Source of the DNA: a virus
Taxonomy: Duplodnaviria; Heunggongvirae; Uroviricota; Caudoviricetes
IMG/VR virus record: IMGVR_UViG_3300037313_001331
Reading direction: 5' to 3' (one strand)
DNA length: 41,684 bases
In this document: positions 1 to 41,684 of the stretch, in pieces
Layout of the letters: each line of letters opens with the position of its first letter
Numbering within the stretch: the first letter of the stretch is position 1
Translations under genes and position numbers: made by a program
Notes under the pieces: generated by a model
Seen by the model: only the letters and a program-made list of their open reading frames with translations
What the model was told of the DNA's origin: nothing
The model's database searches: none

Positions 1-146
1 CGCTCGATCTCTGCCGCGCTGAAGTGCGTGACCATCGCGAGCGTCGTGATGAGCTGGATGTAGCGCGGGTCGCCCCGTAGGCCGGCCTGGATGGCGGTGT
101 GTGCCATCTTGGCCAGCTCTTCGTCGGAGTACTTCGGTTGCGTCAC
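1..146 (-). CDS. Hypothetical protein, truncated by window edge (MTQPKYSDEELAKMAHTAIQAG...)
   Basis: Translated by hand. The GTG at 146-144 overlaps the ligase TGA (GTGA coupling) and the frame stays open to position 1. Confidence 0.5.
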   Translation of the reverse strand, partial: MTQPKYSDEELAKMAHTAIQAGLRGDPRYIQLITTLAMVTHFSAAEIE

Positions 147-1561
147 GCCGGGACCGCTTCGCGCTTGACGCCCGCGGCAGCGTCGAACTGGGCGATCACC
201 TGCTCCAGCGAGTCAGCGACCGTCTTGTCCGTGCGGAACGTTGCCTCGACCAGGCGCGGCAGGAACAGCGAGTGCAGCGGGTTGCTCTCGGACGGCTTGA
301 GCACCAGGTTGGCACGCACGGCGTAGATCCGCTTCAGGAAGCTCTCCGGGTCCTTCTCGATGGCGTCACGCATGGCCTCGTTCTTCACGGTCACGTCGAC
401 CTCCAGGCCACCGCAGCTGGTGCGCATCTTGATGGAGCCCGGCCGGCCTTCGTTCTTGGTGTCGGGCTTGCCCGGCACGATCTCGACGGCCACCAGGTCC
501 ACGTCGACCTCCAGCTTCAGCTTCACCTGCTCCTTGCTCGTGCCGTCCTTCCAGATCGCCGTGGGCAGCTTGCAGATCGTGCCTTCCTTGCCCTGCTGGA
601 GCATTTCGGCACAGTGCTGCATGGCTTCGGCCTTCGAGCGCACGATCCGGGTGTCGATCACGCGGGCCAGGCCGTTCTTGGCCGTCAGGCCCGCTGCCGC
701 GAACTGCTTCAGCAGCAGCGCCAGACGGGTCTTGTAGGGCACCTCGTGCTTGCCCTTGGCCTGGACTGCTGCGAGCGGGATCTGATCCCAGGCGTAGAAG
801 CGCACCTCTTCGCCCGCTTCGAGTTCACCGCCCGATGCCAAGCGGTTCAGCACCCCGTTGCTCTGTTCGCGGGGCAGCAGCTCTCCGTTCAGGAACACGA
901 GCAGTTCGCCATGCGTCTGGGTGTCGACGTTGAGCACGCGCTCCAGCTCCGCCTCCAACGCCCACATGCAGCCCAGGGGATATGGCGTCCCCTGGCGAGT
1001 CGTCATGCTGATCACGCCGGCCTTCGACTTGTTGACGTTGACGAACGAGCCGTCTGCCTTCTCCTGGCTGATCATGCCCTGCTCCCACGGCCAGCTGGCG
1101 AAGTCCGACTTGTCCGGCAGGCTGCAGCGCATGTAGGGGTACTCGGGGAACGTTCCGGGCGCGACGCGGTTCACGGTGCCCTCGGTGAAGCCCGCCCGCA
1201 TGTCCTTCAGCAGGATGCGGCGGAACAACGTCGAGCTGGACTCATCCAGCAGGTTGACCATCTTCTGGACCTGTTCGCGTGCCAGGTTGCCGCTGATGGT
1301 TCCGTCGGCCAGGCCGGACAGCAGCGCCCAGGCGAAGGGCTCGGCCAATGAGTTCGCGCCCGGCGCAAGACCCGGGGTCTTGTTGGGCACGTCGCCGAAG
1401 CCGTAGTTCTTGAACCGGTCGTACGCGGCGATGACCACCTTGGCGAAGAGCGGGAGACCCATGCCCTGCTTGACCAGCGCCTCCTTTTCCTTCTTCGAGC
1501 TGGTCGCGGCAATGGCTTCGACGAGCTTGAGCACGCCGTCCGGGGTGTTGGTGTAGAACAT
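143..1561 (-). CDS. ATP-dependent DNA ligase
   Basis: 472 aa with adenylation motif EKADG, EGTICK motif IV and a C-terminal OB-like region (LFLPRLVEATFRTDK). Strong GAGGAGG RBS. Confidence 0.9.
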   Translation of the reverse strand: MFYTNTPDGVLKLVEAIAATSSKKEKEALVKQGMGLPLFAKVVIAAYDRFKNYGFGDVPNKTPGLAPGANSLAEPFAWALLSGLADGTISGNLAREQVQKMVNLLDESSSTLFRRILLKDMRAGFTEGTVNRVAPGTFPEYPYMRCSLPDKSDFASWPWEQGMISQEKADGSFVNVNKSKAGVISMTTRQGTPYPLGCMWALEAELERVLNVDTQTHGELLVFLNGELLPREQSNGVLNRLASGGELEAGEEVRFYAWDQIPLAAVQAKGKHEVPYKTRLALLLKQFAAAGLTAKNGLARVIDTRIVRSKAEAMQHCAEMLQQGKEGTICKLPTAIWKDGTSKEQVKLKLEVDVDLVAVEIVPGKPDTKNEGRPGSIKMRTSCGGLEVDVTVKNEAMRDAIEKDPESFLKRIYAVRANLVLKPSESNPLHSLFLPRLVEATFRTDKTVADSLEQVIAQFDAAAGVKREAVPA

Positions 1562-1570
1562 GGATCCTCC

Positions 1571-2062
1571 TCAGGTTTTGGATACAGCGCGCTCGGCCGC
1601 CAGGCGGCGTGCCATCTGCGCAGGGGTTTCGCCCGCTCGGGCAATGGGAATCACGGCCGGAGCCTTGGGTGTGGTGTTGACGACATCCGCGTAGCTGCCG
1701 GCGTCGCCCAGCGCATCGAGCGCGTCCCGCCGGCGTGCGGCCTTGGGCTTCTTGGGCGCGTCCCAAGTGCTCACCCAGCGCCGGGCCGCCTCCACGGCGC
1801 CGACGACTGCACCGCGGGCGACGAAGTACAGCGCCCGGCCGGCAGCGATCTCTTCGTCACGCATCTTTTCGGCGACGCACTGGCGGCACCCCAGTGCCGT
1901 GTTGCAGGGCGCCCAGTCCGCCGGCATCCGGGCGGAGCCCTTCACGACGCTGATGCGGTTCAGACAGGCCGCGTAGCTCATGCTCTGGCCGAGGGCAGTG
2001 CAGGAGAGGGTCAGCGCGTTCTTGCCAGATGCGCTGACATCGATTGTTTGTGTGTCAGTCAT
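1571..2062 (-). CDS. Cys-rich hypothetical protein (possible Zn-binding)
   Basis: Start moved to MTDTQ (AAGG RBS). Five Cys in the N-terminal half followed by KMRDEEIAAGRALYF. Resembles a conserved SSU5-type protein from recall. Confidence 0.65.
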   Translation of the reverse strand: MTDTQTIDVSASGKNALTLSCTALGQSMSYAACLNRISVVKGSARMPADWAPCNTALGCRQCVAEKMRDEEIAAGRALYFVARGAVVGAVEAARRWVSTWDAPKKPKAARRRDALDALGDAGSYADVVNTTPKAPAVIPIARAGETPAQMARRLAAERAVSKT

Positions 2063-2068
2063 GACTAA
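2051..2068. promoter_or_regulatory. 18-bp palindromic motif, copy 1 (TGTGTCAG-TC-ATGACTAA)
   Basis: Degenerate match to the consensus. Overlaps the start codon at 2062. Confidence 0.6.
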
Positions 2069-2072
2069 CCTT

Positions 2073-2567
2073 TCACCACGAACCGCGGCCCGGTTCAAGC
2101 AGCTCCATCAACTCGGCGTCGAGTTCATCGACGACCGTCGTCAACGGGATGGGTTCATCATCGGTGGGCGGGCTCGGCTCGTCATCGGACAGTGAAATGC
2201 CGGCGGCGATCAGGCCCATGGCCGAGAGGATTGCATGCGCGTGCGTCGCCCCGAAGTTCTCCTTCAGGTACCGCGCCAACATGTCCAGACCGCGCAGGTC
2301 CAGGTCCTTGCGGCCATGAAACCGATAGTCGCCCTTCGTCTTTGCAGCGATGGCCTCGTCATAGCCAACCCCCAGAACCTTGACATTGCCGCCCAGCACG
2401 GGGCGTGCGAACGCCTCGGTTCCGGAGAGCTTGCCGTAGTGGGCAACAACGACGCGCCGCCCAGCGGATGCACCCCCGGTGTCGACGCCCGCAATCTGGA
2501 AGACTTGATAGAAGGCGTTCCGACTCGTGGTGTTGGTCAGCCAGGATCGTTGGATGGAAAATTGCAT
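2073..2567 (-). CDS. WGR-like domain protein
   Basis: Start at MQFSIQ (AAGGGG RBS). The pattern AFYQVFQI...VVAHYGK...KTKGDY resembles the WGR domain, with YGK in place of WGR. Confidence 0.55.
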   Translation of the reverse strand: MQFSIQRSWLTNTTSRNAFYQVFQIAGVDTGGASAGRRVVVAHYGKLSGTEAFARPVLGGNVKVLGVGYDEAIAAKTKGDYRFHGRKDLDLRGLDMLARYLKENFGATHAHAILSAMGLIAAGISLSDDEPSPPTDDEPIPLTTVVDELDAELMELLEPGRGSW

Positions 2568-2628
2568 AGGTCCCCTTGGGGCAACAAAATCATTATTGGG
2601 AGTCTCGCTCTCCCATGTCGGATCTGGT

Positions 2629-3780
2629 CTACGCCCCTTCGGCTGCCCGCATGCGGGACGCTTCGGCAGCAAGGCGGATTGCGGTCAGTCGGTCAAGCGT
2701 CGTGGCCTGGAAAATCCACTGACGCACCAGCTCGGGCGGCACCGGTTCGTTGTCAGGCCCCTGCGCTGGGTCGTAGCCCATAGGGATGCGTGCAATGCGC
2801 ACGGTGAGCCCCAGCGCCAGCAGCTGCAGACCTGCCTTCACGGCCTCTGCCAGCGCCTTGCCCTCGCCGTCCCACATGATCGTGACGACGCGCAGCCCGC
2901 GCGTCTTCAGCTCGGCGAACTTCGCGATCTGCCCGTCCGGCCCGGCGCTGAGGTGCATGCCGAACGTCGCCACCGGCAGCATGCCCTCGCAGCTGGCGGC
3001 GCCCGTAATGGCCTGGTAGATGCCGATGGCGTCGAAGGCGCCCTCCCCCACCACGGCATGCGTGTGTCGCCCCTGCTCGAAGGTGTGACCGTTGTACAGG
3101 TGGCTTCCGGCCACCGCGTACCCCACGGGGAACATGTACTTCGGCTCCTGGGTGCCCGTGATGTCCCGACCCTGGAACGACACCAGCCGGCCGTCGAGAT
3201 CGGCGATAGGGATGATCACGCGCCGGTCGAAGTTCATCCACTTCTGGGTGCCGTCCGCCAGCTTGTAGCCCCACCAGCCGCCCTTGCAGAAGGACAGGTT
3301 GAACCACTGCGCCGTCTCGACGGTCACGCCACGGTTCTGCAGGTACGCCAGGTTGCGCCCATCCGGGGACGGGATGGGCTTCAGCTTGCTGGGCAGCTCC
3401 AGATCCGCCTTCACAAGCTCCACGCGCTCGCGCTTGGGCATCCAGCCCTGGTCTTCTGCCGTCGCTTTGATGTGCGCGTCCAGCTCGCCGCCCGACAGGC
3501 CGCTCACGGCCCGAATGAGCTTGAAGCGGTTGAACTTGAATCCGCACGCGCCGTGAAAGCAGTTGCCCAGCCCGGTCTCGGCGTTGATGTAGGTCTTGCG
3601 CCCACCTTCGCCACACACCGGGCACTCGTGCAGGTTCAGCTGCAGGCCGCGCGTCCCGTAGGACGGCGTGAAGTCGATGCCGGCACGCTCCAGGTAGTGC
3701 TCGACATCGATCTTGGCCAGGGCGCTGTCCAGCTCCTCGCGACGCGGATCAGCGCCGCGGGAACAGACGAACATCGTCAT
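2629..3780 (-). CDS. DNA primase (Zn finger plus TOPRIM)
   Basis: CPVC...CFHGAC zinc finger, RVIIPI, FQGR, TOPRIM motifs VGEGAFD and MWDGE. Confidence 0.85.
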   Translation of the reverse strand: MTMFVCSRGADPRREELDSALAKIDVEHYLERAGIDFTPSYGTRGLQLNLHECPVCGEGGRKTYINAETGLGNCFHGACGFKFNRFKLIRAVSGLSGGELDAHIKATAEDQGWMPKRERVELVKADLELPSKLKPIPSPDGRNLAYLQNRGVTVETAQWFNLSFCKGGWWGYKLADGTQKWMNFDRRVIIPIADLDGRLVSFQGRDITGTQEPKYMFPVGYAVAGSHLYNGHTFEQGRHTHAVVGEGAFDAIGIYQAITGAASCEGMLPVATFGMHLSAGPDGQIAKFAELKTRGLRVVTIMWDGEGKALAEAVKAGLQLLALGLTVRIARIPMGYDPAQGPDNEPVPPELVRQWIFQATTLDRLTAIRLAAEASRMRAAEGA

Positions 3781-3782
3781 GA

Positions 3783-4103
3783 TCAGCGGCTCTTCAACAG
3801 CCCCAGGGCGATCTGCTCTTCACGTGAGAGCTTCGCCAACGCCTTGAGCTTCAGCTCCTCCCGCGCCTTCTTCTCTTTCTGGTCGAGGTCGACAGGATCA
3901 GGGTGCTTCAGAACGTAGACATCGGCGCCGAGGGTGATGGCCAGCTCCTTCGCCACCCTGCCCGGGCCGCCGTACCAGCCCTTGCCCTTCGAGTGCTGTT
4001 CAGCGACAGATGCGTGCGAGAAGTATCCGACCAACTCGTCAGGTGCACGGCGGTCGTCCCCGCCGCCGTACACCGCATAGATCTCCAGAAAACCAGCGTC
4101 CAT
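3783..4103 (-). CDS. Hypothetical protein
   Basis: 106-aa ORF coupled to dnaB (TGATG overlap) and filling the gap to the primase. Confidence 0.65.
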   Translation of the reverse strand: MDAGFLEIYAVYGGGDDRRAPDELVGYFSHASVAEQHSKGKGWYGGPGRVAKELAITLGADVYVLKHPDPVDLDQKEKKAREELKLKALAKLSREEQIALGLLKSR

Positions 4104-5458
4104 CAGTCCTCTCCCACAATTGCCTTGATGAACTTCGCGCGATCAATGTCCTGTTCGATGCGAAGCGTGAAGCCGGAGCGGCCATTGCGGACGGCGGCGA
4201 AGTAGATCCGCGCCTGCCCCATCTTGACCTCTTCTTCTGACCGGTTGATCGAGAGAATGATGTCTGCGATGCGGACCTTGTTGATGTCCTCTGCGATGTC
4301 CGTCATGGTCGCGACGGCCTTCTTTGCGCCCTCGCGATTCGTCTGCGTGGCGGTCAGCAGCGCGAAGCCCTCTTGCATGGCCAGGCCGCGCAAGTTCACG
4401 TAGACACTCTTGCTGTTCTCCTGCACGTTGTCCGTGACCCGCTCCGGGGCCATCAGGTCCGCGTAGTCGATGATCACGAGGTCGAACGTGATGCCGTTCG
4501 CCTTGTAGTGCTCGACCAGGCGACGCAGGTCGCTCGGGCGCATCGTGCCCGTCGGGTACTCGTGAATGATGAAGGGGGCCGCCTTCGCCATGAAGGCGTC
4601 GACCTTCTCCTGCACCTCGTTCGGATGCGCGCCCAGCTCGAACATGGCCCGGTCGGCGATGTTCGCGTCCATGCGCTCAGCGATGATCCCCGCGGCCACC
4701 TCAAGGGTGACGTAGAGCACGCGGTAGCCGGCGGCGATGGCGTTGATGCCGAAGGTGATCATTGCCATGGACTTGCCCGCCTTGGGGCCGCCCATCAGCA
4801 CGGACATTTCGCGCCGGCCCCAGCCCTTGTGGTACAGGTACTCGTCCAGGGCCGGGTAGCCCGTGGTGATGCCTGTGGGCGGCCGGATGCCCGCTGCACG
4901 GTCCTTGCGGTCCTGTGTGCGCAGCTTCGCCATTTCGGCGTAGTCGTACGCGCCCGTGTTGAGCACCACGCCGGTGTCGCCCGCCTTGCGGATCAGCGCG
5001 ACCGCGGCGTCGACATCGCGCTTCTCGACCAGCGTGACCGAGTCGAAGATGGCCTTGGTGACGGCCTGAATGCGCGCGAAGGTCGCGACCTGGTCGGCCA
5101 CGTACTCGCGGTCGGACACGTCCGTCTCGTAGATCGATGGGATGATCGCGATGGCCATCCTGGCAAGCTCTGCCGGGAGCACCTTCTCGCGAATCGCGTC
5201 CTTCATCACGGACGCGAGCGTCGTCTTGTCGCCAGGCGCCTTCTTGTACTTTGCGAAATACCCCGACACCACCCGCACGAGAGCGGAATGCCCCGCGTTC
5301 TCGAAGAACTCGGGGCGAATCAGTCCGTCGGTGACCTGAGCGAACTGGGTGTCACGGATCAACAGGGCCGTGATCTTTTTCTGAAAGTCGGCGTCGAACT
5401 CATAGGTCGGCACCACTTCCTCTTCGACCGCGGCCGGCACTGCTGCCGACACGGCCAT
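4103..5458 (-). CDS. dnaB: DnaB-like replicative helicase (SF4)
   Basis: Walker A GGPKAGKS, Walker B DLVIIDYADL, TATQTNR, and an N-terminal DnaB-like helical domain. Confidence 0.92.
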   Translation of the reverse strand: MAVSAAVPAAVEEEVVPTYEFDADFQKKITALLIRDTQFAQVTDGLIRPEFFENAGHSALVRVVSGYFAKYKKAPGDKTTLASVMKDAIREKVLPAELARMAIAIIPSIYETDVSDREYVADQVATFARIQAVTKAIFDSVTLVEKRDVDAAVALIRKAGDTGVVLNTGAYDYAEMAKLRTQDRKDRAAGIRPPTGITTGYPALDEYLYHKGWGRREMSVLMGGPKAGKSMAMITFGINAIAAGYRVLYVTLEVAAGIIAERMDANIADRAMFELGAHPNEVQEKVDAFMAKAAPFIIHEYPTGTMRPSDLRRLVEHYKANGITFDLVIIDYADLMAPERVTDNVQENSKSVYVNLRGLAMQEGFALLTATQTNREGAKKAVATMTDIAEDINKVRIADIILSINRSEEEVKMGQARIYFAAVRNGRSGFTLRIEQDIDRAKFIKAIVGED

Positions 5459-5461
5459 GAA

Positions 5462-5779
5462 TCAGCTCCCCTTGTGCAGAATCACCGATTCGATGCCGTG
5501 CTTGTAGTAGATGCCTTCGAGGCCCATGAACTCGCCCTCGTCGTGGCGCAGCGTCACCGTGAACTTGTCACGGCGCACGATCACACCGCGCACATCGTCA
5601 CTGTTCATCAGGCGCAGCGTGACGGGCGTCGCGTTCATCTGCGCATGCTCCAGGTCACGGTCGTGGCCCTTCGCGACGAACGGCTTCTTCGCAGGCCGCT
5701 GCACGCGGCCAGCCTCGTATTGCGGTGCAACCACGGGGCGGTTCAGATGGGTGATGTTCGACGGAATGGTGTCGCTCAC
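5462..5779 (-). CDS. hfq: Hfq-like Sm-fold RNA-binding protein
   Basis: Start moved to GTG at 5779 (AGGAG RBS). AKG..PVTLRLMNSDDVRGVIVRRDKFTVTL..IYYKHGIESV aligns by eye with Hfq Sm1/Sm2 (AKG..[36 protein letters not shown]). Confidence 0.75.
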   Translation of the reverse strand: MSDTIPSNITHLNRPVVAPQYEAGRVQRPAKKPFVAKGHDRDLEHAQMNATPVTLRLMNSDDVRGVIVRRDKFTVTLRHDEGEFMGLEGIYYKHGIESVILHKGS

Positions 5780-5828
5780 AAAGACTCCTGGATGATGAAA
5801 ATCGGGCAAGTCGCCCGGTGACCGCTTC

Positions 5829-5834
5829 ATTATA
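5829..5834 (-). promoter_or_regulatory. Sigma70-type -10 hexamer TATAAT upstream of the hfq-like/dnaB genes
   Basis: Perfect TATAAT on the minus strand, 5 bp downstream of palindrome copy 2, which occupies the spacer and -35 position. Confidence 0.5.
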
Positions 5835-5839
5835 GGTAC

Positions 5840-5857
5840 TCAGTCAGTGCTGACTGA
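5840..5857. promoter_or_regulatory. 18-bp palindromic motif, copy 2 (TCAGTCAG-TG-CTGACTGA)
   Basis: Perfect 8-bp arms, intergenic. Confidence 0.85.
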
Positions 5858-5858
5858 T

Positions 5859-6542
5859 TCATCCAAGCCGGGAAGCGGCTGCTTCTGCGAGCGCGGCCAC
5901 TTCTGCGCCCCATGCAGACTCCGCGAACGCGGCAGAAAAGTAGCCCTCCTTCAGCATGCGACCGATCAGGCCGGGGCGGGCGTGCGGCACCCGGGCGTCG
6001 ATCTGCATGCGGATGTACTCGCGGTGTCGAGCGACTGCCGGCGTCTCGGGAGCGCCAGGCCTGAACTGCTCGGCCTGGCTGAATTGCAGCTGGCGCTCGA
6101 ATCGCTCCTGCCACGCGTCGTTCACATCCAGCTCGAACTCTTCGCCGTACAGCTGGTTGGGTCGCGGGAAGCGGCGGAAGTAGCGCTCCAACGATCTGCG
6201 GGCGGCGAAGTCGAGCACGAACGGATAGGGCAGCCCCATTCGGTCTGCCGCCTGCCGGGCGAGCCACATCGAGGTCATGTCGCGGCTCGCGAAGATGTCG
6301 TCGGGACTGAATGCCCTGGCGTCCTCCGCGCTGCGCATGTCGATGCATCGCTCGTAGTACGCCCGGGTTGCCTCCACATAGTGGTGCGCGTAGCAGTAGG
6401 TGGCCGTCACCGGGTGCATGTGCTGGTAGTCGAACCACCTCAACTCAGTCAGGCTCGCCTCGATCTCGCGGTGCGCGGGGTCGATCCGGAGCCCTCGCAC
6501 CTCCAGGTCAACCGCACTCAAGTCATCGCCGTAGAACCTCAT
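5859..6542 (-). CDS. Conserved phage hypothetical protein
   Basis: 227 aa. The motifs RWFDYQHMHP, MWLARQAADR and FPRPNQL resemble an SSU5-type core protein from recall. Confidence 0.7.
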   Translation of the reverse strand: MRFYGDDLSAVDLEVRGLRIDPAHREIEASLTELRWFDYQHMHPVTATYCYAHHYVEATRAYYERCIDMRSAEDARAFSPDDIFASRDMTSMWLARQAADRMGLPYPFVLDFAARRSLERYFRRFPRPNQLYGEEFELDVNDAWQERFERQLQFSQAEQFRPGAPETPAVARHREYIRMQIDARVPHARPGLIGRMLKEGYFSAAFAESAWGAEVAALAEAAASRLG

Positions 6543-6631
6543 TCGCCATCGCCCCTTTTAAGTTGTTCTCTTCCCTTTCACTGTAGGGAGTGATTAAACC
6601 TAGGGACCAGCAGAAATCGCTAATTCCCGCC

Positions 6632-7366
6632 TCAGTGACGGGTCCCGGAGGGAGAGGAAGCCCGGTACGTGCTGAGTATGGCCTTGCACAGGCGCGACCG
6701 CATCACATCCTCCAGCTCGAAGCGCATGATCGCCACACCATCGATGTCCTTGCAGCGGCGGACCGCGTCTGCCAGGCCCGACTCTTCCACGTCGACCTGG
6801 TCGGTGTCGCCGCACACGATCACCTTGCAATTCTCGCCAATGCGGGTCAGGAACATCTTCATCTGCTCGGGCGACACGTTCTGCGCCTCATCGAGGATCA
6901 CCCAGCAGTCGTTGAAGGTCTCGCCGCGCATGAACGCGAGCGGGGACGGCTCGATCTTCCCGTTCTTCAGCGCGCAGTCGTAAGCACCGCGGCCCAAGCG
7001 CTCGACGAAGACCTTCTCCAGCGGCTTCAGGTACGGAGCGAACTTCTCCTCGATCTCGCCCGGCAGGAAGCCGAGGGACTCGCCGGCTTCGACCGCGGGG
7101 CGCGTGATGATGACCTGGGTGGTCCGCTTGTCCACGAGCGCATCGGCGGCCAGCGCCGTGGGCATGTAGGTCTTGCCCGTGCCGGCCGGGCCGATGGCGA
7201 AGATCAGCTCGCTGGTCTGGATGATGTTGCGGTAAACGGCCTGCGCTTCTGTGCGCGGCTCGATGCGCGGTCGCTGACCGCTTCGGTGTTGAGTGACGAC
7301 TGAGTCTGGCTCGTAGGCTGGAGACTTCGTTTTTGTGCGTTGTTCTTTGTCGCTTCTTCTTGCCAT
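6632..7366 (-). CDS. phoH: PhoH-like ATPase
   Basis: GPAGTGKT, TRPAVEAGESLGFLPG, AFMRGETF, ILDEAQN, KMFLTRIGE, GDTDQVD. Confidence 0.93.
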   Translation of the reverse strand: MARRSDKEQRTKTKSPAYEPDSVVTQHRSGQRPRIEPRTEAQAVYRNIIQTSELIFAIGPAGTGKTYMPTALAADALVDKRTTQVIITRPAVEAGESLGFLPGEIEEKFAPYLKPLEKVFVERLGRGAYDCALKNGKIEPSPLAFMRGETFNDCWVILDEAQNVSPEQMKMFLTRIGENCKVIVCGDTDQVDVEESGLADAVRRCKDIDGVAIMRFELEDVMRSRLCKAILSTYRASSPSGTRH

Positions 7367-7401
7367 GGTGGCCTTCGTCAGTCGTCAGATCGAGAATAGC
7401 A

Positions 7402-7419
7402 TGACTCAGTGCTGACTGA
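7402..7419. promoter_or_regulatory. 18-bp palindromic motif, copy 3 (TGACTCAG-TG-CTGACTGA)
   Basis: Lies in the divergent gap between phoH and the PEP-CTERM gene. Confidence 0.8.
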
Positions 7420-7531
7420 CTATCTCATTTTTTTCAGGCACACGCACGACCCGTTCGCAAGCCCCTCCCCCTCAAGTGAGGGGCCTCATCGTCTCGCGCA
7501 AGCGCTAGGCTCGCGACTTTTGGGAGACAAC

Positions 7532-8137
7532 ATGCGCACACTTTTTGTGGCCGCCATCGTCGCGGCAAGCGGAGCCGTGAACGCGGCCGACATCAGCATC
7601 GCCGTCAGCAACGTTCAGACCGCGCTGGTTGACCTAGCTCCGGCCGACGGCATTGACCCTACTCTCTCGTTACCTTTAGGCGACCTTGCAGCCTTCGCAA
7701 CGGGCTTCAGCACCCTCGACACGTCTATGCCTGTGTTCTCGCTTCTGGGCTCGATTGGGGCCCATTCCGAGGCGCGTGTGGGGTTCGACTTCAGCTTGTC
7801 GCTGACTGTGCCAAACAACGAAGACGCGTATGCGATTTTTCGACTCGACTCCGCCTGTCTGGGGTCGTGCAAATACCCGGGCTGGGTGGGGTTAAACACT
7901 GGCCTGCTGCCTGACACGGTCGGCCCGGGATTCACCACGCGCACTCGGGACTATCACGCCGAGCTGGTGCTGACGAACGACCTCGACACCGATGGCGCCT
8001 TCAGCGTGATGTACACCCACTACTTCTTCATGGAGAAAGGCTCCGTACCGTCGCCGGTGCCGGAGCCTTCCACCTACCTGCTGATGGCAGCCGGCTTGGC
8101 CGCCATCTCTTTCGTCAGACGAAGCAGCCGATGCTAG
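7532..8137 (+). CDS. PEP-CTERM sorting-domain (exosortase substrate) surface protein
   Basis: Start moved to MRTLFVAAIVAASGAVNA (signal peptide, GGGAGA RBS). C-terminus VPEPSTYLLMAAGLAAISFVRRSSRC gives PEP, a TM helix and a basic tail. Confidence 0.9.
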   Translation: MRTLFVAAIVAASGAVNAADISIAVSNVQTALVDLAPADGIDPTLSLPLGDLAAFATGFSTLDTSMPVFSLLGSIGAHSEARVGFDFSLSLTVPNNEDAYAIFRLDSACLGSCKYPGWVGLNTGLLPDTVGPGFTTRTRDYHAELVLTNDLDTDGAFSVMYTHYFFMEKGSVPSPVPEPSTYLLMAAGLAAISFVRRSSRC

Positions 8138-10448
8138 GCGGCGACGACTGCACAACGTCCTCGAAGTCCGTCGAGAAGGCCGTGGCCAGGCCCACGCCGG
8201 TGCCAGCTGCCTTCAGCGGAGACCCGATCTGCGGCCGGTAGTTGCCGCCGGCGAAGTCCACCAGGTTCGCCGCGCCCTGCCCGCCACCGGCGTTCTGGCC
8301 GGTGGCAGAGTTCAGCGTCGAGTGCGAGTAGTTCACCGCGCCAGCTGCGTTGCCGTTCGGCTCCCAGCGGATCGGGTTGGGGTTCACGGTGTCGAACCAG
8401 TTGTTCTTCATCGTGAGCTGCCCACTGTCGAACCCCGCTTTCTTGAGGAAGACGTACGAACCGGAAACGCCGCCCTTGAACAGGTTGTTGCTGAGATTCA
8501 CGTTGGACATGTTGTCTCCCAGCTGGAGGTAGCCTGAAGAGCCACTCAGCGGGAAGATGAACGTGTTGTTGTGGATGTTCAGCCCGTTCGTCAAGGTGTC
8601 CAAGGTGTCGCCGAGACGACGCCCCTGGAACGTCACGTAGGACGTGCAGTTGACCACCAGGTTGTTGTAGATCCAGTTGTCGACGCCGCACGAGATGTCG
8701 AACGGTTGACCGTTGCCGGCTGCCCAGTAGCCCATCTCCACGATCTTGTTGTGATGCGCGTACATGCGGGTGAAGTTCTCGGCCGTTGCGCTGTAGCCGT
8801 CGTTCCACCCGATGCCGTCGCAGCACCGGTACATGAAGTTGTAGGAGATGTCGCAGTCCGTGACGTTGCCGCCATGGATGATCAGCGCGTGATTGCCCTT
8901 GTTCGGACCTGTCTGGTAGCAGTAGTTGAGCTTGAAGACGAAGTGATCCAGGTCATTGACGTAGACGTTGTGCGAGAACGTCATGTCGCGGCCGTTGTCC
9001 CAGAACGTCGACTTGATGATCCGGATGTACGAGCCCGTGCCATCCACACCCGCGCCGGCCCCGCCCCACGTGCAGCAGTCGTGCACCTCGCAGCCGATGA
9101 TGTCGACCGGGAAGTTGTAGCCTGCAGTGCCGCGAACGAATCCGCCGTAGCCGATCTGGATGCCGTTGCCCGTCGAGCCACGCATCTCGCAGTACATGTA
9201 CTTGACATCGCCGCGGCGGCTGCTGAGGCCGGTCAGCGGGGTCACACGGCGCGAGCCGCCGGTGTTGCCGATCACACCGGAGCCACCGTTGTTCGTCGTG
9301 AACGTTTCGCTGTTCACGAAGTCGGCCGCGGTGCCCACCTTGAGCACGTCAAACGACAGTCCGCTCGGGTGCTTCCAGATCACCTGGAACTGCGCCGCGG
9401 TGGTCGTGTCGCCGGTCATGATGTCGCCGACGTTGACGCCGGTCGAACTCGCGATGGCAACCTGCCAGGCCTGGATCTGGTCAAAGGCGATGGTGCACAG
9501 CCGGGTGCCGCCTTCCCAACCCATGAAACAGTAGGCGTCCGTGGTCGCCATCGTGTTGCCGTAGTTGTTGCGGTAGCGCACCAGCGGGCGGGGGCCCGAC
9601 CCGTACGAGCCGAAGAAGATGCGGCCGTGTCCGGTGCCGCCGCTGTTGGGATCGGTCCAGCCGGTCTTCGTCAGCTGAGCGCGCAGAGCGCCGTCCCACT
9701 CGCCGCCGCGCTTGAGCAGCACGACGCTGTACACGTCCAGACCGACGCCGGGGAATGCACCGTAGGTCTTGGGACGCAGCTCATTGAGCGTGGAGAAGGG
9801 GCTGGCCTTCGCCGTTGCCGGGTTGGTCGACGCAACGCCGGTGCCGGGCGTGGCAGCCGGGTCCACGTAGACGAACTGCGAGCACGGCCACCAGTAGTTG
9901 ACGTTCGAGACCGGATTGCCGACGTTGAAGTCGATGTCGGAGATGTAGTAGTTGCCGCCGGAGGTGACGACATCGCCGAACTTGTAGATCGTCCCTGCGC
10001 TGTAGGGGACGGCATCGACGGTGGGGTCCTGCGTGCGCGAGCCCGCATCTGTCGGAGCGCCGTACCCCAGCGCCATGGTGTAGTCGTTGCCGGATGAGCC
10101 GACACCGCCGCCACCTGCAGACGCCACGATGACAGAGCCGGTGTAGATGGGGCCCAGTGAGCCCGCGCCGTTCGTGTAGATCGTGCCGCGACGCACAGCA
10201 TGCGTCACGTCGGCTCCCGCCGGCGTGTAGGCAGCGCTGGTCGCCCCGGAGATGTCCGCGCCGTCACGCTGCCACTGGTAGGTGGGGGTGATCGTGGGCG
10301 AGCCGTAGACATACGGCGCCTCGACCACCGTCAGGGCCACGCCCTCGGTGGCCGCACCCGACAGGGTAGGACCACCGAGGGGGAGGCGCGGGGCCTCCGA
10401 CGTGGGCTTCCGCTTGCCGCGGTTGAAGTGACCAGCGACGCCCAGCAT
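8115..10448 (-). CDS. Right-handed beta-helix protein with N-terminal Ig-like and CBM-like segments (putative depolymerase/tailspike)
   Basis: 777 aa. Ig-like TYQWQRDGADISGATSAAYT; CBM5/12-like YSAGTIYKFGDVVTSGGNYY; repeated parallel beta-helix turns rich in N, G and C (e.g. IIGCEVHDC, FKLNYCY, ISYNFMY, IYNNLVV, IHNNTFI). Confidence 0.72.
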   Translation of the reverse strand: MLGVAGHFNRGKRKPTSEAPRLPLGGPTLSGAATEGVALTVVEAPYVYGSPTITPTYQWQRDGADISGATSAAYTPAGADVTHAVRRGTIYTNGAGSLGPIYTGSVIVASAGGGGVGSSGNDYTMALGYGAPTDAGSRTQDPTVDAVPYSAGTIYKFGDVVTSGGNYYISDIDFNVGNPVSNVNYWWPCSQFVYVDPAATPGTGVASTNPATAKASPFSTLNELRPKTYGAFPGVGLDVYSVVLLKRGGEWDGALRAQLTKTGWTDPNSGGTGHGRIFFGSYGSGPRPLVRYRNNYGNTMATTDAYCFMGWEGGTRLCTIAFDQIQAWQVAIASSTGVNVGDIMTGDTTTAAQFQVIWKHPSGLSFDVLKVGTAADFVNSETFTTNNGGSGVIGNTGGSRRVTPLTGLSSRRGDVKYMYCEMRGSTGNGIQIGYGGFVRGTAGYNFPVDIIGCEVHDCCTWGGAGAGVDGTGSYIRIIKSTFWDNGRDMTFSHNVYVNDLDHFVFKLNYCYQTGPNKGNHALIIHGGNVTDCDISYNFMYRCCDGIGWNDGYSATAENFTRMYAHHNKIVEMGYWAAGNGQPFDISCGVDNWIYNNLVVNCTSYVTFQGRRLGDTLDTLTNGLNIHNNTFIFPLSGSSGYLQLGDNMSNVNLSNNLFKGGVSGSYVFLKKAGFDSGQLTMKNNWFDTVNPNPIRWEPNGNAAGAVNYSHSTLNSATGQNAGGGQGAANLVDFAGGNYRPQIGSPLKAAGTGVGLATAFSTDFEDVVQSSPPSIGCFV

Positions 10449-12337
10449 TACGCGATCCCCGTGAGCGCGCCGCCGAACAGGCCGGTCGACTGCAGCACCG
10501 GCGCCACCGGCGTGGTCGCGCCGTTGTTGCAGCGGAAGAGCAGCGGGTAGATCTGCGCGCCGATGTCGGGCAGCTTGCCGCCGGTGTTGACCGTGCCGCC
10601 CGCGCCGTCATTGGTGAGCGTCACGAACGCAACGCTGTTGGCCGTGCGGTTGTAGAGCCACATCTCGGCCTTGCGGTTGGCGCCAGGCGTGTACTTCAGC
10701 TGGAAGTCGTACACCGTGGCAGCCGCGTCGTTGGCCGGCGCCGGGTTGCCCTCGAAGCCCGCGCCCAGGCTGGTGCCCAGGAAGGCGGCATTGGCGGTCG
10801 CACTGTTCGCAATCGGCCGGTAGTACTGGTCGGTCGCGTCGGTGTAGAAGCCCAGGCAGTTCGTCAGGTACTGGCTCGGGATGAGCGTGTTGCTGAGCGA
10901 GGCGCCCTGCTGCCAGCTGATGCCGATGAAGTTGCGGCCACCGTTGGTGCCGCTCCAGGTTTGGCCATCGGTGATGGCGAACACGCAGCGGAACTTGTAG
11001 ACGGGCTCGGTTGCACCGGTGCCGCCGATGTAGCCGGTCTGCACGCCCGGCCGCCATGCGATGTAGTCGGTCGCGGCAGCAGCCGTGAACTTCAGGCGGT
11101 GGTAGTAGCCGAGACCGCCCAGGGACGACGTGCTCGGCGCGCTCAGGGTCGGGGCGCTGGTGCCCACCGGAGCGGTGTTCAGCATCATGAACCCGGTCAT
11201 CGTCGTCGAGCCGGGGTACTGCGGGTAGATGCCGAAGTTGCCGTAGCCGCTGGTGAAGTCGGGCAAGCCGCCACCGCCGCCACCACCTGACGCGGCGATG
11301 CTCACCGTCTGCGTGCCGGAGTTCGGCGTCAGCGTGACGTTGGCGCCCTGCTGCAGGATGGCGGCGACGCGGGCATAGACCGCAGCGTTGAAGTCTGAGA
11401 TGGCAGCTGCCTGAAGGGTGCCCAGCTGGCCAGCGACCACGTAGACGTTGGTCTGCTCCATGATGATGGAGCCCAGCGCCTTGGCGCCGCTGGAGGACAG
11501 CTGGCCGTCGATGCTGGAAACGCCCGAGGTACCGTCACCTTGGAACGTGACGTTGCCGCCCGACATGGCGACCGAGTGGAACCAATCGCACCAGAAGCCT
11601 GCGGACAGACCCACCGGGATCGTCACCGTGCAACCGCCCGTGTTCGTGAAACGCAGCAGCCAGGAGCAGTCGGCGTCCAGGATCGTGTAGGTCGCCGCCG
11701 AAATGGACTTGATGCCCTTGTACTTGTCGGCCTTTGTGGCAAAGGTCGCAGCCAGCGCCGCGGCGTCGGAATAGCCCAGGGCCGTCGGTGCTGCGGCGGT
11801 GCCGCCCAACGCGCCGGCGAGGCGCACGTTGCCGTTCACCGAGGACGTGGCGTCCTGCTCGGTGTTGTCGATCTTGTCCCAGCTGGAGCCGTTCGAGACG
11901 ATCCAGTCGCCGACTTGCCAATCGGTGATGCCGTTGACGTTGGTCGCGCCGGCAACGCTGACCTTGTAGTACTGGCCCTTGTTGCCGGTGGCAGCGACCG
12001 GGATGGTCGGGGTGTTGGTCGAGGCGTTCCAGGTGCCCTGGTATGCCATGGCACCGGTGATCGAGGACGGCAGTTGGCCGGCCGGCACCTTGCCGTCGTT
12101 TCCGAGCGTGGCAACACCGTTGGCCGCACCCTTGTCGGTCGCGGGAATCGCGCCGACATCGGCCGCCGTGGGCATTGCGTGAACGTGGTCCTCGTGCGAG
12201 GCCGCGACGGCAACGCCGGCAGCGGCGACACCGAGAGGGCTCGGGGTGGCGGTGCCCGTCGCGGCGCCGCCACCACCTCCACCACCGCCACCCGAGGAGG
12301 GAGCGGTGCCTGCGTACTTGGTCAGACTGGTCGTCAT
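10448..12337 (-). CDS. Tail fibre / virion appendage-like protein
   Basis: 629 aa, Gly/Ala/Thr-rich. Fibre-type motifs HVHAMPTAADVGA, GAANGVATLGNDGKVPAGQLP and YQGTWNASTNTP...GDWIVSNG. Coupled to the next gene (TAATG). Confidence 0.68.
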   Translation of the reverse strand: MTTSLTKYAGTAPSSGGGGGGGGGAATGTATPSPLGVAAAGVAVAASHEDHVHAMPTAADVGAIPATDKGAANGVATLGNDGKVPAGQLPSSITGAMAYQGTWNASTNTPTIPVAATGNKGQYYKVSVAGATNVNGITDWQVGDWIVSNGSSWDKIDNTEQDATSSVNGNVRLAGALGGTAAAPTALGYSDAAALAATFATKADKYKGIKSISAATYTILDADCSWLLRFTNTGGCTVTIPVGLSAGFWCDWFHSVAMSGGNVTFQGDGTSGVSSIDGQLSSSGAKALGSIIMEQTNVYVVAGQLGTLQAAAISDFNAAVYARVAAILQQGANVTLTPNSGTQTVSIAASGGGGGGGLPDFTSGYGNFGIYPQYPGSTTMTGFMMLNTAPVGTSAPTLSAPSTSSLGGLGYYHRLKFTAAAATDYIAWRPGVQTGYIGGTGATEPVYKFRCVFAITDGQTWSGTNGGRNFIGISWQQGASLSNTLIPSQYLTNCLGFYTDATDQYYRPIANSATANAAFLGTSLGAGFEGNPAPANDAAATVYDFQLKYTPGANRKAEMWLYNRTANSVAFVTLTNDGAGGTVNTGGKLPDIGAQIYPLLFRCNNGATTPVAPVLQSTGLFGGALTGIA

Positions 12338-12352
12338 TTATTCTTTTCCTTA

Positions 12353-12370
12353 TGTGTCAGTACTGACTCA
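12353..12370. promoter_or_regulatory. 18-bp palindromic motif, copy 4 (TGTGTCAG-TA-CTGACTCA)
   Basis: Intergenic, abutting the RBS of the 629-aa gene. Confidence 0.85.
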
Positions 12371-12375
12371 CGTCC

Positions 12376-12693
12376 TTAGATGGACATGATGGCCGAGACT
12401 TTGGTGGCGCTGCCCGTGGTGCTCACGAGTTCAGCCCGGAAGAACTCCCACTTCCAATAGATCTCCTCCGCCTCGCTGGGCGTGCCGTTGCTGATGTCGA
12501 ACGTGCCGATCAGGTGCGGGAAGCGGGGGTCGTTGGCGCCATAGACCTTGACCTGCGCGGTCCAGGTGCCAGAGTTCGAGGAGCCGGCGACCTGAACGGA
12601 GCGCTTGCCGTTGGTCTCGGCGGAATCGCCGGCTCCCTTCCATTCACCAAAGCCGAGATTGGTCTGGTCCAGGAGCAGCTGCAATTGGGACAT
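12376..12693 (-). CDS. Small hypothetical (possibly virion-associated) protein, 105 aa
   Basis: Start moved to MSQLQLLL (GGGAGA RBS). Beta-strand-like pattern. Confidence 0.62.
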   Translation of the reverse strand: MSQLQLLLDQTNLGFGEWKGAGDSAETNGKRSVQVAGSSNSGTWTAQVKVYGANDPRFPHLIGTFDISNGTPSEAEEIYWKWEFFRAELVSTTGSATKVSAIMSI

Positions 12694-12729
12694 GGGGTTT
12701 CTCCCTCTTATTCTTATGTCCCCGCATTG

Positions 12730-12747
12730 TGTGTCAGCGCTGACTGA
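12730..12747. promoter_or_regulatory. 18-bp palindromic motif, copy 5 (TGTGTCAG-CG-CTGACTGA)
   Basis: Intergenic, 4 bp beyond the phosphoesterase stop codon. Confidence 0.85.
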
Positions 12748-12751
12748 GTCG

Positions 12752-13990
12752 TCAAGGCAACGGACGTGCCTGCGGCAGCGCGATGCGCGTCTCCGGGGTG
12801 ACCATCTCATCGGGCTGGCGGGTGTACCAGACGCCACCGGACACAGCGAAGTCGGTGACCGGCACGTAGTCGAAGTTGACCTGGCGCGTCTGGGTGTCGC
12901 TGTTCGCAATCATGAAGCCCATGTGCCACTTCTCACCCGAGCAGTAGCTGGCGTCCCGGCGGTGTCCGCAGCCCAGCTGGTGCCACTCGAAGGCGCCGTA
13001 GACCGGACTGAAGTCGGGCCAGCTGATGTGCTTGTGGTGGTGCCCATTCACGCCCGGCAAGCCCATGCGACGCCCCTCGGGGAAATGGTGCACCAGCAGG
13101 CAGTCGTCGTAGATGATGTAGTTGCGGCCCAGCTCCTTGGTGATGTCGCGCTCACGGTAGGCGGCCAGGTCAGCCTTGGCGTGGTAGTTCACCTCGAACC
13201 GGTCCAGGCCGAACAGCTGGCGAATGGTCATCCCGTGCAGCTCCGCCAGCACGACCTTCAGGGCGGGCGTCTCGTCACTCAGGTGACGCAGCATGCGGAA
13301 CTCGTGGTTGCCTTCGAGGTAGTCGAACTGGGCGTCCGGGATCACCTCGCGCACATCAGCGCAGAAGCGGTGCATCTCGCGGATGCGTCGGGTTGGGTTC
13401 CATTCGCGCGGGTCGACCGAGTACTTGCCGAACTCAGGCAGGTCCATGCCGTCGCCACCGATGCAAAAGGCATCCGGCTGCACCCGGCGCACGGTGTCGA
13501 TGAGCACGCGGCGGAAGAACGGATCCATCTCCTCGTCGTGCAGGTCCGAGCAGATGATGACCGTCTTGAAGCGCTTGTTGTTCGGGCGCAGGTACTTGTC
13601 GCCGTAGTTCGCCCGCTCCTCGTTCGCCTTGCGGTAGTGGTCGACCGACGCATGCTTGGCGATGGCGCGCTCCAGCGCGTGCTGCTGGCGGGTCAGCTTC
13701 AGCCCGGCCTGGCGCTTGAACTCCTCGAAAGTGCCAAAGTACTGGTTCCACGCCGACTCGGCGTAGGTGCCGTTGACGCGGTAGAAGTTGCGGCTGATGG
13801 CCAGGTCGGGATGCCTTTCAGCCAGATCGCGCAGATCCTTCACCACCTGGGCCTTGGTCGCCGTCTTTACCTTGGGGATCAGCGTCTCCGACATCGGCTC
13901 CGGGCGGTGCACCAGGCCGTAGTGGGGGATCTTCTGCTTTTCTTCCTTGACGGGCTTGGCCGCCTTCGCGGCGACGGTCTTCTTGGTCAT
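12752..13990 (-). CDS. Calcineurin-like metallophosphoesterase with N-terminal putative nucleic-acid-binding repeat
   Basis: Metal motifs SDLH, GGDGMD, EGNHE and GHHH in canonical order. The N-terminal YRVNGTYAESAWNQYFGTFEEFKRQAGL resembles the homing-endonuclease-associated repeat. Confidence 0.83.
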   Translation of the reverse strand: MTKKTVAAKAAKPVKEEKQKIPHYGLVHRPEPMSETLIPKVKTATKAQVVKDLRDLAERHPDLAISRNFYRVNGTYAESAWNQYFGTFEEFKRQAGLKLTRQQHALERAIAKHASVDHYRKANEERANYGDKYLRPNNKRFKTVIICSDLHDEEMDPFFRRVLIDTVRRVQPDAFCIGGDGMDLPEFGKYSVDPREWNPTRRIREMHRFCADVREVIPDAQFDYLEGNHEFRMLRHLSDETPALKVVLAELHGMTIRQLFGLDRFEVNYHAKADLAAYRERDITKELGRNYIIYDDCLLVHHFPEGRRMGLPGVNGHHHKHISWPDFSPVYGAFEWHQLGCGHRRDASYCSGEKWHMGFMIANSDTQTRQVNFDYVPVTDFAVSGGVWYTRQPDEMVTPETRIALPQARPLP

Positions 13991-13999
13991 AGGCGAGGC

Positions 14000-14605
14000 T
14001 CAGGGCCGCGTGTTGAGTTTCGAGTTCACCCAGTCGACGAGTCCATCGTGACGGGCAGCCAGTTCCTTGTAGAGACGCACTACTTCGAGGTCGTTTTCGG
14101 CGAACTCGCCGCCAGTGACAGCGGGCGCAGCAGGGGCAGCGGCTCCGACTTGCGCATCAGCTCCGCCGGCGGAACCAGAAGCAACTCCGGCGGCTGGGGC
14201 AGCACGGGCTTGGTCGAGCAGGCGGACAGACTCAGGATCGAGAACACACTGGCCCAGCAGAGGGCGCGAAGCTTGGTCATAGCGTTCGGTCAGGGGAAGG
14301 TTGGCCTGGGCTGCCAGGCGGGCGCGAAGCTGTGCCGCAAGGGCACGCTGTTCGGTGTTCTGGGCGGTGAGCTTGGCGATCAGACGCTGGTCTTCGGCCC
14401 GGGCGTCCGCGATGTTCTGGCGCAGCTGGTGCACCTGGCCAACTGCCTGTTCGGTTCGGGCCGCGTCGATTTCCGCCGACCTGGCGGCGTAGCCGGCCCG
14501 ATGGCCATCCCAGTGGATGAGTACTCCGATTAGCGCCAGGATGCCGACAATGGCAACCGGACGCATGAAGCGCTCAACCAGGCCGAGAAGTGCCGCGGCG
14601 ATCAA
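14000..14605 (-). CDS. Rz: Inner-membrane spanin (Rz-like)
   Basis: N-terminal TM helix, Ala-rich coiled coil, position after the endolysin, and an embedded lipoprotein ORF. Confidence 0.75.
   Translation of the reverse strand: MIAAALLGLVERFMRPVAIVGILALIGVLIHWDGHRAGYAARSAEIDAARTEQAVGQVHQLRQNIADARAEDQRLIAKLTAQNTEQRALAAQLRARLAAQANLPLTERYDQASRPLLGQCVLDPESVRLLDQARAAPAAGVASGSAGGADAQVGAAAPAAPAVTGGEFAENDLEVVRLYKELAARHDGLVDWVNSKLNTRP
14080..14280 (-). CDS. Rz1: Outer-membrane spanin lipoprotein (Rz1-like), fully embedded in Rz in another frame
   Basis: Signal peptide with lipobox LSAC followed by a Pro-rich mature part (STKPVLPQPPELLLVPP). Confidence 0.78.
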   Translation of the reverse strand: MTKLRALCWASVFSILSLSACSTKPVLPQPPELLLVPPAELMRKSEPLPLLRPLSLAASSPKTTSK

Positions 14606-14817
14606 GCGCCCTTCTCCGGGCTCTGGCCGGACTGGTCAGGCGCCTTGATGCGCTGGGTGACGTTCCCGGTGATGTAGGCGGCCACGGTCGCGATGACGAT
14701 GGTGGTGTACGCGTCTGCGTTCAGCTTGCCGAACCACAGCAGAGCAGTCGCGGCTGCGTGCGCGGCCACGGTCAGGAGAAACCGGCGACCGCCGATGGCG
14801 TCGAAGTTGACCTTCAT
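14602..14817 (-). CDS. Small two-TM membrane protein, holin candidate
   Basis: 71 aa with two hydrophobic segments and a charged tail. Overlaps both the endolysin and Rz genes by 4 bp. Confidence 0.55.
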   Translation of the reverse strand: MKVNFDAIGGRRFLLTVAAHAAATALLWFGKLNADAYTTIVIATVAAYITGNVTQRIKAPDQSGQSPEKGA

Positions 14818-15296
14818 GGGTTGAGCCCCTTGGTGTAGACGGCCTTGCCATCTACGAACTTGGCAGTGAGGACCTCGCCATCGTTCGTGCCGTCAGGGAT
14901 GGAGATGTGGACCCACGTGCCCTCCCAGATCAGCTGACCGAACTTGATGCCGGACTTGGCGATGGCAGAGGCGATCTGTAGCGGCGTGCCGAAGCCCGGG
15001 CAGCGAAAGTCGGCTGCAGCGCCCCGAAGGTGGTCACTGGCCAAAGATCCACCGACCTCGGCGTTCAATCGTGGGCAGCGGTATCCGCTGGAGACCAGGA
15101 TGGGTAGCCCACCCAGCAGCTTGCGAACTTCCTCCAGCAGCGCGGCAACCTTGAACAGGTTCTGCACCGACATGGGGTCGGGCGTGTTGTCGATGCCTAG
15201 GCGGACCGCTTTGTCGCTCTCGACGAACTCGGACAGGTAGAAGTTCGGGCTGAGTTGCACAGCACCGTTGCGGCTCTTGCGAATGACGCCCGGCAT
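14814..15296 (-). CDS. Endolysin, peptidase M15 family
   Basis: LSPNFYLSEF, SSGYRC..LN..VGG, SDHLRGAAADF and WVHIS Zn-peptidase motifs. Confidence 0.88.
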   Translation of the reverse strand: MPGVIRKSRNGAVQLSPNFYLSEFVESDKAVRLGIDNTPDPMSVQNLFKVAALLEEVRKLLGGLPILVSSGYRCPRLNAEVGGSLASDHLRGAAADFRCPGFGTPLQIASAIAKSGIKFGQLIWEGTWVHISIPDGTNDGEVLTAKFVDGKAVYTKGLNP

Positions 15297-15305
15297 GCAG
15301 GTTCC

Positions 15306-15719
15306 TTACTTGATCAGCGGGGAGTTGGGGAGGTGATTCAGGAGCCAGACGACTCCGCCGCCGCAGGCGGCAATCACGGCCCACATCACGCGGGCCAGCC
15401 AGGTGGCTGTGGAGATGCGCGCCTTGTTGCGCTCGCCGTCGATGTGCATCTCCTTGACCACGTCTTCCACCGCAGCCAAACGGCTGGAGAAGCTCGCGTT
15501 GGAGGCCTTGTCGATGTCGGCCTGGTGCTGTCGCTCCTCGATGCGCTCGATGCGCTCCAGGATCTTGTTCGTCGTGTTGGTCAGCGTGGCCTGCCGGTCG
15601 CCCAGCACGGCCAACTGATTGATGCCGTCTGCCACCTTGGCGAGAACGATCTTCATTTCGTTCACGTCATTGCGCAGGTGGAAGAGCTCTCCGCTGTCAA
15701 CGCGGCTTTCCGATCCCAT
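15306..15719 (-). CDS. Coiled-coil protein with C-terminal TM (holin/antiholin-like)
   Basis: Heptad-rich N-terminal part, hydrophobic C-terminus WLARVMWAVIAACGGGVVWLL, first gene of the lysis block. Confidence 0.55.
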   Translation of the reverse strand: MGSESRVDSGELFHLRNDVNEMKIVLAKVADGINQLAVLGDRQATLTNTTNKILERIERIEERQHQADIDKASNASFSSRLAAVEDVVKEMHIDGERNKARISTATWLARVMWAVIAACGGGVVWLLNHLPNSPLIK

Positions 15720-15752
15720 TTTCTTGTTCTTCCCTGAGCGGTTGTTGTTTTA

Positions 15753-15770
15753 TCAGTCAGTGCTGACTGA
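15753..15770. promoter_or_regulatory. 18-bp palindromic motif, copy 6 (TCAGTCAG-TG-CTGACTGA), with minus-strand TATAAT at 15775-15770 overlapping its edge
   Basis: Intergenic, upstream of the lysis cassette. Confidence 0.85.
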
Positions 15771-15825
15771 TTATAGGGGCCGAGTCTATCGGGCTTCGGA
15801 TGCAAGCGGTATAAGGATTCCAGGT

Positions 15826-16446
15826 TCACGGCCAGGTGATTGCGTTCACCGCCTCGATGGTCGCCGCGGCATCGATGGCTTGCCGGAGGGTGTCGCCGGT
15901 GTCATAGGCACCCTGCACCTTCTGGGCGAGCAGCAGGCCGACCTGAACGATCTCCGCGGCCGTGAACTCGGGCCGGGTGTCGTCGGCGAGCGTGAACCGA
16001 ATGGGCGTGTCGAGGCCGAGAGCTGTCAGGTTGTTTGCCAGCAGAACAGCCTCCTTGATGCCCTCACGGCCACGAGCGTCCGAATCGAAGGTGCCGTACG
16101 GCGTGACCAGTGGGGCGTCGAAGATGGCTTGGCGGATTGCCTTCATCTCCGCCCACTTGCGCACCCGGGCACCTTCGATGCCGACCGCGGCGTCCTGTAC
16201 AACGCTGCCGCCGGCCAGCACACCCTCCGCGATGAGCGCGGACTCCGCCGCGGGCAGGCTGGACACGGGCAGCATCAGCTCCCACATCCAAACGAAACCT
16301 TTCCCCGCCAGGTAGTCGGCCTCGCTGGGCCAGCTGGCGACACGCACCGTCGCATGGGTGTTGCCGAAGGCATGCACCGCATCCTTCAGCACGTGGAAAC
16401 CCACGGTCGCGCCGTTGGGTGTGATAGTGTCTTTGAAGATCGGCAT
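15826..16446 (-). CDS. DUF4376-like tail fibre assembly protein
   Basis: C-terminal pattern TFDSD..GREGI...FTLADDT...AATIEAVNAITWP. Confidence 0.7.
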   Translation of the reverse strand: MPIFKDTITPNGATVGFHVLKDAVHAFGNTHATVRVASWPSEADYLAGKGFVWMWELMLPVSSLPAAESALIAEGVLAGGSVVQDAAVGIEGARVRKWAEMKAIRQAIFDAPLVTPYGTFDSDARGREGIKEAVLLANNLTALGLDTPIRFTLADDTRPEFTAAEIVQVGLLLAQKVQGAYDTGDTLRQAIDAAATIEAVNAITWP

Positions 16447-16455
16447 GTCGTCTCC

Positions 16456-17229
16456 CTAGTCGTAGTCCGCCGCATTGATGATGGGAAGAATCGCGCTCGT
16501 GACCCCATTGAACACGGAGAAGGTCATGGGCGCGTCTTCTGTGAACAGCCCGCAGTAGTAGGTCTTGCCATAGATGTTGGTTGCATCCCGACGGACGCAG
16601 CCCTCATAGAACTTGCCGTCAGAGAAGCCTGTCTCGCCAACTGGTGTCCAGAATTCGCCACCGTATGGCGCGACAAAGAACGCCGGCTTGCTCGGCAGGG
16701 TCGGCAGCGCGGTCGTGATCGTCGATGTGGTTCCGTACCCTGTCGAGGAGTTGAAAGCTGGGTACCCGACCGTACCTAGACCGGCCAACAGTAGGCTCTT
16801 GAACCCACTATCAAATGCCAGTGTGCCGTCCTGCTTGTAGACGCGCAGTCCGAAGGGATCGGAGCTTGCCGATAGTCCGGTGGTCCCGAAGACATAGCCC
16901 TCCGGTTTCGTGTAACTCGTGCCGGAGGGGTAGAACACGAGCAACGTTCCCACTTGGCTGCGAACCAGGCCATACAGCGATTCCGCAGACCCCTCGCCGA
17001 AGCTGTAGGACACAGTGCCCCCATTCGTCGGCAATGTCCAGAAGATGAGGTTCGGCGCGTAGGTGTTCGTGACGCTGAAAGAGTATTCGTCTGCCTTGTC
17101 GCCATTGGGCATCGTCAACGTGCGGATAGGCGAACCGAGCGTGATCTTTTGGACAAAGCGGCCGCAAGTGAATCGATCGTCCACAAGCAGTTCGCCACCA
17201 TCGGTGCTGATCGATAGTCCGAAGCTCAT
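16456..17229 (-). CDS. Tail-associated protein (lower GC)
   Basis: 257 aa with FGLSISTDGG and FGLRVYKQDGTLAFDS repeats of the type seen after tail-tip genes. Confidence 0.62.
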   Translation of the reverse strand: MSFGLSISTDGGELLVDDRFTCGRFVQKITLGSPIRTLTMPNGDKADEYSFSVTNTYAPNLIFWTLPTNGGTVSYSFGEGSAESLYGLVRSQVGTLLVFYPSGTSYTKPEGYVFGTTGLSASSDPFGLRVYKQDGTLAFDSGFKSLLLAGLGTVGYPAFNSSTGYGTTSTITTALPTLPSKPAFFVAPYGGEFWTPVGETGFSDGKFYEGCVRRDATNIYGKTYYCGLFTEDAPMTFSVFNGVTSAILPIINAADYD

Positions 17230-17525
17230 ACGGCGAACACCATCACCTTTGATGTGCGAGCCAGCGGGTAGCCCGTGGTGCGCCTGGTCAGCGTGAGAGA
17301 TGGCGGGCTTCCCTGCGTCACAGTCAGTGAATGCCCTCCGGCACCCAGAACCATTGCCCGGATAACACGGCCGCTCAGGTTGGGATAGGTTGTGCCATCG
17401 AACGTGTAGGTCTGAGTCGTGTTGCCTCCCAGCGTATAGGTGCCGACGTAGACCCCTCCGTAGGTTCTATCACTGTTGAGGGTCATGACGCCGCTTGAGT
17501 TCCAGACTCGAATTCCATAGCTCAC
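17226..17525 (-). CDS. Small tail-associated protein
   Basis: 99 aa beginning MSYGIRVWNSSG. ATGA-coupled on both sides. Confidence 0.6.
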   Translation of the reverse strand: MSYGIRVWNSSGVMTLNSDRTYGGVYVGTYTLGGNTTQTYTFDGTTYPNLSGRVIRAMVLGAGGHSLTVTQGSPPSLTLTRRTTGYPLARTSKVMVFAV

Positions 17526-20500
17526 AGCGAAAGATCTCCCAGCTGAACACGCTTCACATTGGATGAGTCGTAGACTTTCATGCCACCGGAGTACAGCTCA
17601 AAACCCGCCCCTGTGCCGCCCGACCGGTTCGTGAGGAAGCCGATGGTCGCCGTGATGGCGCTCAGCTGGTTCACGTTCAGTCGGTCCGCGCCCACCGAGC
17701 CACGCACCAGCAGGTTGCCGTCAATCAACGCCGCGATGGTGAGCCAGCTGCCGCTGGAGTAGTAACGCGTCTGGGCGAAGGTTCCCGCGGTGGTGTACAG
17801 GGTGACCTCGTCGAAGTTCACCGGCGACAGACCGAGCGCGCTGATGGCAGCATTTGCCTCTGTGTCGCTCCACGCAGCGCTACCAACAGCGCGGCTCGTG
17901 CGCGTGGCACCGCGCGCACCGTTCGTCCCGTTCGTCCCGTTCGTCCCGTTCGCGCCGGCAGGGCCTTGCGGACCTTGAGGTCCCTGGGCACCAGTCGCAC
18001 CGGTTGCCCCTTGGTCGCCCTTCGCCCCCATCGGGCCGAACTGAATCGACTTCGCGCCATCACCCTGCTTGACGAAACTGCTGTCCAGGTAGAAGCGGAT
18101 GTTCGCGGCGACGCCCACGCTGCGCCACAGCACGCCGTTCTTGTAGTAGCGGACGGTATTGTTGTCGTAGGTGATCAGGAAGACGGTGTTCGCGTCGTAG
18201 GTGCCGCCGCTGTACCCTCCCCCGCCGCTCTCGTAGATGTAGCAGGTGCCGTTCTCGTAGACGTACCAGCAGTAGTCGATAGAGCCGTAGGAATAGTCAG
18301 ATGCCGGGTCCGTGTTCAGACCCAGCATGAAGTAGCTCGCGCCCGACTTCGGCTGGAAGGAGCACCACGCGCCGTTGGTGTAGCTCTCCTGGCTCATCAC
18401 CTGGGTGTTCCAGTCCCACGTGCCGTCCGTCTTCGTGCAGCTGGGCCCGTTCACCGACATGCCAGTGGACGGCACGAGCGTGAACAACCCCGTGCCCTGC
18501 TGGCCAGCGCGGCTCTTGGAAATGGACAGGCGCTTCGTCACCGACGTGTAACCCGACCGGGCAGCGGTGATGTCGACGTAGCCGCCATCCTCTGTAGCGC
18601 TCATCGAGTCGATGGTGACGGTTGCCGCGGAGATGGTGCTGCCCACCCCGCTGCTGTTGGACCGGGTGATGATCCAGTTCAGCGTGTCGTCTACGCCCGC
18701 CAGCATGACCGTCATGGTGGTGCTCGCACCCGCGTAGGTGGTCACGGTCCCCGTCGAATCGGCCGGCAGAGTGATGGAATCGTTCGACAGCGTCGCAGTG
18801 ACCACCTTCACCACGTCGAGAGAGTGCGGGCGCCAGGCGTTCAGCACCTCACCCGCCTCGACCATGACCTGGTCGATGTGGATCTCGTCGTTGGCAACAG
18901 CCGGCGTTCCTGCGCTGATGTACAGACGACCATTGCCCTCAACGGTGCTTCCCCACTTGATACGGAACGCATAGCGCTGCCAAGAGGTCGTCAGGGCCGG
19001 ATTCGCAAGCACATCCAGGGTCGCCGGCCCTGCATTCCAGGCAAGGTACATGGAAGTCATGGACGCGCCATTGACCTTCTTGGCCCAAAAGCTCACCACG
19101 TAGGTGGCGCCCGGCATCCATCCACCCTCCACACCTCCAATCCCAGTATCGAGATTGAAGGCGGTCAAAATCCCGAAGGTGCTGGTGGTCGTTGCAAGCG
19201 CCTTGAGGCCGTAGCCGGAGCCTCCATCAACACCAGTCGGCCGCGTGAATGCAACCGAGATGCTGGCATTGTTGTACTGGTTCCAGCCTTGTGGCCGCCC
19301 ACCCGTGCCGGCAACCACGTCCTCCATGTTGCTGTTGCGAACAAGGTTCCCCGAGCCACCATTCAGGCCGTTGACACCGTTGACACCGTTGGTTCCGTTG
19401 GTGCCGTTGGTTCCGTTGGTGCCGTTCGCACCCGCCGCACCCTGCGCCCCCTTGGCACCCATCGGACCCAGGCGTGCACCGAGGACCTGCGAGTTCTGCT
19501 GGTACAACGAGCAGTCGAAGAAGAACTTGCGGCCGGGGGTCGAGTTGGTGCTGTACACCACGGTACCGTCGACCATGTAGCGGACGATGTCGTTGTCGTA
19601 GGTGATGGCCAGCACCGACGCCGTGTTGAACGATGCCGTGATCTCAGTCCGATAGCTGCCCAGCTCGTAGACCTGCAGCTGTCCGGACGATGCGTAGTAG
19701 AACGCGTAGTCGATCTGATGGAAGTCGGTCGACGGGCCCGGCGCCGAGCAAAGCCCTGCCATCACGTTGCCCGGTGAGGCGAACCGGAAGTTGACGTAGG
19801 CACCACCGGTGTATGCCTCCGCGCTGTACGCGCCGCCACCCCAGGTGGTGTCGCTGGCGGTCTTGATGACCTGGTCACCCTTCACCGTCGAGCCCGTGCG
19901 GGCCGTCAGAGTCAGCTGGCCCGGGAAGGGCTGCACAGGCACAGTCGCGAAACCAGGGTCGGCCTGGATGCCCATCACGTCTTCCGCGACGACCCAGACC
20001 CGGCGCGTGCCAACGGTCTCGAAGGTCATCGTGAACGACTGGGCGCTGCCGGCGATCACGGCATAGTCGGGCAGCGAACTCCAGGGCGTGGAAGTGTCCC
20101 CCACGGGGCTGACCCGAATGATGTGACGCTTGAGCGGCTGCGTGGTGCGGCAGTTGTTCCAACGCAGGGTGACTGAGCCGCCCAGCACCTCGGGAACCTG
20201 GAATGCCACGGTCGCCGGCTTCTGCACGACGATGTTCAGCACCGCATCGGTGGCCGACGTGACGCCCGGGATGTTGTGCCGCGCTCGAAAGGTCGTGGTG
20301 CCCAGCGGGAGGAACGGCAGCGGCGGCGTCTTCAGCAGCTTGCCCTCGAACACCGCGGTGCCGGTGTTCCAGCTACTGCCGCCTTGCTTCACCGTGGTGC
20401 TGAGCCAATCCTTGTCCGGCGGCGCGTCCCACTTCAGCTCGATCCCGAGGTCGGTGACCGTGTAGCCGAAGTTTTGAACGTCCCCAGGCGCCGTGACCTT

Positions 20501-23500
20501 GCCGATCACGGTGTAGCTGGTTTCAACCATCGCAGAGGCGCGCTCACTACGGTCTCGTGCGAAGACGCGGAACTTCAGCGTGTCGCCTTGGTTTCCGTCG
20601 ACCGTCACCGCGCCCACATCGCGACCCACGTTCATGAACGGGCCACCGTTTCGGGACAGGAGCACCTCAGACGACCGGTAGGTCGGCTGGGTCGAATGGA
20701 AGGCGATGGTGATCTGCGGCTTCGTGATGGTGCCGAAGAGCACCTGCTTCTCGGTCACTCCGTCGATCACCGGAACGTTGACGACCGTCTGCTCGATGGC
20801 CGAGTAGTTGATCTCCGGCACCGTGCCGGCCGGGTCGTAGACGGCCTCGTTGTATTCCAGGGCGACGATGTCCCGGCGGTACTCGTGAGAGCCGCCGATC
20901 TTGCGAATGCGGAAGGGCTTCGCGATCTTGGCAGTCTCGCCGAACATCCACTTCGCGAACTGCGGGGGTGCGCCAGGCAGCGTGGTCTGCAGCGTCAGTT
21001 GCGTGGTCTCGAAGCCAGCTGAGTCACTGTCCGCATACGACATCGGCTGTGCGTCAGCCCACACCTTCGCGTCACTCAGGCCCGGCGCGACATTGGCATC
21101 CTGCATCGAGCTGGAGATCGTGCCGATGATGCGGTGGTTCGAGTTCGGCGTGAAGCCAACCCAGCCCGTCTGGTTGTCGTCGTACTGCCACTGGCCGCCT
21201 TGCTTCCGGGCGAACGCGAACGGCCGCATGATCCCGCCCTGAACATTGAAGGTGCCAGCGCCGTAGGTCTGCGAGCCATCCCACACGATCCAACCATCGA
21301 ACGGTCCCATGTTCGAGACCAGCGGGCCATTGGGCACGGTCTTGGTCACACCGTCGACCTTGATCGAACCCGGCACATCGGCCGGGGTCGACCCGGTGAA
21401 GCCGTGGATGTACGCCTCGTTGTAGTTCGCGGGGCCCGAAAAATCGATGGCGTTCTTCTTGATCGCGAGCGTGGTGGACTCGGCGACGCCGTTGGTGACG
21501 CGGCGAGTCTCCAGCGCGTTGGTGTCCCAGAGCGTCCAGTTTGCGCCGGCGTTGATGCCGGTGCCGTCCTCGACAGTCACACCCCAGTCGGCGCCGGACT
21601 GGAACACGCCCAGGACCTCGACCTCGATGCTGGAGCCCACCTTCAGGCGCTTGATGTTGCTCTGACCGGCGAAGCCGTTCAAAACGACGTTGTTGCCCGC
21701 GCGACTCTTCACCGTGCCGGCGTAGCGCGCAACGGCATCGAAGTGCACGAGCGCTTCGTAGGTCTTGCCCGGCTTGAGCGTCACCGGCCGATCCAGGTTC
21801 AGGATCGTGCCCGTCGAGTCCTTTTCAAGGCGACCCGCATAGCCCCACTGGGGCATGTCGTGCTGAATCAGCACCACGTCGCCCACCGTGCAGGCGATGG
21901 CCTCGATGGGCGCCGAGAATTCCACCGTCCGAAGGATGTAGCGGTTCAGCCGCAGCATCAGCTCGGTCTCGTCCCAGGCGCGTTGCGCGCTGGTGATCCC
22001 CATGATGTTGACGGTCGCGGTGCGCTGCGGCGTGCCGGCGGCAATTGCCGTCTTGTCGGCATTGCGCAGCGTGCGGGTCTTGTAGTCGTTGGCCGCGTCG
22101 GCGAAGCTGATCTCGATCTCGTTGGCGCGGTCGCTCATGGAGAGCCAGGTCTCCTTGAACGTGCCGGCGATCATGTTCGCCACCGAGAACATCATCACGG
22201 GGTCTTCTTTGCGCTCGATAGCGACCGTGTAGCGCGTGCCCGTCTGCAGCAGCTGGGCGCGACCGCACCGGGTGACCTGCTGCACAGCGTCCCAGACATT
22301 CGTCTGGGTGTCGAAGATGCCGTTGAACTCCAGCTTGTTGGCGTCGCACCAGGCGGCCCACTCCTTCCACCGGACCAGATCAATGCGCGACATGGGCGCC
22401 CCGCCCCCGTAGCGCTTGTTGGTCAGGATGTCCAGCCCGATCCACGCGGGATTGCTCGACGCGCGGGTCTTCCAGCTGCTGGTCGCCTCGTCCCACACCG
22501 TGATCACGCGCCCGCCATTCAGGTGCGTGACGGTCGGCATGCTTGACAGCTGCTCAGTGAGCTTGATCTTCAGGCCCAGCACGGCCGTGTTGCGGTAGCC
22601 GACATCGTCCAGCGTGATCTCATTGATGTCGCTGACGTAGACGGCGTCGGACACCTGCGCGCTGGTGGACTTTTCGTTGTTGCGCTTGAAGCGCAGCTCA
22701 TAGATGCCGGGAGGAAGCTTCTCGCAGAAGAGGCTGCGGCGGTAGGCCGTCCGCTTCGACGAGTTCATCTTGAACGTACCGGCGGTCTCGTAGGTCGGGA
22801 CCGTGCGCATCGACCCCACGACCGGGCCGAGATCCCCGCTCACGGGCGGGTAGGCATAGATCACGCCGTTGCTGACGTACTCGTTGCCGGTGGGCACGTA
22901 GTCGGTCTCGTTCCCGTTCGGGAAGCCGTTGATGTCGAGTTCCTGGACCTTGTTGTAGAAGGGCTGCTGCGTGCTGCCGGGCACCACGTTGGTCGGCTGC
23001 ATGCTGATCCACGGCACCGTGCCCTGCTTCCGGTACTCGACCGTCAGGTTCACCGTGACCTCGTTGTAGTCGCCCTTGTCGTTGACCGAGAACAGGCCAT
23101 TGGGCGCAACGAAGTCGATCCGCACCTGGTCGACGATGGTCGACGTGGTGTAGAACTTGTAGCTGGTCGTCATCTCCTGGTTGAAGGAGGTCGGCACGAT
23201 GGTGTCGGCGAACCACTTCGGCGGCTGCTGCGTGCCGGTGCCCAGAAGCGTGGTCTCGACCTCCACGTCGCTGTAGGCGGACAGCGGCTGGTCGTTGACC
23301 AGGATGTCCTTGATGAACGCAATGGGGCCTTCCCCACAGTTCATCAGCATGTACAGGTACTGCGTGTCGCCGTCGTTGACGACGTAGTTGTCGATGATGT
23401 TGCCGCCGTAGCGGAAGGTGCCGTAGGGCACAGGCACGGGCACACCCTCGGCGCTCGTGTTCTTGGCGCCGTCGATGCCGTAGGTCGCAGACTCCTGCCC

Positions 23501-23950
23501 CGTGGTTGCACCAGTGGGCGGCTTGGGCGGCGGCAGCAGCGCGTTGACCAGCATCGCGCCGGCCACGCCGGCGACCACCGTCCAGGCAGCTGCGCTCAGG
23601 CCCAAAACGCCCGCGCCGAACATGCCAGGACCCATCAGGGCGCCGATCTCGGGCGCGACGACCATCACCGCGATCATGGCCACCATGCGCAGGATGGACT
23701 TGCCATCGTCGCCGCCGGCCGGCCGCGGGCACTGGGTCACCCAGTCACCGTTCTCCACAGTGACGGTGGCCATCTCGTCGTGATCGACCACGCGGCCATT
23801 CAGCGTGTACACCAGCTCGACTTGGCCAGGCACGTCCGGGAACAGCTCCGCCAGCGTCGGCGCCCCATCGAAGTCGATGGTGTCGCGGGAACAGTCGCGG
23901 GGGTCCAGGGGATTGCGAATCCGGACCAGGTTCAGCGTTTTTGTTTTCAT
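17522..23950 (-). CDS. Tail tip / host-specificity protein (lambda J-like), about 2142 aa
   Basis: Start moved to MKTKTLNL (ATGA overlap with the NlpC gene stop). N-terminal I-like region, SNPAWIGLDILTN...FNGIFD J core, FN3-like repeats, lectin/CBM-like modules and collagen-like linkers. Confidence 0.9.
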   Translation of the reverse strand: MKTKTLNLVRIRNPLDPRDCSRDTIDFDGAPTLAELFPDVPGQVELVYTLNGRVVDHDEMATVTVENGDWVTQCPRPAGGDDGKSILRMVAMIAVMVVAPEIGALMGPGMFGAGVLGLSAAAWTVVAGVAGAMLVNALLPPPKPPTGATTGQESATYGIDGAKNTSAEGVPVPVPYGTFRYGGNIIDNYVVNDGDTQYLYMLMNCGEGPIAFIKDILVNDQPLSAYSDVEVETTLLGTGTQQPPKWFADTIVPTSFNQEMTTSYKFYTTSTIVDQVRIDFVAPNGLFSVNDKGDYNEVTVNLTVEYRKQGTVPWISMQPTNVVPGSTQQPFYNKVQELDINGFPNGNETDYVPTGNEYVSNGVIYAYPPVSGDLGPVVGSMRTVPTYETAGTFKMNSSKRTAYRRSLFCEKLPPGIYELRFKRNNEKSTSAQVSDAVYVSDINEITLDDVGYRNTAVLGLKIKLTEQLSSMPTVTHLNGGRVITVWDEATSSWKTRASSNPAWIGLDILTNKRYGGGAPMSRIDLVRWKEWAAWCDANKLEFNGIFDTQTNVWDAVQQVTRCGRAQLLQTGTRYTVAIERKEDPVMMFSVANMIAGTFKETWLSMSDRANEIEISFADAANDYKTRTLRNADKTAIAAGTPQRTATVNIMGITSAQRAWDETELMLRLNRYILRTVEFSAPIEAIACTVGDVVLIQHDMPQWGYAGRLEKDSTGTILNLDRPVTLKPGKTYEALVHFDAVARYAGTVKSRAGNNVVLNGFAGQSNIKRLKVGSSIEVEVLGVFQSGADWGVTVEDGTGINAGANWTLWDTNALETRRVTNGVAESTTLAIKKNAIDFSGPANYNEAYIHGFTGSTPADVPGSIKVDGVTKTVPNGPLVSNMGPFDGWIVWDGSQTYGAGTFNVQGGIMRPFAFARKQGGQWQYDDNQTGWVGFTPNSNHRIIGTISSSMQDANVAPGLSDAKVWADAQPMSYADSDSAGFETTQLTLQTTLPGAPPQFAKWMFGETAKIAKPFRIRKIGGSHEYRRDIVALEYNEAVYDPAGTVPEINYSAIEQTVVNVPVIDGVTEKQVLFGTITKPQITIAFHSTQPTYRSSEVLLSRNGGPFMNVGRDVGAVTVDGNQGDTLKFRVFARDRSERASAMVETSYTVIGKVTAPGDVQNFGYTVTDLGIELKWDAPPDKDWLSTTVKQGGSSWNTGTAVFEGKLLKTPPLPFLPLGTTTFRARHNIPGVTSATDAVLNIVVQKPATVAFQVPEVLGGSVTLRWNNCRTTQPLKRHIIRVSPVGDTSTPWSSLPDYAVIAGSAQSFTMTFETVGTRRVWVVAEDVMGIQADPGFATVPVQPFPGQLTLTARTGSTVKGDQVIKTASDTTWGGGAYSAEAYTGGAYVNFRFASPGNVMAGLCSAPGPSTDFHQIDYAFYYASSGQLQVYELGSYRTEITASFNTASVLAITYDNDIVRYMVDGTVVYSTNSTPGRKFFFDCSLYQQNSQVLGARLGPMGAKGAQGAAGANGTNGTNGTNGTNGVNGVNGLNGGSGNLVRNSNMEDVVAGTGGRPQGWNQYNNASISVAFTRPTGVDGGSGYGLKALATTTSTFGILTAFNLDTGIGGVEGGWMPGATYVVSFWAKKVNGASMTSMYLAWNAGPATLDVLANPALTTSWQRYAFRIKWGSTVEGNGRLYISAGTPAVANDEIHIDQVMVEAGEVLNAWRPHSLDVVKVVTATLSNDSITLPADSTGTVTTYAGASTTMTVMLAGVDDTLNWIITRSNSSGVGSTISAATVTIDSMSATEDGGYVDITAARSGYTSVTKRLSISKSRAGQQGTGLFTLVPSTGMSVNGPSCTKTDGTWDWNTQVMSQESYTNGAWCSFQPKSGASYFMLGLNTDPASDYSYGSIDYCWYVYENGTCYIYESGGGGYSGGTYDANTVFLITYDNNTVRYYKNGVLWRSVGVAANIRFYLDSSFVKQGDGAKSIQFGPMGAKGDQGATGATGAQGPQGPQGPAGANGTNGTNGTNGARGATRTSRAVGSAAWSDTEANAAISALGLSPVNFDEVTLYTTAGTFAQTRYYSSGSWLTIAALIDGNLLVRGSVGADRLNVNQLSAITATIGFLTNRSGGTGAGFELYSGGMKVYDSSNVKRVQLGDLSL
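17919..17953. repeat. 9-bp tandem repeat (CCGTTCGTC x3 plus a partial copy) encoding (NGT)n in the tail tip protein
   Basis: Read directly from the sequence. Confidence 0.9.
19368..19430. repeat. 9-bp imperfect tandem repeat (CCGTTNNNN x7) encoding GANGTNGTNGTNGTNGVNGVNG
   Basis: Read directly from the sequence. Confidence 0.9.
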
Positions 23951-24384
23951 TGTGGGAACCGGTAGAAGCCCGTGATGCGTCGCTGCCAGTCTTCGACGCG
24001 CTCGACGGTGACGCCGCCTGACGCCTCCCAGGCATGGATCATTCGGCCGTGGGGAAGCAGGAACGCCACGTGCGACACGAGGGTCTGCATCTGGCCGTTG
24101 TGCCGGGTGCGCACGCGGATCGTTGCGACGGCGCCCGGGCCGGGCTTGCAGGGCGTCCAAAACGACACCTGCTCATCGATCAGCGACGCAATGTGCTGGT
24201 GGACGGTCGGGCTGCTGTAGTCGGGCACCTTCATGGCGCATCGACGTGCCATTTCCGCGACCAGGCCGTAGCAGTCGTAGACATCTGGGCCCCGCCCCTT
24301 CCACTGGAACGGCACGCCGACCAGGTCTGCGAAAGGAGCGGTGACGTTGGGCGCCGGAGCCAGCTCAGGAATAGCGATAGCCAT
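23947..24384 (-). CDS. NlpC/P60 tail assembly protein (K-like)
   Basis: GVPFQWKGRGPDVYDCYGL catalytic Cys motif, followed by HVAF and IHA. Confidence 0.85.
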   Translation of the reverse strand: MAIAIPELAPAPNVTAPFADLVGVPFQWKGRGPDVYDCYGLVAEMARRCAMKVPDYSSPTVHQHIASLIDEQVSFWTPCKPGPGAVATIRVRTRHNGQMQTLVSHVAFLLPHGRMIHAWEASGGVTVERVEDWQRRITGFYRFPQ

Positions 24385-25000
24385 TGCTGTTCAGGCCGGG
24401 GTAGGCGTGGAAGTTGATGGTGTTGTCGTGAGCTGCGCAGCCGTTGACGCCCTTGAGCGTCAGGTCGCAGCTGGTGAGAGGCCCGACGTACTTGCAGGTC
24501 AGGGGATCACCGAACCGGGCCTGACAGAAGTCGCGCGTCTGGCGCCGGCGCGGGAACGTCACCATGAGGGTGTTCTCCGCGCCGAGCTTGAACTGCTGTG
24601 TGTAGCCCACCGAGGTGGCGCCGACGATCTGGAAGTACTCCACCGCCTCGGGCTCGCCATCGAGAGCCGCGCCGTTGACGATGTAGAGCGTGACGTTGGA
24701 ACCGATGCCCCCGCCGTACTGCTCCATGTAGCCCTGGATGGTCTGCGTGTAGTCGTTGACGGTCAGAGACACGTCCGCCTGCTTGCCGGCCTCCTGGGTC
24801 AGCGTGATGTCAAACTTGCCCGGCTCGTAGGTGTTGCCGTTCATCAGAACCGGCTCGCCGTTGTTCGCGATGTGCTTCACGGTGACCACCACGCCGGTGG
24901 TCGGATTCACGACCTCCAGGTCGATCAGGGCGAGAAAGGGAACGTCTGACGAGAGCCGATTTGCCTCGATGACGGTCGCAATGGAAAGTGCCTTGGTCAT
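24365..25000 (-). CDS. Minor tail protein (L-like)
   Basis: C-terminal Cys cluster (FCQ...CKY...SCD...GC..H). Position between the M-like and K-like genes. Confidence 0.75.
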   Translation of the reverse strand: MTKALSIATVIEANRLSSDVPFLALIDLEVVNPTTGVVVTVKHIANNGEPVLMNGNTYEPGKFDITLTQEAGKQADVSLTVNDYTQTIQGYMEQYGGGIGSNVTLYIVNGAALDGEPEAVEYFQIVGATSVGYTQQFKLGAENTLMVTFPRRRQTRDFCQARFGDPLTCKYVGPLTSCDLTLKGVNGCAAHDNTINFHAYPGLNSNGYRYS

Positions 25001-25023
25001 TGTTCTTCTCGGCAGGCAGAAAA

Positions 25024-25041
25024 TCAGTCAGTGCTGACTGA
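25024..25041. promoter_or_regulatory. 18-bp palindromic motif, copy 7 (TCAGTCAG-TG-CTGACTGA)
   Basis: Intergenic, directly after the distal-tail gene stop. The flanks extend the symmetry (AA...TT). Confidence 0.85.
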
Positions 25042-25410
25042 TTATGCCTGCTCAAGAGAGAACGAACAATCCCAACGCTTGGAGCTGCCGATGCCGACGT
25101 ACTTGAACTGCAACGGATCCTTAAACCGCACCGTGTAGATCGCGCCATCGGCCGGGTTGGTCCAGTCGAAAGTGAGCGAGCCACCCTTGGTGGTGTTCCA
25201 GAAGTTGCCCAGCGTGGTCCGGTCGGCGTCCGTCAGCATCTGATAGGCAATCGGCCAGGTCCGCCGCGGCGCGCGGGTGTGCTTCGGGCGGGTGATGACG
25301 TATCCACCCTCCATCTCCGTGCGCATCGCCGGGTCTTCCAGCTGGATGCCGAACTGCTTGGAGTCGGGCAGGCTGCCACTGGGCAGGGTCGGGTATACGA
25401 GTGCTGCCAC
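25042..25410 (-). CDS. Distal tail protein (M-like)
   Basis: 122 aa directly after the tape measure gene. GGSLTFDWTNP and YTVRF motifs. Confidence 0.75.
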   Translation of the reverse strand: MAALVYPTLPSGSLPDSKQFGIQLEDPAMRTEMEGGYVITRPKHTRAPRRTWPIAYQMLTDADRTTLGNFWNTTKGGSLTFDWTNPADGAIYTVRFKDPLQFKYVGIGSSKRWDCSFSLEQA

Positions 25411-28400
25411 TTAGGCTCCCATGAGATTGCGCATGCCATCCCGGAACGGTCCGGGAGCTGCCGCGCCGGCGAGCACCACGTCCAGGATCATTTGCTTGCC
25501 GTCCATGCGCGGCTGACTGTGCTGGGCAGTCACCGGCTGGCCGGTCTGGTTGATGACGTTCACGACCACATTGCCCATGCCACCGCCGCCCTGCAGCGCG
25601 ACCGGGATGCGGCGGCCGTCGGGCAGCGGCACGTAGGCCTCGTTCATGTCGCCTTCGCCGAAGACAGCCATCTGCGGGCTGTTGGCGATGCCGCCGGCGG
25701 CGTACTTCTTCAGCGGCACGGAGCCGAACGAAGACATGATCCCGCCGTCCTTGAAGCCGAAGAACGACATCGCCATCTGACCGACGGAGCCCATGATGTT
25801 GCTCATCGAGTCGGCGAGCGCCTTCTGCATCTGGATCTTCAGCAGGTCGGCCAGGATCTGCTTGACCAGGCCCTTCCACTCGAACTTGCCCGTCTCGACG
25901 GCGTTCACGAAGGCGTCGATGGTGGACTGCGACCAGCGCGCGGTCGCGTCCTGCATCTGCTTGGTCGAGTCCTTCCAGCTGTCGACCAGACGCTCCATCG
26001 GCGTCTTCAGCTTCTGGGCGTTCGCCCGGGTGCGGGCCTCCAGGTTTTCGGACAAGGCCTTCTCCATCCGGTCGATGGTTTCGGCACTCGCGCCGGCGGC
26101 CTTGGCCTCCTCGATGCGGTGGGTCATCCGCGCCTTGAACACGCGGTCGTCGTACTCCAGCTGAGCGCGCATGCGGTCGCGCTCATTCAAGATGAGGTCG
26201 AAGCCCAGCTTGTTGGTCTCGTCGACCATCTGGCGGTAGGGCTCGGCCAGGTCGATGGTCGCGAGCTTGCCGCGCACGCCGCCCAGGTTCTTCACGAACT
26301 GGTCGAACTCCGCCTCGGTCATTTGGAGCGCCGTGCGGATCTCCTGGCGGTTGGCACCCAGCTTGGCGACCATCTTGTCGAAGCCACCCAGCTTCCCGTC
26401 GTTCTTGGCCTCACCCAGGGGGTTGGCGAAGATCTCCTGGGCGTGCTTGAAGTCCTCCTCGATGCCCTTTGCCTGCGTCGAGATCTGCTTGGCGATGCCC
26501 AGTGCCTCCTTCAGGCGCTGGTTGCGCTCCGCCAGCTCCGCGGCCTCCTCCGCTTGGTCGGAGGACATCTTCCGACCGTCCTTGCCCTTCTCGTCGTACA
26601 GGTGCGCCTTGAAGCGCGCGGTGATCTTGGCCGCCTCGCCCATCGCCTTGTCGAGGTCGCCCATGTTCTGCTTGTAGGTTTCAAGCTCGGTCTGCAGCTC
26701 GGCCTGGTCAGCACGCAGGGTCTCCAGCAAACGCTGGGCGGGACTCATACCCTTCTCGGCGCCCGGCAGGATCTGGTTCTTGGCGTTGATCGTCTGGGTG
26801 GTGTGGTTGATCTCGTCGTTGAGAGCCGCCACCTCGGCGCCCAGCGCTTTCACGCGCTGGCGAGCGCCCTCCGCCTCGGGCGAGTTGCCATTCTTGGAGA
26901 TGAACTCCTCCAGCGCCTTGATCGCCCCTTCGCGGGCGGCCAGCTGCTGCCGCAGACCCTTCGTGAAGGTCTCGGCCTGGGCACGGGTCGACTCGTTGAC
27001 CGCGTCCTGGTATTCCTTGCTGTCCTTCTTGAGGTTCTTGACCTTGTCGGCGAGCGCGGCCTTCTGCTTCGTGATTTCGTCGCGCGTGCCCTTGTCGATC
27101 GCGTTGTAGACACGGTCCAGGGCCACGCCGATGGCCTGGGACTCGTCCCGGGCGTTCGACTCGTGCACCGACTGCTTGGCCTTGGAAACCGTGTCCTGGG
27201 CGCGCTTCCACTCGTCCAGGGCCAGCTGCTCGGCCGCGATGTCCTTCTTTCGCTCTTCGGCGGTCTTGTTCCGGATGCCGCGGCCCAGCTTCACGTAGTT
27301 GTCGGCCGTGCGCTTCTTCGCGTCCTCGTACGCCTGGCGGGCGGATTCCTCGTATTCGATGCTGCGCTTCAGGTCGTCGGCGTCGGCCAGCCCCATGCGG
27401 GCGCGCTTGGCGCGCTTGGCCGCGTCTTCAGCCGCGTTGCCCCACTTCGACCAGGCCCAGGCGCCGATGCCCAGCGCAACGGTGACCAGGCCGACCCAGC
27501 CCCCGATGGCGTTGAAGGCGAAGCCCAGGGCCGTCGTGGCGGCCGTCAGGGTGCGAGCGCCCAGGGACGCCACGGCCTGGGTCTTCTCCAGGTTGCGCAG
27601 CGTGCTGTTGGTCGCCTCGATCTTGCCGCCCAGGTTTTCGTGAGCGGTTCGCATCGAGTTGATCGTCTGAATGTTCGCGATCTGCACGTCGCGATTGCGC
27701 ATGTAGGCGGCGTTCTCCTCCGCCAGCTGGCGCTGGAGCTTCGCGCGCTGTGCGTAGGCGGCGTCGAACAACGCGCCACCGCTGGTGGGCGAACCCAGGG
27801 CCCCGGCGCGGTTGATCTGCGCCTGGATGGCCTGCATCCGGGCTGCATGTGCCTCCATCTGCCGCTCGATGCCGGCCAGCATTACCTGGCGTCGCTCAAT
27901 TGCCAGCGCGCGTTCCGCCTGCTCCTGCCGCAGGCCATCCACGACCGACTGGGTCTGCTTGATCGCGGACTGCCGGGCCACCTCCGCGGCATCGTTGGCC
28001 TTCTGCATGGCGCCCTGCCAGCCCACACGTACTTCGCCGATCTGCTTGGACAGCGCGCCCAGAACCGGCATGACCAGTCCCGTGTTGACCTTCATCAGCA
28101 GCCAGGCGCCGGCCAGCGTCGTGATCGCGCCGCCGTAGTCGTGGGCGACCTCGGCGAGGTTGCGCAGCGTGCGCACCGCGGTGCCCAGACCATCCCCGAA
28201 GGCGAGCGCAAAGCGCTTGAATTCGTCGCTCTTGAGCCCGTCGATCAGCTCGCGAACCACCTTCTTCGCTTCGTCAGCGAAGCCCGAGTCGGCGATGAAC
28301 TTGGCCGACAGCTCCCACTCGGTCTTCAGACGCGAGAGCGTGCCGGACCAGGTGTCCATCATCGCGTCGGCCGCGCCCATGTTGTTGATGCGCATGCGCA

Positions 28401-29118
28401 GCAGCATCTTGTCGATGGCCGTGCCGGCGCCCACCGTGCCCTTGGAGACAGCCTTGGTCAGCTCGACCATCGACATCCCCATGGCATCGGCCATGTCCTG
28501 CATTGCCGTGGGCACCGCTTCACCCAGCTGCTGGCGCAGCTCTTCCATGGACACGACGCCCTTGCCGGCCATCTGCTGGATCGCGACGGACGCGCGCTTG
28601 AGCGTTTCGCCCGTGCCGCCGAACTTGGCAGTGGCATCGAGCAGCGCCCGCATGGATCCGTTGGTCGGGTCGATGCCGGCGGTCTTCATCTTCACGAACG
28701 AGTCCGCGATGGCGCCGATCTCGAACGGCACCTGCTTGGCGGTCTCGATGACGTACCGGAAGTTCGCGGCGCCCTCCGCCGCCTTCCCGGCCTCGGAGAG
28801 CTTGGTCGACAGGCCGGTCATGAGCACCTGCAGGCGCTCCAGCTCGCCGGCCGTCTTCAGAATGGAGATCGGCAGCCGCAGGAAGACATCGTTGATGTCC
28901 ATCGCGACAAACCGCAGGTTCCCCATCGTCATCACGAGATGGCGGAACTTCGTGCTGAGGGACTCCTGCGAGTCCTCCAGCTTCTTGACAGACTTCGCCG
29001 TCTTGTCGATGTTGCCCTGGAACTCGCGCAACAGGGCGCCGGCCTCCTTGAAGGTGACCTTCATGTCCTTGTCATCGACCGAGAGGTTGATGACGATGTC
29101 GCCGGCGGAGATGCTCAT
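25411..29118 (-). CDS. Tape measure protein
   Basis: 1235 aa, alpha-helical and Ala-rich. Tape-measure domain (AIQQMAGKGVVSMEELRQQLGEAVP) and C-terminal GEGDMNEAYVPL. Confidence 0.92.
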   Translation of the reverse strand: MSISAGDIVINLSVDDKDMKVTFKEAGALLREFQGNIDKTAKSVKKLEDSQESLSTKFRHLVMTMGNLRFVAMDINDVFLRLPISILKTAGELERLQVLMTGLSTKLSEAGKAAEGAANFRYVIETAKQVPFEIGAIADSFVKMKTAGIDPTNGSMRALLDATAKFGGTGETLKRASVAIQQMAGKGVVSMEELRQQLGEAVPTAMQDMADAMGMSMVELTKAVSKGTVGAGTAIDKMLLRMRINNMGAADAMMDTWSGTLSRLKTEWELSAKFIADSGFADEAKKVVRELIDGLKSDEFKRFALAFGDGLGTAVRTLRNLAEVAHDYGGAITTLAGAWLLMKVNTGLVMPVLGALSKQIGEVRVGWQGAMQKANDAAEVARQSAIKQTQSVVDGLRQEQAERALAIERRQVMLAGIERQMEAHAARMQAIQAQINRAGALGSPTSGGALFDAAYAQRAKLQRQLAEENAAYMRNRDVQIANIQTINSMRTAHENLGGKIEATNSTLRNLEKTQAVASLGARTLTAATTALGFAFNAIGGWVGLVTVALGIGAWAWSKWGNAAEDAAKRAKRARMGLADADDLKRSIEYEESARQAYEDAKKRTADNYVKLGRGIRNKTAEERKKDIAAEQLALDEWKRAQDTVSKAKQSVHESNARDESQAIGVALDRVYNAIDKGTRDEITKQKAALADKVKNLKKDSKEYQDAVNESTRAQAETFTKGLRQQLAAREGAIKALEEFISKNGNSPEAEGARQRVKALGAEVAALNDEINHTTQTINAKNQILPGAEKGMSPAQRLLETLRADQAELQTELETYKQNMGDLDKAMGEAAKITARFKAHLYDEKGKDGRKMSSDQAEEAAELAERNQRLKEALGIAKQISTQAKGIEEDFKHAQEIFANPLGEAKNDGKLGGFDKMVAKLGANRQEIRTALQMTEAEFDQFVKNLGGVRGKLATIDLAEPYRQMVDETNKLGFDLILNERDRMRAQLEYDDRVFKARMTHRIEEAKAAGASAETIDRMEKALSENLEARTRANAQKLKTPMERLVDSWKDSTKQMQDATARWSQSTIDAFVNAVETGKFEWKGLVKQILADLLKIQMQKALADSMSNIMGSVGQMAMSFFGFKDGGIMSSFGSVPLKKYAAGGIANSPQMAVFGEGDMNEAYVPLPDGRRIPVALQGGGGMGNVVVNVINQTGQPVTAQHSQPRMDGKQMILDVVLAGAAAPGPFRDGMRNLMGA

Positions 29119-29148
29119 TGGGCCTTGTTCTTTTTGTTGTCGGCGCCC

Positions 29149-29421
29149 CTACATGGCTCGAAGTTCGTTGAACCCTGCCTCGTCACGCTGCGATGTCATC
29201 TGAACAATCGCGTGGCCACTCAGCTTGATCGGCTGGGGGCTCAGCTTGGCGAGCGCCTCGTGCAGTTGCGTCGAGGCCGCTGGGTCCTGTGCGGAGGTGA
29301 ACAGCTCCAGAAGCTCCTTCTGTTCATCTGCGAGCAGCCGGGGGATGCTGCCCTGCAGGTGCCAGAAGACCTTCATCGGCAACCCCATCACCTGGTCGTA
29401 CGTCATGCGGAAGATCCGCAT
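29149..29421 (-). CDS. Tail assembly chaperone, C-terminal (T-like) part, probably reached by -1 frameshift
   Basis: The frame is open upstream to the slippery heptamer (AGLIEEVDFGYLVARV before MRIFRM). Confidence 0.72.
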   Translation of the reverse strand: MRIFRMTYDQVMGLPMKVFWHLQGSIPRLLADEQKELLELFTSAQDPAASTQLHEALAKLSPQPIKLSGHAIVQMTSQRDEAGFNELRAM

Positions 29422-29459
29422 GACCCGGGCAACGAGGTAGCCGAAGTCAACCTCCTCGA

Positions 29460-29801
29460 TCAGTCCGGCTTTTTTGCGGCGGGGCCCTCCGCGTTGGGAT
29501 CTGCTTCGGTTGCCTTCTCGTCCAGCTCGCCGCGCACGAACTGCAGCATTGCGCCGATTGCCTCGACGGGCAGCTGACGCAGAGCGTCTTCGCCGACGGT
29601 CGGCAGTGACTGGCTCAGGGACTTGATCGCGAGGCCCAGCTGGTCGCCGAACTTGGCGTCCTTGTTGGCCTCCAGCTGCTCGGCAGCGTGCACGTTCTCG
29701 ATGAACTGGTCGACGGTCAGCTCCTGGACGACGTGGTCCTTGCCGCCAAGAGTGATCGAGCGCTTGGGCTTCACCAGGGCGTCGATGTTCAGAATCTTCA
29801 T
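29460..29801 (-). CDS. Tail assembly chaperone (G-like)
   Basis: 113 aa between the tail tube and tape measure genes, ending in a slippery site. Confidence 0.78.
   Translation of the reverse strand: MKILNIDALVKPKRSITLGGKDHVVQELTVDQFIENVHAAEQLEANKDAKFGDQLGLAIKSLSQSLPTVGEDALRQLPVEAIGAMLQFVRGELDEKATEADPNAEGPAAKKPD
29469..29475 (-). other. Programmed -1 ribosomal frameshift heptamer A-AAA-AAG
   Basis: GCA AAA AAG CCG GAC TGA in the 0 frame. The -1 frame continues without a stop into 29149-29421. Confidence 0.82.
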
Positions 29802-29821
29802 GGGTCTCCTCCTGTGGAAAC

Positions 29822-29837
29822 GGGGCTCTGCGGCCCC
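29822..29837 (-). terminator. Weak hairpin GGGGC-CGCAGA-GCCCC followed by GTTT, after the tail tube gene
   Basis: 5-bp GC stem with a short U tract. Confidence 0.35.
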
Positions 29838-29852
29838 ATGGTTGTAGAAACG

Positions 29853-29870
29853 TGGGTCAGTGATGACCCA
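29853..29870. promoter_or_regulatory. 18-bp palindromic motif, copy 8 (TGGGTCAG-TG-ATGACCCA)
   Basis: Intergenic. Extends to the perfect 10-bp IR ACGTGGGTCA-N4-TGACCCACGT (29850-29873). Confidence 0.75.
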
Positions 29871-29879
29871 CGTCCCAGG

Positions 29880-30737
29880 TTAGACGGCCAGCGGATCGCC
29901 GACCGAGAACAGCTTCTGAGTCACGGGGTCCGGGTAGGCCATGAACTCGACGTTGAACACGCGCTCGGCATCCAGCTTGTAGGCAAACTGCAGGGCGCCC
30001 GGAGTCGCGGTCTTGTGAACCACGAAGTCATCCGAGTAGTCGGTGTCGGCCTTGGCCACGGGGTGCAGGCGCAGCTGCTTGGCGATGGCCAGCATGTCCG
30101 TGCCCGTGCCCACCACCACGTCCACGCGAGCGCGCGTCTCAGCGACGCCACCGGTGAAATTGGCGCCCGAGGCGGTGGCATTGGAGGTGCCGCCGGCCGC
30201 GAGGGTGAAGGCATTGCCGGCCGTGCCGGGGTCACCGCACTTGACGGTCGTCACGGTGGCAGTGGACGAGGCCAGCACACCACCGGCGGCCACTTGCAGC
30301 GGCGACAGGTTGATGGCCGCGGCCAGGTTCTGCAGGGTGTCGGCCAGCGTGGCGCCGATCTTCACCTCGTAGATCGAGGTTGGGTTCGTGGTCTTGAACG
30401 TGAACGCCTGGCCCGCCACCGTCACCGTCGCATTCGCGGACGGCTGGGCGGTGAACGTCAGCGTGCCTGAGGCTTGCACGCCGTCGGTCACGAGCGTCGC
30501 ACCGGGCATGATGTTCACGAGGTTGCGCAGCGTGGTTTCGGCCATCGGCACCTTCACGTTGCAGGTACGGCCTTCGATGAACTCATTGATCGGCGTCTTG
30601 CCGAACTGGTCCACCTCGGTCTTGTGCGTCGACGTGGTCACCTGCACTTCGACGCCACCCTGGGTGAGGCCCAGGTCCTGGCTGTCGAAGTACACGCGGC
30701 ACACGCCGAGCTTCACGTTTTTGGTACTGGAAGTCAT
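29880..30737 (-). CDS. Major tail (tube) protein with internal inserted domain
   Basis: KNVKLGVCRVYFDSQDLGLTQGGVEVQV...VDQFG N-terminus and RVFNVEFMAYPD C-terminus. Confidence 0.85.
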   Translation of the reverse strand: MTSSTKNVKLGVCRVYFDSQDLGLTQGGVEVQVTTSTHKTEVDQFGKTPINEFIEGRTCNVKVPMAETTLRNLVNIMPGATLVTDGVQASGTLTFTAQPSANATVTVAGQAFTFKTTNPTSIYEVKIGATLADTLQNLAAAINLSPLQVAAGGVLASSTATVTTVKCGDPGTAGNAFTLAAGGTSNATASGANFTGGVAETRARVDVVVGTGTDMLAIAKQLRLHPVAKADTDYSDDFVVHKTATPGALQFAYKLDAERVFNVEFMAYPDPVTQKLFSVGDPLAV

Positions 30738-30768
30738 CCCTTCTCCTTGTTCTTTTTCTGTGGGAGAG

Positions 30769-30786
30769 TCAGTCAGTGGTGACTGA
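30769..30786. promoter_or_regulatory. 18-bp palindromic motif, copy 9 (TCAGTCAG-TG-GTGACTGA)
   Basis: Intergenic, upstream of the tail tube gene. Confidence 0.85.
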
Positions 30787-30823
30787 TTCTATTTGCGCGG
30801 CACCAGCCTTGGCAAGCAGACAC

Positions 30824-31201
30824 TCACGTGTTGACGTAGTAGATGTCGAACTCCACCTCCGATTCCCAATACCCGCCCACCGAGCGCCGGTAGTTCGTCG
30901 GTTCGGTCTGGGGCAGCAGCTGCTTGACCAGAATTCCGGACAATTGCTGCTCCTGGCGCATGGTCAGCGCCTGGGACGCGTCGCGCGCCAGCTGCTCGCC
31001 GGCGACGATGTCGGTGTGCCGGGCAACCAGGCGAAACGCAGCGGTGATGTAGCCCGGCAGGTAGTGGTCGATGGGTGCGCCCGGACCGATCAGCAGGATG
31101 CCCTGCCGGCAGTCAGCGGGCATCTCGTGCACGAACAGCGAGGTGCCCTGGACACCCAGGCCCTGCGCCTGCAGGTATGTCGCGATTGCCTTCAGATTCA
31201 C
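30824..31201 (-). CDS. Tail terminator / neck protein
   Basis: 125 aa. Position just before the tail tube gene. Confidence 0.65.
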   Translation of the reverse strand: MNLKAIATYLQAQGLGVQGTSLFVHEMPADCRQGILLIGPGAPIDHYLPGYITAAFRLVARHTDIVAGEQLARDASQALTMRQEQQLSGILVKQLLPQTEPTNYRRSVGGYWESEVEFDIYYVNT

Positions 31202-31716
31202 TCTTCCACCTCGATTCGTTGGGTGCTCATGGGAATGGAGCGACTGCTGTTGGTGACCCGGCGTACCTCTGCTGCCATGTCGCCCAAAAGCCCCTTGACG
31301 CCCTCCTTCACCGCCCGCGACAAGAACCGGCCGCCGACCTTCTTGCCGCTGGCGGCCTTGGCCGCGGAGCCCGGCCCCAGGCGGTAGTAGCGCTTCCCGC
31401 TCTTCGCGCGGCCGTAGGGATGCAGCTCCTCCTCCATGACGAAGGCGTAGTCGCCGACGACGCCCTCCCCGCTCTGCCGGACCATGTCCAGGTCGATGAA
31501 GACGACGTAGGAATTGCGGCCGTTGACCTTCAGAGTCTCGTAGTCGATGGACTTTTCGAGCTGCCCCGTCTTGACCGGCGCGTACTCACGCGCCAGGTCG
31601 CGGATCTTCATCGCGGTCCGGCGCATGCGCTCGCTCATGCCCTTGACGGCCCGCTCGCCGATCTGCTGCAGGTTGACCTCCAGCTGGCCGGGGTTGAATT
31701 TGACCTCCAGCGGCAT
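31198..31716 (-). CDS. Tail completion protein (HK97 gp10-like)
   Basis: AREYAPVKTGQLEKSI and GGRFLSRAV motifs. Confidence 0.75.
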   Translation of the reverse strand: MPLEVKFNPGQLEVNLQQIGERAVKGMSERMRRTAMKIRDLAREYAPVKTGQLEKSIDYETLKVNGRNSYVVFIDLDMVRQSGEGVVGDYAFVMEEELHPYGRAKSGKRYYRLGPGSAAKAASGKKVGGRFLSRAVKEGVKGLLGDMAAEVRRVTNSSRSIPMSTQRIEVEE

Positions 31717-31719
31717 GCG

Positions 31720-32058
31720 TCACACCCACGCTTCGCAGTGAATCTGGTTGTGGTCGAGCTTGCCCGCCACCGTGAACCGCGGATGCACCTTCACGACGCG
31801 CACCTTGTGCCCGAGCACGACCAGCATGTCGTCCAGGGCGATCTGCGTGGCGGCGACGGCCAGCAACACCACGTCGGCCACCGTCTCCTGGGCATGCCCG
31901 TGACTGGCGGCAGAGTCAGTGCGCACCGTGGTGTGCTGGTTGGAGAACTCCAGGCGGACCGGGGCAACCTTCTCGCCGCGGACCTTCGTCTGCACGGGTT
32001 GACCGTACACGTCGCTGCCAGTGCGCTTCCACACCTCGACTTCGAGGGTCGGAGTCAT
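31720..32058 (-). CDS. Head closure / head-tail joining protein
   Basis: 112 aa with DVYGQP motif, located in the neck module. Confidence 0.65.
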   Translation of the reverse strand: MTPTLEVEVWKRTGSDVYGQPVQTKVRGEKVAPVRLEFSNQHTTVRTDSAASHGHAQETVADVVLLAVAATQIALDDMLVVLGHKVRVVKVHPRFTVAGKLDHNQIHCEAWV

Positions 32059-32060
32059 CC

Positions 32061-32873
32061 TTACCCCCTGTGGATTCGAGCCGTGAAGCGGACCCAGCGC
32101 TGCACTTCCTTCAGCGTGCGCTGGCTCACCCCCAGGTCCAGGGGCACGCTCTGGCGATAGAACTCGCTGGACTCGCCCACCGTCTTGGAGATCAGCGTTC
32201 GGTTGGTGCCGCCACCGCCCTCGTCGCCAGCCAGGATCGTGTCGGCCTCCAGCAGCTGTGCGCGCTTGAGCGCGGCCAGCATGGGCTGGTACAGGTTCGA
32301 GAGCTGCGAGGGCGTCAGGTAGCGCAGCCCGATGGGGCCGTACCGCCCTGCGAACTCGCCATCGACCTGCAGAATGCTCTGGGTGTCATCGAACTGCAGC
32401 GCGATGGGCAGCAGCATGATTCGGGTGTAGGCCTGAATCAGGGCCTTCTCACGGTCCTCTCGACGGGACTTCGTGTACCAGCCGGGAATCGTGTCGTCGA
32501 CGAAATCCTCCGCCAGCAACAGCGCCTGGCTGTAGGTCTGGAACGAGTTGACGCCGAACGTCATGCCGGAGGCCGCACTCAGCATGACCGACTCGGACAG
32601 CAGGTAGGTGCCGCCGGCAGCCGTGACCTCCAGAAAGACTGTCCGGATGCCGCGGGTCGCCGGCGGCGTGAGGATGTTCAGCGCGCCCAGGACCGTGACG
32701 GTCACCTGGGATTGCGCCGGCACCTGGACCGTCACTGGGGTCCACGGCTGCAGTTCGGTCTCTGCTTCGTCGACGACGCGGAATCGAAGCGCCGTGGGCA
32801 CGAGAACCGCGCCCGCCTCGTCGACCAGGACGAAGTTGACATTGGCCGGCTGGCCGGGCACGAAGTTCTGCAT
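32061..32873 (-). CDS. Head-tail adaptor protein
   Basis: NSFQTY, ALIQAY, AQLLEA and SKTVGESS connector-type motifs. Confidence 0.65.
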   Translation of the reverse strand: MQNFVPGQPANVNFVLVDEAGAVLVPTALRFRVVDEAETELQPWTPVTVQVPAQSQVTVTVLGALNILTPPATRGIRTVFLEVTAAGGTYLLSESVMLSAASGMTFGVNSFQTYSQALLLAEDFVDDTIPGWYTKSRREDREKALIQAYTRIMLLPIALQFDDTQSILQVDGEFAGRYGPIGLRYLTPSQLSNLYQPMLAALKRAQLLEADTILAGDEGGGGTNRTLISKTVGESSEFYRQSVPLDLGVSQRTLKEVQRWVRFTARIHRG

Positions 32874-32882
32874 GGCCGCTCC

Positions 32883-33404
32883 TTACTGGGCAGCGGGCTC
32901 GCCGGTGCCAGGGTCAGCCGCGGGTGCGCCCTGGGCTTGCTCAGCTGCAGCCTTGGCCGCAGCTTCGCTCTCGGCGACCAGCTTCGCGTCAGCTGCCACC
33001 TTGGCGGCCTCGGCCTGCTTTGTCAGGATCTGGCCGATCAGCTCAGCGATGGACGTGCCACGCAAGCCGCGCGGGCCCGAGATGGCGCGAATCGCCTTGA
33101 TGCCGCCTTTGTCAGCCTCGGCAGCCAGTTCGTCAGCGGTCCAGACCTTCTCGTCGGCCACCACTTGTACTTGAGCGGCCGTGACCACGGTCTCCACCGG
33201 AGCGGGCTTGTTCTGCGAGTCCAGAATCAGCTGTGCCACCGACGGGTTGGAGTTGTCGGCGACGTTCTCGATGGCCACCAGCGCCGCCAGCTGGGCGGCG
33301 TCGGCCTTGCTCAGCTCATCGACGGACACGCCATCCTCGAACTCGTGGCAGCCGAACAGGCCGGTGTAGCCGGCCCACCCAGGCTCGACGATCTTGATCT
33401 TCAT
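32883..33404 (-). CDS. Conserved phage protein downstream of the capsid gene
   Basis: 173 aa with good RBS. GYTGLFG.HEFEDGVS and GGIKAIRAI motifs. Confidence 0.65.
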   Translation of the reverse strand: MKIKIVEPGWAGYTGLFGCHEFEDGVSVDELSKADAAQLAALVAIENVADNSNPSVAQLILDSQNKPAPVETVVTAAQVQVVADEKVWTADELAAEADKGGIKAIRAISGPRGLRGTSIAELIGQILTKQAEAAKVAADAKLVAESEAAAKAAAEQAQGAPAADPGTGEPAAQ

Positions 33405-33429
33405 GCTTTGCGTTCCTCTCTGTTCATGG

Positions 33430-33456
33430 AAAAACAGGGGCGTGGCGCCCCTGTTT
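33430..33456 (-). terminator. Intrinsic terminator after the major capsid gene
   Basis: AAACAGGGGCG-CCA-CGCCCCTGTTT 11-bp stem ending in a T5 run. Confidence 0.8.
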
Positions 33457-33457
33457 G

Positions 33458-33475
33458 TTAGTCACCACTGACCCA
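33458..33475. promoter_or_regulatory. 18-bp palindromic motif, copy 10 (TTAGTCAC-CA-CTGACCCA)
   Basis: Sits between the capsid stop codon and the terminator. Confidence 0.75.
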
Positions 33476-33480
33476 CACTT

Positions 33481-34383
33481 TTAGATGTTGGTCACACCCG
33501 ACAGGCGAGCCATGGACTTCGTGCTCTTCAGGGCCAGGCCGCAGTACCACTTCAGGCGGGTGCGGACCGCGTCCTTGTTCTGCACGGTGCCCACGGCTTC
33601 GACACGAATGCCGGCAGCGGAACCGCCGTACAGGCCATGCAGACCGTCCAGCTCGTTCGCGCGGACCGCGTACACGGAGCACAGGTTGGTACCGGTGCCC
33701 AGCGTCTCGTTGGCCGGCAGGTAGTCGTTGATGATGATGGGCACGCCGTTGTGGGCGAGAACCGGCACGTCGAAGTTCGGGTGCTGGATCATCGCGCCGG
33801 TGTTGCCACCGGCAGCGCGGAGCAGCGCCCAGTACGCCCGGCGGGTGCCAGAGCGCATCATCAGGAAGTCCGGCTTGTTGGGCACCTGGTCGACCAGCTG
33901 GTCGAGCAGGCTCAGCGTGAGCGCACCGCCGTTGGTGGCCACCGGGATCGTCTGGGCGCCGGTCGTGAGCACCTTGATGCCGTCGAACTCCTTGGTGTTC
34001 ACCGAGTTGTCGCCAGTGGCAACCGAGGCTTGGAACTGGCGACCCATGGCCTTCGCCTTGAGGGCGATCTGGGTGGCCAGCTGGTCCTCGGTGTCCGACA
34101 TCGTCTCGGCGAGGAACTTGTCCACGTCCACGTCACCGATCAGGATGCGCAGCTTGGTCACCACTTCGGTGAACGTACCAGCGTCCTCGGTCACCGTGTC
34201 GTTCGGGTCCAGGTAGGACACGGTCGGCAGAGCGTTCTCGCGCTTGTAGAGGTAGGCCTTGCCCGACACCTTCTCGAACGGAAGCAGCGAGAACATCTCG
34301 TTCACGGTGATGATTTCTTCGACGATGCCTTGAACGACATCGTTTTGCGACAGCTTTTCAGCTTCGACTTTCAGCAGCGGCAT
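33481..34383 (-). CDS. Major capsid protein
   Basis: 300 aa. MPLLKVEAEKLS, GDVDVDKFL, EFDG and RTRLKWYCGLALKST resemble the SSU5-type capsid from recall. Follows the scaffold gene. Confidence 0.9.
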   Translation of the reverse strand: MPLLKVEAEKLSQNDVVQGIVEEIITVNEMFSLLPFEKVSGKAYLYKRENALPTVSYLDPNDTVTEDAGTFTEVVTKLRILIGDVDVDKFLAETMSDTEDQLATQIALKAKAMGRQFQASVATGDNSVNTKEFDGIKVLTTGAQTIPVATNGGALTLSLLDQLVDQVPNKPDFLMMRSGTRRAYWALLRAAGGNTGAMIQHPNFDVPVLAHNGVPIIINDYLPANETLGTGTNLCSVYAVRANELDGLHGLYGGSAAGIRVEAVGTVQNKDAVRTRLKWYCGLALKSTKSMARLSGVTNI

Positions 34384-34409
34384 CTTTTTCTCCTTATTGT
34401 CTGCCTGCG

Positions 34410-34427
34410 TGTGTCAGTACTGACTGA
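34410..34427. promoter_or_regulatory. 18-bp palindromic motif, copy 11 (TGTGTCAG-TA-CTGACTGA)
   Basis: Intergenic between the scaffold and capsid genes. Confidence 0.85.
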
Positions 34428-34429
34428 GT

Positions 34430-35338
34430 TTATACGCGGGCCGTTTGCTTGCCAAGTGCCTTGAGCCCGGAAGCGATCTTCTCGATGGAAGTCTTGGACT
34501 TCCCACCGGTATCGCCACCAGCCTGGCGGGCACCCTTGTTGTTGGTATTGCTGCCGGAACCGGGGCGCACCTTGGAACGAATCAGGTGGTCCTTGTCCGG
34601 GTCGGCCTCGACGAGCTTGCGGAGCGCTTCGTCGAACGACAGCACGTTGCCAGCGGCATCGACCAGCTTGGTGCGTTCGCTTGCACCAGCGGGCTTGTCG
34701 AAACCGACGACCTTGCCATCGACGAACTCGAAGTGCGAGCCGTAGACCACTCGGGCCTTTGCCGGCGTCAGCGTGAGGTCCTCAGCCACGAACTTGGAAC
34801 CGGTGAAGGCGCTGCCCACCGTCATGTCCGCAATCTGCTGGCTCAGCGTCTTGGCCGCGGCCTTCGCGGCTTCGATCTGCTGCTCCAGGGCACTCTTCTC
34901 GGCCGTGTGGCGTTCGCCCATCTGTTTCACCAGACGGTCGTATTCGCCACGCGCTTCGAGTCGCTTGTTCTCGGCTTCTTCTTGCTCCTTCAGGAGCGCG
35001 CGAATCTTGACCGGATCGATCCCCTCGAAGTCCTTGAGGCGAGCTTGCGCTTCGGCAGCTGCCTTCTCAGCCTTCTCGGCCTTCTCCTTCTGCTTCATCA
35101 CGTCCTTCAGCAGCGCCGCTTCCTTGTCGGACAGCGCGCTTCGGGCAGCTTCTGCCTCAGCTGCGGCCTTGTCGGCAGCCGCTTTGTCAGCTGCAGCTTT
35201 GTCAGCAGCGGCCTTCTCGGCTGCGGCTTTCGCTGCAGCGTCGTCACCACCACCTCCGCCACCGCCAGAGCCCTCGGTGCCGTCATTGGCAGGGCCCATC
35301 AGCTTGTGAAGATGCATCAGTCGTTGAATACGGGTCAT
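34430..35338 (-). CDS. Capsid scaffolding protein
   Basis: Charged coiled coil with KAAA(D/E) repeats, located between portal and capsid. Confidence 0.78.
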   Translation of the reverse strand: MTRIQRLMHLHKLMGPANDGTEGSGGGGGGGDDAAAKAAAEKAAADKAAADKAAADKAAAEAEAARSALSDKEAALLKDVMKQKEKAEKAEKAAAEAQARLKDFEGIDPVKIRALLKEQEEAENKRLEARGEYDRLVKQMGERHTAEKSALEQQIEAAKAAAKTLSQQIADMTVGSAFTGSKFVAEDLTLTPAKARVVYGSHFEFVDGKVVGFDKPAGASERTKLVDAAGNVLSFDEALRKLVEADPDKDHLIRSKVRPGSGSNTNNKGARQAGGDTGGKSKTSIEKIASGLKALGKQTARV

Positions 35339-35408
35339 TTTTCTTTCCTACGGCCAGTCGCTCGGCCTGGGTTGGTCATGTGCGGGCGCGGTCTCTTGGC
35401 CCACTCTT

Positions 35409-36944
35409 CTAGGCCGCCATTTCCTTGGCGGTTTTCTGTGTGCCGGCAGCCTTGACGGCGCCGGCCGGCTTCTTGCCGCCAGGTTCGGCGGAGAGACTGA
35501 CGAGTGCGTCAGCCGTCGGTGTCCACTTCTTGATCGCCTCGTCGAGCTTCTTGGCCAGCTCCTTCGAGGCGGCCGGGAACAGCTTGGCCGCGACCGACTT
35601 CATCTGCTCCTGACGGAACTCATCCGGGGCGCTCAGCAGGCTCAGGCGTGCGCCGATCTCGAACTCGTCGTAGAGGCCACGGGTGTCGAAGTCACGCGGG
35701 TAGACCACCAGGTCTTCGACGGCGGAAAGGCGCTCTTCTTCCCCTGCCCACAGGGCGACCATGCGGGCGAGGCGCTTCTCGGTCACCTCCAGCGCGTCGG
35801 CCTTGGCCGTCAACAGCGTGTTGACCTTCTCGAAGTCATAGGCCTTCGCCACGCCCGAGGCGTTGTCGATGCCGCCGCCGTTGTCTTCCTGGGTGCGCTC
35901 GCCGGCCAGGCCGACGGAGTGGTAGATCTCGTTGATGATCTTGCCGATGGCAGTCAGGATCAGCTGCGCCTGGCGCGGGTCCGGGCTCAGGTACTCGGGC
36001 TTGCCGCCGGCTTCGCCGTTGTAGAGGAACACCCGCTTGGTCGCCATGTCGACGACCTTCCCGTAGGCGTCCTCGCCGGGCAGCAGGCCCTGCGCCGGCA
36101 TGGCCAGCTGGCTGAAGGTCTGGTCCTGGATGATGGCGTCCAGGTTCGAGAGGTAGTTCGCGTTCGCGCGGTCCAGGTAGGCGATGTCGTCGATCAGGCC
36201 GGCGCTCTCGTAGGACTCCTCGCTGAAATTGTGATCGGCCTGTACCACCGGGACCTCGCCCAGGTAGTGGTTGCCCTCGTCGATCTGCACCACGCGCTTC
36301 TTGCCGCGGACCTCTTGCTCCTCGAAGAGGTACCAGGCCAGGCGCGTCCAGAGACGGTATCGGGGAATCCAGGCTCCGCTCGACTCATAGGGGTCTTCGT
36401 CGTCGCGCTTGAACTCGCGAATCAGCGCCCAATTCATCTCCCCCATGTCGTCGTAGGAGATGTCCAGCATGTCCTGCGGGCGCACGATGTAGGAGTAGAT
36501 CCGCACGTCGCCGGCCTTCTCGTCGGCGACAGTGATCGTCCCGCCCTCTTGGGCTGTCGAGTCCACCACCAGCCACACGCGGCCGTACTTGCTGGTCGCC
36601 GTGGAGATGCGCTTCGCGAAGGTCTCCATCGGAAGGCCGGTCAGCGTCGCGCGCTGCCAGAACGCCTGGACCGACGCAGGCGCATCCGTGGTCTTGCGTG
36701 CCACGGGCATCTTGAACAGGTACTTGTCGACCAGGTCCACCACCTGCTTCGTGTGGTTGAACCGGTAGGCGCGCGAGACGCGCTCGGCGTACTCGGTGTC
36801 GCCTTCCTTGATGTACCGGAAGATGTTGCCTGCGAACCATTCCCGGCCGCCCTCGTAGGTGGCCTCCAGGAAGTCCCAATGCGCAAGCCGGCCTTCGTAG
36901 GCTGGGTGGCGACGCTTGACGAGTTCTGCGAGCTTGTCTTTCAT
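35409..36944 (-). CDS. Portal protein
   Basis: 511 aa directly after terL. ATYEGG, YRFNHT and SGVAKAYDF motifs. Confidence 0.87.
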   Translation of the reverse strand: MKDKLAELVKRRHPAYEGRLAHWDFLEATYEGGREWFAGNIFRYIKEGDTEYAERVSRAYRFNHTKQVVDLVDKYLFKMPVARKTTDAPASVQAFWQRATLTGLPMETFAKRISTATSKYGRVWLVVDSTAQEGGTITVADEKAGDVRIYSYIVRPQDMLDISYDDMGEMNWALIREFKRDDEDPYESSGAWIPRYRLWTRLAWYLFEEQEVRGKKRVVQIDEGNHYLGEVPVVQADHNFSEESYESAGLIDDIAYLDRANANYLSNLDAIIQDQTFSQLAMPAQGLLPGEDAYGKVVDMATKRVFLYNGEAGGKPEYLSPDPRQAQLILTAIGKIINEIYHSVGLAGERTQEDNGGGIDNASGVAKAYDFEKVNTLLTAKADALEVTEKRLARMVALWAGEEERLSAVEDLVVYPRDFDTRGLYDEFEIGARLSLLSAPDEFRQEQMKSVAAKLFPAASKELAKKLDEAIKKWTPTADALVSLSAEPGGKKPAGAVKAAGTQKTAKEMAA

Positions 36945-36971
36945 TGTTCTTATAGGCAGACGTGCGGATTA

Positions 36972-36989
36972 TGTGTCAGTACTGACTGA
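36972..36989. promoter_or_regulatory. 18-bp palindromic motif, copy 12 (TGTGTCAG-TA-CTGACTGA)
   Basis: Intergenic between terL and portal. Confidence 0.85.
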
Positions 36990-36998
36990 TTCGCAAGG

Positions 36999-38339
36999 TC
37001 AAATGGACACACCCAGGACCTCGACCTTCCGGACCGGGAACTCGAACTCGATGCAGTAGCCTGCGGCGTCGGCCGCGTGCTCCACGCCGGCGCTCTTGTC
37101 CACGTCGCGGGTGCCGGGCACGTACAGGGTCTGTTCCAGGGCCTCGATCAGCTTCTTGCACCGCGGATCCACGTACATGCGAATGTCGCCATTGGCGGCC
37201 TTCAGCATGCGGTTCACGGCGTTCACGCGGTCGGCCACCTTCGGGTGCTTGCGGCGGTACTTCTGCTTCTTGAAGCCGCGGGCGCGAAAGATGTCCAGGT
37301 CCGACTCGCCGCGGCCCTTGGTTGAACCGTAGGCGCCGGCCGGGTCGGGATAGATCACGATCTGGTCGATGAACCGCCAGTAGCGACGCTCCAGCTCATC
37401 GCACAGCTCGTCCGTGTTCGACGCCGGCAGGCAGATCTCGTCGATGGCCCACAGCTCGCCATTGCGCTGCTTCTGGAACACCACCGAGGACATCGGGTCG
37501 ATGTTGAAGTCCTGACCGATCCAAATCGGCAGGTTCGGGTTGAATGCGAGCGGCTTCACGTGGACCTTGCGGTCGAACGTGTAGTACACCCGGCCGCTCA
37601 TGGTCTCGAACGAGGCCTCGAACTCCTGCTTGAACGACTTCTCGTCCATGTCGGCGCGGGCTGCCTCGATCTCGTGCTCGGGGATGAACGGCGACGTGAT
37701 CGTCGGGAACTGCCAGCTCTCCCAGGCGACCTTGTCCTCCTTCTGTCCGGTGGCCCACAGCTCGTAGAGGAAGTTGTACGCCTTGGGGGTGCCGATGAAC
37801 AGCGCGTGACCGCCGGTCGACGCGAGCGTCGGGCGCAGCACCTTCGTCCAGGCATCGGGGTCGATGTCCTGCACCTCGTCCATGACGAGGTAGTGGATGC
37901 CCACGCCCCGCAGCGAGTCGGGGTTGTCCGCGCCCTTCAGCTCGATCTTCGAGCCATTGACCAGCGTGATCGTTAGGATCGTCTCGTTGTACTTGCGCAC
38001 CCAGCGCCGCGGGATCGCCTCCACCAGCTCGGGCCACATGATCTGCTTGGCCATGCGGTAGCTCGGCGCCACGTACCAAATGAGGCGCTTGGGCACGCGA
38101 GCGAACTTGATCAAGCACACCTTCGCCAGCTGGGACTTGCCCCAGCGGCGGCCGGCGACCACGACCTTGAATCGCTTCTTGCTCGCGTACACCGCCATCT
38201 GCTTGGCGTGCAGGAACAGCGTGTTGCGCGGCGGCCGGAACGCCTCGCGGATCTCGTCGGAGGCAGTCGCGAGCGCGCTCGACACCGCGCCCGGGGTCAC
38301 CACGGGCTCGACAGTGCCCAGGCCGAGATCGAGGGACAC
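36999..38339 (-). CDS. Terminase large subunit
   Basis: Walker A VVAGRRWGKS, Walker B LVMDE, IGTPK, nuclease IGQDFN...HAADAAGY. Confidence 0.94.
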   Translation of the reverse strand: MSLDLGLGTVEPVVTPGAVSSALATASDEIREAFRPPRNTLFLHAKQMAVYASKKRFKVVVAGRRWGKSQLAKVCLIKFARVPKRLIWYVAPSYRMAKQIMWPELVEAIPRRWVRKYNETILTITLVNGSKIELKGADNPDSLRGVGIHYLVMDEVQDIDPDAWTKVLRPTLASTGGHALFIGTPKAYNFLYELWATGQKEDKVAWESWQFPTITSPFIPEHEIEAARADMDEKSFKQEFEASFETMSGRVYYTFDRKVHVKPLAFNPNLPIWIGQDFNIDPMSSVVFQKQRNGELWAIDEICLPASNTDELCDELERRYWRFIDQIVIYPDPAGAYGSTKGRGESDLDIFRARGFKKQKYRRKHPKVADRVNAVNRMLKAANGDIRMYVDPRCKKLIEALEQTLYVPGTRDVDKSAGVEHAADAAGYCIEFEFPVRKVEVLGVSI

Positions 38340-38984
38340 TTACACCCCCTCCTCGTCGAGCATGCCAGGATCGGCATCGAGCGCGAGCGAATCGTCGCTC
38401 TGGTCGCGCAGTTCGTTCACCTCGCCCTGCGTCAGCTCGCGCACGGTCAGCTCGGGCAGCTCCTCCATGTCCTTGTTCTTGTCGGCCTCTTCGACGCTCA
38501 GCAGGTCGTACAGCTCCTTCCGGGACGTGCCGATGATCTCGCCCGCCAGCTTCAGGGTCTGCATCGTCTCCTTCAGGCCGGCCAGGTCGAGACCGGCCTG
38601 ACGCGCACGGACGATCTCGGCCCACGCCAGCTTGGCGATGCCCGAACTCATCTTGAAGTACTCGTCCTTGGTGGCGGCGATCTTGGCCAGGTGCTCCTCG
38701 ACGCTCGACAGCGCCCGTGCCTCCGCCTTCTCGGCCATCTTCTTGGCAATCTCGGCCGCGGCCTCGCCCTTCTTGGCGCCCACCTTCTTGAACAGCCGGG
38801 AAAACGTCTCGGGCCGCTTCTTGAACTTCTTGGCCAGGTCCTCAAGGGTGCACTCGCCCGCGCGCCACATGGCGACGGCTTCGGCCTTCTGGGTGACGGT
38901 CAGCCCCTTCGAGCCGGGCTTGCGTCCACCGCGGGAACCTGGGGGCTTGGTCTTGGGGTCCGCGACAGCGGCTGGCGTGCTCAT
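38340..38984 (-). CDS. Putative terminase small subunit (N-terminal HTH)
   Basis: LTVTQKAEAVAMWRAGECTLEDLAKKF HTH. Directly abuts terL. Confidence 0.68.
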   Translation of the reverse strand: MSTPAAVADPKTKPPGSRGGRKPGSKGLTVTQKAEAVAMWRAGECTLEDLAKKFKKRPETFSRLFKKVGAKKGEAAAEIAKKMAEKAEARALSSVEEHLAKIAATKDEYFKMSSGIAKLAWAEIVRARQAGLDLAGLKETMQTLKLAGEIIGTSRKELYDLLSVEEADKNKDMEELPELTVRELTQGEVNELRDQSDDSLALDADPGMLDEEGV

Positions 38985-38995
38985 GCGTCCTCCCC

Positions 38996-39022
38996 AAAAA
39001 GGTGGCGGGCACCAGGCCCGCC
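38996..39022 (-). terminator. Intrinsic terminator-like hairpin just upstream of the terS RBS
   Basis: GGCGGGC-CTGGT-GCCCGCC-ACC-TTTTT on the minus strand. Confidence 0.55.
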
Positions 39023-39083
39023 GGTTTGGAGGACTTCACTTCGCAGGAGCAGGTTGGATTCTCCCCGCCCGGGGCCCAAAGAG

Positions 39084-39101
39084 TCAATCAGCGCTGACTT
39101 A
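39084..39101. promoter_or_regulatory. 18-bp palindromic motif, copy 13 (TCAATCAG-CG-CTGACTTA)
   Basis: In the noncoding leader of the packaging genes. Confidence 0.75.
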
Positions 39102-39198
39102 GCTTTCTGTGAGCGTCCGCTAACTTTTTCCCATTTGATCATTGATCTCTTCTCTTCTTTTTCTTCTTTTTGGAGGTGTATATATCTGGGAAACAGCA

Positions 39199-39272
39199 GA
39201 AAACGCTAACTCGTCGATTTCTTCTTTGAAATCATGCACTTACGAGCGATCCCGGGACGAGTTAGCGTTTTC
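39199..39272. repeat. Perfect 17-bp inverted repeat with 40-bp spacer containing an inner 6-bp hairpin
   Basis: GAAAACGCTAACTCGTC (39199-39215) and GACGAGTTAGCGTTTTC (39256-39272); GATTTC-N6-GAAATC at 39216-39233. Confidence 0.9.
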
Positions 39273-39669
39273 ACACTTTCAGGTCCCGAAAGGACGGAAT
39301 CTCCACCTCGAAAGTGCTTACAGGAAGCCCCGGGAGGACCGACTTTTCACCTTCCACCAGCTCAGCACGGGCTGAGTCGATGTCCCCTTTTTCGGGAGTC
39401 GGAACAGGCCCGCGGGGGTCCAGCGCCAGCATCCCGGCTGGCGTGATGCGGTAGCAGATTCGATGGCGCCCGCGCCGCATCACGGTCTCCGTCTTCTCCA
39501 GCACCTTCTTCGCGATGCAGGCCCGGATCGTGAACTGGGCGCTTTGCTTGGACGGCTGCCAGCTGAGTCGGTCCAGCAGCTGGTCGAAGTCGATGTGGCC
39601 TTCGCCCGCGGGATTGCCCGCCAGGGCGAGCCGGAGCACTTCAACCTGGTACGCGGTCAGTCCCCTCAT
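39271..39669 (-). CDS. Winged helix-turn-helix DNA-binding protein
   Basis: LTAYQVEVL...DFDQLLDRL...SAQFTIRACIAKKVLEK...YRITPAG fits a wHTH plus wing pattern. Confidence 0.75.
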   Translation of the reverse strand: MRGLTAYQVEVLRLALAGNPAGEGHIDFDQLLDRLSWQPSKQSAQFTIRACIAKKVLEKTETVMRRGRHRICYRITPAGMLALDPRGPVPTPEKGDIDSARAELVEGEKSVLPGLPVSTFEVEIPSFRDLKV

Positions 39670-40598
39670 TTCGGCACGCTCCAGACCCGCGCAAGGGGCT
39701 CCGTTGGGCCCTGTTCATCGAAAGCAAGCAGGGGCATGCTGTCGGGCAGCGGGCCCTTGTCGACGGCCAGCCAGACCCAGTAGACCGTTGCGGAGAAGAT
39801 CAGCTGCATCACCTCCTTCAGCACGTGCCCGATCTCCAGCCCGTCGATGCGGCTCATGCCCAAGTCGCGCTTGTCGCCGCTCTTCTCCATGGACGACCAG
39901 CGGTAGTAGAACTCCCGCAGCTTGCGTTCCAGGAACTGGCGCTCACCGTCGGGCTTGGTAGCCAGCTCGGCGGCGATGGCCACCACGTCGTAGGGCGAGG
40001 CCTTGAAGTGGCCGGCCAGGAACCGGATGCCCGCTTCGAGCGCGCCGGCGGTCTTGGGCTTGGTGAAGCGCATGCCGGCCTTGATCGAGAACGGATTGAA
40101 CCGGCCCATCGAGCTGACGCTTTCCACGACCTTGTAGCCGTGCTTGGCGCAGTACATGCGGTAGGCCAGGTTCTTGAACCGGTACGCGATCCCGCCCGAC
40201 CGATACATCGTGTCGAGCACCGTGCGGTTGTTCCAGGTCATGTTCGTGTTGATCCAGCGCATGCGCGTCTGGTTGACCAGCTTGTTGTCGCGGCCGTTGA
40301 CGTTGGGCTTCAGGTGCGGGAACACCTCGTTGCGGCCCTTGGACAGCGGCTGCGGGTTCGCGAAGACCATCACGCCGATCAGGCGCTCGGCCTGGCCGGG
40401 CTCGCGCAGCACGCAGCGCATGAAGCGGCTGCCTGCGGCCAGGCTGTGCCCCTTGTAGTGCAGCTCGCACAGGGCGACCCAGTCGGCCTTGCTGCCCCAC
40501 TCCACGAAGACGTGCTTGAGCAGCGACAGCTGGTGGCGGCCGGCGTCCGGCCGGCGCGTCACGCGGGTCTCGTTGTCGACGGCGGGGTCAAAGAGCAT
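39666..40598 (-). CDS. GNAT-fold protein, Mom-like putative nucleic-acid acyltransferase
   Basis: LCELHYK, LIGVMVFANP, acetyl-CoA motif RTVLDTMYRSGGIAYRF, then VESVSSMGRFNPF. Confidence 0.65.
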   Translation of the reverse strand: MLFDPAVDNETRVTRRPDAGRHQLSLLKHVFVEWGSKADWVALCELHYKGHSLAAGSRFMRCVLREPGQAERLIGVMVFANPQPLSKGRNEVFPHLKPNVNGRDNKLVNQTRMRWINTNMTWNNRTVLDTMYRSGGIAYRFKNLAYRMYCAKHGYKVVESVSSMGRFNPFSIKAGMRFTKPKTAGALEAGIRFLAGHFKASPYDVVAIAAELATKPDGERQFLERKLREFYYRWSSMEKSGDKRDLGMSRIDGLEIGHVLKEVMQLIFSATVYWVWLAVDKGPLPDSMPLLAFDEQGPTEPLARVWSVPK

Positions 40599-40782
40599 GG
40601 TTGATCGGCTCGTTGCAGACGGGGCAGTGGAAAGTGATGAAGTCGCCGTCTCGGTGGTCCCGCGTCACGGTGCCTTCCTTGCGAAGGAATTCGATCTTCG
40701 AGTCGCATTCACGGCAGCGGCACACGTACTTCTTCGAGCCGGGGTCGGGAGGGAGCTTCCCCTGGACGAGGACGGTTGCCAT
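40588..40782 (-). CDS. Small Zn-ribbon protein
   Basis: CRECDS...HCPVCN (two CxxC). Confidence 0.65.
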   Translation of the reverse strand: MATVLVQGKLPPDPGSKKYVCRCRECDSKIEFLRKEGTVTRDHRDGDFITFHCPVCNEPINHAL

Positions 40783-40783
40783 C

Positions 40784-41089
40784 TCACTTCTCCTGCCCGA
40801 AGCCCTGCGTCCGCAGGATGCGTTCGATCACCGCGGGCGGCTGCACGCCAGTCCACAGGATGCGCGGGCGCCCGTCGGCCATGCCAACGACGGTCGGCAC
40901 GGTGCGCACGCCGATTTCCTGAGCGGCTGCCAACTCGCCGGCGATGTTGATCTCGACCGGGGCGGCCTGGCCGATGCGTTCGCAGGCCTGGCGCAGCATC
41001 GGCTTCAGCGTCTTGCACGGGGCGCATGCGATGCCGTAGAACACGACGACGTGCTTGCCGGGCAGCTTCTGCAGCTCCTCGAAAGTCAT
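40784..41089 (-). CDS. Thioredoxin-like protein
   Basis: VVVFYGIACAPCKTLKP and GVRTVPT (cis-Pro) motifs. Confidence 0.85.
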   Translation of the reverse strand: MTFEELQKLPGKHVVVFYGIACAPCKTLKPMLRQACERIGQAAPVEINIAGELAAAQEIGVRTVPTVVGMADGRPRILWTGVQPPAVIERILRTQGFGQEK

Positions 41090-41280
41090 GAATGCTCCTT
41101 CACGCCGGTCACCGCAACGGTCGCCAGCTGGTTGCCCTGGACCTTGAAGTCGGCGGTCACGCCATCGACCCCGGCCGGGTGGATGTAGAACTGCACGCCA
41201 TCGCCGGTGACGGACGCGCGAATTGCGAAGTCGATGGGGCCGCGGGCCACCTCGTGACGCAGGTACTCTTCGAGCGTCAT
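41086..41280 (-). CDS. Small hypothetical protein
   Basis: 64 aa, overlapping the thioredoxin start by 4 bp and filling the gap. Confidence 0.55.
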   Translation of the reverse strand: MTLEEYLRHEVARGPIDFAIRASVTGDGVQFYIHPAGVDGVTADFKVQGNQLATVAVTGVKEHS

Positions 41281-41281
41281 G

Positions 41282-41684
41282 TCAGTCTTCCTCGAACGAA
41301 ATGGCGTCCCAGCCCCGGCCGCAATTCACCGACAGCTCGCTGGCGACCTCCACGGCCTTGTAGGCATCGAAGCCGAGGTGCATCGCCGCGTGCGCATAGT
41401 CCCGGCCGGACCCGTGCGCGTGGTAGGTCTCCTCGACCTCGACGGGATAGGGCCCACCCTCGTAGGAGAGGATCTTTCGCTCCGGCGTGATGACGAGCAT
41501 GTAGGACTCGCCGCCGCGTAGGCCGGCAGGTAGCGTTGCCGGGTCAGCGCCGTCCTCGAACCACTTCATGTATTCCAGCGCTGCCGAAGCACTGCCGCAC
41601 ACGCCCACCAGGTGCCCACGGATCTTCCGGACCTTCTTCATCGTGGTGACGTGACCGCCACTCACTGTCATGCGGTCCCCCACC
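41282..41684 (-). CDS. HslV/proteasome-beta-like (Ntn-fold) peptidase, N-terminus truncated by the window edge
   Basis: GDR...KKV..I...VGVCGS...HGSGRDYAHAAMHLG.DAYKAVEVA fits the Ntn-hydrolase pattern. The catalytic N-terminal Thr is not in the window. Confidence 0.6.
   Translation of the reverse strand, partial: VGDRMTVSGGHVTTMKKVRKIRGHLVGVCGSASAALEYMKWFEDGADPATLPAGLRGGESYMLVITPERKILSYEGGPYPVEVEETYHAHGSGRDYAHAAMHLGFDAYKAVEVASELSVNCGRGWDAISFEED

Follow-up and report, generated by a model that had tools for sequence, protein, structure and literature searches.

What role does an 18-bp palindrome play when it recurs at gene junction after gene junction in a phage genome that leaves little room between its genes? 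The question is raised by a stretch of 41,684 nucleotides (the window, meaning the whole of the DNA analysed), which belongs to a soil phage genome of 110,897 bp with kinship to phage-plasmids of the RHEph10/pLM21S1 type and, more distantly, to those of the SSU5 type. An earlier note had reported 13 copies, and all were recovered with the pattern TNNNTCANNNNTGACNNA, at starts 2051, 5840, 7402, 12353, 12730, 15753, 25024, 29853, 30769, 33458, 34410, 36972 and 39084; 11 of the 13 match on both strands. Dinucleotide shuffling gives a mean of 0.15 matches per window by chance (maximum 2 in 100 shuffles). Under a PWM trained on this genome and on a relative, G002, the copies score 14–31 bits, and a scan of the whole window, coding DNA included, returned no further site of 10 bits or more and none in coding DNA; shuffled windows yielded 0–1 matches. 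The window is about 94 per cent coding, as the note had implied, and 12 of the copies nevertheless lie wholly inside gaps between genes. The remaining one, as also claimed, covers a start codon: copy 2051 (2051..2068; 18.3 bits) lies at a 10-nt gap and contains the next gene's ATG as palindrome positions 7–9 (JGI gene call, L062 6430). Since 39 of the window's 42 ORFs are on the minus strand, the palindromes are to be read on that strand.

The consensus, T(C/A)AGTCA-N4-TGACT(G/T)A, is a dyad of 7-N4-7 layout with half-site centres 11 bp apart. Conservation is concentrated in T1, A3/G4, TCA and the mirror bases, and the claimed invariance of T1, A18 and TCA-N4-TGAC holds in 13 of 13 copies; the central YR of the note's consensus fails in copy 2051, and the G of position 4 is replaced by C in 7402 and by A in 39084. 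The central 4 bp vary freely. There is also an orientation bias, in that CACA or ACAC falls on or directly after the downstream arm at 10 sites as against 3 mirrored, for which a repressor operator offers no explanation.

The palindrome is conserved among relatives and confined to the element. G002, a complete and collinear relative with 66–72 per cent DNA identity, has 41 copies, including those at the TerL/portal, pre-capsid, post-capsid, pre-tail and post-tail junctions, and the same junctions are occupied in Massilia sp. TN1-12 and in RHph_N1_10. The 6.3-Mb Massilia assembly, which belongs to the isolate of a relative and not to the window's own host, contains 19 strict matches to AGTCA-N4-TGACT, 18 of them on a 112,962-bp phage-like contig and one in the other 6.2 Mb. 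The half-sites of RHEph10 and RHph_N1_10 read AATCA-N4-TGATT with the 7-N4-7 layout kept, and V1VFA-S has 30 copies of TAAGTAA-N4-TTACTTA. Klebsiella pJN2-26 and Escherichia Cyrano possess an AT-rich palindrome of the GTAAGT/ACTTAC type; the note's mention of a similar AT-rich palindrome in SSU5-type genomes was therefore roughly right, the element being distantly related to SSU5-like phage-plasmids, but the palindrome found there is a different one.

Copies sit on sigma-70-like core promoters in fixed registers, though not all of them do. Promoter-like hits cover 6 of 19 copies in this genome (expected 0.18 under random relocation and 0.49 under flank shuffling), 6 of 41 in G002 (0.16 and 0.40) and 12 of 30 in Massilia (0.29 and 0.81), with offsets grouped around -22 and between -1 and +3; -38/-44 also occur. 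In the window, roughly half of the copies overlap such a site; a convincing one is missing at 6 or 7 of the 13, two of which (33458 and 29853) precede terminators.

The overlap is readily seen among the packaging, head and tail genes, where a scan of 24000–41684 gave four promoter-like hits, all on the gene strand and all overlapping palindrome copies. Upstream of the TerS-like gene, copy 39084 (39084..39101; 26.8 bits) supplies with its downstream arm the -35 of TTGACT-18-GAGAAT (39087 to 39058, minus strand). Between TerL and portal, copy 36972 (36972..36989) occupies the spacer of TTGCGA-17-CATAAT (36996 to 36968, minus strand) and runs on into the -10 as far as its second nt; the corresponding copies are at 43104 in G002, 27692 in Massilia and L013 23649 in RHph_N1_10. 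Copy 34410 (34410..34427), between a scaffold-like gene and the major capsid gene, starts on the base that ends the -10 hexamer in TTGGCA-17-TAAACT (34455 to 34427, minus strand), and its counterparts are found at 40163 in G002 (with TTGGAG-18-TAGAAT), 30326 in Massilia and L013 20915/20977 in RHph_N1_10. The same register recurs upstream of the major tail gene, where copy 30769 (30769..30786) starts on the final -10 base of TTGCCA-18-TAGAAT (30815 to 30786, minus strand; 10 of 12 matches); relatives have copies here at 35393/35430 (G002), 34639 (Massilia) and L013 13740/13788 (RHph_N1_10).

Similar arrangements extend through the rest of the window. Copy 25024 (25024..25041), which adjoins the stop codon of gene 25042–25410, begins where CATAAT (25046–25041) finishes, with a weak -35 (TTGTTC) across a 17-nt spacer, and copy 15753 (15753..15770), ahead of gene 15306–15719 and the M15 peptidase (lysis) genes, begins where a perfect TATAAT (15775–15770) finishes. 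Copy 12730 (12730..12747), 4 nt past the stop of gene 12752–13990, takes up the spacer of TTGACG-18-CACAAT (12755 to 12726, minus strand), and a small 105-aa ORF (12376–12693) follows. Between this ORF and gene 10448–12337, whose ATG is 15 nt on, copy 12353 (12353..12370) is overlapped at its downstream end only by a weak -10-like CATAAG. In the divergent gap between a plus-strand PEP-CTERM gene and a PhoH-like gene, a -10-like GATAGT in the PhoH direction finishes at the first base of copy 7402 (7402..7419). Copy 5840 (5840..5857), 1 nt past the stop of gene 5859–6542 and ahead of Hfq-like and DnaB genes, has no convincing -35. Both TATAAT hexamers that had been described as abutting copies exist on the minus strand; the one at 15775–15770 overlaps T1 of its copy, whereas that at 5834–5829 is 5 nt downstream of copy 5840. 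The latter hexamer also overlaps a possible ATG. Early promoters of G002 follow a comparable plan (CTGAAA-17-TATAAC, 3 nt, then the palindrome).

Two copies are placed differently, between a stop codon and a terminator. Copy 33458 (33458..33475) has no recognisable promoter and lies 5 nt past the stop codon of the major capsid gene and 2 nt ahead of an intrinsic terminator (33433..33455, minus strand) with a 10-bp GC-rich stem, which folding extends to 33455, a 3-nt loop and a U run (61-nt fold, -24.8 kcal/mol, z -2.84). The order of stop, palindrome and terminator recurs at G002 39196 and RHph_N1_10 L013 19954, and this copy is a candidate roadblock-type site. Copy 29853 (29853..29870), 9 nt past the stop of the major tail gene, has the lowest PWM score of the 13 (14.0 bits) and is lengthened by its flanks to an 11-bp stem (29849–29874) followed by UUUCU, with a second hairpin at 29820–29839.

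There is reason to think, with a probability of roughly 60 per cent, that the palindrome is the operator of a single phage-encoded dimeric HTH regulator, the candidate being a 151-aa Cro/C1-type protein, that silences the element while it persists as a plasmid prophage. The earlier note had suggested a master operator, and a symmetric, element-specific site at all gene modules and on their promoters is what a dimeric regulator of a plasmid prophage would be expected to use. Each monomer would read one 7-bp half-site and leave the central 4 bp unread; the operators of P22 and 434 likewise have a non-contacted centre. The 111-kb phage-plasmid would carry some 35–40 operators, of which the window holds 13, and most would overlap a sigma-70-type promoter core in one of three positions: filling the -35/-10 spacer, starting between the last base of the -10 and 3 nt past it (covering the start site), or covering the -35. 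Because these positions are on core promoters, bound protein would shut out RNA polymerase, and replication, lysis, tail, head and packaging genes could be silenced together. A prophage repressor acting on late structural genes is plausible. The copies between stop codon and terminator (33458 and 29853) may be roadblocks or looping partners.

The same promoter overlap might instead mark a positive element, bound by an activator or by a partner of the phage's own sigma factor and needed for firing in lytic growth, so that the palindrome would be a timing signal and not a lysogeny operator. Copies are found on early and late promoters alike, many of the -35 boxes are weak, and relatives encode a sigma-70-family factor beside CobS (RHph_N1_10 EVB77_081). 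However, the register to the -10 varies (-22, -1 to +3, -38/-44) and mostly puts the site in the spacer or over the start site, positions from which a bound protein obstructs polymerase; the MerR-type exception needs spacers of 19–20 bp, and those here are 16–18 bp. Elements read by sigma factors are moreover asymmetric where the palindrome is a dyad, and some copies are promoterless and adjoin terminators. Activation is for these reasons unlikely.

The 151-aa candidate is encoded at L062 10396–10851, about 2.3 kb beyond window coordinate 1; L062 and the window share 8,491 nt of identical sequence. The protein is 31–37 per cent identical to orthologues in G002, Massilia, RHEph10, V1VFA-S and pJN2-26, and 60 of 100 members of its family match Pfam HTH_3; queried alone it has no Pfam or PHROG match, so the Cro/C1-type assignment rests on family members and the fold. 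The AF2 model (pLDDT 93.8) has an N-terminal domain resembling P22 c2, 434 Cro, lambda cI and SinR (Foldseek probability 0.99–1.0, E 0.01–0.09) and a C-terminal helical dimer domain for which no solved structure was matched. The homodimer model, which is in keeping with binding, scores 0.55 against 0.00 for the best control, although dimers of this fold are already solved and likeness to them may contribute to the score. Of 30 proteins whose solved structures are pairs of one chain, 21 attain this mark; of 23 whose solved structures are single chains, none does. The partner's pLDDT is no lower than 82, and separate runs share at least 95 per cent of contacts.

The surroundings of this gene also fit a repressor-operator system of the Cro/C1 kind. 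A 63-aa gene, with cobT and cobS behind it, diverges from the regulator gene across a 382-bp control region holding three palindromes, and at least one palindrome lies within 700 bp of the regulator gene in 6 of 7 other genomes; a dyad operator, an encoded HTH protein, promoter overlap and operators in the regulator's own control region are all present. The recognition helix starts with GYERPN in both genomes that share TCAGTCA, and genomes with other half-sites each have another start (NK, TQ, SN, KN), yet Massilia and G002 have the AGTCA core in common with NK and ER, respectively. The likeness to P22 c2, 434 and lambda includes the HTH fold (PDB 3jxb, 2cro, 1lmb), the dyad operator and several operators in a divergent region beside a small gene in the cro position, the 63-aa product of which may be a Cro-like competitor. 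The system differs in having about 35–40 operators genome-wide as against a handful at OL and OR, and in that the candidate has no S24 peptidase domain, which makes induction by RecA-driven self-cleavage unlikely.

A recurrent palindrome was found in 8 of 8 genomes carrying an orthologue of the regulator, pJN2-26 and Cyrano among them, and in nickie and BUCTxx99 neither was found. Within the window, the note had proposed as binders a wHTH protein (39271–39669, PHROG 900) and the TerS-like HTH protein; both are poor candidates, the first having a positional homologue and the second a BLAST match in palindrome-free nickie, and the 151-aa protein is the better one. Nickie and BUCTxx99 are nevertheless missing the plasmid/lysogeny module in its entirety (ParA, its RHH partner, RepC), which means that presence and absence are not independent and any DNA-binding protein of the module fits equally. 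The operator could belong to the RHH partner of ParA, to the 63-aa product or to RepC. G002 and RHph_N1_10 have ParA and an RHH_10 protein, neither of which is found in nickie, and the 63-aa gene occupies the cro position; but the RHH protein has no BLAST match in Massilia, where the palindrome is found, and the 63-aa protein has no family match. RHH proteins usually read short tandem subsites, while 7-bp half-sites 11 bp apart around a free centre are typical of HTH dimers. Another binder from the module is, on balance, quite improbable.

It might also be expected that a palindrome between cistrons acts in RNA, as an RNase III/E processing site, a stabiliser of mRNA ends or a terminator element. 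Perfect copies fold at -7.7 kcal/mol, copies lie 0–9 nt past stop codons, and two precede terminators, among them the 11-bp stem and UUUCU of copy 29853, the only copy in which hairpin-like adaptation was seen. Within each genome, however, the variable positions of the two arms show no excess of complementarity over that expected under independence (p 0.2–1.0), which indicates that base pairing is not under selection, and it is the base sequence itself that is conserved, not pairing alone. Copies of the ACACA type fold at about -3 kcal/mol, no better than shuffles (z -0.2 to -0.75), and copies that start at a -10 have the predicted start site inside the palindrome, so that the transcript would be without the left arm. 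A function as RNA is very unlikely.

RK2 KorB/KorA and the dispersed centromeres of N15 are precedents for palindromic sites scattered over a plasmid-like replicon, KorB having 12 dispersed operators, and the earlier note had considered a protein of this type that would load at the palindromes and couple partition to silencing. Two ParB_N proteins are indeed encoded just past the window (L061 5335–6006 and 6969–7604). A ParB_N homologue (36 per cent identity) is kept in nickie without any palindrome, the neighbour of ParA in G002 is an RHH protein and not a ParB, and the palindromes track core promoters; the freely varying central 4 bp are unlike parS or OB sites and rule out the conserved contiguous centre of the KorB/ParB kind. 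Such a role can be given little credence. A host transcription factor site or REP-like repeat, in favour of which nothing was found, is scarcely credible, given the single strict match in 6.2 Mb of Massilia chromosome and the different half-sites in phages of one host genus (AATCA in RHEph10, AGTAA in V1VFA-S).

Control by a dispersed repressor site is already known as a kind of regulation; the phage-plasmid group described here would be a further case of it. The C1 repressor of P1 has 22 operators dispersed over the plasmid-prophage genome, and the likeness lies in one repressor site scattered over a phage-plasmid of roughly 100 kb that controls many transcription units (PMC8546580); the dispersal is comparable here, with 13 copies in 41.7 kb, 41 in G002 and at least 18 on the Massilia contig. 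In P1 the operator is an asymmetric 17-mer (PMC8546580), a form ruled out in the window by the dyad, and the candidate is a predicted dimer. Control of the late genes of P1 is indirect and runs through Lpa (PMC8546580); copies here are directly at head and tail gene promoters. Cluster A mycobacteriophages (PMC9283540, PMC6550527) resemble the present system in that each genome carries upwards of 20 sites, in promoters and in short gaps between genes, and that related phages are shifted in specificity, which fits heteroimmunity. Their stoperators are asymmetric 13-mers bound by monomers in an orientation-dependent manner (PMC9283540, PMC6550527), unlike the palindromic core found here, in which only the mild CACA bias (10 versus 3) follows orientation. 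By analogy, a block to elongation at the non-promoter copies may be conjectured. It is a tentative and rather doubtful extension that the palindrome is the counterpart of stoperators in Gram-negative phage-plasmids, with a dimeric Xre-type repressor on some 20 promoters, blocking or looping at the terminator-side copies, and with lineage-specific half-sites (AGTCA, AATCA, AGTAA, GTAAGT) and matching recognition helices that would make up an immunity code for the RHEph10/pLM21S1-to-SSU5 supergroup.

The RHEph10/pLM21S1, AB and SSU5/pHCM2 groups, with phage-plasmids of about 110 kb, occur widely in soil bacteria and clinical Enterobacteria, and no description of their lysis–lysogeny control was found in the literature searched. 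An operator with a candidate repressor defines about 35–40 sites per genome, from which the transcription units silenced in the plasmid state may be predicted, and the operator variants would predict mutual immunity among related phages. The Rhizobium phages RHEph10 and V1VFA-S, together with Massilia sp. TN1-12, are culturable systems.

The earlier note had placed 13 copies of an 18-bp palindrome in the window, and a pattern search with TNNNTCANNNNTGACNNA returned 13 matches, starting exactly at 2051, 5840, 7402, 12353, 12730, 15753, 25024, 29853, 30769, 33458, 34410, 36972 and 39084, while 100 dinucleotide shuffles averaged 0.15 matches and never exceeded 2. A position-weight matrix trained on this genome and one relative gives these copies 14–31 bits and finds no further position of at least 10 bits in the window, which likewise confirms the count. 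Gene calls agree that 12 copies lie wholly within gaps and that the copy at 2051 contains the ATG of the next gene, in a window of 64 per cent G+C that is ∼94 per cent coding and carries 39 of its 42 called ORFs on the minus strand. Read along that strand, a stop codon is followed by the palindrome and then by the next ribosome-binding site and ATG; the stop-to-palindrome distance is 0–9 nt for most copies (37–169 nt at 15753, 30769 and 39084), and a further 9–35 nt usually separates the palindrome from the next ribosome-binding site and ATG. The arm that is downstream in the direction of transcription is often TGACACA (copies 2051, 12353, 12730, 34410 and 36972, and 8564 and 13990 in L062, a locus of the same genome extending past window coordinate 1), and a CACAC run follows the palindrome in G002, a complete IMG/VR relative. 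This side bias of CACA/ACAC, downstream versus mirrored, is 10 versus 3 in this genome and 11 versus 5 in G002, and is absent from the Massilia palindromes.

The window derives from a 110,897-bp contig of a soil and rhizosphere metagenome assembly, and the runs listed for its sequence are 2025 soil and rhizosphere DNA runs, with no RNA run among them. Megablast of 15 kb of the window against a phage collection gave zero matches; a distant-mode search of that collection found the head genes to be 67–71 per cent identical to those of ∼110–120-kb siphophages, namely Rhizobium phages RHph_N1_10, RHEph10 and V1VFA-S, Pseudomonas phage nickie and Klebsiella SSU5-like phages. The plasmid-prophage pLM21S1, which has a RepC replicon, is a relative of RHEph10 (PMC5537653), and V1VFA-S carries parA, parB and repC (PMC12509600). 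G002 (117,697 bp) is collinear with the window at 66–72 per cent identity and has 41 palindrome copies, two of which (56194 and 57168, locus L009) sit within longer shared flanks, aaaaag before and CAATGCGAAC after, in a stretch of 2.8 kb with few ORFs, a possible origin or control region.

In the window, G002, Massilia and RHph_N1_10 alike, copies occupy one set of junctions: that between TerL and portal, the one ahead of the capsid gene, the gap from the capsid stop to a terminator, and those before and after the major tail gene. The 7-N4-7 geometry is kept while the half-site varies by lineage, being AGTCA in the window genome, G002 and Massilia, AATCA in RHEph10 and RHph_N1_10, AGTAA in V1VFA-S (30 perfect copies) and GTAAGT/ACTTAC in pJN2-26 and Cyrano. 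The suggested comparison with SSU5-like phages roughly held: pJN2-26, Cyrano and ST13-OXA48phi12.3 show no enrichment of AAGTCA-N4-TGAC and use another palindrome. In the Klebsiella phage pJN2-26 (L043–L048), a second dyad, AAACA-N3-TGTTT, is present in 14 copies in addition to GTAAGT/ACTTAC. No recurrent palindrome rises above shuffles in nickie or BUCTxx99; a seemingly 6-fold enrichment of TCA-N4-TGA in nickie was rejected as a codon artefact because its matches lie in coding DNA without common flanks. A literature search found no description of the palindromes of these phages.

A host repeat, which the earlier note proposed to check on a host chromosome, is made very unlikely by the isolate genome of Massilia sp. 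TN1-12 (6.3 Mb), in which 18 of 19 strict AGTCA-N4-TGACT matches fall on the 112,962-bp contig that carries a relative of the element (NZ_JBJCIU010000006.1, L026–L031). That contig looks like a complete phage-plasmid of the group.

An RNA hairpin is another possible reading of such a dyad, and the perfect palindrome copies do give −7.7 kcal/mol when folded. For the five ACACA-type copies the value is only ∼−3 kcal/mol, not better than shuffles, and complementarity at the variable arm positions 2/17, 3/16, 4/15 and 8/11 is not above independence within each genome (p 0.2–1.0). Conservation thus acts on sequence and not on pairing, which fits two half-sites that are read independently. The exception is 29853 (29820–29874, minus strand), where complementary flanks lengthen the stem to 11 bp, with UUUCU next to it, so that this copy may be an operator doubling as a terminator hairpin; a second GC hairpin follows the extended copy within the same interval. 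The terminator at 33433–33455 escaped the terminator scan, probably, we infer, owing to a stem that reaches into the U run.

Between 24000 and 41684 a scan found four sigma-70-like sites, all on the gene strand and all overlapping copies (30769, 34410, 36972 and 39084, the last with its −35 formed by the downstream arm). Using a custom promoter scorer, with expectations from random relocation and from flank shuffling, respectively, overlapped copies exceed chance in this genome (6 of 19; expected 0.18 and 0.49), in G002 (6 of 41; 0.16 and 0.40) and in Massilia (12 of 30; 0.29 and 0.81), and antisense matches number only 1–2 per genome. Two main registers recur. At offset −22, dominant in Massilia and seen here at 36972 and 12730, the palindrome occupies the spacer and runs 2 nt into the −10; in the other it begins with the final −10 base or as much as 3 nt further on (15753, 25024, 30769 and 34410). 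The early promoters of G002 read CTGAAA-17-TATAAC, 3 nt, palindrome, and in most promoter-associated Massilia copies the final TA of the palindrome starts a TATAAT. All of these placements, the −35 overlap at 39084 included, are positions where a bound protein blocks polymerase. No convincing promoter was seen at copies 33458, 29853, 12353, 5840 or 2051.

The minus-strand ORF at 5462–5830, directly upstream of DnaB, encodes a 122-aa protein that matches the Hfq domain PF17209 of Pfam (E 2e-7), its start being uncertain (105-aa versus 122-aa calls between assemblies). The sole plus-strand gene in its part of the window (7409–8137) is divergent from a PhoH-like gene across a gap that contains copy 7402, and its 201-aa JGI product has a weak PEP-CTERM/exosortase-signal match (PF07589). 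A 105-aa minus-strand ORF (12376–12693) with zero Pfam or PHROG matches is flanked by copies 12730 and 12353, which suggests a single-gene unit under separate control. The DUF6651 scaffold-like gene (34430–35338) contains 15- and 30-bp tandem repeats at 35144–35230.

The palindrome is best read as a predicted operator, a reading from sequence that is well supported but indirect. Of the earlier proposal of a master operator or dispersed centromere, the operator part is supported and the partition part is not; a KorB/ParB reading fails on both features tested, co-occurrence with the sites and a conserved centre. Comparison of ORF sets found three proteins common to palindrome-bearing genomes and absent from nickie: a ∼148-aa HTH protein, ParA and an RHH protein. 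Homologues of the ParB_N proteins, the TerS-like protein and the PHROG-900 wHTH protein exist in palindrome-free nickie, which argues against the wHTH (39271–39669, minus strand) and the TerS-like HTH, both put forward earlier as binders. Positional homologues of the wHTH lie just upstream of TerS in Massilia and nickie, so that its gene belongs to the conserved core and does not follow the distribution of the palindrome. Pfam gave nothing informative for these two proteins and no regulator among G002 plus-strand and divergent-junction proteins. Between two ParB_N genes past the right end of the window (L061, 6364–6588) lies a 74-aa product whose Acb2/Tad1 hairpin domain (PF24729) makes it a candidate sponge for signalling molecules of host defence.

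Orthologues of the HTH protein, the candidate binder of the palindrome, occur in RHEph10, RHph_N1_10, X66 (annotated XRE), V1VFA-S, B1VFA, pJN2-26 and Cyrano (annotated putative repressor), always adjoining a repC or integrase gene and heading the cobT–cobS early operon. L062, which shares 8,491 identical nt with the window and reaches 5.9 kb past coordinate 1, encodes there a 151-aa orthologue on the opposite strand, then a 382-bp gap with three palindromes, and beyond it a 63-aa gene, cobT and cobS; a strict sigma-70 scan of this control region gave 0 matches. A word-index protein search returned the query alone. The family of the candidate comprises 2,277 clusters at E ≤0.001, and 60 of 100 members match Pfam HTH_3. 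The AF2 model has a pLDDT of 93.8 (one from a 3-sequence alignment, at 60.6, was set aside), over the first 60 residues it matches P22 c2 (rmsd 1.9 Å), 434 Cro, lambda cI, SinR and C-proteins, and a PDB profile search returned 8bny, 'Immunity repressor protein' (E 0.0024). A homodimer model scored 0.55 against 0.00 for the best control, with pLDDT of at least 82 and contact agreement of at least 95 per cent; of proteins with solved structures, 21 of the 30 that are one-chain pairs attained this score mark, and none of the 23 single-chain ones did. This modelling supports, but does not show, self-binding via C-terminal helices. The recognition helix starts GYERPN in both TCAGTCA genomes despite ∼35 per cent protein identity and differs in every lineage with another half-site, a correspondence that is suggestive only.

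Dispersed sites have precedents in P1 C1, with 22 operators (PMC8546580), and in cluster A mycobacteriophage repressors, which bind operators and stoperators (PMC9283540). Both may be likened in action to the palindrome; their sites are asymmetric whereas the palindrome is a dyad, which places it outside either class. The candidate has no S24 peptidase domain, which would fit the reported failure of mitomycin C to induce pLM21S1 (PMC5537653). By predicted fold and dyad operator, the system would belong with Cro/C1-type repressor–operator systems, from which this phage differs in carrying ∼35–40 copies per genome.

Follow-up and report, generated by a model that had tools for sequence, protein, structure and literature searches.

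Bacterial Hfq is among the best-studied RNA regulators, and virus-encoded copies of it are almost unexplored. A precedent on a mobile element, named in the original prediction for the locus described below, is real: Hfq3, encoded by plasmid pXO1 of Bacillus anthracis, is toxic upon overexpression, and this toxicity depends on the distal face of the protein (PMC5348863). Phage T4 encodes GoF, MotB.1 and Frd.2, three small proteins with a predicted Sm-like fold, and GoF(D25Y) stabilises RNA that carries the 5' leader of gene 41, which encodes the replicative helicase (PMC12152347). Cultured homologues of the protein described here are found in Nickievirus phages: nickie (gp117, YP_009620715), Nican01 (XAI70047.1), phiK7B1, ZY21 and hairong. 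The Nican01 copy is annotated as 'RNA-binding protein Hfq'. Phage copies are less obscure than the phrase 'much less studied' in the original prediction implied. We found no functional study of the Nickievirus homologues and no paper discussing them in the literature.

The window, a stretch of 41,684 nucleotides, comes from a siphophage whose genome measures about 110 kb (JGI contig of 110,897 bp). Public sequencing runs carrying this DNA are soil and rhizosphere metagenomes, with no RNA run listed among them. Nearly all genes lie on the minus strand. Those for terminase, portal, capsid, tape measure and fibres are among them; after these come PhoH and a replication block, and it is in this block that the hfq-like gene resides, unlike the canonical bacterial gene with its hfq-hflX context. 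The fold and the family of the encoded protein are already known, as is the annotation of one cultured homologue as Hfq. We found no description in the literature of the design of this phage subfamily or of its fixed, translationally coupled place ahead of DnaB. We put the probability at about 0.5 that the protein is an RNA binder by which the phage acts post-transcriptionally on its own messages, the leader of the replication operon being the first candidate target.

Like pXO1 Hfq3, the window protein is an Hfq paralogue on a mobile element, in addition to the Hfq of the host itself. However, the distal face needed by Hfq3 is not conserved in the phage protein, and Hfq3 is neither phage-borne nor linked to a helicase. 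The T4 proteins were recognised by structure prediction only, whereas the window protein is detectable as Hfq by sequence; architecture and phage lineage also differ. GoF and gene 41 may still serve as a loose precedent for a phage Sm-like protein that affects a helicase mRNA. The Nickievirus proteins belong to the same family as the window protein (profile E 1.9e-10) and occupy the same slot between a phrog_2500 protein and DnaB. They are shorter (89 aa in nickie gp117) and have a shorter N-terminal arm; the nickie protein carries Ser at the position of H94 in the window protein and, at 23.4 bits, falls under the cut-off of Pfam PF17209. Since their Pseudomonas syringae phages are cultured, bench tests are possible now. 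As a side observation, Sm-like proteins are common among uncharacterised phage proteins.

A divergent Hfq domain

The gene and its parts are as follows.

5462..5779, minus strand: hfq-like coding sequence, 105 aa, with a GTG start and the stop TGA at 5464-5462
5785..5789, minus strand: Shine-Dalgarno sequence AGGAG of the hfq-like gene, 5 nt 5' of the GTG; GGAG is kept at the same spot in relatives
5666..5779, minus strand: N-terminal arm, residues 1-38, basic and Pro/Arg-rich, with no predicted secondary structure
5477..5665, minus strand: Sm/Hfq core, residues 39-101, helix 39-48 plus five strands (pLDDT 96-97; Foldseek; Pfam match over residues 40-101)

The predicted 105-aa reading frame is present on the minus strand and runs from the GTG at 5779-5777, with AGGAG ending 5 nt upstream, to the stop at 5462. 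The open frame itself spans 5462..5830 and would encode 122 aa if an ATG were used (ORF listing), which is the form found in public gene calls. We dropped this form in favour of the GTG start on three grounds. The N-termini of homologues read M-S-x-D-T-I-P-S-N-[VI]-[ST]-H, which matches the GTG form of the window protein. The GC content at third codon positions (GC3) is 0.84 in the 105-codon part, 0.79-0.91 in the adjacent genes and 0.53 in the 17 extra codons. Finally, the ATG overlaps a TATAAT element that relatives conserve as DNA.

Profile searches and a predicted structure support the Hfq/Sm identity of the protein. Pfam PF17209 (Hfq) matches residues 40-101 (E 1.3e-7), and the score of 31.5 bits exceeds the cut-off of 27. 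A phmmer search against PDB sequences lists 17 matches up to E 10, 14 of which, including the top four, are Hfq; the best is S. aureus Hfq (1kq1, E 6.5e-4). Alignment by hhalign of the profile of 149 family members with canonical betaproteobacterial Hfq gives a probability of 96.5%. An AlphaFold2 (AF2) model computed with the family alignment as input contains a helix (39-48) and five strands (52-57, 63-70, 74-79, 88-92 and 96-101) with a core pLDDT of 96-97. When this model was compared with the PDB by Foldseek, all top matches were Hfq, with a probability of 1.0 and superposition rmsd values of 1.2-1.8 Å; TMt reached 0.90 with Caulobacter Hfq (6gwk, rmsd 1.3 Å). In the Foldseek alignments the core is 24-32% identical to solved Hfq chains. 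The Sm1 glycine and aspartate correspond to G65 and D71, and the Sm2 motif to Y92-K93-H94-G95-I96. These observations establish the window protein as a genuine but divergent member of the Hfq domain family. It is not an orthologue of the RNA chaperone Hfq: its score against the NCBIfam equivalog TIGR02383 (32.7 bits) lies under the cut-off of 61.7.

The Hfq signature had been described as in register along the C-terminal part of the protein. This description is accurate for the elements G.I, D.F and YKH.I, but the AKG element lies three residues off: in profile alignments H39-D40 align with Q8-D9 of Hfq, and the phage K-G-H-D is offset by three residues from the N-terminal A-K-G of E. coli Hfq. 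Similarly, the QDPFL helix is replaced at the level of sequence, as had been stated, but the model retains a helix at residues 39-48, in which D40 and L43 are nearly invariant.

Searches for other identities were negative. Only Hfq families pass E 1e-3 in Pfam and NCBIfam, with no similarity to the helicase loaders DnaC/IstB AAA+, lambda P, DciA or gp59. Neither PF00436 single-strand binding protein (SSB) nor an OB fold was found in the window protein, for which AF2 and Foldseek predict the Sm fold. PHROGs returned one weak match (E 0.11) to an unannotated family, and PADLOC gave no match for the Hfq-like protein or for the product of the upstream gene orf227.

It is very improbable that the gene is a passenger without a current role or a miscalled reading frame. 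Its lack in some related phages and its divergence, which is faster than that of DnaB (core identity 0.47 for Hfq vs 0.61 for DnaB), would fit such a view. Against it stand three invariant columns and another eleven with conservation of 90% or more among the 149 cluster representatives, whose identity to the query goes down to 23%, together with the gene-like GC3, the conserved ribosome-binding site and the confident AF2 model.

RNA-contact surfaces and the basic arm

An exhaustive profile search over 1.84 billion cluster representatives yielded a phage-specific Hfq-like subfamily. A threshold of E<=1e-10 leaves 137 representatives and one of E<=1e-3 leaves 530, the weaker of which may include ordinary Hfq. 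Residue counts were taken from an alignment of the best 149 relatives, the window protein among them; PF17209 matches 146 of these sequences. PHROGs places family members only in the unannotated families phrog_19781, 13793 and 5258. Three residues (G38, H39 and K93) are invariant in the alignment, and the columns conserved to at least 90% include K37, D40, L43, Q47, G65, R70, D71, T74, H94 and I96. Individual counts are 146 of 149 for G65, 148 for D71, 149 for K93 and 141 for H94, and position 73 is always aromatic (F, Y or W).

These residues can be related to the three RNA-binding surfaces of bacterial Hfq. The pocket residues Q8, K41, Y42, K57 and H58 of S. aureus Hfq correspond to H39, K72, F73, K93 and H94 of the phage protein in HMMER and hhalign alignments, and Q8, Q41, F42, K56 and H57 of E. 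coli Hfq map to the same five positions. By these alignments, the residues of the proximal uridine pocket are retained as the most conserved feature of the family, with an invariant exchange of Q8 for histidine. K72, F73, K93 and H94, like G65 and D71, are kept between the bacterial proteins (E. coli, S. aureus, P. aeruginosa and C. crescentus), with which the Sm fold is shared, and the phage protein.

The other two surfaces differ. At the adenine-binding positions of the distal face the family carries T, V, I or R at position 56 and E or D at position 61 (R56 and D61 in the window protein), so that the reference residues Y25 and I30 of E. coli or F25 and F30 of S. aureus have no counterpart. 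At the rim, R16 is replaced by Q47 in 139 of 149 sequences, and neither R17 nor R19 has a basic counterpart; the neighbouring positions are D, Y, F or N (position 48) and G, K, R or N (position 50). The rim arginine patch (R16, R17 and R19) is required for RNA annealing (PMC3753642). Because these arginines are gone, canonical sRNA-mRNA matchmaking by the phage protein is unlikely. The suggestion of an altered RNA specificity is upheld by this comparison and can be given a sharper form: the proximal pocket is kept with Q8 exchanged for histidine, and distal aromatics and rim arginines are absent throughout the family. The loop between strands 3 and 4 is also five residues longer than in bacterial Hfq.

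A basic N-terminal arm of about 38 aa takes the place of the C-terminal tail found in bacterial Hfq. The Pro/Arg-rich extension noticed in the original prediction proved to be a family-wide trait: all members carry an N-terminal extension (median 38 aa, range 16-76) that is rich in R, P, A and K and has a positive net charge in every case (median +4). The core carries almost no net charge (median -1) and is followed by a short C-terminal tail. In the window protein the arm ends in the conserved motif K-K-x-F-V-A-K-G and is modelled by AF2 as neither helix nor strand, with pLDDT values of 58-88.

Since the Sm2 interface strand is conserved, the window protein should form an Sm-type ring. Six basic arms should then surround the pocket, because by homology the residue before the helix sits on the proximal face. 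In such a ring, the proximal pocket would be the only one of the three RNA surfaces of Hfq to be kept and would grip U-rich single strands and 3' ends, and one basic disordered arm per subunit, leaving the ring on the proximal side, would stand in for the rim arginines and the distal site. It is highly probable, taking both parts jointly, that this is an Hfq-family Sm protein and that it binds single-stranded nucleic acid by its proximal face. With one RNA surface kept, two lost and a basic arm gained, this large and sequence-coherent phage family, which has the replicative helicase as its fixed genomic partner, offers a natural separation-of-function variant for what the proximal face does alone.

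A ring of this kind could be directed against the host. By capturing the 3' U-tails of sRNAs in competition with host Hfq, or by forming mixed rings with it, the phage protein might disable Hfq-dependent stress and envelope regulation during infection. The retained proximal pocket is the part of Hfq that holds sRNA 3' ends, and a protein devoid of rim and distal sites would bind RNA without annealing it, much like a sponge. Conservation of the Sm2 strand at the subunit interface (Y-K-H-[AG]-I-E) also agrees with this proposal, as does a Castellaniella metagenome-assembled genome in which one relative is present alongside a canonical hfq-hflX locus. The toxicity of plasmid-borne Hfq3 in B. anthracis points in the same direction (PMC5348863), but it needs the distal face that the phage protein is missing. 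Mixed rings are made doubtful by the core identity of 24-32% to solved Hfq and by the different core charge. Moreover, such take-over factors are usually found among early or accessory genes in variable positions, whereas this gene is locked into the replication operon. We regard an action on host Hfq as quite unlikely.

The place ahead of dnaB

The replication block reads PhoH, orf227, hfq, dnaB, orf106, primase, two unknown genes and ligase.

6632..7366, minus strand: PhoH-like ATPase (PF02562, E 5e-73)
5859..6542, minus strand: orf227 (phrog_2500), 227 aa, the conserved upstream neighbour, all-alpha (PHROGs, predicted model)
4103..5458, minus strand: DnaB-family replicative helicase, 451 aa (PF03796, E 1.3e-16; phrog_19, E 1.6e-77)
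5465..5473, minus strand: ribosome-binding site GGGGAG of dnaB, within the final hfq codons (sequence)
2629..3780, minus strand: DnaG-type primase (PF08275; phrog_47)
143..1561, minus strand: ATP-dependent DNA ligase, closing the part of the block that the window contains (PF01068; phrog_114, E 1.3e-89)

The coordinates agree with the reported distance of 3 bp between hfq and dnaB: three nucleotides separate the hfq stop (5464-5462) from the dnaB ATG (5458-5456). In 15 relatives the interval from the hfq stop to the dnaB start ranges from -4 to +17 nt, with several ATGA or TGATG overlaps. Translation of hfq would be coupled to that of dnaB, and the two proteins are therefore probably made in comparable amounts.

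A survey of hfq-dnaB synteny, which had been proposed as a check, returned PhoH, an orf227-like gene, Hfq, DnaB and primase in every locus examined. This order recurs in about 19 distinct metagenomic loci, a count that covers loci where the downstream gene could be identified, and is identical in three distant family members chosen deliberately and in two GTDB contigs. Distances of Hfq and DnaB are correlated (Mantel rho 0.66; 0 of 2000 permutations as high), and we therefore conclude that hfq was inherited vertically with the block. The synteny is the heritage of one collinear lineage and does not reflect repeated independent association.

Helicase loaders encoded beside phage or bacterial DnaB include lambda P, DnaC/DnaI, DciA and T4 gp59. 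The phage Hfq shares with them only the position directly upstream of the helicase gene and the co-expression with it; it has no likeness to them in sequence or fold and no AAA+ domain. The neighbouring orf227 was considered as a loader and rejected: its all-alpha model is confident, but Foldseek matches had E>1, and VIA-align gave a best Z of 5.1, which is under the noise level for helical proteins and permits no assignment. No recognisable helicase loader was found in the replication block.

Neither megablast of positions 2500-8000 nor tblastn of the Hfq-like protein against 50,697 phage records gave a match, and cultured homologues surfaced only via DnaB and the nickie protein. Compared by DnaB, the nearest phages in culture, at 40-45% identity, are the Rhizobium phages V1VFA-S and RHEph10, Pseudomonas syringae Nickievirus and Stenotrophomonas phages; SSU5-type phage-plasmids of E. 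coli and Klebsiella are also among the nearest. With the family profile, no copy of hfq was detected anywhere in the genomes of V1VFA-S and E. coli phage Cyrano, where a homologue of orf227 is directly followed by DnaB. Therefore, the helicase can work without hfq in the wider group. This distribution raises the question as to why a lineage of soil phages and phage-plasmids of about 110 kb co-translates an Sm ring with DnaB and its sister lineages do not.

The fixed position invites the proposal that the protein is an accessory of the replisome. An Sm ring might bind DnaB, single-stranded DNA or RNA primers and assist in loading or tethering the helicase, or deal with the RNA-DNA hybrid at the start of replication; the coupling to dnaB would then match the amounts of two rings. 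In all loci the gene keeps its place directly 5' of dnaB, with translational coupling between the two, and it opens an operon devoted purely to replication. PF00436 SSB is absent from five complete related genomes, and the block is also devoid of a recognisable loader. In addition, basic arms and a central pocket could bind single-stranded DNA, and E. coli Hfq is known to bind DNA (PDB 5uk7, among the Foldseek matches; PMC4963395). However, V1VFA-S and Cyrano have an orthologous DnaB (40-45% identity) in the same block and no Hfq. The genomes without PF00436 include hfq-bearing and hfq-less ones, V1VFA-S and Cyrano among the latter, so that the lack of SSB does not track with hfq; we rejected the idea of Hfq as a stand-in for the missing SSB for the same reason. 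Conservation is strongest at the residues with which canonical Hfq reads uridine. As a weaker argument in the same direction, no fused or longer family forms, Hfq-helicase fusions included, were found. We consider a role as a replisome accessory unlikely. A more specific version, in which an Sm hexamer is made one-to-one with the DnaB hexamer and its pocket and six arms hold single-stranded DNA, an RNA primer or an origin R-loop to aid helicase loading, appears improbable. If true, it would reveal a new kind of helicase partner and put the Hfq fold to work in DNA replication, for which we found no description in the literature.

The leader as a candidate target

Three elements lie between orf227 and hfq.

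5840..5857, unstranded: palindrome of 18 bp (8-2-8), a probable operator that occurs in 9 intergenic copies in the window
5829..5834, minus strand: TATAAT, a sigma-70-type -10 element within a conserved C-TATAAT
5793..5817, minus strand: leader hairpin with a 6-bp GC-rich stem and a 3-nt loop, followed by A-TTTT-CATCA; it resembles an intrinsic terminator

The TATAAT (5834-5829) and the palindrome seen in the original prediction are present, and its placing of hfq first in the helicase-primase block, preceded by a promoter-like -10 element and a palindrome, is supported by the following observations. The palindrome accounts for 17 strand-matches at 9 sites in the window, compared to 0.04 expected by chance. 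Its copies lie 20-45 nt 5' of gene starts and none occurs between hfq and ligase, which makes the replication genes a single block with hfq at its head. The palindrome probably serves as an operator; relatives keep a GTCA..TGAC palindrome after the orf227 stop. Of 11 aligned leaders, 10 have C-TATAAT and one has TATACT; all four further relatives have C-TATAAT too, and the sequence around it is variable. The hfq gene is the first cistron of the replication operon, which continues with dnaB, orf106, primase, two unknown genes and ligase; upstream of this operon lie a -10 element of host type and the probable operator palindrome that recurs across the phage.

A hairpin followed by a T-run occurs 6-11 nt past the -10 element in 10 of 13 relatives, compared to 0.26 of 13 in shuffled sequences (0 of 500 shuffles reach 10). 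The stem sequences vary among relatives (for example CGGGCG/TGCCCG, GGTC/GACC, GGGCA/TGCCC). The significance lies only in this positional conservation, the stability of the leader hairpin not being significant against shuffles (z about 0), and Rfam gave no match over positions 5300-6100. The hairpin could simply end the PhoH-orf227 transcript that arrives from upstream. It could also act as an attenuator, or stabilise the 5' end of the message, with a U-rich site beside the ribosome-binding site.

The proximal face of Hfq typically binds a hairpin flanked by a U-rich single strand. The leader, with its hairpin and U-rich strand, fits such a ligand and is therefore a concrete candidate target for the phage protein as a post-transcriptional RNA binder. 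The ring would bind single-stranded RNA and act after transcription on phage transcripts, without being a canonical sRNA-mRNA matchmaker. Its own leader would present a 5'-proximal GC hairpin and a U-tract beside the ribosome-binding site, and binding at this place would tune the stability or the translation of the helicase-primase message, which would amount to feedback on the operon.

The TATAAT-hairpin leader is absent from the more distant members L004, L013, L016, L033, L035 and L036, which retain hfq. Therefore, autoregulation through the leader cannot be the role of the family as a whole. In the hfq-less phage V1VFA-S, a -10-like element lies directly before dnaB, and we therefore assign the promoter to the operon rather than to hfq.

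Genes around hfq and dnaB

The hfq-like gene has a constant upstream neighbour, orf227:

5859-6542, minus strand: orf227 (phrog_2500)

In related phages that lack hfq, such as Rhizobium phage V1VFA-S and E. coli phage Cyrano, this gene is instead constantly found upstream of dnaB. None of its 111 homologues carries a functional name, and those that are named at all are called "hypothetical protein". The predicted model of orf227 is all-alpha and very confident (pLDDT 96.4), and comparison with PDB folds returned no convincing match (Foldseek E>1; best VIA-align Z 5.1). One possibility is that orf227 serves as a replication initiator or loader that has so far escaped recognition. A second small gene separates dnaB from the primase gene:

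3783-4103, minus strand: orf106 (phrog_5370, a family of unknown function)

Its start overlaps the dnaB stop, and it is present in some relatives only. With the SSB profile PF00436, we found no single-stranded DNA-binding protein in any of five completely sequenced members of this phage group (the relatives G001 and G002, V1VFA-S, Pseudomonas syringae phage nickie and Cyrano). These phages either use the SSB of their host or encode one that goes unrecognised.

A dispersed palindrome

An 18-bp palindrome, TCAGTCAG-CA-CTGACTGA and variants thereof, occurs at nine intergenic sites in the window:

5840-5857, 7402-7419, 12730-12747, 15753-15770, 25024-25041, 30769-30786, 34410-34427, 36972-36989 and 39084-39101: palindrome copies, intergenic

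Past every copy, a gene block starts within 20-45 nt (hfq, PhoH, fibre, minor tail, major tail, capsid, portal). Most copies are directly preceded by a -10-like hexamer, the end of which is the first T of the palindrome. This arrangement suggests that the palindrome acts as a phage-wide operator or, alternatively, as a 5'-terminal hairpin in transcripts.

Clues to the host

The sole plus-strand gene of the region encodes a protein with a PEP-CTERM sorting motif:

7409-8137, plus strand: gene for a 242-aa protein (PF07589, E 3.7e-7)

This motif points to a host that would possess an exosortase. A relative of the entire PhoH-to-ligase block, locus L033 (NZ_JAUCCV010000002.1, 103584-113778), sits in a Castellaniella MAG, inside a contig of 704 kb; another contig of this MAG carries a canonical hfq-hflX locus. 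L033 is either an integrated copy or a chimera of assembly or binning, and its location hints that the host of this relative is a betaproteobacterium.

Other genes in the window

Three further genes were recorded, the last two of which are located past the packaging genes:

17522-24160, minus strand: 2212-aa ORF just downstream of the minor-tail and tape-measure genes, on the same strand
39666-40598, minus strand: phrog_886 gene, annotated "ABC transporter ATP-binding subunit" (E 8e-90)
41282-41683, minus strand: start of a gene for an HslV-family peptidase (phrog_1040 match)
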